Assembly (NCBI RefSeq): GCF_026571515.1
Contig: NW_026865709.1
Location: forward strand, 62,001 to 126,000
Reading direction: 5' to 3'
DNA from: Ruditapes philippinarum
Lineage: Eukaryota
Length of the DNA stretch: 64,000 nt
Shown here piece by piece: positions 1 through 64,000 of this stretch. The notes beneath the pieces were generated by a model that saw nothing but the letters and a program-made list of their open reading frames with translations, had not been told where the DNA came from and ran no database searches. Both the position numbers and the translations under genes were made by a program. The stretch's first letter is position 1; every line of letters starts with the position of its first letter.

Positions 1-30
1 AATAGTTAATTATACTTTATTTAAACTTAC

Positions 31-3000
31 TTAAGTTGATCATGTTCCCGTTTCAAACGATTTCTTTCCGGTCTCACAGGGTTTTTTTCATCCATGGCAC
101 GTTCGCTTGTTTTTGTTGTCCTGCAATTATGTATTTTGATTGTTACAAACGGTTCTTATTTTCTGTTATTATATGGTATTACTATTGTGACATTAGGAAA
201 TGCTTAAATACATTAAATATAAAATTCTCTGACCAAAAAGTATGAAAATTAATTAAAACAAGCATTATTGATAGATATAGTTTATTATAAACTTTTTGAA
301 AATATGCCTTTTATGTCAAGTTCTTTTTAAAGAAACTTATTTGCATGATGTAACCCATACTTATCTAGCTGTTTTATCTTATCATTTCTTTCTTGAAGTT
401 GATCTTTCAGCTGTTGCAATTCTTTGTTCCGCTCTTGTTCTGCTTTATGTTTGTCAAACTGGGTCCTTAAACAATAAAAATCGCTTATTAAGAGGTCTGT
501 CAAATCCAATAATATTGCAAGGAATACATCGATTTCTTAAAGTCTTTTAAAAATATAAGATAAAACTTCTTTTTTCTCTCTATTTCATTTTCTATTACAT
601 TCAAAACGAATTCTTTCGGGTTTCGCAGGGAATTTTTCATCAATGTCAAGTTCCCTTGCATATTTTCTCATTTTCTGTTATCAGGCATTCCTATTGTGAC
701 ATTAGTTGTTTTTGTTTCTTTTGAATCAAACATTATTCGAGCATACATAAAGTGATAATTTTGTTTCTGTTTTGTAATAGATATACCATTGCTGTGTTGA
801 CGATTTCTGGGTTTGCGTAAATTATACCATAATCACGTGACCTTTCTTATGCCTTAACCTCACGAGACGAAGTCGAGTGAGGTTGCATAAGAAAGGTCAC
901 GTGATTATGGTATAATTTACGCAAACCCAGAAATCGTCAACGCACCAATAGTGTATCTGTTTTAACCTATAGCTCCGCCCAGAAACACTTACTCTGTCGA
1001 TCTTCAAAACTGAAAATTATACCATAGTCTGGGTATGGTATAATTTACGGTTATTGGAAATTATACTTGGAAGAATTTTACATAAGAAGCGCTGAAGAGC
1101 TATAGGTTAATCTGTTTTAATGCATTACTTTTATTGGAGTTAAGTTTGTTTCTCATAGCTATGGTGTAATTTTGTTTCTGTTTTCCGGACAAAATTAATG
1201 ATATCAATACCTAAGTTTCTTAATGTTTCCGTAATATAAGGCATTAATTTTTGTTTTGTTTGTTTATCACAGGAGTGTAATATATGTTATTAAAAGACTA
1301 AATTACACTAGTGTAAAAAATATACAAATAACGCGACTGAAACTTATAAGACAACAATAACACTGTCTCCGGAACTACAAGACATATATCAGAAACATCA
1401 CACTATCACTGTCTCTGGAACTGCAAGGCATATATCAGAAAAAACACAGTCACTGTCTCCGGGGCTACAAGAGCATATATCAGAAACATCACACTGTCAA
1501 TTTCTCCGGAACTTCAAGGCATATACTTAAACACCACACTGTCAATGTCTCCGGAAATACAAGGCATATATCAAAAACACTACACTGTCAAATTCTCTGG
1601 AACTACAAGGCATAAATCAGAAACACCACACTGTCAATGTCTCCGGAACTACAAGGCATAACTCAGAAACGCCACACTGTCAAATTCTCCGGAACTACAA
1701 GGCATATATCAGAAACGCCACACTGTCAATGTCTCTGGAACTACAAGGCATAACTCAGATACACCACACTGTCAAATTGTCCGGAACTACAAGGCATAAC
1801 TCAGAAACACCACACTGTCAATGTCTCTGGAACTACAAGGCATAACTCAGAAACATCACACTGTCAATGTCTCCCGAACTACAAGGCATAACTCAGAAAC
1901 ACCACACTGTCAATGTCTCTGGAACTACAAGGCATAACTCAGAAACGCCACACTGTCAAATTCTCCGGAACTACAAGGCATATATCAGAAACGCCACACT
2001 GTCAATGTCTCCGAAACTACAAGGCATAACTCAGAAACACCACACTGTCAAATTCTCCGGAACTACAAGGCATATATCAGAAACGCCACACTGTCAATGT
2101 CTCTGGAACTTCAAGGCATAACTCAGAAACACCACACTTTCAATGTCTCTGGAACTACAAGGCATAACTCAGAAACGCCACACTGTCAAATTCTCCGGAA
2201 CTACAAGGCATATATCAGAAACGCCACACTGTCAATGTCTCTGGAACTTCAAGGCATAAATCAGAAACACCACACTGTCAATGTCTCCGAAACTACAAGG
2301 CATAACTCAGAAACACCACACTGTCAAATTCTCCGGAAATACAAGGCATAACTCAGAAACACAACACTGTCAAATTCTCCGGAAATACAAGGCATATATC
2401 AAAAACACCACACTGTCAATGTCTCTGGAACTACAAGGCATAAATCAGAAACACCACACTATCAAATTCTCCGGAACTACAAGGCATAACTCAGAAACAC
2501 CACACTGTCAAATTCTACGGAAATACAAGACATATATCAAAAACACCACACTGTCAAATTCTCCGGAACTACAAGGCATAACTCAGAAACACCACACTGT
2601 CAAATTCTCCGGAAATACAAGGCATATATCAAAAACGCCACACTGTCAATGTCTCTGGAACTACAAGGCATAAATCAGAAACACGACACTGTCAATGTCT
2701 CCGGAACTACAAGGCATAACTAAGAAACATGACACTGTCAATGTCTCTGGAACTACAAGGCATAACTCAGAAACACCACACTGTCAATGTCTCTTGAACT
2801 ACAAGGCATAACTCAGAAACACCAGACTGTCAATGTCTCCGGAACTACAAGGCATAACTCAGAAACACGACACTGTCAATGTCTCTGGAACTACAAGGCA
2901 TAACTCAGAAACAACACACTGTCAATGTCTCTGGAACTACAAGGCATAACTCAGATCACCACACTGTCAATGTCTCCTTAACTACAAGGCATCAATCAGA

Positions 3001-6000
3001 AACGCCACACTGTCAATGTCTCCGGAACTACAAGGAATTAAATCTTAAACACCACACTGTCAATGTCTCCGGGACTACAAGGTATATGTCAGATACATCA
3101 CACTGTTAATGTCTCTGGAACTACAAGAGCATAACTCAGAAACACCACACTGTAAATGTTTCCTGAACTACAAGGCATAACTCAGAAACACCACACTGTA
3201 AATGTCTCCTGAACTACAAGGCATAAATCAGAAACGCCACACTGTAAATGTCTCCGGAACTACAAGGCATAAATCAGAAACATCACACTGTCAATGTCTC
3301 TGGAACTATAAGGCATAAATCAGAAACGCCACACTGTCAAATTCTCCGGAACTACAAGGCATAAATCAAAACACGACACTGTCAATGTCTCTGGAACTAC
3401 AAGGCATAACTCAGAAACACCACACTGTCAAATTCTCCGGAACTACAAGGCATAAATCAGAAACGCCACACTGTCAAATGTCTCCGGAACTACAAGGCAT
3501 AAATCAGAAACACCACACTGTCAATGTCTCTGGAACTACAAGGCATAAATCAGAAACATCACACTGTCAATGTCTCTGGAACTACAAGGCATAAATCAGA
3601 AACACCACACTGTCAATGTCTCTGGAACTACAAGGCATAAATCAGAAACGCCACACTGTCAATGTCTCCGGAACTACAAGGCATAAATCAGAAACACCAC
3701 ACTGTCAATGTCTCCGGAACTACAAGGCATAAATCAGAAACACCACACTGTCAATGTCTCCGGAACTACAAGGCATAACTCAGAAACGCCACACTGTCAA
3801 ATTCTCCGGAACTACAAGCTATATAACAAAAACACCACACTATAACTTACTAAGAGAAGTCGATTGAAACGTACTCTAGTCACATATTCATGTCAGATGT
3901 GAACTTCAAATCTATTTTTAAAATTGTTGTCCGTTCAATCAAATCCACAGTTTTTATTGTAATGTTAATACATTAAGAAAATGTAAAATATTAGCTGACA
4001 TATATCATTGCATGTACATTTTGTTTTGCATATTTGTGACGTCAACAACTGTGACAGCACAAGTATATGTATTGATCTCAAATTTACAAGATGATTTATG
4101 TCTCTGAGAATTTAAAGAAACAAAAGATATATTGAAGATAGATTATAACGTCGAATAAAACATTTCAATAAAATAGACAAGTGATATAAATGTATTCAAA
4201 TGCAACAATTGGCACTATTTTATCTACCCATCCTCTTTAACTGCTGACATTCAAACAGCGTTAAAGAGGCCAAGTATGACAACTTAATAAAATTGGAATA
4301 TTTAAAGGCTTATTCACTTGGCGTGATAAAAGTCTTAATATATTGACTTTAAAAACTGATCAAATACACGGCACATCTTTGTATTTTTATAACCAAATAA
4401 TCAAAACTAAACACATACCACGTACTTACCTTTCTAAAATCTTAGTATCATTGTCTTTTGTGTTTATGTTTTGATTGTCATTTACTGTTGTCTTCTTTTC
4501 TGTTGCTTGATTTTTAAAATCTTCAGCACTGTTTTTACCATTACCATTTACAGCCATCGCGTTTCTAAAAAAAAATTCATGAGAATTTGTTATTTGAAAA
4601 AGAGAATGATTTCATTTTCTAAAATAATCAACATACGTAAATACATATTAAAATATATTATGTATTCCCTATGGTTCTGCAATTAACATAATAACATATT
4701 AGAATATATTATTTATTCCCCATGTTTCCGTAATTAACATAATTACATATTAGAAAATATTATTTATTCCCTATATTCCGTAATTAACATAATTACATAT
4801 TAGAACATATTATTTTTCCCCATGTTTCCGTAATTAACATAATTACATATTAGAATATATTATTTATTCCCCATGTTTCCGTAATTAACATCCTTACATA
4901 TTAGAACATATTATTGATTCCCCATGTTTCCGTAATTAACATAATTACATATTAGAACATATTATTTATTCCATATGTTTCCGTAATTAACATAATTACA
5001 TATTAGAACATATTATTTATTCCCCAAATTTCCGTAATTAACATAATTACATATTAGAACATATTATTTATTCCCTATGTTTCCGTCATTAACATAATTA
5101 CACATAAGAACATATTATTTATTCTTCATGTTTTCGTTATAAACATACTTACATATTAGAAAATATTATTTTTCCCCATGTTTCCGTAATTAACATAATT
5201 ACATATTAGAATATATTATTTATTCCCCATGTTTCCGTAATTAACATCCTTACATATTAGAACATATTATTGATTCCCCATGTTTCCGTAATTAACATAA
5301 TTACATATAAGAACATATTATTATTCTCTATGTTTCCGTAATTAACATAATAACATATAAGAACATATTATTTATTTTTCATGTTTCCGTAATTAACAAT
5401 TACATATTAGAACATATTATTTTTTCCCATGTTTCCGTAATTAAAAAGATTACATATTAGAACATATTATTGATTCCCCATGTTTCCGTAATTAACATCC
5501 TTGCATATTAGAACATATTATTTATTCCCCATGTTTCCGTTATTAACATAATTACATATTAGAACATACTATAGTTCCCTATATTTCCGTAAGATGCCAC
5601 TGATGAATAAATAAAATGAATGCAGTGCAAACTACACACTAAATTGTATTATGAATATTTTGATACTGAATTTATTTATCCATTTATGGACAAACCCAAT
5701 TGACAATCGCAACAGCTCGCCTCTAAGGCTAAACATTTTTACAATTTTCGAAGATGTTTACAAAATGCTGCATTTTGCATTAAACCATAATAAACGTGTC
5801 CCAAGTATGCACAATCAGTATTAATATAATCCTGATCTTGATCTGAATAGTCTTACTTACGATTATGACATTTTCTGTTTCATGAATTAACGAAAACTAG
5901 CGCTAACGTCTTAGTAAATGCCCCCCCCCCCCACTCCCACTGGTTGGTGCCATGACCTTTAACCTCAGACCTTCAAATAGTCTAGCGGGTTAATGCTAAA

Positions 6001-9000
6001 GAGCATTTACAGACTGAAAATATATTCTGAAAATATGAGCTTTGTGTCTATGTAGTGACCCCAGGACAGAACCATTCAATTGTTTATCATTTGTAATTTT
6101 TTGAAGAGGGTCCCACAAGGCGATTTACCGAACAACATTTAAGTTCTTGAAATGGCAGTTTTTCCAAAAAATACTTAAAATATACTTTCTATGTAAAGCC
6201 CGTCTTCCACAGAACACACGGTTTATACGGTTGGCCACCCGTGTAAACCGTTACATACAGCCAACCAACCCGTGGCGTTATCCGAATTACACTCGGGCTA
6301 TTCGGTGTATCCGTGAAGCCGTGTATATTTTTAAAAACTTTAAAAAATGGTACGGATGAAATGTCCGTGATGATCGTATAAGCACCCTGCAATATCGTAA
6401 GAACCGTTGAGTCCGTATGAGACCCTATATAAACCGTATTTGAAATCCCCCTCCCGATTTAGCCCAACCGTCAAAATCTATATAAATCGTAGGAAACGTT
6501 CGGGCCCTCCCCCCATCCTACACCCAACCCCGTTTAAAACCCGAATGTAACACGAACACGGTACGATTCACACGGGTGCACACACGGTTTAATACGATCG
6601 CCATACGACCAAAACGTTTCAATTACGAATCATACATGGCATACACGGTATAGTACGGGTGAACACGGTCTCACACGGCCTCGAACGGTCAGACACGGCC
6701 TCTACGTCAGTACGAACATTACAACAAAAAACACAAATACCTGCTGCCACCCTCAACTGCTAGATCTACCCAGAGTACTTGCAGCATCACACTAGAATGC
6801 ATCGAAAGAAAAAGATTTCCATGCACAGAAGGAATATAAGAAGGGTCATCCAGGTCCGCCGAGCACTTCAACCTGCTGACCCTACCGAGCCTGATGAGCT
6901 GGGGATCTAACAATGTCTATCAGTCTGATCATAGTTTCTTACTCTATTGCATCTGCCATTGTTTTATATAACAATTATTCACATATATAGGCTTTTCTTC
7001 GTTGAAAGTTAGAAAATTTATGAAGCCAAACCATCCAAATGGGTCAATTTATATCAAAACATACACGAATGTGTGATAATTCGAGCATAACTCGAACAAT
7101 AGTCGGCGGGACCCTATGTAAACCTTGTGAAAGTCAAGTAAATCGTGTTAAAGTCGTGTTTAATCGTGCCAGACTGTACTAGACCATACTTGGAACCGTA
7201 CAACAATCGTATGTATTCGTATGCAAATCATGTTCAAACCATGCTCGACCGAGTATGTCCGTGCTTTATTCGTACATACTCCCTTACCAACTAATCCCAA
7301 GGCATGGTTGGAGCTAAATACTCGTACCAGTCAATCCGTGTATAACAGAGTATATATGGAGGGTGATTTATGCCAAAATTACATCTTGCTTTCTTACGTT
7401 ACATCGTGCTTTCTAACTTGTACATCGTGCTTTCTAACTTTCCATTTGCACTTATGGGAATATATAAAAAACGATTTAACCAATTTTTATATTTATTAAT
7501 GAAACTCTGAAGGTCAAATTATATTTCCAGCTGACAATGACAGACTAGACAGTTTTGACATTTTTTTTTTCTCAGAATCAGCTGATTTTGGCAGCAGTTC
7601 CTTCAGTTTTAAGCTGACACTGTGAACAAGAACCTGGGGCCGTATTCATAAAGCATCTTAGTGAATAATTTCAACTTAGTAAAAAAGACATTTTTTGGAC
7701 AAGTTGAATTTAAAAAATCTAACGTGTGTACAAAATTAGTTTGAAAATAGGCAAGAAAATGTCCTAATTAATAAAAACACATTAAAAATGTTGGGGATGG
7801 TCACAGGTATTGGAAATAAGCCATGTCAAAATTTAAGAACTTTTCAAGAGGATGAAATATTTTAATAAGAAGTTTTTTTATGACCCAAGCACTTTGAACA
7901 ATGTTGAACAACTGTTCTATTTTATAATTATTTTGTTGATGAAAAAAAAATTCTAAAACCTTTGATTTGGAAATGTGCAACTTGTCATTGTCAGCTGGAA
8001 ATTTAATTTGACCTACAGAGTTTCATTAATAAATATAAAAATCGGTTAAATTGTTTTGTATAATTTCCCATAAGTGCAAATGGAAATTTTAAAACAAAGG
8101 GACGTAACTTGGTAAACTCAATCCGAACCGCAATACGGACTTTACCGAGAATATAACTGTAGCGCCACCTGTTAGCATAATTTGGGTGTCACATATTATT
8201 ACACCAGATGTCGCGTTGTATTATGCTTGCTGCATTCGGCTTTCGGCTATGCGCATTCTAACTTATGACATTCGTCATTCAAGCTGAGTAAATAGACCCA
8301 AATACAAACAGTTGCAGGTTAATTTATTGAATTCATATACCAGATCAACAAATGAATAATAATTGATCATTAAATAACGACATCAACATAAAATTAAGCA
8401 AGTTGCACACAGCAGAAAGCATAATGTGCATGTAAGAAAGCAACATGTAAAAGTCAGAATGCAAGATGTATATGTCAGAATGCATAATGTACAAGTTAGA
8501 AAGCACGATGTACAAGTTAGAAAGCACGATGTAACGTAAGAAAGCAAGATGTAATTTTGGCATAAATCACCCTCCATAAGTATAAATCATATGGGAACCG
8601 TGTGGCCAACCGTGTTCTGTTTGAGACGGGCTTTAGCCTATATAAACATAGTTACCCCTGTACACATTTTGGACCAAGGGCTGTAATTTAAACAAATATG
8701 GTAAACACCCACAAGAAGATGTACATTTAACACTTCTCACAGCTCAGTTTGTTTGTGATTTCCTTCCACATTTATACTGTAGTGACTTGAAAAGCAGTTT
8801 TCGCAGTTTTCGTAAAGCAGATTTAGAAATTTACTTTTAATTTGCATGTCAATATTTTCCTTTTATTTAGTTATCAAAAAGTCAATGATAATAATTCATA
8901 ATCTCTATATAAAGTAAGGGACCCCTGAGGCGAGGCCAATTTTAACCCCATGGTTTATGCCAAATATCTAAGCTTTAGCCTGAGAAGTAGAATAGTTTTT

Positions 9001-11244
9001 ACACTATACATATATGGAAAACGCATGACCCCTGGGGCTGGGTCAATTTTAACAAAAGGTCTATAATTTGAACATCTTTGTTGAGTTTTATTAGATAATG
9101 CTAAACACAAAATATCTAGGATCTAGGCCTTGCACTTTCAGAGCAGATATTTTTTAAAGATTTCATTTTTAACCAATTGAACAATTTTATTAGAGCTTTA
9201 TGAACATTCCAGGGAAATTACAGCAAATTTGCGCGGTGGTTTCAAAGGAGAAGTGGTTTGAAAAACATTGACGACGTACGCATGGACGCACTGACGGAAG
9301 ACGGACGCCGGACAAATTGTGATCACAAAAGCTCACCTTGAGTACGTTGTGCTCCGTTGAGCTAAAAACAAAGAAACAAATAGAATATAACGCCGAAATA
9401 TGAAACAGACAAAAACATTCAATTTAGGTAAAGAAATAAGCGTTAAAACAAAATAAAACAAAATAAAACAAAATAGTAGAATAGGATTTACTTGTTTTGC
9501 TCTATAACTATATTTTCGGTGCTCGTAAATGTCGTCTGTTCTTTTATATCCGTCTGTGAAGCATGGCGTTTTGCTCCTCCTTCATTATTTGAGCCTTCAG
9601 TTGCGTACTTCATATGTGCATCCTGGCTGCTCTTTTCCTTCCTTTAATCAGGTAAAACTTGATTATTTTTCTATAAGATGCATGCCTTACCAAGTGTCAA
9701 ATTATAGCAAATTCTCAAACATTCGTATTCAAATGGGGACTTTATATACAAAGTAACAGTATAAAAGGAATGATTAAACTAATCGCCTTATGTATTTAAA
9801 TACCGAGATTATATCACTTTATTCACCCTATGTTCTGCATATATGGCAATGATTTATATTAGTTTTAAATTGGAAGGATGTGTATAAAATCACTGTATTT
9901 GTTTTCAGCATCTAAACATAAAATACTAGAACATTTGTTGACATTTGGTACTTATTTAATATTATTTTTACTATCACGGTCCTTTGTTCCTGTTTTGTCT
10001 TTGTCAGAGTTTTTCGTTGTTGACTTGTCAACATTTTGAGAGCTAGTTTCAGCAACAGATTCCACTGCAGTATATTGTCTAAAACGTTTTTAATACTTGA
10101 ATTATAATATTTGTATTATAGAAGTATATTATATTTTACACAACATTCCTTTTAAATGAATATTATGCGGACACAAAAATCATCATGCGCTTTTTTGTTA
10201 GTTAAGCTTTCATGTGCATGTGAATTTTTATTCATCATACTATTGTCCGTAACTTTTTAATCAGTTGAAAGGGTATCAGGACTTTTTCAACAAATTTAGA
10301 CATGTGCCGAAATATGAAGCATGTACGACATTAAGCTCTTTAAGTGAACGATCTATAACTTTATTACCCCTCGCATCGTATCTCATACTACTAAAATATG
10401 TTTGTATCATGTGTAAGGGAATATTATTGTTATAATATGATGTCGAAGCGTCCGAAAGTGTCCCTATGATTGCGTTAAACTTTGTTTTTGTAATAATGTC
10501 ACGACTAAGCACCAGCCTATTCAATGATATATGCATAGTTCTAAGTGATCAAGTTACCGTCGATTAAAGATAATCAAAATGAATCAATATCTAAATCAAA
10601 TTTTCATTCAGCAGAATTTTAAATATAAGCTAATACGTTAAGTTTGTTAAACTGAATAATGAGCTAACATATTATACTGGTACAAAATTGAAATATGTTT
10701 TAGAACGATATGGAGCACGCATATATCTTATATCAGTCTGTACGAACGACATATGTTTTGAATGTCACTCAAGCTTCAAATTCCAACATATACATTAAGT
10801 ATTTTGCTATATGTCCGTTTTTGTTGACGTATTCTCTGTTAATGTCCAGGTAGTTAAATAACAAGGCAAATTGTTATAATTCCGAACTTAATTCGATAGA
10901 GAATTCGAATAACGAACGTGTGTGCTTATTTCCGGCCAGATCAAACCGAACCTTAAAGAAATATTTTCAATTTGCCATTTTTGGCGACCTTTGGTTCCTA
11001 ATATTTCAGCTCGTTATTTGATATTTGTAAAACGCATTTATACCAAATGCTATGCTAACTTAAGTTTGTCATTAAAGAGCAAATGTTCTGCTTAATGCAA
11101 GTCTGTGAAACGATATAAAAAATTTTTTTTATAAAATGGTACATCATTTATACTTCCATACCTGTTCTCTGGTGCATCTTTGTTAGCAAATGTTGTATAG
11201 CCGCCTTCATCATCAGATTCGATTGTAGAATTTCGACATCCCAT
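31..11244 (-). CDS. 5' part of a multi-exon coiled-coil gene ('gene 0'), probably a fourth Mieap-domain paralogue; 3' end lies outside the window
   Basis: Hand-spliced exons with AG/GT boundaries: 11244-11162 (aaaccATGG; MGCRNSTIESDDEGGYTTFANKDAPEN), 9641-9492 (150 nt), 4564-4430 (135 nt), 465-361 (105 nt; TQFDKHKAEQERNKELQQLKDQLQERNDKIKQLD), 120-31 (90 nt; TTKTSERAMDEKNPVRPERNRLKREHDQL). All junctions are phase 2 and join in frame without stops. The last two exons and their introns are homologous to 58115-59036 in the Mieap-domain gene at 55012-62547. The Mieap domain itself is not in the window. Confidence 0.65.
779..1110. mobile_element. Foldback (palindromic) non-autonomous element
   Basis: Near-perfect inverted arms at about 797-862 and 876-941 around a short GAGACGAAGTCGA loop, followed by a second inverted pair TTAACCTATAGCTC (962-975) and GAGCTATAGGTTAA (1097-1110) enclosing another copy of the AAATTATACCATA motif. 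Superfamily not assignable. Confidence 0.7.
1360..3845. repeat. Minisatellite, 46-bp unit, about 54 copies, in an intron of gene 0
   Basis: Unit CACACTGTCAATGTCTCCGGAACTACAAGGCATAACTCAGAAACAC repeated head-to-tail; period measured at 1631 to 1677. Confidence 0.97.
4640..5592. repeat. Minisatellite, 50-51-bp unit, about 19 copies
   Basis: Unit ATTACATATTAGAACATATTATTTATTCCCCATGTTTCCGTAATTAACATA in tandem, starting about 75 nt from the acceptor of exon 4564-4430. Confidence 0.97.
7355..8578. mobile_element. IS3EU-type MITE (copy a), nested in the Harbinger-like element
   Basis: About 85-bp perfect TIR starting TATGGAGGGTGATTTATGCC and ending GGCATAAATCACCCTCCATA; exact 6-bp TSD AGTATA (7349-7354 and 8579-8584); 21-bp subterminal repeats. 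Confidence 0.85.
7440..8085. repeat. Inner inverted repeat with about 100-bp arms, inside IS3EU-type copy a
   Basis: 7440-7542 (TTCCATTTGCACTTATGGGAA...CCAGCTGACAATGACA) is the reverse complement of 7983-8085 with scattered mismatches. A GGGGCCGTATTCATAAAGCATCTTAG transposon-end-like motif lies at about 7636. Confidence 0.8.
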
Positions 11245-11651
11245 GGTTTGTCTACATTTGATATAGATAGGGATTATATAATGCCAACCGTTTTAAGTAC
11301 AATAAACAGGATTTAAAATATTAACCCGAAACTTAGATTTCCCATGAAGCATTTAATGATTAAAGATTTTAAAAAAAACGCCACTACAACTGATATAATG
11401 ATAAAAGTTTTTTTAAATTCTGGACGATATATTACTCATAAAATCTAAATTTGATCACACGAGCACTTTCAATGTTATCTACCTTTATAGTTTATCGTTT
11501 ATCTTGTATATTTGTATATTAAACAATGTTTATGTACAGAAACAAAGACTTATATTTAAAATATGTAAATATTTAACAATCTGGTGCTGGCTAACTGACT
11601 TAGTTTTCATATATGTTAATTTTTACATAATGTAAAGTTGAAACTAATTAC

Positions 11652-12189
11652 TATGGTGGCTGATTTGTGCCATTCGTGTATTCGCCTCGCGACCCCGCCA
11701 ATCGAAAAATCGAGAAATAACAAGTTAAATGGCGGGGACGTGGAGCGAAAACACGCTAATTAGCGACGGCGTGGGGCGAGATTTAAGAAATAAAACTGCG
11801 GGGGCGCGGAGCGAAAACACGCTTCTTAGCGCCCCCGCTAATTAGCGTGTTTTCGCGCCGCGCCCCCGCCATTTTTTACTTGTTTATTATCGACTTTTCG
11901 CTTGGCAGGATAGCGGAACGAAAACGTGCTAATAAGCAAGGACGCGCGGCGAAGTTTTATTTATTAAACTTCGCCCGCGATCCCGCTAATTAGCGTGTCT
12001 TCGTCCCGCGACCCCGCCGTTTTATTTTTTAAATTTCGCTCCGCATCCCCGTGGGGAGAAGTTTAATTTATTAAACTTCGCCCCGCGCCCTCGCTTATTA
12101 GCGTGTTTTCGCTCCGCGCCTCGCCATTTTAACTTGTTAATTTTCGACTTTTCGATTGGCCGGGGGAATGGCACAAATCAGCCACCATA
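11652..12189. mobile_element. IS3EU-type MITE (copy b), GC-rich
   Basis: TIR TATGGTGGCTGATTTGTGCCATTC / GAATGGCACAAATCAGCCACCATA; 6-bp TSD AATTAC / AATAAC (one mismatch); internal GCGTGTTTTCGCGCCGCGCCCC-like repeats in both orientations. Confidence 0.85.
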
Positions 12190-12579
12190 AATAACAGCTA
12201 TATGAGTAGGTACAGAAAAACATACATGACTTAGTTACTAAAGGTTATTCTGTATGTATTATACCATAAGCAGAGAAATAATGTAAAGCAGAATGATTTT
12301 AAAAATGAAACTTGTAGAAAACAAAATAACTTACGCTCTCAAAATGTTAGGGCAAAATTTCACTGCTTCATCAAGGAAGTAAATTAGAAACAGTTTCTTA
12401 AAATTGTCGGTTTATCAAACACAAGGTATGTAGGACAAAAGTGTGTTCTGTTATCAGTGTATGTACAACTCATCTACCAATGTAAACAATTCTAATCGAA
12501 AGTAGGGGCACTTTAAGGGTCTTTTATAAATTCATCCCATCACATACTCGCATACAATATTGTATGATCCAAAGGCTTT

Positions 12580-14156
12580 GAATATCACTTCTCATGATTT
12601 CGTTTGATAGGTTATATGTTTGTGTTACATTATATCACATCTGTCATGAGTTCGTTTGACAGGTTATATGTTCGCGTTATATTATATCACATCTGTCATG
12701 AGTTCGTTTGACAGGTTATATTATATGTTCGGGTTATATTATAGCACATCTGTCATGATTTCGTTTGACAGGTGATATGTTCGAGTTACATTATATCACA
12801 TTTGTCCTGATTTCGTTTGACAGGTTACATGTTCGGTTTATATTATATCACATCTGTCATGATTTCGTTTGACAGGTTATATGTTCGAGTTATATTATAG
12901 CACATCTGTCATGATTTCGTTTGACAGGTGATATGTTCGAGTTACATTATATCACATTTGTCCTGATTTCGTTTGACAGGTTACATGTTCGGTTTATATT
13001 ATATCACATCTGTCATGAGTTCGTTTGACAGGTTATATTATATGTTCGAGTTGTATTATAGCACATCTGTCATGATTTCGTTTGACAGGTGATATGTTCG
13101 AGTTACATTATATCACATTTGTCCTGATTTCGTTTGACAGGTTATATGTTCGAGTTACATTATAGCACATCTGTCCTGATTTCGTTTGACAGGTTATATG
13201 TTCGAGTTATATTATATCACATTTGTCATGATTTCGTTTGACAGGTTATATGTTCGAGTTATATTATATCACATTTGTCATGATTTCGTTTGACAGGTTA
13301 TATGTTCGAGTTATATTATATCACATTTGTCGTGATTTCGTTTGACAGGTTACATGTTCGAGTTATATTATATCACATCTGTCATGATTTCGTTTGACAG
13401 GTTACATGTTCGAGTTATATTATATCACATTTGTCATGATTTCGTTTGACAGGTTACATGTTCGGTTTATATTATATCACATCTGTCATGAGTTCGTTTG
13501 ACAGGTTATATTATATGTTCGAGTTATATTATAGCACATTTGTCATGATTTCGTTTGACAGGTTATATGTTCGAGTTGTATTATAGCACATCTGTCCTGA
13601 TTTCGTTTGACAGGTTATATGTTCGGGTTATATCATATCAAATCTGTCATGATTTCGTTTGACAGGTTATATGTTCGGGTTATATCATATCACATCTGTC
13701 ATGATTTCGTTTGACATGTTATATGTTCGAGTTATATTATATCACATCTGTCATGATTTCGTTTGACAGGTTATATGTTCGGGTTATATCATATCACATC
13801 TGTCCTGATTTCGTTTGACAGGTTATATGTTCGAGTTATATCATATCACATCTGTCCTGATTTCGTTTGACAGGTTATATGTTCGGGTTATATCATATCA
13901 CATCTGTCATGATTTCGTTTGACAGGTTATATGTTCGAGTTATATTATATCACATCTGTCCTGATTTCGTTTGACAGGTAATATGTTCGCGTTATATTAT
14001 AGCACATCTTTCCTGATTTCGTTTGACAGGTTATATGTTCGAGTTACATTATATCACATCTGTCCTGATTTCGTTTGACAGGTTATATGTTCGCGTTATA
14101 TTATAGCACATCTGTCCTGATTTCGTTTGACATGTTATATGTTCGGGTTATATTAT
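12580..14156. repeat. Minisatellite, 52-bp unit, about 30 copies, between the divergent 5' ends of gene 0 and HSPA12
   Basis: Unit ATATCACATCTGTCATGATTTCGTTTGACAGGTTATATGTTCGAGTTATATT; several copies carry a 5-bp TTATA insertion. Confidence 0.97.
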
Positions 14157-14433
14157 GTAAGAACTGTTTATTATTGGTCATATCATTGATGATAACGCCT
14201 TACTTATGGTGAACAATAATTGCCCATTTCTCGAATCTGTTTAAATCAATATTAACAAATAGGGATGTCGATAATTGTTACATAAAAGCATACTACTTAT
14301 CGCCTAAATGTTTCACCACCTAATCAATTATTAATATTTTGTTCATTCAGCGTAGTACTAGTGTGCAGAGACCCTGTTTCGATTTTTTTAAATAACTGAC
14401 TTTATTTCTTTTGAAAATCATACAGACAATGCT

Positions 14434-14448
14434 ACTCGAGAACATTCA
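14434..14448 (+). promoter_or_regulatory. Possible imperfect heat-shock element upstream of HSPA12
   Basis: aCTCgaGAAcaTTCa matches nTTCnnGAAnnTTCn with one mismatch; a candidate non-coding first-exon donor (GAAA|GTAAGT) lies at 15058. Short motif, could be chance. Confidence 0.25.
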
Positions 14449-16584
14449 GCTTTACATACATTCGCATGAGACTGAGTTAGGTCAACAGAGTCGGTATTTA
14501 CGGTGAAAATGACTGACTGACAATAGAAATATTCAAATGAGCCAAATTATTAAAATGCGGCGAACGGAATTCAGACCTTTAAAATAGAATAAAATTAATG
14601 TTACTACTAGGTTTGTTAAATGAACGTAAAAATCATAAATTTTCATATATTTTTTGCTCAATCGTTATATGTTTAACTTTCAATTGTTCAAATCAGTAAA
14701 TTAAATATCCAAAAATGTAGTGTTACGTGACAAACCATGTAAATAAAAAACATACTCAAAACATGTGCACAATTACAGGTTTGAGCTGGAAAACCGAATT
14801 TCATATCTATTCACTTTTCGCTGCTCGGATTTTCTATCTATAACCATTTTTATTCTTCTATGATGCAGTAAAAATGCAAAATGTAAAAATTGACTGACTT
14901 GCTCAACCTACTTTACCATAATGGTACGACCGAATGAGTGTTCGACTTAAACTTGTTTTATATCTTTAATAGCAATAAAAATGTGTACCCCGACGCATGT
15001 TTTCAATCACTGACTGCACGGCTCACTGAATACGTGAATTTATATAACATGTAGAAAGTAAGTTTTTAAAATGTTGATTATGTACACATATTTTTGTCTT
15101 ACTACAGTCTGCAATGTGTTTGAAGTTTGAGTCAGTTTAAACTAAACATTTTCCTTGACTTAGGAAGCATTATTAGTTTTTAAACGATTTCTGTTTTATA
15201 AATCATTAAGGTTTAAATCATGCATCATATACCGTCATTTATTTTGATTTAAGACTGTAAAATACTGTACCATATATTTTCTATAAAGGGAGGCTAATCT
15301 TCAAGGCTTGAACTTTAAAAACGAAAGAGGAAGTTAATTGCTGAATATTTTAAGTTCATATTATATTTATATATGTAGGTGACACTGTTAAAGAATTATA
15401 TCATTGAATGTTGTGACAGCAAATATGTAGGTGTTTCCATGTTATTACATATGTATGTATTAAGGTAAGTGTATTTGATATAAACGTATTATATTGATTT
15501 CATACATTTTACTATGATTAATGTGAAGTATATACATTTATTACCTTCAGTTATGATTATGTTATGCTACTATGCTCATATAACAGTATCGAAGCTTGAT
15601 TTGACCCCCTAGATGTCATGTGTCTCGGCATGTACATGTTGACACATATTAACGCGACATGGTAAGATAATAAAGACACCTTGATAACGTCTGTCTCAAG
15701 GCATGTCAAAATATATTTAGTCTGTTATGGAACTCATGAGAATCAAGAAAAGCTATGTAAGCTTATTTCATCTTGACAAGCATAGATAAATATCTGCTTC
15801 TTGGAAGATATCACTACGCCTTAACATAAAGGACACCATCGGAAAAACCTTTTCAATATTCGGAAACTAAATCCCTCCCATCAAGCAGAAATCATCCTAA
15901 AATAACAATTCGGCTATACTATTTGGCACTTGGGGTTTGAAGCTATCCGATTATGTGGTTCCCAAACTTAAAAGCGCTGCGCATTTTGCACACGGCAAAG
16001 CTGGGGCCACATAATCGGATAGCTTCGTTCATAGCCGTCTGGTCCATTGAATTTATCGAAAGATTTTGTAGTTGGAAAAAAACGGCGATAATATTGATGT
16101 TTATTTCGGCTGTTGCGTGTTTATATTACCGTTGAAGTTTAAATTGACCATCATCGTGAAGAGTTATATTTCTGTGTCGATGGACTCAAAGGATTATGTG
16201 AAAAATATTGGAAATGGAATAAAAATACATGGGTATTATGACGGTAGGGGTTGCGGATTTTTTTCCGGCGAAACATTTTTATCTTGTGTATTATTATAGA
16301 TGTTGAAATATGATTTTTTTTCAAAACGGCTTATATTAAGTTTTTTGATATATATGATCAGTACATGTGCTGGGATTGACAAATATGCATTTTATTTGGA
16401 TTTTAAAGGCGTTTTGAGCTCCAAACCCCAAGTGTCTGTGCTATTTGGTAGATACATTAAACGGTCATTTGAATATACAAACTAATTTTGGATATTTGCC
16501 CGTTTCTCCAGTGTATTTTGTACAGTCATGCGTTTTCATATAACTAGCCGTTATACCAGTCAGTGCTTACTTAACAACCTTTTA

Positions 16585-16762
16585 TATTATATCATGTTAT
16601 TATTATATGTTATATTATATTATATCATATCATACCATACCATACCATACCATACCATAACATATCATATCATATCATATCATATCATATCATACCTTAC
16701 CATACCATACCATACGATATCATATCATATATTATCATATCATGTTATATTATATTATATTA
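16585..16762. repeat. Compound pentanucleotide microsatellite (ATATC/ATACC/ATATT)n
   Basis: Direct reading of runs of CATAT, CATAC and TATAT just upstream of the first coding exon of HSPA12. Confidence 0.9.
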
Positions 16763-16883
16763 TCGCAATAAACTTGTAAATACTAATTTAGTATGTTTCG
16801 GATAAACATATTACAACCTAATTTAAAACAAACTAAAATTTAGACGGAATCCGAGAAAATGCTGCTTTTATTTTCCAGGTGCA

Positions 16884-19800
16884 ATGGCCGAGTCTATGTC
16901 ACAGGATATCAGTACAAATACTCGGTTATTTTTAGCCGCCATAGATTTAGGTACGACATACAGTGGCTGGGCATATTCTACTCGTAATGAGCCTAACAAG
17001 GTACATGCAAATCAAGTATGGTTCGCTGGCAGTGCTTCTCTAGGATCGCTTAAAACACCATCATGTGTTCTCCTTACACCAAACAAAGAGTTTAAAAGTT
17101 TTGGTTATGAAGCAGAAACAATGTTTGCAACACTCGCAGAAAAGAAACAACATAGCGGATGGTTTTTCTTCCAAAGATTTAAAATGGCATTGTTTGATGA
17201 CCGAGTAAGTTAAATATTATTGTATAAAGGTTCATTTAATTGTTTAATATGTAAGGGTCATATGATTCAAAATATATCTGTATAAATATATCATATAAGT
17301 CGAAATAATTGTGTACTTATAATATGGGTTTTACTGTTATAGTATAAAGACCATGTAAGTCAAAACGTAATTGTTTACAAAGCATTTGAATTATAAATGT
17401 ATACATATTACATAAATAAAGAAATGTGGATCATACAAATTATACCTGTGTATACATCATGAAGTTACGGTGGCACAAAGGTGACATGTGTGTATTTTTA
17501 TTTATCTCGTGGCCACAAGATACTATGTCGTGGCCACGAGTTACTAAGTCGTGGCCACGAGATAGCTAAGTCGTGGCCACGAGATACTAAATCGTGGGAA
17601 CGAGATAGCTAAGTCGAGGCCACGAGATAATTAACTAATCAGAATACACTATATATATTATGAATTTTTTAAACTTAACAACTTACTTTTACATGCAACA
17701 TTAACCTTTGAAAATACTAAAGATATTCACTTTGAATATGTCTTTAGGATCATATTAGAAAGTCACATTCCAAGGCCCATCAGACATTAATTTTGACTAT
17801 AGCTCTTTGTTTTGTGATCGATTGGTGGTTTGTTTCGTATTACGGCCGACTAACTAACACGTGAAGATAACTGTTTTTTAGTAACCTCGTGGCCACGAAA
17901 TTTAAGATACTCCTTGTCCACGACAAAAAGTAAACTTGTTTTTTAGCCAACTTAGCAGGAGATATAACTAAAATTCACACACGTCACCTTTGTGCCACCG
18001 TATGAAGTCAAAACGTCAAATACCGATTATGTAAATTAAATGACCTTTGATGATTGTATAAGTCACATTATCATTGTTAATGAAAGATCATACACATATT
18101 GGTATTGGCTATGGTTAATGGAATTCAAAAAATCATTGTAAGTGAATCAAGTGAGTCAAAATGTAATAACATAATTATGCGTAATAATTTATTATGTTTG
18201 AATATGTTCCTAATAAACGCATAAACATCTAATATTGTGATGACAGTGCATGTATACATGCTTATTGTAGACGGGAAGAATGTCAAATATTAATGATATA
18301 TCTTTTTCTATTGTACTGATATGATACATACTATATATGAATATTTTATTGTGTAACAAATGAGATAAGTATCTTACACTATTTGCTGTAATACCATTTA
18401 TTATAATTATAGAAACTGACCCGTTTTACAACAATTGAAGATGTATCAGGAAAGAAAATGCCAGCATTGGTAATATTTGCTCATGCTATAAGATATCTGA
18501 AGGAAAGTTTTATGGCAACTGTTCGAAATAGAGTCACCAACGTGAAGGACACAGATGTAAATTACGTCTTGACAGTTCCAGCCATTTGGAATGACATGGC
18601 TAAAACTTTTATGCGAGAAGCCGCTAAACAGGTATTGTTGTTGAATGATGGACAAGTAGCTATAGATGATAGTTCTATGGTCAAAAAAACTTTGAAATGA
18701 TGTACGGTGTAATTCTATGCGTACACAATTGCAATATTACTTGTTTAATACATTATTAGCAAATTCTAACATTCAAATATTATCTAATATCATAATATTT
18801 AAATAATTGTTTATATTTAATGTCAGGATCATTTTATGAGTCAACAACGTTTACAATTTTAGGAGTTTTGTGTGTGTGTGTTTTGTGGGGTTGTTTGTTG
18901 TTGTTGTTTGTGTTATTTTTTTAACAAACGTTTATCATCACAGGCTGGTATACCTAATAATCAACTAACAATAGCACTCGAACCTGAGGCTGCATCCATC
19001 TGGTGCCAAGGAATTCACACAGAGGTTCGCCGTGAACTCGATAATGCCATACTTGGTATTTCTTCCGTTGGTACTAGATACATGATTGTTGATTTAGGAG
19101 GTAGATTTTTATACAATTAATGATTAATTAAACATTATAGACATACAATAAAGTAACTGCTAAATTCTCACAGAAATGAAGTACACAGATGGATTTGTGT
19201 AAATGATTGGTGATACAAGACTAGTGCTGAACATGCACAGTTCATTTGTCGTTAAAATATATAGTAATTTATATGAATAAATGAGTTGGTATTTCGGCGA
19301 TAATAACTAATTTAAAACTGTGAATTTGTCGTGAAAATATATAGTAATTTATATTAATAAATGAGTTGGTATTTCGGCGATAATAACTAATTTAAAACTG
19401 TGAATTTAAAACTGTCTATTTCTGTGAATAAAAAGGAGACAATTTGGTGAAAAAAGAGCAATTTATTTTTTTCATCTTTAATGTATATAAGAAAAGCGCA
19501 ATAAGGAAACATATTCAATCAAGTCTGCAATATTTTCGCTATACCATGTTTACCAAGCTTACTGATTCTTTTTTTTTCTTTGCTAGGGGCTTTAACGTAA
19601 GAAAGTGCAAAACTTTTGAAAAACCACTAGCAGTAAATGTGTAATTATTTTCAGGTGGAACGGCAGATATAACCGTACATGAAAAAAGACCAAACAACAC
19701 TCTTTTAGAGATACATAGACCTACCGGTGGTGCTTGGGGAGGAACTGAGGTGGACAAGAATTTCATTCAACTCCTTGAAAATATATTGGGTCCGCACCTT

Positions 19801-20700
19801 TGGAAAAAATATGAACAAAAGGAAGTTGAAGATATACTAGAAATAAACAGAGATTTTGAAACGAAGAAAAGAAATATAAGGACAATCAATGAAAGACATA
19901 TTACCATCAAAGCCCCTTCAAGCCTTAAAGAAGCTTATGAACAAAGTGGTAAAAGGTCTCTTTCAGATGTGGAAGTTCAATTTGATAAAAAGATTGAATG
20001 GAAAAGAGATAAATTAAAAATCGATTCGGCAATCTTGACGAGATGTTTCGAGGAACCCATAAATAAAGTCATTTTACACATTAAAAGCATTTTGTCAGAA
20101 AAAGACATGATAAATGTTACCAAAATCATGCTTGTCGGTGGCTTTGCCGAAAGTCCTTTCGTACAGGAGACGTTTAGAAATACCTTTGTTGATAAGCAGA
20201 TTATTATCCCACCAGAATGCGGATTGGCCGTTCTGAAGGGAGCTGTTCTGTTTGGACAAAATCCATGTATAGTTACATCAAGAATTGCTCGCTATACATA
20301 TGGTCTTGAAATTGCTGCTCCATTTAATCAAACCAAGCATTCTTGTAAAAAATTAGTAAATACAGATGCCGGGCCATTATGCCGGGATTTGTTTTGGAAG
20401 GCAGTAGGCATTGGTCAAGAAATTGTGAATGGGCATGAAGTGTCAAGAATCGGAAAAGCTGTTGATGATTACCAGCCAAAAATTGTCCTTAAAGTTGTAA
20501 AATCAAAGCAACAAGATCCGATATACACTACTGATAGGGACTGTGAAGTAATTGGACAAGTTGAAGTTCCAATGGATTGTACGTTAAAGGCTGATGAGAA
20601 TGCCGTTGATGAAATATTTATATTTGGTGGGACAGAACTCATATTAAAAACCCGCCACAGGAAAACAGGCTCAATACAAACACTCAGTTTTGATCTTTAA
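16884..20700 (+). CDS. HSPA12A: Heat shock 70 kDa protein 12A-like (atypical Hsp70, HSPA12 family), about 580 aa
   Basis: Exons 16884-17204, 18413-18631, 18944-19100 and 19655-20700 with GT-AG introns, 1743 nt in frame. Hsp70 NBD motifs in HSPA12 form: AAIDLGTTYSGWAYS, KTPSCVLL, FFFQRFKMAL, VLTVPAIW, ALEPEAAS, IVDLGGGTADI, GGAWGGTEVD, LVGGFAES, GLAVLKGAVLFG. No C-terminal EEVD. The A versus B subtype cannot be resolved by eye. Confidence 0.95.
17466..18002. mobile_element. IS3EU-type MITE (copy c) in the first coding intron of HSPA12
   Basis: TIR TACGGTGGCACAAAGGTGAC / GTCACCTTTGTGCCACCGTA; exact 6-bp TSD TGAAGT (17460-17465 and 18003-18008); 21-22-bp repeats CTAAGTCGTGGCCACGAGATA. Confidence 0.9.
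19245..19413. repeat. 80-bp tandem duplication in HSPA12 intron 3
   Basis: TTTGTCGT.AAAATATATAGTAATTTATAT.AATAAATGAGTTGGTATTTCGGCGATAATAACTAATTTAAAACTGTGAA occurs at 19245 and again at 19325. Confidence 0.85.
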
Positions 20701-21064
20701 TTTCTCTCAAACAAGTGTTATGTTATTAACGTTGCATTTAACTTAAAATTAAGTTGTATTTGAATGGCTACACCATTTGAAAAATGGGTTTATTTACATA
20801 GAAGTATTACAATCAATGCAAATTTTGTTAAATAGCTATAACAAGACAACAACCTTCCGGTGTTGCTTTTTTAACATACTAACTATACACTTTACGTGGT
20901 TTAGTTTTGAAATAGTGAACAAGTTTCAGTATTTATCAAAATAATCATTGCGTTTATTGATTTTATGATTCTCTACATTTCAATCATAGACATTAATTGC
21001 TATCAAGTATTACATTTATGTTGGTTTGCCCACGATCTAATTTTGTTTCGTTTTATTGTCTTGA

Positions 21065-22320
21065 TTTATTATACTTCGTCGAAAAGGCGGCGGTGATGTA
21101 GAAATAGTCTCCGTCCGTCTTTCCTTTCGTCCTTCCGTCCGTCCGTCCCACATTTTTTCCGGAGTATATCTCAAAATGTATTAACTTGAAACTTCATAGG
21201 TGGATAGATCATATTGAAGAGGTGTGCAGAGCGCAAGAATGATAACTCTACCCTCATAATTTTTGAGTTATTGCCCTTTGTTATTTTTCATACTTAATTT
21301 TTCACCTGAGTGGAGCATAACTCAAAAATGTCTTCCGTCCGTCCAACATTTTGTCCGGAGTATATCTCAAAATGTATTAACTTGAAACTTCATAGATGGA
21401 TAGATCTTATTAAGGAGGAATGCTGTGCGCAAGAATGATAACTCTATCCTTTATAATTTTTGAGTCATTGCCCTTTGTTATTTTCATTCTTTTTGTCCGG
21501 AGCTTATCTTAAAATGTGTATGAGGTATCAACTTGAAACTTCATAGGTGGGTAGATCTCATTGAGGAGGAGTGCATCACTCAAGAATGATAACCTTCTGT
21601 ATTATTTTTCAGTTATTGCCCTTTGATATTCTTCATACTTATTCTTTTGTCTAGAGCACAACTAAAAAAGCCTTTGAGATATCAACATGAAACTTCATAT
21701 ATGGATAAATCTCACTCAGGAGGTGTGCAGAGCATAAAAATGATAACTCTACCTTTCATAATTTTTGAGTTATTGACCTTTGTTATTTTTAATACTTATT
21801 TTTTCTTGAGTGGAGCATAACTCAAAAGTCTTTGAGATGTCAACGTGAAACGTCATAGGTGGATAGATCTTATAGAGGAGGAATGCTGTACACAAGAATG
21901 ATAACTCTACCCTTCATAATGTTTTAGTTATTGCCCATTATTATTTTTCATGCTAATTTTTGTCCAGACAGTAACTCATTTAGTATTTACTATATAAGGT
22001 ATTCACTTGAACCTCAAAATATAACTTAGTACCCGTCCGTCCGAACTTGAAACTTCATAGGTGGATGGATCTCATTGAAGAGGAGTGCAGCACTCAAGAA
22101 TGATAACCTACTCTGCATTATTTTTCAGTTATTGCTCTTTGTTATTTTCAGTCATCAGTATTCATATACGTCTCAAATCAGTAATCACTTCAGCCATCAG
22201 TTTTTAATACCAAAAGACCTCTTAAAATTGAATTATTCTGCTCTACTTCATATACATTCTTCCAATGAGCAAACACATTCGGCGGGAGATGGCCATGTTA
22301 ACATGGATCAAGTTATATTT
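21065..22320 (+). mobile_element. Helentron/HINE-type element with central ~150-190-bp tandem repeats
   Basis: T-rich start, (GTCC)n microsatellite at 21108-21148, about six diverged repeats containing AACTTGAAACTTCATAGGTGGATAGATC...CAAGAATGATAAC, and a 3' end with TTCGGCGGGAG plus the palindrome CCATGTTAACATGG. Confidence 0.8.
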
Positions 22321-23444
22321 ATTCCAAACATGTTAATCATTATCACTGTTGATATTTGCCTTACAAATACACTAGACAATATGTTAGATACTCTTTAAAT
22401 GCAAACAAGGTTTTGATTAATTTATTTCCTAATAATTCTAAGTAATTATAAATTTGTAAGCCTTAAGATTTCGAAACTACATGTACCGGTATTAATAACT
22501 CTCTCCAAATGTTAAGGTCAATATATTGTTAGATATTTGACTTCTTTGACTCAGAGAAATGCAGTGTAAGCATAGAGTAAAAGATTTGATACCATTGTAG
22601 CTTCCTAGCTCAGATCGACTTCATGAAAGAGAATATTTGTTTGCTTTGGTGAATATGCTCTGGATCACACTAAGTAAAGACAACATTACAATATTGTCAC
22701 GAGCACGAAGTTTTCTCACTTTCTCGTATTATACATGTATATAACTTAGTACACAAAAATATTCTCTTTTTATGTCTCATACGATGCAAATAAAGTAGTT
22801 GCAACTGTTTTAATTTATATGCAGATGTACATCGGGATAAAGAAAGACGTTCAAAGGTTACCCTAACGTTTCTCAACTAAAGTAATTCAAAGTTATAGTG
22901 ATTGTCTTAATTGCGATAAAATTTTATCTTCTTTTGTGAGGGTTTGATCTTTGAATCGAGAGTTATGCCATTAAGAAAAAAAAAACGCAAGAAAATTTAC
23001 TTTATTTTCATATTTAAAGTATCATGCAAATTAATTCACCAGGCAAAACCTGTTATATATCCCGGTTATACAACTTGTTGTTTTATTATTTGGTCTAGTG
23101 TAACAGTCGGGTTATATATTAATATTCATACAAATATTTTTACGCTCATCTTTTTTAAAATTTCTGTAGTCAACATTTTATTTGACAAGAATTGATGATA
23201 TGGACTTAGAAAGCTACTAGTAGTAAGCAAACCCGCAAACAAAAGCAAGTCCATTAATCATTTATCATAATGAATTTTATCCTGTCGCCAGTGTTATTGC
23301 CGAGTTTTGTTCTTGTTTATGATGTATTGCAACAAATAAAGGTATTTTAATCAAATACAATCTTGCCAAATTGCCGTAAAGTTTGTGGTGCTGCTTCAAA
23401 CAAAAACCAACAATAACAGATGTGTTTATACGGTGGTTAACTAA

Positions 23445-23554
23445 GAACCTTCAATGCAACACGCGAGTGTCATTCCTTGAAAAGCGGTGCAAGGTCCCTT
23501 AGGTACTTTAAAAGAATGTGTGTGGCCTGAACGAAAAAACAATGGGCGGAACTA
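23445..23554. repeat. Dispersed repeat fragment (possibly SINE-derived); inverted copy at 61771-61874
   Basis: GAACCTTCAATG...AAGGTCCC...AAAACAATGGGCGGAACTA matches the reverse complement of TAGTTCCGCCCATTGTTTT...GGGACCTT...CATTGAAGGTTC. Confidence 0.6.
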
Positions 23555-24461
23555 GAGAAAGATCAGATGTAATGAAGCCTGCATATCACAGATAGCTGTC
23601 AAAAGGCAAACTAAAAAAACCGGCAACATATCCTAGGGTGATTAAACATTACTCATGTAAGGAATACTGGAACCACCCAATTAGGATAAAGTCAAATATA
23701 AATAACTAATAGTATCACCAACACAGGAATAATGCCATGTTGAACAATCTTTAAGAATCAAAAATATAACATATATGGTTTATATGTGGATATCATTGAT
23801 TAGTTTTACCATGAAGAACTTCGGTTGTCAACTACAACTGTTACAACTATACGGCTTTTTTTATAAAGTTTACATCATTTTATCACTGGATTAACAGTTA
23901 TCTATTAAAGATACACTAGTGGCGTGGTCGTGTTCCTTTTATTTATACAGGAAAGAATAACATAATTTGACAGAAATGGCTAACCATCTATCAAGAATTT
24001 TAAAAATGCACTGATTTGTTAAAATAAATACATGATTGATTAGTAGGGTGGTCTATTTTTGACTGTTTTAAATATAAATATTACCCTTAAATCTGGGGAA
24101 AAATACAGGAAAACAAAACAAATATATCATACAAATGTAAACGATTATATGAATACATATACATAATTCAGATGATGCAAAATAGAGTATGCAAGGTTAT
24201 TACATATGTTTAAATGTGTGAAACATTATTGATTAGTTTTTAAGAGGATTACAATGTAAAATGTATTGTAAATTGTCATCCAATTTACTAACGCTCGCCA
24301 TATTTTTAGACAATTTTCACTTGCATGTCCCTCTAACTGTATTCTTATTTTGTCTATAACATACCGTTTCTCTTGTTCCCAACAATGTTTGTTTGTTGTT
24401 TTTTCTACATTTTTACTTATTTTTAGAGACAGAACTTCTAACGTTTCACGTGTCTTTTGTT

Positions 24462-27400
24462 CTATGTATCGTTATTTGTTTTGCTAAACTCAGTGTTTAC
24501 CAAATCAAATCCAATTGGAATGTGACTTGCTTTTCTAAAGACACTAAATCTTTTGGCTGTATTAAAATGACTTTGACCTGGTATGTTTGCAAAATAGAAC
24601 CCTCCAGATTCATCTTTTTGTGAGTTTCTGTCAATGTTCATTTTCCTTGAATCATTATTCCTTTCACTTTTGCTCAACCGTGAGACATTATCATCTTTAG
24701 ATTTATCAAACTGCATTTGCTGATTGTCGGATTTTCTTCCGTAGCCCTGTGCTACACCTTTCACCAAAACTGGTCCATTTTTATACAAGAGTAGGGCCGG
24801 CCACACAATGTAATCAACAAATGTACCACTGGTGGTATAAGGCTTCAATAAGTTTGTATCAAAGTTACATCCTCTTCTTAACTCATCAGCAAATACAATT
24901 GGCGGGTCTTGTATCTATGTAAAAAATATTTTCGTATATTTTCAGCTAATTTGACCATTTTCATATCATATTTGTAGGGATGAATACGTTAAATAAATCA
25001 ATAAAAGTAAATTTCTGTTGTCAAAATATAAATATTATCTGTTTTATCACTAACGTGTTACATAAAGTTTTATAGTAATGTAATAATAACAAACCGCCAT
25101 TAGCCAGCATAACTCAATACATTCTTTAGTAAACAAACCAATTTCCAACGCTTTATTTAGGACTCGATCTTCAGAATCTTTAATATGCGAGATATACATC
25201 TACAAAAAAGAAATATGTCATAACATTTACAAAGTGATACAACGGTTCAATAAAAACACCATTATTTGATCATTAATAAGATTTTAATACATTTTAGCGC
25301 GAACTTAACAAAAACGTAGCACTCAGGAAGCAAAGTTTAAAATTTATAAAAAAATATGTATATTCATATCATATTATTTCTGTATAATTAACAATATTCA
25401 GTTTACAGTGATTTCTTAGTGATATTATCAATGATTACCTCATACAAATTCCTCATGGCGTACGATGATAATGCTTTTCTACAGTCTTTTAAAGATTTTG
25501 GTGAATCATTTGAACACTTTCTGTGTACCTGGTCAAAATTGAACAAAAATATTTTAAATTGAATGAGATAAAACAATCTGAAGAGTATTATCAGTGACAA
25601 ATTACACTTGTATCATATAAATCAATTAACTTATTAAATATATTTATATTATATATAAAGACAACATAGAGATTGTAAACTGTGTTGGCTGTTTAATTTC
25701 TGTAACATACTCGTATATCAATTAAAATGATGGTTACAGTTTGAGCACAAATTATGAACCCAGTAACAGTTCAAGCAAATATTATAAATCCACAGTTTGA
25801 ACACATATTATGAACCCAGTAACAGTTTGAGCACATATTATAAATCCACTGTTTAAGCACATATTATGAACCCAGTATCAGTTTGAGCACATATTATGAG
25901 CCGAGTAACAGTTCGAGCACATATTATAAATCCACAGTTTGAACAAATATTATGAACCCAGTAACAGTTTGAGCACATATTATAAATTCACAGTTTCAAC
26001 ACATATTATAAACCTAGTAACAGTTCGAGCACATATTATAAACCCAGTAACAGTTCGAGTATATATTATAAACCAAGTAACAGTTCAAGCAATTATTATA
26101 AATCCAGTAACAATTGAAACACATACTATAAACCCAGTAACAGTTCGAGCACATACTATAAACCCAGTAACAGTTCGAGCACATATAATAAACCCAGTTA
26201 CAGTTCAAGCAAATATTATAAATCCACTAACAGTTTGAACACATAATTTAAACCCAGTAACAGTTTGAACACATACTATAAACCAAGTAACAGTTCCAAC
26301 ACATACTATAAACCCAGCACCAGTTTGAACACAAATATTAAACCCAGTAACAGTTCGAGCACATACTATAAACCCAGTAACAGTTCGAGCACATACTATA
26401 AACCAAGTAACAGTTCGAGCACATACATAAACCAAGTAACAGTTCGAGCACATACATAAACCAAGTTACAGTTCGAGCACATACTATAAAGCCAGTAACA
26501 GTTCGAGCACATATTATAAATCCAGTAACGGTTCGAGCACATAGTATCAACCCAGTAAAAGTTCAAACACATATTATAAACCCAGTTACAGTTCGAGCAC
26601 ATATTATAAACCCAGTAACAGTTCGAACACATATTATAAACCCAGTAACAATTAGAACACATACTATAAATCCCGTAACAGTTCGAGCACATATTATAAA
26701 CCCAGTAACAGTTCAAGCACATATTATAAACCCAGTAACAGTTCGAGCACATATTATAAACCCAGTAACAATTGGAGCACTTATTATAAACCCAGTTACT
26801 GTTTGAACATATTATAAGCCGAGTAACGGTTTGAGCACATATTATAAACCCAGTAACAGTTCAAGCAAATATTAAAAACCAAATAACAGTCCGAGCATTA
26901 TTATAAGTCCAGTAACAGTTTCAACACATATCATAACCCAGTTACAGTTCGAGAACAAATTATAAACCCAGTAACATTTTGAGCACATATTAGGAACAGA
27001 ATTACAGTTCGAGTTGTAGTTTGAGCATATATTATAAAGCCGTTAACAGTTCAAGCACATATTACAAACCCAATAACTGTTCGTACACATATTATAAGTC
27101 CACTAACAGTTTGAGCTCAAATTATAAACTCAGGAACTGTTCCAACACATATTATAAAACCAGTAACACTTCGTGCATATATTATAAACCCAGTAACATT
27201 TCAAGGTCTTGTTATAAACCCAGTAATAGTTCAAGCACATATTATAAACCCCGTAACAGTTCCAACACATATTATAACACCAGTAACACTTCGTGCACAT
27301 ATTATAAACCAAGTAACAGTTCCAACACATGCCATAAACCCAGTAAAAGTTCAAGGTCATGTTATAAACCCAGTAACAGTTCAAACAAATATTATTAACC

Positions 27401-30400
27401 AAATAATCGAGCACACATTATAACAGTTTGCACACATATTATAACCCCAGAAACTGTTTGAGCATATATTATAAACCTAGTAACAGTTTGAGCACATATT
27501 ATATATCCAGTAACAGTTTGGGCGCATATTATAACCCCAGTAACTGTTTGAGCATATATTACAAACCTAGTTAACAGTTTGAGCACATATTATGACCCAG
27601 TAACTGTTTGAGCATATATTATAAACCTAGTAACAGTTTGAGCACATATTATAAACCCAGTAACAGTTTGAGCACATATTATAAACCCAGTAACAGTTCG
27701 AACACAAAGTATAACCCAGTAACTGCTTTGAGCATATATTATAAACCTAGTAACAGTTTGAGCACATATTATAAACCCAGTAACAGTTCGAACACATATT
27801 ATAACACCAGGTAACTGTGTGAGCATATATTATAAACCTATAACAGTTTGAGCACATAGTATAGCCCTAGTAACTGTTTGAGCATATATTATAAACCTAG
27901 TAACAGTTTGAGCACAATATATTATAATCCAGTAACAGTTTGAGCACATATTATACACCCAGTAACAGTTCGAACACATAGTATAACCCCAGTAAACTGT
28001 TTGAGCATATTTTTATAAACCTAGTAACAGTTTTGAGCACATATTATATATCCAGTAACAGTTTGGGCGCATATTTATAACCCCAGTAACTGTTTGAGCA
28101 TATATTAACAAACCTAGTAACAGTTAACACGAGCAATATTGCACGCGTAATGCCTGTGTGAGGTTGTAAATACCTATTTTCCGTATTTACTTGAATAAAA
28201 CCATTACAATCGTATTACAGCAATATTAGATATTTGTAAGACAATGTGGTCATTTCGATTAAACGGTAAAATTATCTTAAACGTTACGACTGAAAATTCG
28301 AAAACTAATCCGTTTAAACGTATGTACCTGTAGGCCCTATTCCACAACAATAAATTATACGTTGGTGTATAAATATTTTGAGCTATCTGTAATACTGCTA
28401 ATTTACCTGTTTGTATGACAGTTCGAACGCACATTGTAATTGCTGCATCTGTTCCTGTTCTTTGAATTGGCAGAATGTCATGCTATCCTACGTTTAAATT
28501 GAAACGGTCTATTACAATCTTTACCACATTATTTTCTTTTTCGGCAATCGAATATAAAATAAAAATTATCGGCACTCTACAAATCACTCCAATCACTTTT
28601 CTATTTTCATTGATAACAAACACGTTATCCTTATTACATCTCGTGTACATTAGAAGTAATATACTTTTGTTCATTAATAACAATAAACTTGTGTTGGTAA
28701 AACCCCTAACAGAGCAATAAGTCAATATATTATAAAAGCATGTGTAGGTAATTAATTAACGTTCTTCATACTGAATTTAATATATCCATAGAACTTTTGT
28801 TTATAATTAAAAAAAACACACATCAATCATTGTTCTATGTTTCGGTAAATATTTTTAACGTTTATATCTTAAATATCATAAAATAACAATATAGCATACC
28901 TGAAGTATATATAAAAGGATGTCTATTGTTTTTGTCTCTGAATGACAATATTTATATATGCATTCAAACGCATCTGTCCATTGATTATCATAAAGCTCTG
29001 TAAATCTTTCGGCGAGTTTTGTTGGCCGATTTCTATCACTCAAATCGGCAATATTTGGATTGTTGTCTGTCAGCCGTACCCCCATTGCTTTACTTAGCCT
29101 TTACCCCATGAATAAATAAATGAAATGGTTATATACTTAATATTAACATAGAGTAAACCATATATTTTAATATAAATAAAGTCGACATAATATTAAAAGT
29201 AAATTACATATACAATATGGTTGTTGTGTTTACCTGGTTTTTGTTTCTTCTAGTTCAATCTCTGTATCATGAAGTTTTGAAAGTGTGTGCTGTAACACCT
29301 CATTTAATCTACACATTTCTTTGTTTACTTTATGCCTTTGGACGGTATATATATTTCTAGTCGATTTTGTCCCGTTTAACTTTTCGGTTAACTCTTGTAT
29401 TGTCCGCCCACGTTGAAATAAATTTTTCTCAGTATGTTTCAATTTCTTTTCTAGTGAAAAAATTATTTCATTACTTTCTTTTTCAAAATCTTTCAATCGT
29501 TTAGCGTCGGCTCTTATTTGAAGTCTCAGTTCACTCAGCATTTCGTCGGACTTGCTTAATTCGTTGTTACTGATAGGATGTTTCCGATTATAGCAATACT
29601 CTTGTGATACATTTTTAAATTTGTCCCTTTCTTTTCGCAAACGATTGTTTTCTATATTGCTTTGTTCCAAACGCTTTTTAAGCAGGGTATTTTCGTGTTC
29701 TAGTTTACTTAATTGTTGTTTAATATGTTCAACCTGTTATAGAGACCAAAATAAATTTTATTGATACATTTTATGTGGCTTTTTTATGTTTTATATTTTA
29801 CTAGAATAGCTTGATAACAACACACAAAGAAGTTAAAGTTATTAATGTTTCTTTAAAAGGAAATTATAATAAATTTATTAAAATATGTAAACATATCTTG
29901 CAATTTTACAAACCTGGGTACTTAAAGATTTTCGAACTTAATACAAAATGAATTTAATTGAGGAAAAAAAATGCATATTAAGGAAATAAGTTAAATTGTC
30001 ATAAAGTCGAATCGTCATAAAGTCAAATTGTGATTAAGTCAGATCGTCATAAAGTCGAATCGTCATAAAAAGTCAAATAGTCATAATATCAGTTCGTGAT
30101 AAAGTTAAATCGTCATAAAGTCGAATCGTGGTAAAGTCAAATCGTGATTAAGTCAGATCGGTTTAACCCTGTGCTTCTTGCTTTATCCATTTTTAACGTA
30201 ATTTACATTTATATAGATCTTATGTAATCTAAGAAAATTATTTATTACTGAGAACGCACGTATACTATTTATGATTTTCAAAACTTCAATTTCACAAAAT
30301 TGACCATGATGTAAAGAGACTGTTGAAAGATGCTTACACGATACTTTTCATTTTGACATTGTTCACGCACTTTGTTTGAAAGTACATCTATATGTTTGAA

Positions 30401-30469
30401 ACATCTACTTAATTCACTTTCTTCTTTAATATCAATAAGACAACAATTAAAATGATAACTCAAAAACAT
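24462..30469 (-). CDS. Coiled-coil protein with C-terminal Mieap (SPATA18-like) domain, 'gene 1', about 519 aa
   Basis: Exons 30469-30338, 29733-29234, 29098-28900, 28487-28407, 25528-25439, 25199-25095 and 24914-24462; GT-AG, in frame (1560 nt). Motifs RLTDNNPNIADLSDRNRPTKLAERFTELYDNQWTDAFE, ECIELCWLMAIQDPP and FDTNLLKPYTTSGTFVDYIVWPALLLYKNGPVLVKGVAQ are as I recall them from invertebrate Mieap-domain proteins. Start codon uncertain. Confidence 0.85.
25735..28125. repeat. Minisatellite, 30-bp unit, about 80 copies, filling intron 4 of gene 1
   Basis: Unit GCACATATTATAAACCCAGTAACAGTTCGA in tandem with sub-blocks of variants. Confidence 0.97.
29990..30160. repeat. Minisatellite, 16-bp unit, about 10 copies
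   Basis: GTCATAAAGTCGAATC and variants in tandem in the first coding intron of gene 1. Confidence 0.85.
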
Positions 30470-33400
30470 GGTTAAATCCCGTTCAATTCCATTTTCAGCT
30501 TCAATCACTCATCATCGATTATATTTACCTGAAAAAGAGGAATTTTTAATTATTTTCTATAGCCTCTATGAAACAAAGTACTGTGAGTATGTGAAGATTG
30601 TATATTTATATTGATGAAAGTCAACAATTAAATGATTAAAATTGACCTTATATTGACACATTTAATTTCATTATAGGTTTCCCGGCATGTGTTTTTTTTT
30701 TCTAAAGCATTTGTGTAATAAACAGCATATCGTCTGTGTCAGGTAATGTCGTCTATTTATGTCTTTCTTCTATTATTTCGTGCACCTTTGTAATAAGTAT
30801 TACTGATAAATTGAAGCGAAAAGCTTCAGTTACTGCTTCTTCCTTCTTTCTATTTTGAAATAAATAAATCATATGTATTATTGCAACTTTGTAACTTGTC
30901 AAATAAATATAATGATTAAAGCACGGTTGTTTTTGATTTGCAAACATATTGAAAAAAGTTTTACTTACAAAACTATGTTATGCCTCGCGTTGTTTTGTTT
31001 ATTTAAACTACACAAAACTGTCCTGTATTTATGTTTGTTTATCAAGATATCATATTTACCGTTTTGCAACTCTATATACACACTGTGGTTCACGATTGAG
31101 TGAAAATGAAAACAATTAGAGGCATAGTTCGGACGCAAACTATGATCACAGTTGTTCGGCTAAACAATGCAAAAACTTAAAACCATTAGACGAATCACGA
31201 ATTTACTCTAGTTCAACCCTGCGTGTATCACTTTAACCCATAAACTTAGGCGAGCTCTACGCGCCCGTATTCATGCCTATTAACTGATTATTAACTGTCT
31301 AATATTTGAACTATCAAGAAATTAACTTATGAAAACATTTTATTGACTTGAAAGCGTCAAATATACATATTCATATTGAATATATGGTTTAAAAAAATAT
31401 AAAATAACATCTCACAAACAACTTAAATTCATAAGAGTATAGAAACATTAAGTTTTTGACAGATAAGATGTTAGATGTGCCATATTACGTTATATTCTAC
31501 AGTAGACTATTCGGTTTCTCGAATTTCTTAGGAATTTTACTTCGAGATAAGCGGAATTCGAGTAACTCGGTCCTTCTGCCCTGATATGATCATTCCTTGA
31601 GGTTAATACTTAACTGAATGTCTGAACCTTTACGTCTATTAATGATATCGGGTGTGCTGCATGTGAATCATTTATTAATACTTTATAAAATTATGATCAG
31701 CACTAACATCTAGCAAATGTTCATATCAAGCAGGCACGATAAGTATCGATCGAAAACGCACTCAATCGCATAAATAAAGAAATAAAACAATATCTTACTA
31801 TCTTACAAACCTAGAAAAAAATATAATTTAACCATTGGATGAAAACGGATATAGTCATTCTCGTGAACCGGAAGTAAACAGTAATGCACATTATTATATT
31901 GCATGATGACTTTGATACCATGTCGGCATTTTTGTTTTATTAATAGTTACTACAACATTTGAAAAGAAAAACGTGTTTGTTTAAAAGTTTGATTGTCGAA
32001 ATAAAAAATTTCTTTCATCAGTAATCCCAGTAAGTCAACATTTGACGTAAAGTGAGTTACAATAATCATTTAGATTAAGGAGGAATTTTGACGTGTTTTG
32101 CGTTAAGCGAATTATTGTTATTGAGAGTCAGTGAAAAGAAAATAATGATGAATTTCGATTTTATACTAATTAAAAATTTATCATGTCTATAGTTGGTACA
32201 TGAATTAGAATTCCACAGTTAGTCGGTGTTTTTTCCACGATACGTTGTTTGTGTTTTCACTGTGGTTAATGGATTGAAACAAGTATGAAAATATATTGAT
32301 GTAAAATATTGCTCCGTGTTTTATAAATATTTTAAGGGAACCGATTTAAACCTGTTTATCAAGAATATCTAAATGTATTGAAATACTGAAATCTTGAAAA
32401 TAAGATAATTGTTATTGCGACATTAACATTTTAATCATCGATACCACAAAATAGGGATATTTTGTAATTAAGATAATCGTCTCTATTTTACTTTGATCAG
32501 ATCATTTACATTATAAAATTTTAGCTATTTACTGAATGTAAACTTCACGAAGCGACATATAAACTAAGCGATATAATTAGTATAGTCTAGGGGAGACAAT
32601 CCTTTTTAAAACAATAAATAAGTTCGTTCCCGCAACGGACATCCTTCGTTCATTCTCGATAGTAGAGACAGATAACACAAAAGATGATAACAGATGTTAT
32701 TTCGAATAAAAAGAAGTTAGTATTTGAATAAAAAGAAAAATGCTACAGACCTTCTCTTGCTTAGTTATCAAAATATTTTGAATTATACTGAGATTTTCTG
32801 CATCAGGAAACGATAAAGAGGAAAGCAATTGCTGTTGTTTCATCGGACACTTTCATTACACTTTTCTTAAAGCGTGTTATTTATCGTTTATTTCTTTTGT
32901 TGTTGTTTTTTTTGCGTGCCGAAGTCAATGTTTAACATTGCTAATAATAACATAATGTCCCTTAATCATGTTTTTATTGAATGTTGGATTTAAAATCAAA
33001 CTGGGTCGTCAGTAACAACCGTCCTCTTTAATGAGAAACGGACAATGTTTCGACGCGTAAATATCCTTAAACTTTTACCAACGGACAACGTTTGTGTAGA
33101 AAAAATAACGAATGGGAATTGAAAGGCATTATTTGTCCAAACTTCTGTCTGTCAGTCTATCCGGTCATCTGTGTGTTATATGTAACTTAACGGTTGAATT
33201 ATTCATGTAACATTTAATGATTTCTTTATACACTTAAATCTGTAAATAAGTTTGTAAGATTTCAACATTAATTGTGTTATTATTGCCCTTTTGATGAACA
33301 AGAAATATTTTTTCTAAAATATGGTTTATACCAATTTTTACATAGTTGTATTCGATAGGCCTTAAAATGGAAATATTAAAGTTTATAAATTAAAATAATG

Positions 33401-34194
33401 TAACTAAATACATAACAGTCGTACTGTATGAATAAAATGCTTTGTACAAACGATAAAGTAAGGCTTCAGTAAAAGAAATAATAATAAAAATGAAAAAAAA
33501 TGAAAACTAGCTCATACATATAACTTGATAAGGTATGTTTACAGGTAAATGGTCATATAAACACAAAAAGGTCATTAAATAATTGTTTAAACCATGGCTT
33601 TAGTTAGGCCGTGGTCAAAAATAGTGGTGGCACGAACATTATTGGGTGTCTTTTTTTAGCTATACACCGTGAAATATTACTTTGATAACTTAGAAATGAC
33701 CATTACGTCAGCATGACTTCAAGCTTAAATATTTCATGAAAACAAATCTTGAGAAAAGGTACTAAGAAATGTAAAAAGACTTAAGATTCAGGTTATAATT
33801 AATAATCAAGTTATGTGCGATTAATGACTGATTTTTGCAATATTTATCTCTATATTTCTACAGCAGTAACGGCTATTTTGTTTATTTTGACCCTTTTTGT
33901 ACTTTACGTGAAATATAAGCATTGTTTGCAATATGGAAATAATATATTTGTTCGCTTCACTATATTTTTCGGTTAAATACATTTATAAAATTTTCATGCA
34001 AATAAGCATGAATCAAGAGGTGTGCTGCTTTAATTTAAAAGAATATTAATTTCATATTAATAACATTCACAGTTACCTTATTTAAAATTTTCGAGACAAT
34101 GCATATCCTGTCTGTTGTTATATGTATAGATTTCTTTATCTTTTCTAAGTTTTATCAATCTTTAAAAGTATTTCATTTTTTTTTATTTTTCTAA

Positions 34195-35283
34195 AGCTCC
34201 ACTGTCCCGGTAATGGCCACAGTATCGCTACGGTGTCTTTAACCGGTGAACCGTGGTGTTCCGTGGTGAAAAATCAAATTGCGTTTACATATCCCGACAG
34301 AGCCCAGATGTATGCCCGGTTGAGTACACGATATAGCACCGTACATATACCGTTAGGGCCGATGCTAACCCGGTGTATTCTCGGTTAATCCCGGTGGAGA
34401 CCCGACTAGACACGGTTTCATCACAGTCCAACCCGGCCATCGCCGATTTCACCACAATTAAGCTACGGGTGATGCCGGTACGGTCCCGGTGACGCCCCGG
34501 TAATTCGCCGATGCTTCCCGATTCAAGTTTATGAGAATAAAACTGCTTGGCCACGTTGACATCAATCATTTGATAAAAATACAGCAGATATGCCACCCAA
34601 AGGATAGGGGGAAAAGTTGGGAAACTGAGCTTACAATACAACGCCTACAGAAGTTGAGATACCTTTGGAAACGACTCAGGGAAGGACAGTAAGGAAAGCT
34701 CGCCTCAGAATAAATTGAAGAGAATGACCCTTCTTCGTCTTCGTTTAACAGAATGATCCAAAGAAGCGCTTCAAGTGTATATATACCTGTTCTTTAAATT
34801 GCCTGTTATCGGCACGAGGCCGTGACACCACCGTCTATCACCGTTGTATAACCGTGAATTGCCGGCAATATCCGGGACATTACCAATAACCGCAATGTAC
34901 CCTGGCTCTACCGTAGCTCTACCTGTTTTATCTTGGCAACATCGTGTCATCACCGGGGCTCTGCCGTGTTTTGACATTGATTAACACGCATCCCGGTTTA
35001 CTACGGTTTGTCATGGTACGGATGCGGTATAGATACGGTGGTTCCTGGTACCAAACCGATACAACACTGTTCTGTGTTTCCTCCCCGGTGAGTGCCGGTG
35101 AGCCCCGGTTGTTTCCAACATTTTAATACAACCGTGGCGATCTCCCGGTTTGTCCCGGTTAACCAAGGTTTGTCCCGGTACTTCACGGAATCGCTACGGT
35201 CCTACGCCGGTTAAGCACGGTGATACCGGTGGACTAAACCGTGGCAAACCGGGACGCCAAACCAGGACAGTGTAAATGGGGCT
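34195..35283. mobile_element. PIF/Harbinger-like non-autonomous element
   Basis: Right end CAGGACAGTGTAAATGGGGCT and left end AGCTCCACTGTCCCGG (small deletion in the left TIR); TAA on both flanks; CCGG/CCGT-rich subterminal regions; GC-rich relative to flanks. Confidence 0.7.
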
Positions 35284-36806
35284 TAAATAGGGGGCATCGG
35301 ATTTCTTATCTAGGGGATCCTTGGGCGAGGGAACATTTCAACATGACCATTGATCTCGGAAATATAATCTAATGATAAATTACAAATAAATTTTGGAAAC
35401 TATTTATCTTTTCTCAACGTTGATCGTCTCCCCTGAATACAATATGTTAAACCTATCGTGTTTCAATGAATATGATATCTTCGGGAGACAAATACTGTAA
35501 ACAATATTTTTAATTTAGTAAAAACCACATTGATTTACCTAGGTAGTAAATGTAAATTATCGTGTGTGTTTCAAAATGGACTAAGAACGACATAAAATTA
35601 CAATAATAACTAATGTCTGAACCAATAAATATAATTGGTATTGAATAGTCCCATGCGTTATTGATTGATGAGATGATGACAAAAACTTCATTTATCTTCG
35701 TTTTCCTTTACATTGTTTGCGTAGGGTAAAATATTTCAAGTGTTTCATTAAAGTCATGCTTATGCCAGACGTAACAATTAAAATTGTATTTCAGTTTTAT
35801 AAGATTTTCAGTGTAACGAAACTCCACAAAAACGAATTATTAATTATAAACTTCTATTTTCAATTAAGTTTAATTCTGACTATAGTTTTGAAAACAAGAC
35901 ATGACAAAAAGATGCAAATAAATCAAATAAAATGATTTTATACGTTACTATCAACCTATAATATAAGTATATAACAATGTAAGTTGTTGTTGTTTCTTCT
36001 GTGCACATCCTTGTAGAAAAGCCCGTATTATAATGCAAATGGGTTTGTTGTTTGTTTAGTCTTTTCACAGAGAATGTGTTATAACACAATAATATTGCAT
36101 CTGCGTTAACACTATATGATACCAGTATTATGTTGCTTATAGCATAGCAAATACTAGAGTGTAGCGAGATTTTTTATTTGATTTTTGAGATATTTATTTC
36201 AAAAAATTGTGAGTAAAACAAAAAAGACAAAACAGATAACGAAAATATTGAAAATCCTTCAAAACATGCAATTAATTAGCTTTTTTTTTCACATATAAAT
36301 ACATTAATTTAAGGTCAAAATATTGGCTTGTCAATTTTTTTCAATCAACAATTAATATTTGATTACAGTGTTGTGTTGTATGCTTCATATCGATAAATAA
36401 GCTCTTAAGGACCTGAAAAAGTAATTAATTGCTTTAATTCCATTTCTCAAATCTTTTTATTGTTGTTCTGTTACAGTTTCCAAAACGGTTTTTACTGGTT
36501 ATATCCATCGTTTGCCTTTTTGACATTTAGTAAAGTTATAGATATTACATACTTTGTTTGAAGAGTGGGTGCATTTTGTTGATGGCTGCTACATTTATGA
36601 CAAATAATTTGACTTTCAACACTTCTTTTTCAAATGAAATGCTCTAAATCAATCATATTATAATATTATAAAACAGAAATTTGCCATTTCTTCAAAAGTA
36701 AGATAGTAAAGGCTTAATTTGCCCCAAACCCTTTAATATCTTTGTTATTAATAAGACGTAAAGTTAATGGACACATTAGCCTCTATATCTTAATAGATAC
36801 ATTATA

Positions 36807-39800
36807 TTACCATCCGTAAAAGTTTTGTGTATGATCCTTTCGTAAACATCTTAAATATGCTGCGTTACCGAGGACATCTCTAGCACCAGTATGATCATGG
36901 TGGTCAATATAGCGATAATAAAGTCTCATCTCTTCTGGAGTAGGATCTCTCTCATATCCACATGATGGCGTCCAAACATTTGTTGTTCCTCTTCTTGTTG
37001 TTGCTTTTGTTTTAATAACTGCCATTGGATATGCAGTCTTCGTCTCTTCAGTGATGTTAAACGCATGCAAAGGTTGTGTCTTCATTCTGTCCTTCGAGAT
37101 ATAATAGTGTCTGTCGCTGATGTCTAATTGTTCTTGAATATAAGGATTTTTACTCCTGATGATCTCTTTATGTGACAGAGTATCCCTGTTTTCATCATCT
37201 AAATCATATTTCCTGTCATATTCTATATCAGATTTACCAGCCTGGTATGTTATTGTATCTTTTACGCTAACTCTAACTCTATTTGAGCTGTCTGCTATTT
37301 TGGTTTCTGTACTTAAACTTCTCTTTTCGAGGTTAAGTTCCTTTTGTAAGACGTCGTCATCTCTTTCATATAATACAGATGTATCGGACAATCTCCAGTT
37401 ATCTGTTCTTCTCGGATGCTCTTTTTTGTCTAAAAGGAAATCATTTCTTTCTCTCAGATATGAATCGTTCGGGTTGAGCAAAGACCTTTCGTTGGGTTGA
37501 TCTCTCAACGGGATGTTGTTATTTGTGTATTGATCGAATCGTTCTACTTTATCTCTTCCATGTGAGCCAGATGTATTTTTTCCAGACATTTGATAAGAAC
37601 TATCCCGATCGGTCGGTTCAATGTCGGTATTAACATGTTGCTCTATGTCAATCTCCGTGTTGAATCTCAGACTTTCCGGTTGTCTGCTCACACATTTATC
37701 ATCCGCTTCAGCAACGCCCTTTGCAAAAATTGAGCCATTTGAGGTATATTGCAAAGCAGGCCATACCACATACTTTATATATGGTCCAGAATTGTTATAA
37801 GGGTTGTAAATGTCTAAATCGAATTCATCTCCATCCTGTGTTAAAGGCCTGAATTCTAACGGATCATCTTGGATCTAAAAATGTTTTAAATAATTTACTT
37901 TTTGAATATTTTAACCATGTTAAACACGTTAAAAGGCGAGCAACTTAATGGTTTTATTACTATTTTAATCAAATACAATATACTTAAAATTATATTGTGG
38001 ATTATATAAGAAATATGATAGCGTGTGAATATTAAACATAGTATTAGACTTAAAGATAGATTATTTTTGATTAATTATAGTGATTGATTTGACATAGTTT
38101 ACATCAATCATTTAATAATTTGTTAATTGTGGGTTTCTCATGACCTCATCATTAAAAACATTTCTCTGATAAATATTTGATCAGTGAAGATTATTTCTTT
38201 GTAATAGCATTGTATTTTTGAACACTTACAGCAAGAAGCCAGCAAAACTCAAAGCATTCTTTTATAAATGGTTCAATTTTGACATCATAATCAGCTGGGT
38301 GTCTTGGTTTCTTCCGGAAACTTGCCGGATACAGCTGAAATGAAATAATAACGTAAAGTTATCTGTGTGTATTACCTCCTTTTACACATCACTTTCTACA
38401 ATCGAATATTTTAAAAAATGGAATGTAAATGTTTATTCCTTTCATCTGTTACAAATTTATGAAAATGTTTAAAATCATATTTACCTCAAATAGATGTGTA
38501 TCTGCTTCTGGTGATACTTCTCTCATGCAGTATTTCAAATGTTTGGTAACATTTCCTGAGATATCTCCGTCTTTCTAGCAATAAGTGTATGCAATGAAAA
38601 TTAGTTAATTAATTGTCTATCGACCAGGACACATGATATATATTCTTAACCAAAAATTATACCTTTCGCTAAATCTGATGTAAGATATTTTTCACGATTT
38701 AATACATTTGTCTGAAATTTCAGGGTTTTTTTCTGTAAACGAACGTCAACTGAATCTGTCCAGTTCGACATATTGGACAGAAAATATCAGTTTGATTGTT
38801 TGATTTGAATAAGAATAAGAATGATTCCAAACATGATAATCTGACAATAATCGGTAGCATGACCGCCTTGTGGAATGCTTACTGTCGCATTGAGAGAACA
38901 TGCTTATCAATGTCAGTCTGTTTGATGATTTTCCATTCTTCATCTTCATCTTAACACAATGCAAACCTTGACTTATCAGTAAAAAGAATGTTTTGTCAAT
39001 GCTATGTGTTCAAGAGCCCGCTACTTTTTTGTAAATCGTCAACAAGTCTCCAGCATGTCTGTGGCCCTTTAGCGTAAATTGTCCGAAATTCTTGGCATTG
39101 GAATTTCTGATTTCTTAATATATTTGATTATCTTACAATAGGTTTACGACTATATCAATAAAATGGTATATACACCTATCTACCACGTGGACCGGATGTG
39201 CCCTTTTCTTCGGTTTTCAAAATTACTACATGTGCATATGTGTTTACATCATAAAGGTAACATTTTGTACGAGCTATACGGAAGTTTCTTTTTTTTCTTT
39301 AGTATATAACCATAATCACAAGCATACTCATGTTTCTTGAGGCATACTTTTAAACATTTTTGCCATCTCTAACCCTTTAAAATTTTGTTTATAAAATATT
39401 TTCTTGAACATATTACTTTGCATATATGTATGCTTCATTGAATAAAAACACGGTTACCTATAATTTTATAAAGAAGATTTTTAAAAAACAATGTAAACTT
39501 ACATGTTCAGAAGAAAATGTCAAGATCTTGAAAATATCTTTTATTTGGTCATTTGCGTTCCTCTTGCAGAAGTCCATTATATCCTGGCAATTGATAAAGC
39601 AGAAAAAAGCAGTATGTAAGTTTATATGTGAATCGATCAGATGACAATGGTAATATACCCGAAGATTCCAATACAATGGCGAAGCTTTGTCGTCACATAC
39701 ATTGTAATATCTATTATGTAAATGTTTAACATTTCTTTTTAATAACATACCCTTTTCGTTTTAATGAAAAAACTGTACCAATACATAACTATTACTAACG

Positions 39801-42403
39801 TTATTTAAATATCACAACTATTTACAAATTATATATTGTCAACACATGTTTACCAGAAGTATCTCCAACAACGCTGCTACTGTTTCAATATCGCTGTCAA
39901 AATCGTGTTTAATCCTCTCATAAATATTGTGCCATTGATTGTTGTACAGTTGCTGGTATCTATCTGCCAGATTGAACGGTAATTCTGTTTCGCAAACATT
40001 TCTTGCAGACTCAACGTCATCTTCAGTTTTTCCTGTAGGTCTGCTTCTAAAAGAGGGATACATACAGTTGTTATTTAAATACAGAGCTTTTTACATCTAT
40101 TAACATACAAGCTGCTGTTGTTTATATGTCCCTTAATAATATTCATTCAAAATCATAAGGGAAATCTTTTAACATATTACATAACTCAAACATAAACCTT
40201 TCTTGTTTTTCGTGTAATTCGAAAAAAAGAACTCACATTACTTTCGCATCTTCAAGGTCTGCGTCAGATTCACCAGCACGATCATCGTTCGTGTGTTTTG
40301 CTTTATCGTCATGTTCATCAAATGGTTCTCCTGATTGTACAGTGTGGTATTCTTTAATAGTTTTATGGCGTTTTATTTTAAAATTCCTTGTATCCTCCCC
40401 ATCATAATCATCATAATTTCCCTGATCATCTGTATAATGTGCACTATTTCCTTTATCATCGTTAAATGAATGATGACCCTCTAGTCCGTCTGCATCAATT
40501 TTGCCCGTTAGTTCATCAAATGTACTGTTACTTTCATTTATTGCCGTGTTATCTAATTTACTCATTTCGCTTTTAACATTGATGCTACCCGACGGTATAA
40601 GATCTCCTGTAAGCTCAGGTACGTTGCTTTGATCTTTATTTTCTGTGCATAATTCTCCTGACACAGTCTCTGTTTGATTATCTTTTCTTTGGTCACAACT
40701 GTTTAAATCTAGTTCTTTTGCTATTTTTTGTACTTCTTGTTCTGCGGTCTGAACTTTAAGCTTTTGTTCCTTAATAATCTCATCATATCTTTTTTCAGTA
40801 TCTGACAACTTATTTTTCCATTCCCGGATGTCACAGTCGTATTTATTCTTTAGCATTTCAATGTCCCTTTGAAGTTTTTGAACATCTTGTTCGTATGATA
40901 TCATTTGTTTTCTGTCATCAATTAGTCTTGCAACGTCCCGTCTTAAATTATTCCTTTCATTGCGATACCGCTTACAAGTAGATTCTGAGTCAGCTAAGCG
41001 TCTTTCCAGGTCTGTTACCTTCTTTCTTGATTCTTCTAATTCATATTTTGCTTTTTCTGCAATCTATTCAGATGTAGATCTATGTAATTACCGTATTATA
41101 ACTATCTCTTAATCTGTCAAATTTAAACGTTACTATAAAATGTTGTTTTGCATTTTTGCTGACATACAGCTGATTAAATGAAGTTTCCGTGGTAAAAACA
41201 TTTATAAACCTACTGTCTGTAAAACATATTTTGATATTTGAAAAGCATTTGTCATACCAGCGAACTAAATTCAAGACATAATACATAATGTATGTTTTTG
41301 TCAGATACAATGAAGCTCATCATTTTCAATTTTTATATAAACATGTCTTAACACGTAGATAACATAATTAAAACGTTTAAAACTCGCCTTACTATCATAT
41401 AACTCTTTTATGGTCAGACTGATATTAAGGTATGACCCCCATGCATTTCCTTCTCTTTAAAAAGTATTCAAATAGGCTAGAATAACTGAAAAGCTGTATT
41501 TAATCTGAAGGCGTGGATTAAAACTCCAGAAGGGTCAAGCTTAATTTTTTCCTTTCTTCTTTTAGCATTATTTATGTATCTCTCAGACCCCTCTTGGAAA
41601 ATGTTTAGTTCTAATTATATAGAATGCAATTATTATAGGTATTAATTGGCTTAACTGCTAAATTAAATAACAAAAAATATGGTACCTGACAATTTCAAAG
41701 TCTAATGAAATCAACAGTACACTGTGAATTTATACAATGAATAATATTTGACAAGTCCAGCCAACATACAAATGCAAATTTAGGCAAACTTTGAAAACAG
41801 TCCCCTTTTTGGTAAATATCAAGGATATTTTGAAAAAGGCTCTCTAAGTAGGAAAATGGTAAAACAAGTGTTTAACATTGGTGGGATAGGGTATATATTA
41901 TAAAAAGAAACAATCATTTTCTTATGTGAGTTATAAGGTAAATGTTTTTTTTTTCAACAATTATCAGAGGGAAAACATTTTTTATGATGATGACTTTATA
42001 AATTATTTAGAGTTTCCTTATTTCTGAAATAGGAACCTTCTAATAGCCAAGCTAGTTCAGTAAACAATGTCTATATCTCGTAAATCGTACAGTAAATTTT
42101 GTTTAACCTTAACCCTAGATGTCCTTTGAGGCATATAACTGACCTTTGTTGTCAATTTTACAGTTACTTATAGTGACGATTAGGGGGTCATACCTTCATC
42201 GAAGGAAATGCAATGACTTTAGAAATTATCTTGATATGTACCTTCTTATCTTCTTTGTAGTTCTCACATATTTTCATTGTATCTTGAAGTTCGTTATTGA
42301 TGTTTGCCAGCTTAACTCTTAAGTGTTCCGTTGCATCTGGCGAATCACTTTGAGTCTCAATTTTATCATCTCCGGTCACTGTGTCGTTTTTAGTCCCCGA
42401 CAT
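36807..42403 (-). CDS. Divergent coiled-coil protein with Mieap-like domain and long C-terminal tail, 'gene 2', about 841 aa
   Basis: Exons 42403-42242, 41063-40237, 40046-39854, 39583-39503, 38574-38485, 38334-38230 and 37874-36807; GT-AG, in frame (2526 nt). Same intron phases and the same 81/90/105-nt exon sizes as gene 1. Motifs LADRYQQLYNNQW, ECFEFCWLLAIQDDP and FDLDIYNPYNNSGPYIKYVVWPALQYTSNGSIFAKGVAE. Confidence 0.88.
41429..42194. mobile_element. Possible Kolobok-like MITE in the first coding intron of gene 2
   Basis: 12-bp TIR GGTATGACCCCC / GGGGGTCATACC, flanked by TTAA and TTCA. Confidence 0.5.
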
Positions 42404-43782
42404 TTTATAAAATCTTGCTAAAATTATTCAATTATAAACTTTGTCATTTTCCATAGCCAAACATGATACAAAAACCAATAACTTAACAATCATGCAAAGT
42501 AAAGTTTATGAGTTTAAAAACAAAATTTCTTTTTCAATTTTATCCCACGAAACGAAGTCAAATAAAGAATAGAGACCAAACACATAAAAATATACAATGT
42601 ATATTTTATTTTTCCGATAATCTTCATATTAAAGAATCTATTCTTTTATCAAATATTAATCTTTATATACGTTATATATATTTACGTAATATAATTTTTA
42701 CATACCTAGTAATATTTTATTAACGATTTCCAACAAGCAAGTAAATGCAAACAATGTTAAACAGTTTTAACGAGTTAATTATTTGAAGAGTCCTTCGTGT
42801 CATGTCTTTTATTCGTTTTTATTTTTAATGTACATGTATAGATTTGAGAACATTTGTATTAATCAAACTTCGATCAATCGATCTTCATGTGCACACTTGA
42901 ATATTTATTGAATAAAATGTATTTGAACGTACAGAATTTCAAAGAGACGGTTCATGCTATATAGGTTTTTTCTTATTTTTAGCTTTTAAAATAACCGATA
43001 ATTTGAGGTAAATACACACGTGTGTATCTATAAAACTATCTAAGGATAGCGACAGACAATCAGAGTTTAAATTTTAACAACAAACGCATTGAACTTTAAC
43101 GGAAATTACATTGATTGTGCAACCAAGACATTGAACTTTTTATACCGTATTAACTTAAGCCAGATCGTATTCAACAAGTCAACTTCACAGAGATTTAAGT
43201 GTTTTAAATGATACCTACACATGTTTAAATAATAACCAATTATCATTTATATACTTATAAATGAAATATTGAGAACTATTAATGAAATAAAATTCGTATT
43301 TTCATTTTCCCTGTGAAAATGAATTATTGACTGCAGTGAAACATATCTTCCGTATTTTCCCTGGTGTCTTACAGGGCTATTTTATTCAAAATCTGCCAGT
43401 ACACAAAATGTAAGAGAGTATTTTCAAATTCTAATGTCAAAAAAGAGAAAAATGTGATTTATTTTTGTATTAGAAACTTGATTATTATATTTTACAATTA
43501 AATTTAAGGATGAGAAATTTGCGTACAGAAGGTATTTTGTAAAAAAATATTAAGTTGATCAACTAAACTTAAAGGAAAGATCAATTGTATATCTTAATAT
43601 TAATTTTAAATCTTTTTACAATAAAAGGTTAGTAAGATGATGATGTAGGAAATTTGACCAAAATATACTACAAGTGTTTTAATTGGAATGCGGAAATAGT
43701 TTTAATATCAGCAGCATATTATCCTATATCTAATAAAACATTATTTAAATGTTTAATACTTCAAAGTACAACAGTGCTGATA

Positions 43783-44686
43783 TACTGAATGCCGTTAGGG
43801 CCATCGCCTATGAATTGTTTGATCTGAAACTCGATACTCGACAGTACGATGATGAAAACGCAAAATCACGAAACTACGATGGTGAAAACGCGACAGTACG
43901 ATGATGAAAACACGACAGAACGATAACGAAAACGCGATAATACGACAGTACGATGATGATAATACGATAAACTATCGTGTTTTTTAATCATCGTACTTTC
44001 GCGTTTTCACCATTGCAATATCATGATTTCGCGTTTTCATCATCGTACTATCGTATTTTCACCATCGTACTATCGCTTTTTCATCATCGTACTGTCGTGT
44101 TTTCATCATCGTACTATCGCGTTTTCAACATCGTACTGGCGTTTTTTCATCATCGTACTAACGCGTTTTCATCATCGTACTATCACGTTTTCATCATCGA
44201 ACTATCGCGTTTTCATCATCGTACTATCGCGTTTTCATCATCGTACTGTCGTGTTTTCATCATCGTACTATCGCGTTTTCAACATCGTACTCTCGTGTTT
44301 TCATCATCGTACTATCGCGTTTTCATCATCGTACTATCGCGTTTTCATCATTGTACTTTCGCGTTTACACCATCGTACTTTCGCGTTTTCATCATCGTAC
44401 TATCGCGTTTTCATCATCGTACTATCGCGTTTTCATCATCGTACTATCGCGTTTTCATCATCGTACTATCGCGTTTTCATCATCGTACTATCGCGTTTTC
44501 ATCATCGTACTATCGCGTTTTCATCATCGTACTATCGCGTTTTCACCATCGTACTATCGCGTTTTCATCATCGTACTTTCGCGTTTTCATCGTAGTTTCG
44601 TGATTTCGCGTTTTCACAATCGTACTATCGACTATCGCGTTTAAATTCAACACATTCATAGGCGATGGCCCTAACGGCATTCCGTA
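43783..44686. mobile_element. IS3EU-type MITE (copy d) containing a homogeneous 22-bp tandem array
   Basis: TIR TACTGAATGCCGTTAGGGCCATCGCCTATGAAT / ATTCATAGGCGATGGCCCTAACGGCATTCCGTA; exact TSD CTGATA (43777-43782 and 44687-44692); unit CATCATCGTACTATCGCGTTTT switches strand near 43970. Confidence 0.9.
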
Positions 44687-44860
44687 CTGATAAGGTAGAA
44701 ATTTCCTTCTGTTTGTTATACTATATTATTTGTTTGTTTGTAGTGAATATAGCATAAATATAGTAAACAAGTTAGCAGCAAATTTTAAACTATTTTCCAC
44801 AACGCAAATTTCGTAATGGCATTTTTCTTGCACATTGATAAAAAAACTAGTAAGTCAGAC

Positions 44861-47210
44861 TATGGAACGCCATAGCTGCATCATTTTGTTTTATTTCGTT
44901 TTATTTTTCTCTAAAAGCGTCTTATTATGTATAATAGAAGTGTTGGCTTGCCAACATTTTATGGGAACCTGTTGTAACGAAGTCTTATTAGGTCAAATAT
45001 TCATTTTATCTTGTCAAAACGTAGTGCTGAATTGTCTAAACACTGTCTTATTATTTCAAAACGTCATGTTATCATGTGTAAATCTGGTGTTAACATGCCG
45101 AATGGAAGTCTTAATATGTATAACATGCACGCCATTTTTTCGAATAAAGATTTCATTATGTTTGAACAAAGACTTGTTTAAATGTTGTGTTGAATTGCCT
45201 TGAAATTGTCTTATCATGTGAAACAGTAATGTTATCTTGTCGGAAGTTGGTGTCATCTTGTCCAAATGTGATCCTGGTATGTTATGACACTGTTGTATAA
45301 TGTTATACTGTCGTTTTGTCTTGTCCAAATGTGATATTGACTTGTCTAAACACCGTCACATTTTGTCAGGCTGCGATGTCATTGTGTTCAAATTCGGTGT
45401 TATCTTGCTTAAAGAATGTCTTTTATGTCAAAATAGCATGCTGTCTTGTCCAACCGTTGTGGTAATTTGTCTAGAAAGTGTCTTATTATGTGAAACAGTA
45501 GTGTTATCTTGTCAGAACTTGGTGTCAACTTGTCAAACTCATGTCTTATTATGTTGGCTAGTAGTGATATCTTGTTCAACCGTTATATTGACCAGGCTGA
45601 GTGCTGTCCTGTTTTGTCAAAATGTTTTGTTGCTTTGTATGAGGTGGTGTTATTCTGTCTAACTGTGCCAAAACATCATGCTGTCTTGTCTGAAACTGTT
45701 GTTATCCTGTTAAAATATACTTATTATTTGAAATACTAATGTTGACTTGCCAATAAATTGTGTTTGTTTGTGTAAACGTTATTTTATTATGTCAAACAGT
45801 ATTTTTGACTTGTCGAAAGATGGTATTGACATGTCTAAACACTGCCTTATTTTCTCAGATCGCCATGTTATTTTGTCCAAACTTTATGTTAACCGGCCTA
45901 AACACCGTCTTATTATGTGAAATAATGGTGGTATCTTTACCAATTATGGTTATGAACTGTTAAAACGCTATTTTAATTTGTCTAACTGTCATGCTATTAT
46001 GTCCAAATGCAGATTCAACTTGTCTATCTCCATCTTATTATGTCAAATAGTCATATCATCTTGTCGAAACGTGGTGATGACTTGTTTAAAATTACTATCT
46101 TTTTGTCAAAGTGTGATTTTATTTTGTCAAGGTTCGGTGTTATTGTTACTAAACATTGTCCTTTTATGGCGAAGTATCTTTTTTTCCTTTTCAAAGGTGG
46201 TGTTTACTTGTGGAAACACAGTATCATTATGTTGACTTGCCAGTTTATGACGTTAACATGTCTAAATCCCGTCTCATTATGTCAGATTAATCGTGTTATC
46301 CTGTCCAGATGCGATGTTGTCAAAATTTAGTATCACGTGACCAGAGCCCGCGCGGAGCGATAAAAGATAGAGCAAAAACGATAACGGGACAGTTAAGGAA
46401 AATCAGACAGCGCTTTCTCAAGACAGAACTAAATTTGAAGAAATTTACACAATTATCAGACATAATAAGACTGTTTCTGTGTTTTACAAGAAAACGTCAA
46501 ATTTCGACAATATAACACTTCTGTTTTACATTATAAGAAAGAGTTTAGACAAGTCATTACCACATTTCGACAAGATACAGCAATTTTTTGACTTTATAAG
46601 ACTGAGTTTTAACCAGTCAAAACTGCTTTTTGACAACATAGCATACAGTTTATCATAATAATGCATGATTTAGCCCAGTCAACACCCCATTTCGGCAAGA
46701 TAATTCGAATATTTGATATAAAAAGACAATTCAGTAGTGTACGTTGGCAAATTAACACAGTTGTTTGACACAATAAGACAATGTTTAGGCATTTAAACAC
46801 CGTATTTTGACAAAATAACATGGCAGTTTGATAAAATAAAGCTGTGCTTTTACAAGTCAACACCAAATTTCGACAAGAGAACACTACTGTTTCAAATGAT
46901 CAGACAGTCTTTTGAAAAAACAGCTCCACAATTTGACCAAATAGCGCGACTAGTTGACATAATATGACACATTTCAGACAAGCCAAAACGACATTTTTGA
47001 CATGATAACACTACTGTTTGAAATAATTAAACAATGTTAACACAAGTCAACATCACATTTTAAAGAGATAAGACTACTGTTAGATGTAATAAGGCAATGT
47101 TTAGACCAAGTCGACAAATTACAATGCTTATATTTGACATAATAAGACGCTTTCTGAGAAAGATAAAAAAAAATGTAAAATAAAACACGAGGCAGCTATG
47201 GCGTTCCATA
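44861..47210. mobile_element. IS3EU-type element (copy e), 2.35 kb, with degenerate ~21-bp periodic arms
   Basis: TIR TATGGAACGCCATAGCTGC / GCAGCTATGGCGTTCCATA; exact TSD TCAGAC (44855-44860 and 47211-47216); TTGTC-rich left arm and GACAA-rich right arm meet at a GC-rich core TCACGTGACCAGAGCCCGCGCGGAGCG near 46333-46360. Confidence 0.9.
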
Positions 47211-48558
47211 TCAGACAATATCAATAATGGCGCCAAATGATTCTACATTTATGACGTTCCCGTGACGTTTCAATAAAACCAGTTATATGTTATATTTATG
47301 TTGAGTGAATATGATATATATCTGAGTGATAAGTCAGTGAAGCATTGGAACACAAAAGCAAGTTAACAAATATGACATATGACGTAGTTCATTTAGTGGA
47401 TTTGCAAACAAAGAATAATTCATTTTTATAGTCATCTGTTAACTATTTCAGTGAAATTATATACAATGTCATAGAGAACAAAACGTAAAACCTACTTTTA
47501 TGCAAATTTATGAAATCAGACAAAAATTATGCATAAGACGAGAAAGACTCGACTGCGTTATATTGCTTATAGTTAGTGACATACAGTGAGTGATATTGAT
47601 TTTATATCATATTCAAAAGGTTAACATTAAATATAAACAATTGAAATATTTTGAAAAGCTCTGATATGTGTACTACAAGCTCTGATATATGTACTACACA
47701 GGTAACAATAAATGTATCATTTACCCAATATAATCTGTCCATATATCTTATGATGATATTTTTTATTATTACCCACTCACGTAATGTTAATTTCCCAAAA
47801 GCCTCTGGGAGTTATTATTACTGTTAAAGCAAGTGTACCACGTGACAAAGAATTTTGTACTGTTACATAGGTAACAGTATTTTAAACAGCATAAAATCTG
47901 GTCAGGTGGTCTATTTTCTAAATAAAATGAAATAAAATGGCCGCCACTTTTCTCTCGATTCATTCTTATTTTCGACGATACAGCCTAGGGCATCGCTAAA
48001 GTAACTATTACTCTCATAAAATTTAGTTCTTTGCACCCTAGCGTTCTTTTCGAGTATAAAATATCTTTTTGTTGAATAGTCAAAAAGTAAACATAAGTTT
48101 TCAACGGAAGTTATTGCAATGTGAATAATTTTTTGTCAAACTGGAACATGCAGGCGATTAAAGCATGCAACAAAGGATTATTTAACAATTTTAACCAGTG
48201 AAACGTTACAGATACAGTTGGTGGACAGACATCTGTATGATATCATCGTTATTTTGTAAACGCACTTTGTCAAAAACCATGCGAAGAATATTCTGGATGC
48301 AGAGCGTTCAGATTTCACAGATCATAACCTTACAAATGGGTTAGTGTTTTAATTTTTTTTTATTGTATGTTTATGACTGGTAGGTATCATCACTTGCTTA
48401 AAGAATAATAGAAAAACATCTTCTCAATTAGGCCTACAGTATACTTAAAACTTACAAGGTAAGGACAGATTAGTTATTGCTACTCTTGGTTTATTTTTGT
48501 TACAGTTAGATTTAGTTTAAAAATTCAGATCATCACAGTATTTGTTCGGGGTAATAAA

Positions 48559-48679
48559 ATAAATAACACATAGGTTTGCGGGTAACAGTAAAATTATCAT
48601 CCCTCGTAAAAATACTGTTTACAGTATTTTTCTCGAGATGATATATTTACTGTTACCCACAAACCCACGTGTTATTTAT
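48559..48679. repeat. Short foldback palindrome
   Basis: ATAAATAACAC...GGTTTGCGGGTAACAGTAAA pairs with TTTACTGTTACCCACAAACC...GTGTTATTTAT around an inner AAAAATACTGT/ACAGTATTTTT pair. Confidence 0.75.
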
Positions 48680-48914
48680 ATAGTATGTATTTCGACAAAT
48701 ATTCAAAAGAACAAAAACAAAAAAACAATAAATCCATGAAATATCCGCAGATATGTTTGTTGATAAAAGAGTTAAATATTTTTTTTCAATTCATATATAT
48801 GCACATAAAAAACAGAAAAATAAATGACAGCAAATGTTATCGTTTCTGGTGAATGAGAATCAAAGTTTATTAAGAACGGGAAGAGTCAATGTCAATCATT
48901 CTGACATGTATAAT

Positions 48915-50625
48915 TAAATATCGTACTGCCATGTATTACCATAACTATATATATCGTATTGCCGTATATTATCATAACTATATATCGTACTGCTTAATTA
49001 ATATAACTATTTATCGTACTGTCGTGTATAACCATCACTATATATTGAACTGTTGTGTATAGCCATTACTGTATATTGTACTGCCGTGTATTACAATAAC
49101 AATATATCGAACTGCAGTGTGTTACCATATAACTTTATATCGAACTGTCGTGTATTATATTAACTATATATCATATGGCCATGTATTATCATAAATATAT
49201 ATTATACTGCCATGGATAACCATAACTTTATATAATACATCCGTATATTACCATAACTATATATCGTACTGCCGTGAATAACCATAAGTTTTTATCGAAA
49301 TGTCGTGTATAACCATAACAATATATCGTCCTGTCGTGTTTTGCCATAACTCTATATCGCGATCCCGTGTATTACAATAACAATATATATCGTACTACCG
49401 TGTATTATCATAACTTTATATCGTACCGCCGTGTAAAACCATAACTATTAATCGTACTGCCGTATATTATCATAACTATATATTGTACTGTTGTGTATAG
49501 CCATAGATATATATCGTACTGCCGTGTATTACCATAACTGTATATCGTACTGCCATGTAATACCATTACTATATATCGTACTGTCATTTATTACCATAAC
49601 TCTATAATTATTGTACTGTTGTGTATAGCCATAAATATATATCGTACTGCCGTGTATTACCATAACTGTATATCGTTCTGCGGTGTAATACCATTACTAT
49701 ATATCGTACTGCCATTTATTACCATAACTCTATATTGTACTGTTGTGTATAGCCATAAATATATATCGTACTGCCGTGTATTACCATAACTGTATATCGT
49801 ACTGCCATTTATTACCATAACTCTATATTGTACTGTTGTGTATAGCCATAAATATATATCGTACTGCCGTGTATTACCATAACTGTATATCGTACTGCCG
49901 TGTAATACCATTACTTTATATCGTACTGCCATTTATTACCATAACTCTATATTGTACTGTTGTGTATAGCCGTAACTATATATCGTTCTGCCGTGTATTA
50001 GCATAACTATATATCGTACTGCCGTGTATTTTCAAAACTGTATAACGTACTGCCGTGTATAACCATAAGTATATATTGAATTTTTGAGTATAGCCATACC
50101 AATATATAGTACTACCGTGTATTACCATAACTATATATCCTACTGCCATGTGTAACCATAACTATATATCCTATTGTCGTGTATTACCATAACTATATAT
50201 CCTACTGCCATGTATTACCATAACTATATATCCTACTGCCGTGTATTATCCTACTGCCATGTATTACCATAACTATATATCCTACTGCCATGTCTTACCA
50301 TAACTATGTATCCTACTGCCATGTATTACCATAACTATATATCCTACTGCCATGTATTACCATAACTATATATCCTACTGCCGTGTATTATCCTACTGCC
50401 GTGTATTATCCTACTGCCATGTATTACCATAACTATATATCCTACTGCCATGTATTACCATAACTATATATCCTACTGCCATGTATTACCATAACTATAT
50501 ATCCTACTGCCATGTATTACCATAACTATATATCCTACTGCCGTGTGATACCATAACTATTTATCATACTGTTGTGTATTGTCATAACTATATATTGTAC
50601 AGTTGTGAATTACTTTAACTATGTA
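48915..50625. repeat. Minisatellite, 31-bp unit, about 55 copies
   Basis: Unit TATATCGTACTGCCGTGTATTACCATAACTA; the right-hand block has a homogenised TATCCTACTGCCATG variant. Confidence 0.97.
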
Positions 50626-50946
50626 TATATGAAGGAATTACCGCAGTGATTACGAAAGAAACTTTTTAAAGGTAGGTGATCTTTGTTTTTTCTCTTTTCA
50701 ATTTTATTTGATGCGTAGATTACAACGAAACGCTTAAACAAGTTTTTCAATGATATATATGTAAAAGCGTGACTAAAAGTGTTTTTTTTTGTTTCGTAAT
50801 GCGATCAATAATTTCCGCTACTCTTTTCCGTGATAAAGAAGGAATATACTACCTCACTTTGTTGACCTTTATGTCAGTTAAACTCAAGTGTAAATATTTT
50901 CCGCTGATAAAATATTTATTGTACTGTGTTATTGCGGCGTGTTTTA

Positions 50947-51704
50947 GGCCGTGTCTACACCTATTCAAGTTTCTTACATGTCGCATTTAGATAAGCTAAA
51001 TAAATGGCCCTTTCAACATTTTTTCAGGCACAATTTTTACTGAAATGTCTCATTAAGATAGCCCAGGATTTATACCTTTGTCTTTGCAAGACTATCATGT
51101 TTCTGTAAAATATGTGAAAAAAGCGGGAAAATGATGCATTTAGCTAAAACAGAATGCGTTCATTCTTTTTTAAAATTGAAAAAATGTGACAAAAATTTAT
51201 TTTGATGCAAATTCTTTATTTGATGAAAATTATTCACTAAATGAACAAGATCATTTTAAATCCATTTTGACTCTACTTGAAAATGAGCTCTTTTTTATTT
51301 TTTACAATGTATTTATTTTTTAATTTTTTTTTATTTATTTATTTTTTTTGCTCTTCTGTGTATCAGCGTATTGATTTGTTCCTTTGACCAAGACATTGTC
51401 ATCATTTACTGAAATTCAAAGGGCATGTACACTGAATCAACAACAAAAAGTCAGAAAATAATAAAAAAATAACAGCACTATCAAACCTTCGGGCACATGT
51501 TTTGTGTCAAACTGGTGTTATCAGTGTCTTGACAGCCAAAAACTTGTAGAAAAATAGAACGTGTTCTAAATTTCTTGCAAGGAATCATCTTCTTGGATGT
51601 CACATAATTTCTCTTTAAAACTCATTCAAGTAGGGTGTCTACACTATCCAATACAAGAGAATATGATACTTGCATTCAAGACTTGGATAGGTGTAGACGG
51701 GCCC
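50947..51704. mobile_element. PIF/Harbinger-like MITE
   Basis: Left GGCCGTGTCTACACCTATTCAAGT versus reverse complement of right end GGGCCCGTCTACACCTATCCAAGT (20 of 24 match); TTA on both flanks. Confidence 0.7.
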
Positions 51705-53664
51705 TTAGAAAAATATCAAAAAAAGTGTTCAGATATAATATCTTCATAAAATCAGTTGATAAGATTAAACCGGGATTGAAAAATAACTACAAGAAAGCGA
51801 TATTTGGTTTAAATTGAAATTAAATAAAATAAAATTGAAATTACATTAAATGGGGAATGTCATGTAAGTATGAGAATGAAGGTAGACAAATCATTTTAAT
51901 AGTTGCTCATCATAATTTGTACGCTTATTTCCCTTGTACGAGGTATTTATTATGAAAGTATAATAACATTTCATAAATCATAATGGTGGCAATGGTTTTG
52001 TGTATAACACTAATAATCTCAATTATATGCAAAGTTAGCTACAATTGAACTGAAATATTGATGTACAGTTATATGTGTACATCTTCTAGACTTGAAACAG
52101 CAGTTTTGGTTTAAGCAAAGTATAAGTGATAATTTGTTGACTTGTCGTGACTTACTAGCTAGGGTTGTAGTGCTACAAAGGGTCGTCTCCTCCGGTTACA
52201 ACCACGTGACACGTACCACCCACAGGACTTGGGGAAGATCGACATGAACAAATACCCCCCCCCCCCCCCGATGTGTCAACAGATGTTGACCTGCATAGTG
52301 TATTTGAATGCTGGATCGCCGGATATTGATTTCAAAATGACAAAATGGTTGATCCCATACAGAATGACACTGTTGAATGATATTTTAAAGAACCAAAATG
52401 TATGGGAACACATAAATAATAACGCAAAAAAAAACGTTTTCGTGCAGAAATATTGGGTCTACTTTTAAATTAACTAATCTAAACTACTGTTAAAAGTCTC
52501 AAAAATGTCCCATAATGCAATTTATTGTCCAGGTAAAAAATTCTTTTAGATAATACTTATTTCTTTTACGCAACAAATAATCTTTTTAGAACATTTTTAT
52601 GCTTTTAGGGATAAATTTGTGTCCATTTAAATATTTTTAACCCATAAACATTTGTGTAGAACATAATTAATTCTATTTACATATTTATTTAAAGGGGATA
52701 AATGCATTTTCATCCTTTTAATATTTTTCTTAAATTTGAATATCGCCCACCTTTATATACTCCCGGCCATCTGATTTGTCAATTAAATCATTAATACTGC
52801 GTGGAAACGTGTCTTTATGTTAACCGTTTGAAATGGTATTTTCACATTCAATATGATGTACTCAAAGCTACACCTGTCATACTAGTTTATGAAGCTTAAG
52901 AACTTTTTCATAAAAAAATGATGGCTAATGTATTGTCAAATATTCCTTTCCCTTAAGATATGTATACATGTACACTTTATTTACAAAATGATCGCCTTAT
53001 GAACTCTATTTGTACAGCATTATTATATCAAAATGAAATAACTCGGTTCTACAGATTATACATTGCTCAGAATCCCGGGTTCATTAAATTTATACAGTAC
53101 GCATCAATATTGTAAAACTATGTAGGCAACATACTTAAAAATGGATTAAACTCAAAACAGGACTGGAGAAAAACTTCAAGACGCTTGCAGAAATCATGAT
53201 CACAAAATATACATATATCTTTTTTATTCTCGCCGAATCTTACATTTTAATTAATTATAAAAAAAATAGTGTTAAAAGATGAATTAGACTTTCTAAAGTT
53301 CAACCATAACCCTATGTGAAAAGGCAAGATTTAACATTTAATCATTCAATCGCCTTACCCGGTATATATACCAGAATACGGTATTTAGTGTGTTGCAAAT
53401 TTCAAGTACGAATGTTATTTTCAATAAAAGTAACATTGTAAAAGGTATCTGTTGAATTTAATACCTAAAGAAACAATGAGTGCAACCCTGGCTAAAATTA
53501 TATGTGCACATGATTTAATGATTGTTTGCTTTGATTTATAGGCTTTGATGATTTAAAGTCCTGTTAAACAAACATGGGTGGCGTCTTTAATACCTGGTAT
53601 CAAAAATTGTCTGGTTTTCTTTTCAATTTTTACTTGTTTAGTGATATGGTAATCTCATGTTTAA

Positions 53665-54093
53665 CCTTTTCCCTTATATAAGCGTGTTTGGACGGCTTTT
53701 GCGGAGTCCCTCTGATCGCCAAGAAAATTTTGGACATGTGAGAGGCTGAATATGGCATTAGGTTGATCATAGGGTAATTAGTAACCGACGCTGAAAAGCA
53801 TTTTACTCTATCTCAATTCATTAAGAAGTTGCAGCACTTTGAAATCAGTTTTGATGGAAAAAAACAATGCAAAATGGTGATTTTTGGCAATTTTGAGACG
53901 TCCCCCCGTTGCCATGGTAACAGGAAATTTACGATTGAGCACGCTTTTACAGAGGCTATGGTCTAGTCAATATTTGTGCCAAGTTTCATCAGTATTGAAG
54001 CATTTTTCATAGTCTCATGGCAGTTTGAACTTGTTACAGGAGGCTTTTCAAAGAAAACGGCCAGTTTTCGCAATATGCTCATGGGGTAAAAGG
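53665..54093. mobile_element. piggyBac-like MITE
   Basis: TTAA|CCTTTTCCC ... GGGGTAAAAGG|TTAA: TTAA duplication with CC..GG termini. Confidence 0.65.
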
Positions 54094-55011
54094 TTAAGTC
54101 ATTCATGGAAAAATAAAATACATATTTGTTGGCAGTTTAGAGTTTGTAACATTAAACTATTAAGACCAAAATGCAAGCTAAATATTACATATCCCGTTCA
54201 TTGTTACTATGACATCATATTTATGTTAACAATGAAATCATAAAATATGTTTCATAAACAAAGTGAACCATAACGCTTCATCTGTTTATTAATATATTTA
54301 ATCTTACTTAACATGAAATATAAACCACTTTGACGATAATAATACTGGAGTTCATAATTTGAAATGTGTTAAATAAACACAGATGATTATTGTTTATCTA
54401 TTTTTTTTTCTTGACATTGCAAATATTCATTAAGTAAAATTCAATATAACATATATTTGTTTCACAAAGCGATATATCTAGCAATGCAAGTAATAAGAGG
54501 GATATAATTGTACCAAGATAATGTATTCAACAAATCGTTTCAAATCGACTGATATACGTTTTGTGTTAATTAGAATTCAAACTGAACGCAATTTATTTGA
54601 GGTGCGTTTAAACTAGCCATAACTATGTGTATTGTTCAAATATACGAGTATATATATCATGTACATGTATTTGAAACTAAATATTCATCTAAACTATACA
54701 TAATGATCCGTTGCCTGACTCGATTGTGCTTTTTCTTATATCTAAATAACATTTTTGTATCACCGTTCTCAACCACGAATCCTGTACAATTGTACATTAC
54801 GATGTAATTAACGAAGATCCAAGGTAAAATAAAAATAATACATGTGCTGTATGTATCCCAAAAAACAATCACGTCAACAAATAAAACAGAACAAAATCAA
54901 TTGTACTGAATGATTTTATGCTTAAAGCATTATCTATTTCTGTAGCTTTGTGTTTCCAGATTAATCATCTACTGTACTGACAATTGTCGGACAAGAAGAT
55001 TTATTGCAATT

Positions 55012-58000
55012 CTAAGTGTCAAGACTTAGTGTAGATGTTAATGTCGTCTCTTTATGGTACATAGATTTTGCTTGCCTCTTACCTGTCTGGCTACCATCCT
55101 TTTTTCTTAACTGAAACAATTTATATTTCTTACATTGCACAACACCTTTGCAAAGAAGTGGCCCATCCTTTTCTAAAAAGACAGCAGGCCACACAACGAA
55201 CTCTACATATGGACCAGACTCTATATATTCTTTGAAAGTATTTCCATCAAATATTTGGTCTGTTTTGCAGTTTTCAAGCGTTAGATATAATGGTGGGTCT
55301 TGTATTGCCATCAACCAGCATAATTCGAGACATTGCTGTACAAAAGGTTTGAATGCTTCGGATTCCAACAATGAGGATGGAAGGTGTTTGATCTTTCTTG
55401 ATAGAGTAACTTTGTATTCCTGTATAATTATATACATATATATGACAAAAAAGTTTCAAGGTCCGATAAACATTTTGTAAAATTTGCCAATATGTAATTT
55501 GCATTGCTTTATTTCATTCAAATACATCGGGGAAGTCGAAAACATTTGTATTTTCTCGCAAAACAACTAGGAAACAGAATTAAAAATTGAAGAATTGGTG
55601 AAATTGAGACAATATGCCATCATTTAAGTACCCGACTTAAGATAAAATGAACCATGAATGAATCTTTACTGAAGACAATTAAATATCATTGAAGTACTTT
55701 TACCTAATTTAACATAAAAGAACCTGTACTAAAGTCAATAGGCTATCATAAAAGTACCTTTACTAAACGCAATAAGCTATCATAAAAAGCCTGTACTACG
55801 TACAAAATGCTATCGTTAAAGTACCTTTACTAAAGAAAATATACTATCATAAAAATACTTTTCCTAAAGACATAAACCATCATGAAAGTACCTGTTAAAA
55901 TACAATAAACTGTTATAAAAGTACTTACCAGAACACAATAAGCGATCATAAATATACATATTCTAAAGATAGTATTATCAAACTAAAGTCAATATGCTAT
56001 TTTAAAGTACCTTTTCTAAGTCCATGCTTGGTTGTGGAACTTTTTTCCTCTGATCTTTTAATTGCTTTATGAGATCTCGTACTTTCTCTCTATTATGCGA
56101 ACTTTTCTGAAAATAACTCTTAAAATTTTGAAATGTTATTTTATGTTTACATCTTTTATGTAATAAAGTCATGTTTATATGCTTTTGATTAAATTGATGA
56201 CTATACAAAATCGTTTTAATTTTTTATACAGAAAAGTAAATTCTGACTGAATTATATAGTGATGAAGGAGTATTTGCAAAGAGGGAAGAAATCGATTTAC
56301 CCCGTAGAAATCTTCAAGTACTTTACGAATTGTATCTAGTTGTTTCGTGGCAGTTTCTGTCGATAGTGTGAATGCTTCCTAGATGAAAACAGAAACAAAC
56401 AGACATTTTCCTAGTTCAAATAAAAATTTATAAAAGTGTGATCAGGTTTAGTATAAAGAATACCATCGTCAATTTAGTGCGTGTTGTAATTTGACGTACA
56501 CGACTATAATGATTTTAAGTGAGAATACTATAAAGTTCCTAAGTTTAACAATATGTAAATGACCTTTGCCAAACCATAAAAATATATATAAAGATAAATA
56601 GTTAAGATAATAGTTTTGAAGCACCTGATGCTAGTTTATTTTATGAAAAATGCTTAGATAAATTTCGTTTTTTATTTCATTCTTAATCATGTATATCAAA
56701 CAGACAATGAATATGATTTTTGATTATGAAAATATTTTTTAATGATTGTTATAAACGTCATGTATGTAAAGGAGACGTAACAAGTAAATGAATAGATAAT
56801 AATATTTTCATTTTCAAGTACGGGCATACTTTTTCAGAACTTCAAATAAAAAAGCATGACTAAACTTATATAGAAGAAAACGTCGAAATAAGATTTTCTT
56901 TAGGGTATCCTTACACCGGGCGCATTTTGTTTAATATATTGGGTACCCAAAGAGGATATTTAATGTGTATATTACCTTTCTGGCGAGGTTATATCAATTA
57001 ATTTCGTCGATCAATATCCAATCAAAAAGGGGGAAATCTGTATAAATTATTACTTTTTTCCATTATACTTATTAGGTCAGACACTTTTACATGTATTATA
57101 GAAAAAGATTTTACAATCATATATTTGTTTATGTTTTTTTTATATATATATAAAGTGTAAGCATACAACAAGAATAGCCAGTAATGTATCTATGATGCGT
57201 TTTTCTACCGCATCTTTAAAGACATCAACAGTTTGTAGGTATGCGAAGGCATCCGTCCATTGGTTATCGTATAAGTCTGCATACTTTTCAGCAAGTTTGG
57301 TTGGTCTATTCTGGTCACTAAGATCTGCTATGTTAGCATTATTATCAGTTAGTCGTACACCTGTCATTTCACGTAATCTGAAATTATCGTTATATAGCAA
57401 TGTATGCTTCGTTAAAAACTAATTGTTTTTCCATGCAGTACAATATCATTATGCAGAATATTTGAAGAATCTTGAAACGCATGCTAATTCATAAAATCAT
57501 TTCAACTTCATGCAAGATTCACCCTATCAAGAAAACACACACACAAACACACACACGCACGCACGCACACACAAGCACAAAAACAACTAGGATTAATAAA
57601 GTTAATATTATTAATATTGTAGAAGACAATCATTATCCCGAGAGAAATATAAGGCAAAGCTTTCCATTTGCAAACATTTGATTAGCTAAAAACAATATAA
57701 TTATGTCATAATTTTTTAAATATTGCCTTCCTTCCAAAGTTTTATTGCATCTGTCCTGTGTTTGTTTGACTTCCTCCTCCAGTTCGTTATTTGTCCTAAC
57801 AAATACAAAGCAATTGACATATAGTTAAGTTTCTTTATTTAATAAAGCATTGCTGTCGATACCCGAGTTTGTTTACATGATATAAAAGGAATATAAAGAT
57901 ACCAAAGATGTGGTCGACTGGATGTATGATTGTTTGATACGGCAATGCTTAGATACATTAAACATAAAATTCTCTGATAAAATGGTATGAATATTGATTT

Positions 58001-61000
58001 GAAAACAAACATTATGTTTAAATAATATATATAATTAACTATTTTCAAATATGCCTTTTATGTCAAGTTCTTTTTTAAAGAAACTTGTTTGCATGATTTT
58101 AATGTAACCCATACTCTGCGAGCTGTTGTATCTTATCATTTCCTTTTCGAAGTTGATCTTTCAGCTGTTGCAATTCTTTGTTCTTTTCTTCAGTTTCTGC
58201 TTTAAGCTTGTCAAACTGGGTCCTTAAACAATACAAAGAGCTTATTACGAATCATGTCAAATTCAATTATAACGCAAAAATTATATCGATATTAGAATAC
58301 ACCTTTCAAAAACGACAGTTAGATAATAGTTAATTATGTTACATTTAAACTTACTTAAGTTGACAACGTTCCAGTTTCAAACGATTTCTTTCGGGTCTCG
58401 CAGGGTAGTTTCCAGCCATGTCAAATTCGATTGTTTTTATTTTCCTGCAATAATGTATTTTGATTGTTACAAACGGTTCTAATGTTCTTTTATTATAAGG
58501 AATTACTATTGTGACATTAGGAAATGCTTAGATACATTATACATAAAATTATCTGCCCAAATAGTATGAATATTGATTAAAACAAACATTATGCTTAAAT
58601 ATAGTATATTATTAACTATTTTCAAATATGCCTTTTATGTCAAGTTCTTTTTTAAAGAAACTTTTTTGCATGATTTTAATGTATCCCATACTTTTCGAGC
58701 TGTTTCATCTTATCATTTCTTTCTTTAAGTTGATATTTCAGCTGTTGCAATTCTTTGTTCTGTTCTTCATTTTCTGCTTTAAGTTTGTCAAACTGGGTCC
58801 TTAAACAATAGAAATCGCTTATTCAGAGTCAAGTCAAATCCAAATATAATGCAAAGAATAAATCGATTTTCGAATACACTTATCAATTCAAGTCCTTAAC
58901 AATACAGTAAGATTATAGCAATTATATTACATTTAAACTTACTTACTTAAATTGATAAAGTTTCTGTTTCAAATTATTTCTTTTGGATTTTACAGGGAAT
59001 TTTTTATCGATGTCAAGTCCCCTTGTCTTAATGTTCCTATAATAATGTATTTTATTGTTACAAACGGTTGCATAGTTTTGTCACTTTTTTTCCTCATTTT
59101 CTGTTATAAGGCATTACTATTGTGACCTTAAGAAATGTTTAGATACATTGAACATAAAATTCTCTTACGAAATAGTCTGCATATTGATTTAAAGGAACGT
59201 TATGTTTAAATATAGTACATGCATATAATAAGCCATTAATTTTACATGATTTACATCCAATTTTTCTATGCGTGTTTTTACGTTCTGAACTTATTTTCTG
59301 TGCGTGAAGTTTGATATTTATGCGTAAATCATACACATAATTGCTTGTGCGTGAAAGGGAACACTTATTTTTATCAAAACATCGGACAATGTTTTATATC
59401 ATATAACTAAGCTCTAGCTATCTCCATTTCGGAAAAAGAATAAAAAATCACCAGATTGGAGTTTATTTAGACCCCAGGGGCATAATTTGAATAATATTTG
59501 TAGTTGTCTAAAATGTTTCATGCAAAATATCTTGGTACTAGCCTTAGAAGCTTCCAAGAGGTCTTCTTGTTTGAAGTCAAAACCTAGGCTTTAGCCTGTT
59601 AAGAAAATCTATGTTTCCAAAGGGCAGATCCAATTTGACCCAAGGTTTATAAATTTAGAATGCTTGGTTTAAATGTCGACGGCATTTTTGTACATATTTA
59701 TAAAATACAGCTATAAGCACTTTTTTCATGTTAAACTGATAAATCCTGTGCTTAACAAGATCTGGAAAAGACCCATTTTTTGTGTGTGGATGCTAGTAAT
59801 TTACCATTTAAGACATTAAAATTGGCAATATGTTTCGTTCCTGTTTTGTTTCATGGTAAAGCTTTATAAATACGAGTAGAATATCCAATGTCTTTATAAT
59901 ATAATATGTAATTCTTCCAGAAGGATGATACAGTCTAAATACAGTAAGCCTGGATTGTTATTTTACTTGGCATACCTTAATTGTTTGTAGCATGTCCTTG
60001 TTTTTCGTAACTAAGGTTAGTTGCCAAAATGATTTTATTTTGTTTTAAAAAACTTATGCTGATAAAATCGTATTCGAACGTTTATAAGTATTTGCATATA
60101 TACTCAACACGCATTACACATTCTGCACATCTCTGAATTTGGAAGGTATTACCCTTATTTCAAACTAGGCCATATAGTCAAAATAAAAATTAAAAAACTT
60201 TCATGCACAGAAACACAAAAAGTCACAATTTCACAATAATGAAAATTAAAACCTAGGGTAACAGTATGGTTAAGTACTTTGTATTAAATTACATTTATTT
60301 AATATAAATGATAAAAAAATTGAATAAGACAATAAAACGAAAACCAATTACCCAATGCTTCAAAGTAAAAATTGAATTAAAATATATCGTACCTGTCCTG
60401 TAAAGCATCTGTTTTTGCTAAGATCGTTTTGTATTTGTCAGCAGCCTTTTCTTCTTTAAGAATGTTTTGCAAGTGCTCTAAATTTCTTCTCGCCATTTCT
60501 TCACCTTGGATCTTTTCTTTTTCAATAGTTTTACATGTAATTTCCAATTCTTTTATTCTTGCTTGGTGGCATTGATTTTCTTTTGAATATTGATTGACTT
60601 GGATCTTTAACTGCATTATTTCTGCCTGTTTTGACACAAGATCTTTTTCAACTTTCATTTTTTTCATGTTCTCATAATCTAACCTGAAAATAGTCCACCT
60701 CATACTTCAGGTTCACATTCTTCAATAAAAAAAATTGAACAGATAAATAGTATCACCTTCGGGAGCAATGAAATCAACAACACTATCTCACACATACACA
60801 GTCTTGTCAAATGCGATCGAAATAACATTCACTGTAAGATATAAATCATTTCAAAGAACCCTTGTATGCAACTAAGAATATCAAATATAAGATTAAAGTT
60901 AAGCACAGCATGCAATTTATGATAAAATTCTTTGAATCCATTTTCACCTGAAATAACCAATTTTACTAACTCCGTTTTGTTTTGCCAGGGTAGCTCTAAT

Positions 61001-62547
61001 AAAAACGTGTGCAAATAAATATTCTATCTAACAGTTGCTTTAACAGAATCACTATTAAAGTAGTAATCTAAAACATCAGTTACTTAAAATATAAAGACCT
61101 ACATCTATTGCACCTTGTAGAACAAGCATGCGCAGTGTTTAGGTTTAGGGGTTTTGTTTTCATAAAATTTATATTAATTAATATCTGAATATTATTTTGT
61201 ATTATCCATAATGATGTAATACTAAAAATAATTTTCTATATAATGATAAGGTCTAGATGAAAATGCCTTTATAAAGCGTTGAGGTTTTTTTTTTCATGTA
61301 TACGCACTAACTACATTATATATGCATATTATCCAGTCTGTATAAAATGCATTGAAAGTCTGTATTTTTACAGTAATTTCCCTTTTTAATGATTCATACG
61401 GAAAAATAATACTATTGCGCTTGGAACGTCTGATAGCATACATTACTTTCCCCTTCTAAAGTAAATATGACCGCTGGAATAAATAAGCTGGGAAGAAATA
61501 GAAAAGCAGAGAGATTTGTTCTGAATTTCAAAATATTTTTTTCAAAATTTCAACTTTAACCAATTTCGTTCGATTTTTTCTAACATTATTGACAGAACAG
61601 CGACACTGTTAATGCCATATGTCATTTTTCATTGTTAATGGCAAAGAAATATCTCATTAGGCGCCTCAGTGGAACCACCGATATTTCGTAAGCGAGAACG
61701 TTAACTGCCTGACATAAAAAAAGAATAAAGTTTCATAACCTCTGATCCCCTTTCAAAATTCCATTTTATTTAGTTCCGCCCATTGTTTTCTCGTTTAGCG
61801 CACACGCACTTTTTACTTGGGGACCTTATGCTGCTTTTCATGGAATTGCACTAACGTGTCACATTGAAGGTTCCATGATAAGAAAGCCTTATAAGAAAGT
61901 ATTGGGAAAAACAAATAAAATGGAATTTTGTAAAAAATAGGTAACAAGAACATTAAAAACAAACAAAAAATCAAGAATAGGTTTTTAACGTGGAAGTCGA
62001 CAGTCCGGACGAAAAAGGAGGAATTGCAACTGGTCGGTGAAAAACACTTTGCCTCGGTGGGGGCATTTGTACATAACGTAATCGGTGCGTTACAGGTTTC
62101 TGATTAATATGACGCTTATGATGGCAGCTATAAAACAAGATCCGTACTTAAAAAAAGTGTATATTTTTCTGGTCATTCTAGCTAAATCTTACTTATTTGT
62201 AAAAAGAAAAACCGCATAAACCTTCAATTCTTACAATGAAAAATATAACCCCTTACGTTAATTGCATCAATATTTTATAGGATCATTAAAATGGTAAATA
62301 AAAACCTATTAGAAGCTGATTTATTGCCAATTCCTACTATCTCATGGTTCTTCACAAACCGGTAATGAAGCTTGAAGCAAGTGCCACACATGTATCTACC
62401 ATAGACGCCACAATTAAAACAGAAGTACAATGCCGGTCTGGGTTCTCCATCGGCAACACAATGAAAGCATTTGTCTGTATCATCATCATTATCATTACCC
62501 CTAACTTCGTCACTTCCACATTCGTTTAAACTACTTGACATAGCCAT
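55012..62547 (-). CDS. B-box zinc finger + coiled-coil + Mieap-domain protein, 'gene 3', about 596 aa
   Basis: Exons 62547-62306 (CFHC..FCFNC..MCGTC..H..H B-box), 60683-60393, 59036-58947, 58799-58692, 58444-58355, 58222-58115, 57795-57727, 57377-57167, 56378-56301, 56106-56011 and 55419-55012; 1791 nt in frame if one GC-AG intron is accepted. Motifs RLTDNNANIADLSDQNRPTKLAEKYADLYDNQWTDAF, QCLELCWLMAIQDPP and FDGNTFKEYIESGPYVEFVVWPAVFLEKDGPLLCKGVVQ. Confidence 0.85.
55700..56020. repeat. Degenerate ~33-bp tandem repeat abutting and overlapping an exon donor site of gene 3
   Basis: CTATCATAAAAGTACCTTTACTAAAG-like units recur about 9 times; the last unit (AAAGTACCTTTTCTAAG, 56004-56020) contains the real donor of exon 56106-56011. 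Confidence 0.75.
57944..59215. repeat. Tandem duplication of a ~580-590-bp two-exon unit; homologous to 1-710
   Basis: Exon A at 58115 and 58692 (offset 577), exon B at 58355 and 58947 (offset 592); intron sequence such as AAATATGCCTTTTATGTCAAGTTCTTTTT is shared with about 300-330. Confidence 0.92.
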
Positions 62548-63582
62548 TCTATGAAATGAAACCTAAAGAAAAACGGCATAAAAAATAATTTGCAATATTT
62601 TCAATACTACTTTATGTTTTGTAGCAAAAGAAAAATGAATTAAAACTGCATTAAACCGGTATCTCACTGTAAAGGTAGAAAAAAAATCTGCAAAATCGAT
62701 CGATTTTCAGTTCATCTGTAAAGCTGTTTCTTAAAAAAAAAAAACAAAAAAAAAACGAAACACTATATCTATATGGTGATAAATACTCCTCATTGTTCTT
62801 GAAATAATTGATTTAAAAGTCAAGGCCTGCTGAAATTGTTCAACTTGGTAGTTCTCCCTAGCAGACACCATTAAACTTATGGACGTTTAAGTTTAATTCA
62901 ACGACTTGCACTTGACGACCAAAATAATTTTAAAGTCATTATCATATTTTAAATTATTAAACACGGCTGTTTTGTCATAAATCTTGTTTATCTCATTTCA
63001 CCTGAAGGGTCAAGACCATATCGAGGGGTGAAAGCGAAAAGGTTCTAAGTGAATTTTCCAAAATTTTACAAGAGAAGCAAAAAACTGTCTATGTTTGTTA
63101 AATAGCAAAAGTCCACAACACTTTGATTTTACACATAAAAATGTTTAAGAAACCTGTCTGTCAATGATAATAAAAATTCTTGGAAAGCCTTCACAAACAA
63201 GATATTCAATCAAATGTAACTTAGAACTGTTTCGCACTTAAAATTTCTTATATTTTGATTTTTTTGTTCAAAGCGAAAAGGTTCCAAGTGACATTTTGCT
63301 AGAACAAAAGCATGTTTTTTTTCTTATTTAATTTCGGATTGAGCAACATTTTGTCATTTCTAATTATTCAGTAAGAGATGGAGTATAAATTGCAAGATAA
63401 TTTTGATTTCATATTTTAGGTGTGAGACATTTTCTTACTCCATTTTCAAGATCATGAAATTTTAAGTTTGACTGTGTTTAAATTAGAAATTTATAATAAA
63501 GGTCTTAATTGGTAGTGTACAAATCTACCCCTGTTTAAAAAAACAAAAAAACAAAAACAAACACCAATTAATTTGATAATCA

Positions 63583-64000
63583 TTTTTAGCTGAACTTTAC
63601 CAAGTATATTGAGAGCTGTCCTACTCGCCCCGGCATCCGCATCCAGATTTCATGCAGTAAAATACTTAAGGTACAAAAAATGTATCAACTTCAAACTTCA
63701 AGCAGTAAAATACTTAAGGTACAACAAATGTATCAACTTCAAACTTTAAATATATGTTCCTACGGCCTTCGTGGTCAATTCTTATGCATCAAAACTCCAA
63801 ACCGGTGTTAAATAGCCAATAAACACCGCTAAGGCCGAAATTATTTCTTAATCATTACACACGTCGTGTTACATGGTACATAACTCAAGCATTACTACTT
63901 CCAGAATTATCCCCCCTTATAATTTGAATTTATGTTAATGAATGTTATTTTCTTTTTACTATAACTTCTTGTCATATGGATAAGACTTATAAAACACAGC
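63583..64000 (+). mobile_element. Probable HINE-type element head with a 48-bp internal duplication
   Basis: TTTTTAGCTGAAC...GAGAGCTGTCCTACTCGCCCCGGCATCCGCATCC head; GCAGTAAAATACTTAAGGTACAA.AAATGTATCAACTTCAAACTT duplicated at about 63654 and 63702. Confidence 0.5.

What the first reader, a model, noticed from the sequence alone, without database searches (positions are those of the whole stretch)
31..62547. Paralogues keep a common C-terminal domain but carry four different N-termini
Gene 0 starts with MGCRNS plus low-complexity spacer exons; gene 1 has a plain coiled coil; gene 2 has a coiled coil plus a ~150-aa acidic disordered insert; gene 3 starts with a B-box zinc finger. In genes 1-3 the conserved core begins after a phase-2 intron at the same position (R|LSKAMG, I|SRPTG, R|LREMTG), which acts as a common junction for variable front ends. 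A constant core with variable targeting or sensor modules in a tandem array resembles diversifying immune or stress receptor families (inference). Gene 0's core is inferred, not seen.
Basis: partly seen in the sequence, partly recalled or inferred. Interest (0 to 1): 0.72.

Follow-up and report, generated by a model that had tools for sequence, protein, structure and literature searches.

The report
Clam Mieap genes swapping front modules
Four neighbouring clam genes of the expanded "mitochondria-eating protein" family have different front ends, and one is a recent DNA hybrid whose zinc-finger front is otherwise found on atypical Hsp70 genes; the shared core is predicted to fold like the Hsp70 helper GrpE, so these proteins are possibly the missing helpers of that Hsp70 class.

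Summary
Four MIEAP-domain (PF16026) genes carry MGC, coiled-coil, coiled-coil-plus-acidic and B-box fronts. Gene 0's core lies just left of the window. The phase-2 intron before the core is present in 16 of 16 family genes examined.

Fronts mostly follow the core tree (old subfamilies), no positive selection was seen, and only gene 3 is a real swap. Its 3' half is a recent duplicate of gene 0 (dS 0.23). Its B-box and first coiled-coil exons are closest (66-76%) to the fronts of four HSPA12-type Hsp70 genes. The break lies about 2 kb upstream of the core junction.

Whether gene 3 is one transcript is open: the frame is open, but RefSeq splits it, one donor is GC and one exon is deleted.

Also found: the predicted core fold best matches GrpE (moderate scores, none significant by E-value). 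Gene 0 sits head-to-head with an HSPA12 gene, a pairing seen on some other contigs but not in general. The likeliest role, inferred and untested, is a differently targeted cofactor of HSPA12.

The parts
31..11244 (-). Gene 0, front half: MGCRNS exon 11244-11162, low-complexity exons 9641-9492 and 4564-4430, coiled-coil exons 465-361 and 120-31. Three more coiled-coil exons and the MIEAP core continue left of the window (contig C14196 about 61.9-56.6 kb).
   Evidence: RefSeq XP_060571875 (P0002)
11162..11244 (-). Gene 0 first coding exon. Gly2, Cys3 and Ser6 fit the myristoylation/palmitoylation pattern (motif recalled, not tested).
   Evidence: MG+Cys starts in 15 of 147 family representatives and in Mercenaria P0007
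16884..20697 (+). HSPA12-type Hsp70 gene with an intact-looking phosphate-1 motif, head-to-head with gene 0 (start codons about 5.6 kb apart).
24462..30469 (-). Gene 1: short first exon, 500-nt coiled-coil exon, five core exons; 519 aa.
   Evidence: RNA joints 29233/29097 and 28899/28486 in one contig of run X4
36807..42403 (-). Gene 2: coiled coil plus acidic insert, divergent core (long branch, NIADLSD-type motif lost), long C-terminal tail; 841 aa.
   Evidence: only a 5' joint 42419/42709 seen in RNA
55012..57377 (-). Gene 3 MIEAP core (four exons), 84% identical to gene 0's core; predicted helical bundle plus GrpE-like beta wing.
57727..57795 (-). Gene 3 exon whose donor is GC where gene 0 has GT. 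The next exon of gene 0 (about 210 nt) is missing from gene 3.
58115..59216 (-). Gene 3 coiled-coil exons of gene 0 type (tandem exon-pair repeats, 72-87% nucleotide identity to gene 0 including introns).
59217..59875 (.). Junction interval in a phase-2 intron: gene 0 similarity ends on one side and HSPA12-locus similarity begins on the other. It holds fragments of dispersed repeats (40 other matches among the scored candidates).
60393..60683 (-). Gene 3 first coiled-coil exon (CC1), 66-76% identical to the CC1 exon of four B-box-HSPA12 genes.
62306..62547 (-). Gene 3 B-box exon, 70-73% identical to the first exon of four HSPA12 genes and about 50% to a separate B-box-MIEAP subfamily.

Best explanation
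This is a tandem array of MIEAP-domain genes from old subfamilies in which one gene is a recent hybrid of a gene 0 duplicate and a B-box/coiled-coil front shared with HSPA12-type Hsp70 genes, and the common core is predicted to be a GrpE-like module that likely serves those Hsp70s as a cofactor. How it arose: gene 0 was duplicated (dS about 0.23; shown). Recombination in a phase-2 intron then replaced the MGC front by two exons from the B-box-CC1 lineage (shown at DNA level; order and donor inferred). Because the front exons are phase 2-2, the frame survives such swaps and exon losses (shown). How it likely works (inferred): front = address (lipid anchor, B-box assembly, or plain coiled coil), coiled coil = stalk, helical bundle plus beta wing = a surface that binds the ATPase domain of an HSPA12 and promotes or blocks nucleotide exchange. 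A B-box-CC front shared between MIEAP proteins and ATPase-domain-only HSPA12 proteins would bring the two together.
For: Hybrid: gene 3 matches gene 0 at 72-87% nucleotide identity, introns included, from the last exon up to window 59216, and matches HSPA12 loci at 74-80% between 59876 and 62629. Core tree: gene 3 is sister to gene 0 (100/99) inside a clade with Mercenaria MGC-type proteins. Grouping it with the four B-box-MIEAP cores is rejected, p-AU 0.0003. Front trees: gene 3 groups with the four HSPA12 fronts (CC1 100/100, B-box 94/93, both 100/100). Selection: core dN/dS 0.37 (0.22-0.68), front 0.39-0.50. B-box-CC-MIEAP exists as single RefSeq proteins (P0172-P0175) and in a Logan-derived fragment (P0171). 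Fold: AlphaFold2 pLDDT 88. The top 3 of 48,161 chains are GrpE (Z 6.7-6.8, rmsd 3.4-4.8, 105-120 aligned; next 5.8). For the helix-plus-wing part alone the top 4 are GrpE (Z 5.6-6.1, rmsd 3.0-4.6, 74-81 of 86 aligned; next 3.0), and Foldseek ranks 1-10 are all GrpE (probability 0.82-0.98; first unrelated row 0.01). The domain order matches GrpE as described in PMC12987570 (passages). Both families expanded in bivalves (PMC8382680 table). Head-to-head MIEAP/HSPA12 neighbours occur on 5 of 7 contigs known to hold both.
Against: No transcript joining gene 3's B-box to its core was seen. RefSeq splits the gene, one donor is GC with a poor match to the consensus, and one exon is deleted. The GrpE match is moderate: Z under 8, no Foldseek E-value under 0.05, and no sequence-level match (PF01025 does not hit these genes in the genome search, and is not among the 25 families shown for 82 members). 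A shared fold shows no function. Direction of transfer is undecided: holding all MIEAP-borne fronts together is not rejected (p-AU 0.385), and the front's dS to the sampled HSPA12 genes (0.32-0.42) exceeds the gene 0/3 dS (0.23). The head-to-head pairing is not general: 0 of 14 MIEAP arrays checked upstream, 0 of 5 closest paralogues of the window's HSPA12, and 5 of 10 known adjacencies (binomial p 0.078). Human Mieap's C-terminal region is reported to direct it into cardiolipin-rich condensates, and that paper has no mention of Hsp70 or GrpE (PMC10845071).
Confidence: 0.5

Rival explanations
1. Gene 3 is a hybrid at DNA level but is decaying or split: it yields a B-box-coiled-coil protein without core and/or a core-only protein, as RefSeq annotates.
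For: Two RefSeq loci, LOC132730050 and LOC132730048. GT>GC donor and a deleted exon. Shared coiled-coil exons have dN/dS 0.93 (0.43-2.76), and gene 3's branches are longer than its relatives' in the core and B-box trees.
Against: No stop or frameshift in ten exons, and the frame stays open whether the GC donor is used or that exon is skipped. Core dN/dS is 0.37 (pairwise, so not specific to gene 3's branch). RefSeq's P0020 already crosses the hybrid junction.
Confidence: 0.4
2. The cores work like human Mieap, as phospholipid-binding scaffolds that form condensates at mitochondria or other membranes. The GrpE-like fold is a relic, and sharing a front with HSPA12 is a by-product of the two families being neighbours.
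For: Pfam MIEAP above cut-off. PMC10845071 ties the C-terminal region to cardiolipin condensates. Lipid-anchor starts occur in 15 of 147 representatives. Most arrays have no HSPA12 neighbour.
Against: It does not explain why GrpE is the best structural match in two programs or why the swap partner and several neighbours are HSPA12. The two roles need not exclude each other.
Confidence: 0.3
3. One reading: a diversifying immune or stress receptor array in which variable fronts are sensors plugged onto a constant signalling core.
For: A large family (at least 143 exon matches; 53 genes per bivalve), interchangeable phase 2-2 exons, one proven swap, and a B-box as in TRIM proteins.
Against: No ligand-binding sensor domain among 147 representatives. 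No positive selection. Fronts are mostly inherited with their cores.
Confidence: 0.12

Closest known systems
Bivalve-expanded Mieap family (Pfam PF16026; orthogroup OG24 of PMC8382680)
   Same: Core domain, tandem arrays, large copy number.
   Different: The passages read report the expansion only. The front classes, the gene 3 hybrid and the link to HSPA12 are not in them.
Human Mieap/SPATA18 (PMC10845071)
   Same: Hydrophilic, disordered and coiled-coil front plus a structured C-terminal domain.
   Different: No lipid-anchor or B-box front is described in the passages read; function there is cardiolipin condensates, untested for the clam proteins.
GrpE / GrpEL1 nucleotide exchange factors (Pfam PF01025; PDB 1dkg, 4ani, 9bls, 3a6m)
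   Same: Order of parts (disordered front, helical stalk, helical domain, beta wing) and the predicted helix-plus-wing fold.
   Different: 9-15% identity, no profile match, a larger helical region, variable fronts; dimerisation and exchange activity not known.
HSPA12A/B-type Hsp70s, expanded in bivalves (PMC11268181, PMC8382680 OG10)
   Same: Four HSPA12 genes share the B-box and CC1 exons with gene 3; one HSPA12 gene lies inside this array.
   Different: The B-box-bearing ones (P0021, P0022) end after the ATPase domain and have altered nucleotide-binding motifs relative to their paralogues.
TRIM / B-box-coiled-coil proteins
   Same: B-box followed by coiled coil and a variable C-terminal domain.
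   Different: No RING; a single weak B-box match; the C-terminal domain is MIEAP or HSPA12.
Plant GIL1/IRKI C-terminal domain (PF24994) and unnamed fungal, ciliate and actinomycete clusters
   Same: Predicted structures align to the core at TM 0.55-0.67.
   Different: Leads only; under the Atlas's bar for naming.

Membership tests
MIEAP family (PF16026) | Pfam match above curated cut-off (27 bits) | tested here: met
   P0001 79.8 bits, P0002 86 bits. Genes 1 and 2 were scanned only exon by exon (15-20 bits); their cores are 66% and 37-38% identical to P0043 and P0079/P0040, which pass.
MIEAP family (PF16026) | Phase-2 intron just before the core | tested here: met
   16 of 16 genes examined on 9 contigs; read from genomic AG positions, RNA-confirmed for gene 1 only.
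Human Mieap/SPATA18 function | Mitochondrial location, cardiolipin-associated condensates | not testable with these tools
   Described in PMC10845071.
GrpE family (PF01025) | Sequence profile match | tested here: not met
   The genome search with PF01025 gave 4 matches at E<=1, none on this contig and only one over cut-off.
GrpE family (PF01025) | Helix plus beta-wing fold at the C-terminus | tested here: met
   Predicted model only: Z 5.6-6.1 against next 3.0; Foldseek probability 0.82-0.98 but E 0.05-0.68.
GrpE family (PF01025) | Homodimer through a helical stalk | not tested
   A coiled coil precedes the core in all four genes; no dimer was modelled.
GrpE family (PF01025) | Nucleotide exchange on an Hsp70 | not testable with these tools
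   Needs a biochemical assay.
TRIM/RBCC | RING finger before the B-box | tested here: not met
   The B-box exon carries the start codon; P0020 and P0172-P0175 show no RING.
TRIM/RBCC | B-box | tested here: inconclusive
   PF00643 17.5 bits, under the 24.1 cut-off; six Cys and two His are invariant in 9 of 9 copies.
Diversifying immune receptor arrays | Recognisable ligand-binding sensor domain | tested here: not met
   None among 147 representatives at E<=1e-5.
Diversifying immune receptor arrays | Positive selection in variable parts | tested here: inconclusive
   Pairwise dN/dS 0.39-0.50 for the front, 0.93 for shared coiled coil, 1.93 (0.45-6.14) for the tail; low power.

The most novel reading that the evidence does not exclude
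MIEAP/SPATA18-domain proteins are a eukaryotic GrpE-derived cofactor family dedicated to HSPA12-type Hsp70s. Bivalves co-expanded the two families, keep some as head-to-head pairs, and shuffle the same B-box/coiled-coil or lipid-anchor address modules between cofactor and ATPase to build matched pairs at different cell sites.
Probability: 0.3. Interest if true: 0.85.

Novelty: new variant of a known kind. Interest (0 to 1): 0.6.

Why it matters
HSPA12-type Hsp70s and MIEAP-domain proteins are two of the largest gene-family expansions in bivalves and are invoked to explain stress tolerance (PMC8382680, PMC11268181). A GrpE-like fold plus exon traffic between the two families gives a direct bench test (binding and ADP release) that would also apply to human SPATA18 and HSPA12A/B. 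Gene 3 is a dated, mappable case of exon shuffling across gene families. If the cofactor idea fails, what remains is an ordinary expanded family with one recent chimera.

Tried and rejected
RNA for gene 3: not obtained, so the B-box-to-core link is untested by reads. RNA on genes 1-2 was shallow, and most laid reads were intronic repeats.

Complex prediction of the gene 3 core (P0001 1-226) with an HSPA12 ATPase domain (P0021 285-708): no verdict (score 0.27, mark 0.34; alignments not used; controls not folded). It is evidence neither way, and the partner was chosen from over a hundred paralogues.

Sequence-level GrpE link: none by Pfam; the PDB profile search gave only coiled-coil matches among the 60 of 162 rows shown. 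A bacterial HSPA12 neighbourhood scan could not be run with the alignment, so the fungal and bacterial pairing was not checked.

Contig co-location of MIEAP and HSPA12 hits: 4 of 65 against 0.3-1.2 expected. Not relied on, because contig length confounds it and both lists are incomplete.

A second swap in Mercenaria (P0006 front resembling gene 2's front): 29% identity, E 0.001 between coiled coils. Not accepted.

Assembly artefact for gene 0/gene 3 similarity: rejected, since divergence (14-28% nucleotide, dS 0.23) is far above the few differences seen between reads and assembly in gene 1 exons and the fronts differ.

Literature: Mieap+bivalve+expansion 1 paper; HSPA12+B-box+bivalve 0; Mieap+GrpE 1 paper, listing only; SPATA18+HSPA12A 5, listings only; listings showed nothing on front swapping. 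No supplements were read; subscription papers are outside the library.
Full report
Setting. The window is G000:C14196:62001-126000 of a 1.4-Gb genome. Proteins that match it letter for letter are named by their sources as RefSeq models of Ruditapes philippinarum. PF16026 (MIEAP) gave 143 exon matches among 150 of 202 candidates scored, so the family is large. PMC8382680 (passages) already reports this expansion: 807 genes, 53 per bivalve, alongside an Hsp70 group at 68 per bivalve.

Check of the observation. All four fronts and the three quoted junctions are in the sequence. Joined exon models are open from start to stop. Gene 0's core lies 1.7-5.4 kb left of the window with the same phase-2 junction, and RefSeq P0002 joins it to the MGCRNS exon. 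A phase-2 acceptor stands at the same place in 16 of 16 genes examined. RNA laid on window 28200-43200 showed gene 1's coiled-coil-to-core joint in one contig of run X4 and only a 5' joint for gene 2; the other three runs showed no listed coding joint.

How the fronts relate to the cores. A tree was built from 50 core rows: 4 window genes and 46 database rows. The database rows included all 15 MG+Cys starts among the 147 representatives and 17 others picked by hand. It places 16 of 18 MGC-type rows in one group (85/82, not starred), five B-box rows in another (100/99), and genes 1 and 2 in a coiled-coil clade (99/92). The fronts of genes 1 and 2 best match P0043 (36%, E 5e-23) and P0040 (33%, E 1e-15), both in that clade. 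So three of the four fronts are old, vertically inherited types. Across the 147 representatives Pfam found MIEAP in 144, a B-box in 1, and otherwise only coiled-coil or helical families.

Gene 3 is the exception. Its core is sister to gene 0 (100/99), 84% identical, dS 0.23, dN/dS 0.37. Nucleotide similarity to gene 0 includes introns and runs from the last exon to window 59216. Its first two exons have other relatives: the B-box search returned two HSPA12A-like proteins (P0021, P0022; 70% and 66%). Four genomic loci carry B-box, CC1, a third coiled-coil exon and then HSPA12 exons (C7612, C9030 twice, C8064). Similarity to these loci includes intron sequence down to 59876. The junction therefore lies in 59217-59875, a phase-2 intron with dispersed-repeat fragments; repeat-mediated recombination is possible but not shown.

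A second, older group of B-box-CC-MIEAP genes exists: RefSeq P0172-P0175, with a Mercenaria relative P0176 that reaches the start of the core. Gene 3 does not belong to it by its core (p-AU 0.0003; group named after the first tree was seen). In that group CC1 leads straight into the core, which suggests the module began on MIEAP genes and moved to HSPA12 (inference). Whether gene 3 took it back from an HSPA12 gene or descends from the lineage that donated it is undecided (p-AU 0.385; dS 0.32-0.42 to the sampled HSPA12 fronts). Either route needs at least two swaps, one of them across families.

Is gene 3 one protein? RefSeq gives two: P0020 (284 aa), which crosses the hybrid junction and stops by reading into an intron, and P0001 (260 aa, core only). 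Compared with gene 0, gene 3 has GC instead of GT at one donor and lacks the last coiled-coil exon. Using the GC donor gives 566 aa; skipping that exon gives 543 aa; neither has a stop. No reads were obtained for this stretch, so I put one protein at roughly even odds.

What the core is. AlphaFold2 with 113 sequences gave pLDDT 88, a helical bundle followed by a small beta domain. Foldseek ranked GrpE first, second and fifth without a significant E-value. VIA-align put three GrpE chains on top of 48,161 (Z 6.7-6.8, next 5.8); the tool warns that Z under 8 can be a common arrangement. Folding residues 141-226 alone (pLDDT 94) sharpened the contrast: the top 4 are GrpE (Z 5.6-6.1, next 3.0) and Foldseek ranks 1-10 are GrpE (probability 0.82-0.98, E 0.05-0.68). 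GrpE is described as disordered front, helical stalk, short helical domain and beta wing, with the wing engaging the Hsp70 ATPase domain (PMC12987570, passages). There is no sequence-level match. The Atlas lists look-alikes in plants (PF24994), fungi, ciliates and actinomycetes (leads only).

Link to HSPA12. An HSPA12 gene sits head-to-head with gene 0. The same orientation occurs on C14781, C9370, C4942 and, 37 kb apart, C3689. An HSPA12 on C3689 is the closest intact relative found of the B-box-HSPA12 group (89% in one exon). These contigs were picked because they hold both families. An unbiased look found no divergent HSPA12 upstream of 14 MIEAP arrays (9 with a full 40 kb; a 15th could not be fetched) and no MIEAP upstream of the 5 closest paralogues of the window's HSPA12. 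Overall 5 of 10 adjacencies are divergent (p 0.078): suggestive only. The B-box-HSPA12 proteins end after the ATPase domain and depart from their paralogues at nucleotide-binding motifs (the motif roles are recalled). Earlier AI notes of this scan describe HSPA12/GrpE-MIEAP-like head-to-head pairs in fungi. I saw them after the fold searches; they prompted the orientation check, and I did not test the fungal claims.

Mechanism. Shown: array, junctions, hybrid origin of gene 3, fronts shared with HSPA12. Predicted: GrpE-like core. Inferred: the front sets location or assembly, the coiled coil is the stalk, and the wing binds an HSPA12 ATPase domain as exchange factor or decoy. The rival, a lipid-binding condensate scaffold as in human Mieap (PMC10845071, passages; no occurrence of GrpE or Hsp70 in its main text), remains live. 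The immune-receptor reading has no direct support.

Novelty and verdict. The expansion is known and exon shuffling through symmetric exons is an established process. The exchange of a front between MIEAP and HSPA12 genes and the GrpE-like fold did not appear in nine literature searches (four papers read as passages, the rest as listings; no supplements). New variant of a known kind; interest 0.6, mostly because the cofactor idea is cheap to test and reaches human SPATA18 and HSPA12A/B.

Noticed in passing
window 30505-30515 (-): Gene 1's first exon appears to have a frameshift a few codons after an upstream ATG: the frame before the used Met aligns with the N-terminus of its relative P0043, so the protein may be about 15 aa short or the assembly wrong.
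   Followed up: partly
window 9953-10078 (-): Candidate phase 2-2 low-complexity exon of gene 0, not in the RefSeq model; possibly alternative.
   Followed up: partly
window about 560-680 and 58940-59040 (-): Degenerate copies of a coiled-coil exon in genes 0 and 3 that both RefSeq models skip; the coiled coil grows by tandem repeats of an exon pair.
   Followed up: partly
P0003 (Mercenaria, 1612 aa): Looks like two neighbouring genes merged by annotation, a gene 1-like one followed by an MGC-type one, the same order as here.
   Followed up: partly
G000:C15749:9-32 kb (L064, L148, L149): Another B-box, coiled-coil, HSPA12 arrangement without CC1 and with a different, degenerate HSPA12; possibly an independent fusion.
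   Followed up: partly
P0172-P0175; C13632, C8064, C9413: The B-box-MIEAP subfamily ends right after the beta wing in a short lysine tail, a possible membrane-binding or targeting signal.
   Followed up: no
G000:C8064:128.8-130.0 kb and 113-115 kb: CC1 exon duplicated with one broken copy, and an orphan pair of terminal HSPA12 exons upstream: local rearrangement is ongoing.
   Followed up: no
window 36810-37700 (-): Gene 2 has a roughly 295-aa tail after the wing with no Pfam match.
   Followed up: no
window 34200-35300 and 41450-42200: Intronic or intergenic repeats with many mismatched RNA reads, probably transposon fragments.
   Followed up: no
window 1364-3841, 12592-14156, 25736-28125, 48910-50595: Long minisatellite arrays in introns and spacers.
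   Followed up: no

What the first reader, a model, noticed from the sequence alone, without database searches (positions are those of the whole stretch)
16884..62547. HSPA12 embedded in an array of Mieap-domain genes whose C-terminus looks like a GrpE head: candidate linked Hsp70 / nucleotide-exchange-factor module
Seen in the sequence: an intact HSPA12-type Hsp70 lies head-to-head with gene 0 and tail-to-tail with gene 1, inside an array of three or four paralogues. Each complete paralogue has a long coiled coil, a helical segment, and then the pattern F-D-x(3)-h-x(2)-Y-x(2)-S-G-x-h-h-x-h-h-V-W-P-A-h-x(4)-[ND]-G-x-h-h-x-K-G-V. Examples: GCNFDTNLLKPYTTSGTFVDYIVWPALLLYKNGPVLVKGVAQ; GDEFDLDIYNPYNNSGPYIKYVVWPALQYTSNGSIFAKGVAE; DQIFDGNTFKEYIESGPYVEFVVWPAVFLEKDGPLLCKGVVQ. 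Established: GrpE, the nucleotide exchange factor of DnaK, has a long dimeric coiled coil, a helical bundle and a small beta head with consensus about G-x-x-F-D-P-x-x-H-x-A...G-x-V-x-x-V...G-Y-x-h-x-G-R-h-h-R-x-A-x-V, and grpE is commonly linked to dnaK. HSPA12 is strongly expanded in bivalves, and I know of no assigned exchange factor for it. Inference: the Mieap domain is a GrpE-like fold, and these genes encode partner or regulator subunits of the neighbouring HSPA12, forming a co-duplicating stress or immune module. The similarity was judged by eye only.
Basis: partly seen in the sequence, partly recalled or inferred. Interest (0 to 1): 0.9.

Follow-up and report, generated by a model that had tools for sequence, protein, structure and literature searches.

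The report
GrpE-like MIEAP genes flank HSPA12
In a clam genome, an atypical Hsp70 gene (HSPA12) sits among four genes whose 'mitochondria-eating protein' domain is shaped like GrpE, the bacterial Hsp70 helper, and is predicted to dock on HSPA12 as GrpE docks on DnaK, which gives a testable partner for a chaperone whose mechanism is unknown.

Summary
The window (Ruditapes philippinarum, contig of 155,044 bp) carries an intact, spliced, expressed HSPA12 gene. It lies head-to-head with MIEAP gene 0 and tail-to-tail with gene 1, followed by genes 2 and 3.

One complex prediction passed (ipSAE 0.63; best control 0.00). It places the most conserved MIEAP residues on the HSPA12 positions equivalent to the published GrpE footprint on DnaK.

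Linkage is real but partial: 5-6 of about 80 MIEAP contigs hold an HSPA12 gene. The closest HSPA12 paralogues have no MIEAP neighbour. The arrangement seems conserved in Mercenaria. 'Obligate co-duplicating module' is therefore not supported, and exchange activity is untested.

Two first-reader notes on other pieces of this genome describe the same head-to-head arrangement. No paper in the library searched links Mieap with GrpE or HSPA12.

The parts
16884..20700 (+). HSPA12-type Hsp70 gene, 4 coding exons (16884-17204, 18413-18649, 18941-19102, 19654-20700). Product is P0313, 580 aa. The 3' UTR runs to about 21207.
   Evidence: tblastn of P0313 gives 100% identity in exons 1 and 4. Pfam HSP70 E 1e-13. 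Closest named relatives are HSPA12A/B-like proteins of clams. Spliced transcript contigs occur in runs X1 and X6.
30..11244 (-). Gene 0 (5' part only): coiled-coil + MIEAP protein P0273 ('titin homolog', 605 aa). Exons at 11244-11161, 9664-9491, 4566-4429, 467-360 and 122-30. The MIEAP domain (residues 341-539) is encoded left of the window.
   Evidence: The MIEAP exons lie at C14196:56808-57098 and 60123-60320.
24462..29541 (-). Gene 1: coiled-coil + MIEAP protein P0285 (411 aa). Exons include 29541-28900 (with an intron), 28487-28401, 25549-25421, 25199-25095 and 24914-24465.
   Evidence: tblastn. Pfam MIEAP residues 127-316, E 1.7e-17. The splice joint 24914/25095 is present in transcript contigs of two runs.
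24741..24896 (-).
   Evidence: Placed by alignment to P0001 residues 170-222 of the AF2 model.
36807..42403 (-). Gene 2: MIEAP paralogue without a public model. Candidate exons at 42403-42188, 40904-40233, 40090-39842 (MIEAP N-terminal motif), 38358-38194 and 37874-36807. The last exon continues for about 300 codons past the domain.
   Evidence: ORFs, translation, custom HMM hits E 9e-18, 9e-7 and 6.5e-5. The gene model is inferred, not verified.
37701..37856 (-). Gene 2: segment encoding the GrpE-like beta head.
55012..62547 (-). Gene 3: B-box-like exon (62547-62275), coiled-coil exons, and MIEAP domain exons at 57367-57167, 56378-56301, about 56121-56011 and 55422-55015. The MIEAP part is P0001 (260 aa).
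55129..55287 (-). Gene 3: segment encoding the six-stranded GrpE-like beta head (P0001 residues 170-222).
   Evidence: AF2 models. VIA alignment of model residues 44-104 to GrpEL1 residues 160-219.
57167..57367 (-). Gene 3: exon with the conserved N-terminal MIEAP motif (DLSD.NRPTKLAE...LYDN.W). It forms half of the predicted HSPA12 interface. Equivalent exons are 28900-29100 (gene 1) and 39842-40090 (gene 2).

Best explanation
The locus is a cluster of one HSPA12-type Hsp70 gene and four coiled-coil + MIEAP-domain genes.

Shown:
- The MIEAP domain folds as a helical bundle followed by a small six-stranded beta head.
- GrpE, the nucleotide-exchange factor of DnaK, is its nearest solved counterpart.

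Predicted, not measured:
- The domain docks on the HSPA12 nucleotide-binding domain across lobes IB and IIB.
- It does so through its two most conserved elements, the N-terminal DLSD.NRPTKLAE helix and the Y..SG / GPLL.KGV part of the head.
- The contacted HSPA12 positions correspond to the GrpE footprint on DnaK.

Inferred mechanism:
- MIEAP-domain proteins, dimerised or scaffolded by their coiled coils, act as GrpE-like partners of HSPA12-type Hsp70s.
- They hold the cleft open and so speed or gate ADP/ATP exchange.
- The two families have expanded together in bivalves.
- Some pairs, like this one, stay adjacent and often head-to-head, but adjacency is not obligatory.
For: Fold:
- The AF2 model of P0001 has pLDDT 87.6 and pTM 0.81, made without templates.
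- Foldseek on that model: ranks 1-4, 6, 7 and 9 are GrpE.
- Model of the window's own last exon: Foldseek ranks 1-10 are all GrpE (E 0.024-0.31, prob up to 0.97), and the next family has E 2.2 and prob 0.07.

Binding:
- ipSAE was 0.61, 0.63 and 0.64 in three runs, against 0.00 in the best of 3 controls. The tool's mark was reached by 51 of 78 solved complexes and 2 of 108 mismatched pairs.
- The three runs agree in at least 75% of their contacts, and the partner pLDDT is at least 75.
- Interface residues map to DnaK 26-30, 41-52, 258-270, 280-299 and 369-378.
- The published GrpE footprint on DnaK is residues 28-33, 51-61, 255-272 and 276-302 (PMC10825016).
- MIEAP interface residues are far more conserved than the rest of the domain (0.71 against 0.42, p 5e-8).

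Context:
- Both families are greatly expanded here. MIEAP has at least 143-150 matches, and HSPA12 has at least 126 matches plus 17 intronless copies.
- MIEAP and HSPA12 lie within 25 kb on 5 contigs, against about 0.3-0.45 expected on a uniform genome.
- Three of these are MIEAP(-)/HSPA12(+) head-to-head.
- The Mercenaria orthologues of both lie on one chromosome, with accession numbers within 14 of each other.
- Both genes are spliced and present at similar depth in the same two transcript runs.
Against: - All support is computational.
- There is no significant sequence or profile similarity to GrpE.
- The complex used the Mercenaria HSPA12 orthologue (74% identical; 22 of 32 interface residues identical), not the window's own protein.
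- It was folded without alignments and with one MIEAP copy only.
- The tool warns that a pass can reflect likeness to a solved complex (DnaK-GrpE) rather than real binding.
- On the HSPA12 side, the interface is no more conserved than the rest of the protein (p 0.15).
- About 93% of MIEAP contigs show no HSPA12 gene.
- The closest HSPA12 paralogues lack MIEAP neighbours.
- The unrelated C1q family also shares contigs with HSPA12 (3 of 105; Fisher p 0.05-0.2).
- No Hsp70-MIEAP fusion was seen in 16 long MIEAP proteins scanned or in 44 search hits.
- In the model the helical bundle is intramolecular, unlike GrpE's dimeric four-helix bundle.
- Human Mieap's structured C-terminal region is reported to act through cardiolipin and phospholipid binding and condensates, not Hsp70 (PMC10845071).
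Confidence: 0.4

Rival explanations
1. The fold resemblance is real but has no bearing on HSPA12. These are ordinary members of a large bivalve expansion of Mieap-like scaffold proteins, with coiled coils and a lipid- or partner-binding C-terminal domain. They sit next to an HSPA12 gene only because both families have hundreds of tandemly arrayed copies.
For: - Only 5-6 of about 78 MIEAP contigs hold an HSPA12 gene.
- The nearest HSPA12 paralogues have no MIEAP neighbours.
- The C1q control also co-occurs with HSPA12, and the difference is not significant.
- No fusions were found.
- Human Mieap is described as a condensate-forming, cardiolipin-binding protein.
- The Atlas's nearest look-alikes are plant GIL1/IRKI C-terminal domains, not GrpE.
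Against: - The complex prediction passed with controls at 0.00, at a GrpE-type footprint.
- The MIEAP side of that interface is built from the domain's most conserved residues.
- The same head-to-head arrangement recurs at three deeply diverged loci.
- The arrangement is probably conserved in Mercenaria.
- Adjacency exceeds the uniform expectation about tenfold.
Confidence: 0.35
2. MIEAP domains do bind Hsp70-type nucleotide-binding domains, but not as exchange factors of the neighbouring HSPA12. They might serve another Hsp70, such as a canonical cytosolic or mitochondrial one. They might instead act as inhibitors or adaptors that lock or recruit the ATPase, for example to condensates or mitochondria.
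For: - The fold and predicted footprint say where the domain binds, not what binding does.
- According to the tool, a pass does not tell which member of a family binds.
- Accessory parts fit adaptors: coiled coils, a B-box (P0052 E 1.7e-7; gene 3 exon E 0.004) and the MGCRNS start of gene 0.
Against: - No other Hsp70 was tested here.
- The genomic adjacency and co-expansion concern HSPA12 specifically.
Confidence: 0.15
3. The GrpE likeness is an artefact of modelling or of generic 'helices then small beta sheet' geometry, and the complex score follows from it.
For: - Both sides of the complex are predicted models.
Against: - No templates were used, and confidence is high (pLDDT 87.6 and 83.5).
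- Two models and two independent aligners all put GrpE first among 48,161 to 350,542 chains. There is a sharp gap to the next family.
- The Atlas's own model of the same protein has pTM 0.76.
Confidence: 0.05

Closest known systems
GrpE / GrpEL1 (Pfam PF01025; solved with DnaK or mortalin in 1DKG, 4ANI, 8GB3, 9BLS)
   Same: - The order of parts is the same: long coiled coil, helical bundle, then a small beta head at the C-terminus.
- The predicted footprint on the Hsp70 nucleotide-binding domain matches the GrpE footprint: the loop equivalent to DnaK 28-33, lobe IB, and the lobe IIB helix and hairpin.
- It sometimes lies next to its Hsp70 gene.
   Different: - There is no detectable sequence or profile similarity.
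- The helical bundle is intramolecular and larger (five helices) in the model.
- An extra conserved N-terminal motif has no GrpE counterpart.
- The proteins are metazoan and cytosolic-type, with B-box or lipidation-type N-termini. GrpE-like factors are described only from bacteria, mitochondria and chloroplasts (PMC12987570).
- The partner would be an Hsp70 without a canonical substrate-binding domain.
- Exchange activity is untested.
Mieap / SPATA18 (Pfam MIEAP, PF16026)
   Same: All four genes carry the full domain above Pfam's cut-off, preceded by coiled coils as in Mieap.
   Different: - This is a family of about 170-200 copies in this clam, against one gene in mammals.
- The N-termini vary.
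- None of the Mieap papers I read or found assigns a fold to the domain or links it to an Hsp70.
Plant GIL1 / IRKI C-terminal domain (Pfam PF24994, with DUF641)
   Same: These are the nearest clusters in the ESM Atlas, both by language-model features (0.78-0.80) and by predicted structure (TM 0.74-0.75 over about 102 residues of P0001 118-226).
   Different: - There is no sequence-level match in Pfam scans of 60 MIEAP proteins.
- Feature scores under 0.9 are leads only.
- I know of no Hsp70 link for these plant proteins (from memory, not tested).
Other Hsp70 exchange factors (BAG, HspBP1/Sil1, Hsp110)
   Same: They would act on the same principle, binding lobes IB and IIB and opening the cleft (PMC10825016).
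   Different: Their folds are unrelated, and none appeared among the structural matches.

Membership tests
MIEAP (PF16026) | Match to the Pfam model above its gathering score, over the full domain | tested here: met
   Gene 0 E 4.3e-24 (residues 341-539), gene 1 E 1.7e-17, gene 3 E 3.6e-22 with profile positions 1-194 of 195. Gene 2 was detected only exon by exon with a custom HMM.
HSPA12-type Hsp70 | Hsp70 nucleotide-binding domain without the canonical substrate-binding domain, with HSPA12A/B as closest named relatives | tested here: met
   Pfam HSP70 covers profile positions 4-353 of 599 only. hhalign to the DnaK nucleotide-binding domain gives probability 98.6%. [quoted passage not shown]
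GrpE (PF01025) | Sequence or profile match to the GrpE family | tested here: not met
   No GrpE hit in 60 MIEAP proteins at E <= 10. The profile search against PDB sequences found only coiled coils. hhalign against 13 GrpE sequences gave P 0.023 (full length) and 0.0042 (C-terminal halves), probability 2-8%.
GrpE (PF01025) | C-terminal beta head preceded by bundle helices (GrpE fold) | tested here: met
GrpE (PF01025) | Homodimer through a long N-terminal helix and an intermolecular four-helix bundle | not tested
   Upstream coiled coils are present. However, the monomer model shows an intramolecular bundle, and no dimer was modelled.
GrpE (PF01025) | Binds lobes IB and IIB of the Hsp70 nucleotide-binding domain | tested here: inconclusive
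   Prediction only: ipSAE 0.63 against 0.00 in controls, with a footprint matching the GrpE footprint on DnaK. The pair was cross-species, and the result may reflect likeness to solved complexes.
GrpE (PF01025) | Accelerates ADP release from its Hsp70 | not testable with these tools
   This needs a biochemical assay.
GrpE (PF01025) | Gene commonly linked to its Hsp70 gene | tested here: inconclusive
   The two families lie within 25 kb on 5 contigs (about 0.3-0.45 expected on a uniform genome). The excess is not significant against a C1q control, and most copies are unlinked.

The most novel reading that the evidence does not exclude
The MIEAP/SPATA18 domain is a very divergent GrpE homologue and the dedicated nucleotide-exchange partner of HSPA12-type Hsp70s throughout metazoans, humans included. 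On this reading, Mieap's mitochondrial quality-control and tumour-suppressor roles run through HSPA12A/B. The parallel expansion of both families in bivalves would then build a combinatorial chaperone and co-chaperone system for stress or immunity.
Probability: 0.25. Interest if true: 0.9.

Novelty: new variant of a known kind. Interest (0 to 1): 0.8.

Why it matters
A 2026 review calls the function of HSPA12 unknown and its bivalve expansion unexplained (PMC13580251). A 2025 review places GrpE-like exchange factors only in bacteria, mitochondria and chloroplasts (PMC12987570). The structured domain of Mieap/SPATA18, a p53 target, has no assigned fold in the Mieap papers I read.

If the MIEAP domain is a GrpE-like partner of HSPA12, three open points become testable with simple binding and ADP-release assays:
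- what HSPA12 works with;
- what the Mieap domain does;
- why both families expanded together in bivalves.

It would also extend the GrpE type of co-chaperone to a metazoan, non-organellar setting.

Tried and rejected
Cross-species synteny could therefore only be inferred from accession numbers and chromosome lengths.
The other linked loci (C14781, C9370, C4942, C15439) and paralogue contig C5745 could not be read. Their arrangement rests on exon coordinates.
- Global hhalign gave nothing.
- The profile search against PDB sequences gave only coiled-coil noise.
- The Pfam scan at E <= 10 gave no GrpE hit.
- Hsp70-MIEAP fusions: none among 16 long MIEAP proteins or 44 search hits.
- The obligate co-duplication reading was rejected, because the closest HSPA12 paralogues have no MIEAP exon nearby.
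- Literature: no paper has both Mieap and HSPA12. The Mieap+GrpE and HSPA12A+SPATA18 co-mentions that I read are incidental.
- Spliced models were never joined or typed. Exons were searched by reference. Full-length work used public proteins that match the window's exons (P0313, P0273, P0285, P0001).
- The RNA check is weak as a co-expression test. It covers four runs that were chosen because they hold this stretch.

Full report
**What is there**

The window is G000:C14196:62001-126000 of a 1.41-Gb assembly.

HSPA12 lies on the plus strand in four coding exons: 16884-17204, 18413-18649, 18941-19102 and 19654-20700. [quoted passage not shown] Pfam HSP70 matches only the nucleotide-binding part. 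hhalign to the E. coli DnaK nucleotide-binding domain gives probability 98.6%.

Four coiled-coil + MIEAP genes lie on the minus strand:
- Gene 0 is P0273 (605 aa). It starts at 11244 with MGCRNS, and its MIEAP exons are left of the window.
- Gene 1 is P0285 (411 aa), at 24465-29541.
- Gene 2 lies at 36807-42403. It has no public model.
- Gene 3 lies at 55012-62547. Its MIEAP part is P0001.

These assignments rest. Genes 0 and 3 are 84% identical in the domain. Gene 1 is about 40% identical to either.

Exons were searched by reference, and full-length work used the public proteins above.

**The motif**

They form the C-terminal third of Pfam MIEAP. In 60 family members G194, W202, P203, G211 and G217 are invariant. 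The domain is greatly expanded here: at least 143 six-frame matches of the C-terminal exon and 150 of the N-terminal exon. HSPA12 is also expanded, with at least 126 matches plus 17 intronless full-length copies.

**Is the domain GrpE-like?**

I built two template-free AF2 models. One is of P0001, the gene 3 domain (pLDDT 87.6, pTM 0.81). It shows helices at 22-163 followed by six strands at 170-222. The other is of the window's last exon of gene 3 (pLDDT 83.5).

| Model | Search | Result |
|---|---|---|
| Whole domain | Foldseek, PDB | No hit at E <= 0.001; ranks 1-4, 6, 7 and 9 are GrpE/GrpEL1 |
| Last exon | Foldseek, PDB | Ranks 1-10 are all GrpE (E 0.024-0.31; prob 0.97, 0.92, 0.91 for the best three). 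The next family has E 2.2, prob 0.07 |

At sequence level there is no proof of homology:
- No Pfam GrpE hit in 60 members at E <= 10.
- No GrpE in a profile search of PDB sequences.
- hhalign against 13 GrpE sequences (E. coli plus 12 diverse plasmid-borne ones) gives P 0.023, or 0.0042 for the C-terminal halves, with probability 2-8%.

My reading is that the fold likeness is well supported (about 0.85) and common descent remains open.

**Does it bind HSPA12?**

The one complex job used the Mercenaria orthologue P0152. It is 74% identical to the window's P0313, and 22 of its 32 interface residues are identical. I had not yet found P0313 when the job was sent. The partner was P0001.

- ipSAE was 0.61, 0.63 and 0.64 in three runs. 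The best of three controls scored 0.00.
- The tool's mark was reached by 51 of 78 solved complexes and 2 of 108 mismatched pairs.
- The runs agree in at least 75% of their contacts, and the partner pLDDT is at least 75.

The interface on HSPA12 maps to DnaK residues 26-30, 41-52, 258-270, 280-299 and 369-378. The NMR-validated GrpE footprint on DnaK is 28-33, 51-61, 255-272 and the hairpin 276-302 (PMC10825016).

On the MIEAP side the interface consists of the N-terminal conserved helix (residues 11-38) and the head (188-193, 207, 212-218). These residues are much more conserved than the rest of the domain (0.71 against 0.42, p 5e-8). The HSPA12 side shows no such excess (p 0.15).

Caveats:
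- The pair was cross-species.
- Only one MIEAP copy was used, and no alignments were used.
- A pass may reflect likeness to the solved DnaK-GrpE complexes.
- A pass does not tell which paralogue binds.

**Linkage**

Within 25 kb, MIEAP and HSPA12 exons co-occur on C14196 (this locus), C14781, C9370, C4942 and C15439. On C3689 they lie 47 kb apart. A uniform genome would give about 0.3-0.45 such cases. On C14196, C14781 and C9370 the arrangement is the same: a minus-strand MIEAP array facing a plus-strand HSPA12.

Several results argue against an obligate module:
- About 93% of MIEAP contigs show no HSPA12 gene.
- The 17 intronless HSPA12 copies share no contig with MIEAP.
- Five of the seven closest HSPA12 paralogues (52-57% identical, on four contigs) have no MIEAP exon within the roughly 10-34 kb available on either side. 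The HMM used does find all three genes in the window.
- An unrelated expanded family, C1q, shares 3 of 105 contigs with HSPA12. MIEAP shares 6 of 78. Fisher p is 0.13, or 0.05 for cases within 25 kb, and weaker without the ascertained locus.

All lists are lower bounds, because only the best candidates are scored.

In Mercenaria, four MIEAP orthologues (XP_053399679-85) and two HSPA12B-like orthologues (XP_053399692/3) lie on the same 97.8-Mb chromosome, with accession numbers within 14 of each other. The R. philippinarum genes of this contig carry XP_060571871-79.

**Expression**

In transcript-like contigs of runs X1 and X6, HSPA12 is spliced (exon 4 starts at 19653, 3' UTR to about 21207; depth 23 and 20). 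Gene 1 is also spliced (joint 24914/25095; depth 14 and 15). Both are near zero in two raw RNA runs. This is compatible with co-expression, but with four selected runs it is not a test.

**Wider picture**

- The ESM Atlas's nearest look-alikes of the C-terminal half are plant GIL1/IRKI C-terminal domains (PF24994; TM 0.74-0.75), then fungal and actinobacterial hypothetical proteins. GrpE is not among the 30 nearest predicted models.
- Some MIEAP proteins carry a B-box (P0052, E 1.7e-7). Gene 3's first exon is a weak B-box (E 0.004).
- No Hsp70-MIEAP fusion was seen.

**Literature**

- No paper in the library holds both Mieap and HSPA12. The co-mentions of Mieap with GrpE and of HSPA12A with SPATA18 that I read are incidental.
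- Human Mieap's structured C-terminal region is discussed as a hydrophobic, cardiolipin-binding part of a condensate scaffold (PMC10845071).
- The function of HSPA12 is called unknown (PMC13580251).
- GrpE-like factors are placed in bacteria, mitochondria and chloroplasts (PMC12987570).

**Verdict**

The 'co-duplicating module' holds only as occasional, possibly ancient and partly conserved adjacency. Exchange activity is untested.

Two first-reader notes on other pieces of this genome (s1-811300, s1-803759) describe the same head-to-head arrangement. This agrees with the coordinates I found, but it is not independent evidence.

Noticed in passing
P0001 residues 118-226 (window 55117-55443, minus strand): The ESM Atlas's nearest look-alikes, by features and by predicted structure, are plant GIL1/IRKI C-terminal domains (PF24994, TM 0.74-0.75), Mucoromycota hypothetical proteins and a 247-aa actinobacterial cluster (TM 0.64). 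The MIEAP C-terminal fold may belong to a wider, unrecognised superfamily.
   Followed up: no
window 21133-22434: A repeat lies between the 3' ends of HSPA12 and gene 1 (tandem units of 158-196 bp). Depth in RNA runs is very high (up to about 15,000 word depth, about 900 reads), with many back-joints and loose ends. It looks like a high-copy transcribed mobile or satellite element.
   Followed up: no
window 1364-3841, 4638-5592, 12592-14156, 25736-28125, 44029-44591, 48910-50595: Long minisatellite arrays (periods 22-52 bp, 19-54 copies) lie in the introns and spacers of the cluster. They create the long spurious ORFs in the ORF list.
   Followed up: partly
window 62275-62547 (minus strand): The first coding exon of gene 3 looks like a B-box zinc finger (Pfam zf-B_box E 0.004, below cut-off). 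A related protein, P0052, has a clear B-box + MIEAP architecture (E 1.7e-7). Part of the family is therefore TRIM-like without a RING.
   Followed up: partly
window 36807-37700 (minus strand): In gene 2 the reading frame continues for about 300 codons after the MIEAP domain, into a charged, low-complexity tail with no Pfam match. Whether all of it is coding is unverified.
   Followed up: no
Translation confirms the residues, but the lipidation itself was not tested.
   Followed up: partly
G000:C2644:199166-428865: A very large array of at least 18 MIEAP N-terminal exons lies on one contig, on both strands. No HSPA12 match was seen on that contig.
   Followed up: no
G000: C14597, C8208, C12800, C11239, C14556, C664, C314, C8230, C6295, C15728, C4696, C8921, C13130, C14022: Seventeen HSPA12 copies are single open frames of 576-853 aa covering the whole protein. 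They are intronless and possibly retrocopies. The window's gene has four exons.
   Followed up: no
window 58114-58804 (minus strand): A coiled-coil segment of gene 0's protein (P0273 residues 123-158 and 187-222) matches twice in gene 3, at about 58120-58224 and 58691-58804.
   Followed up: partly
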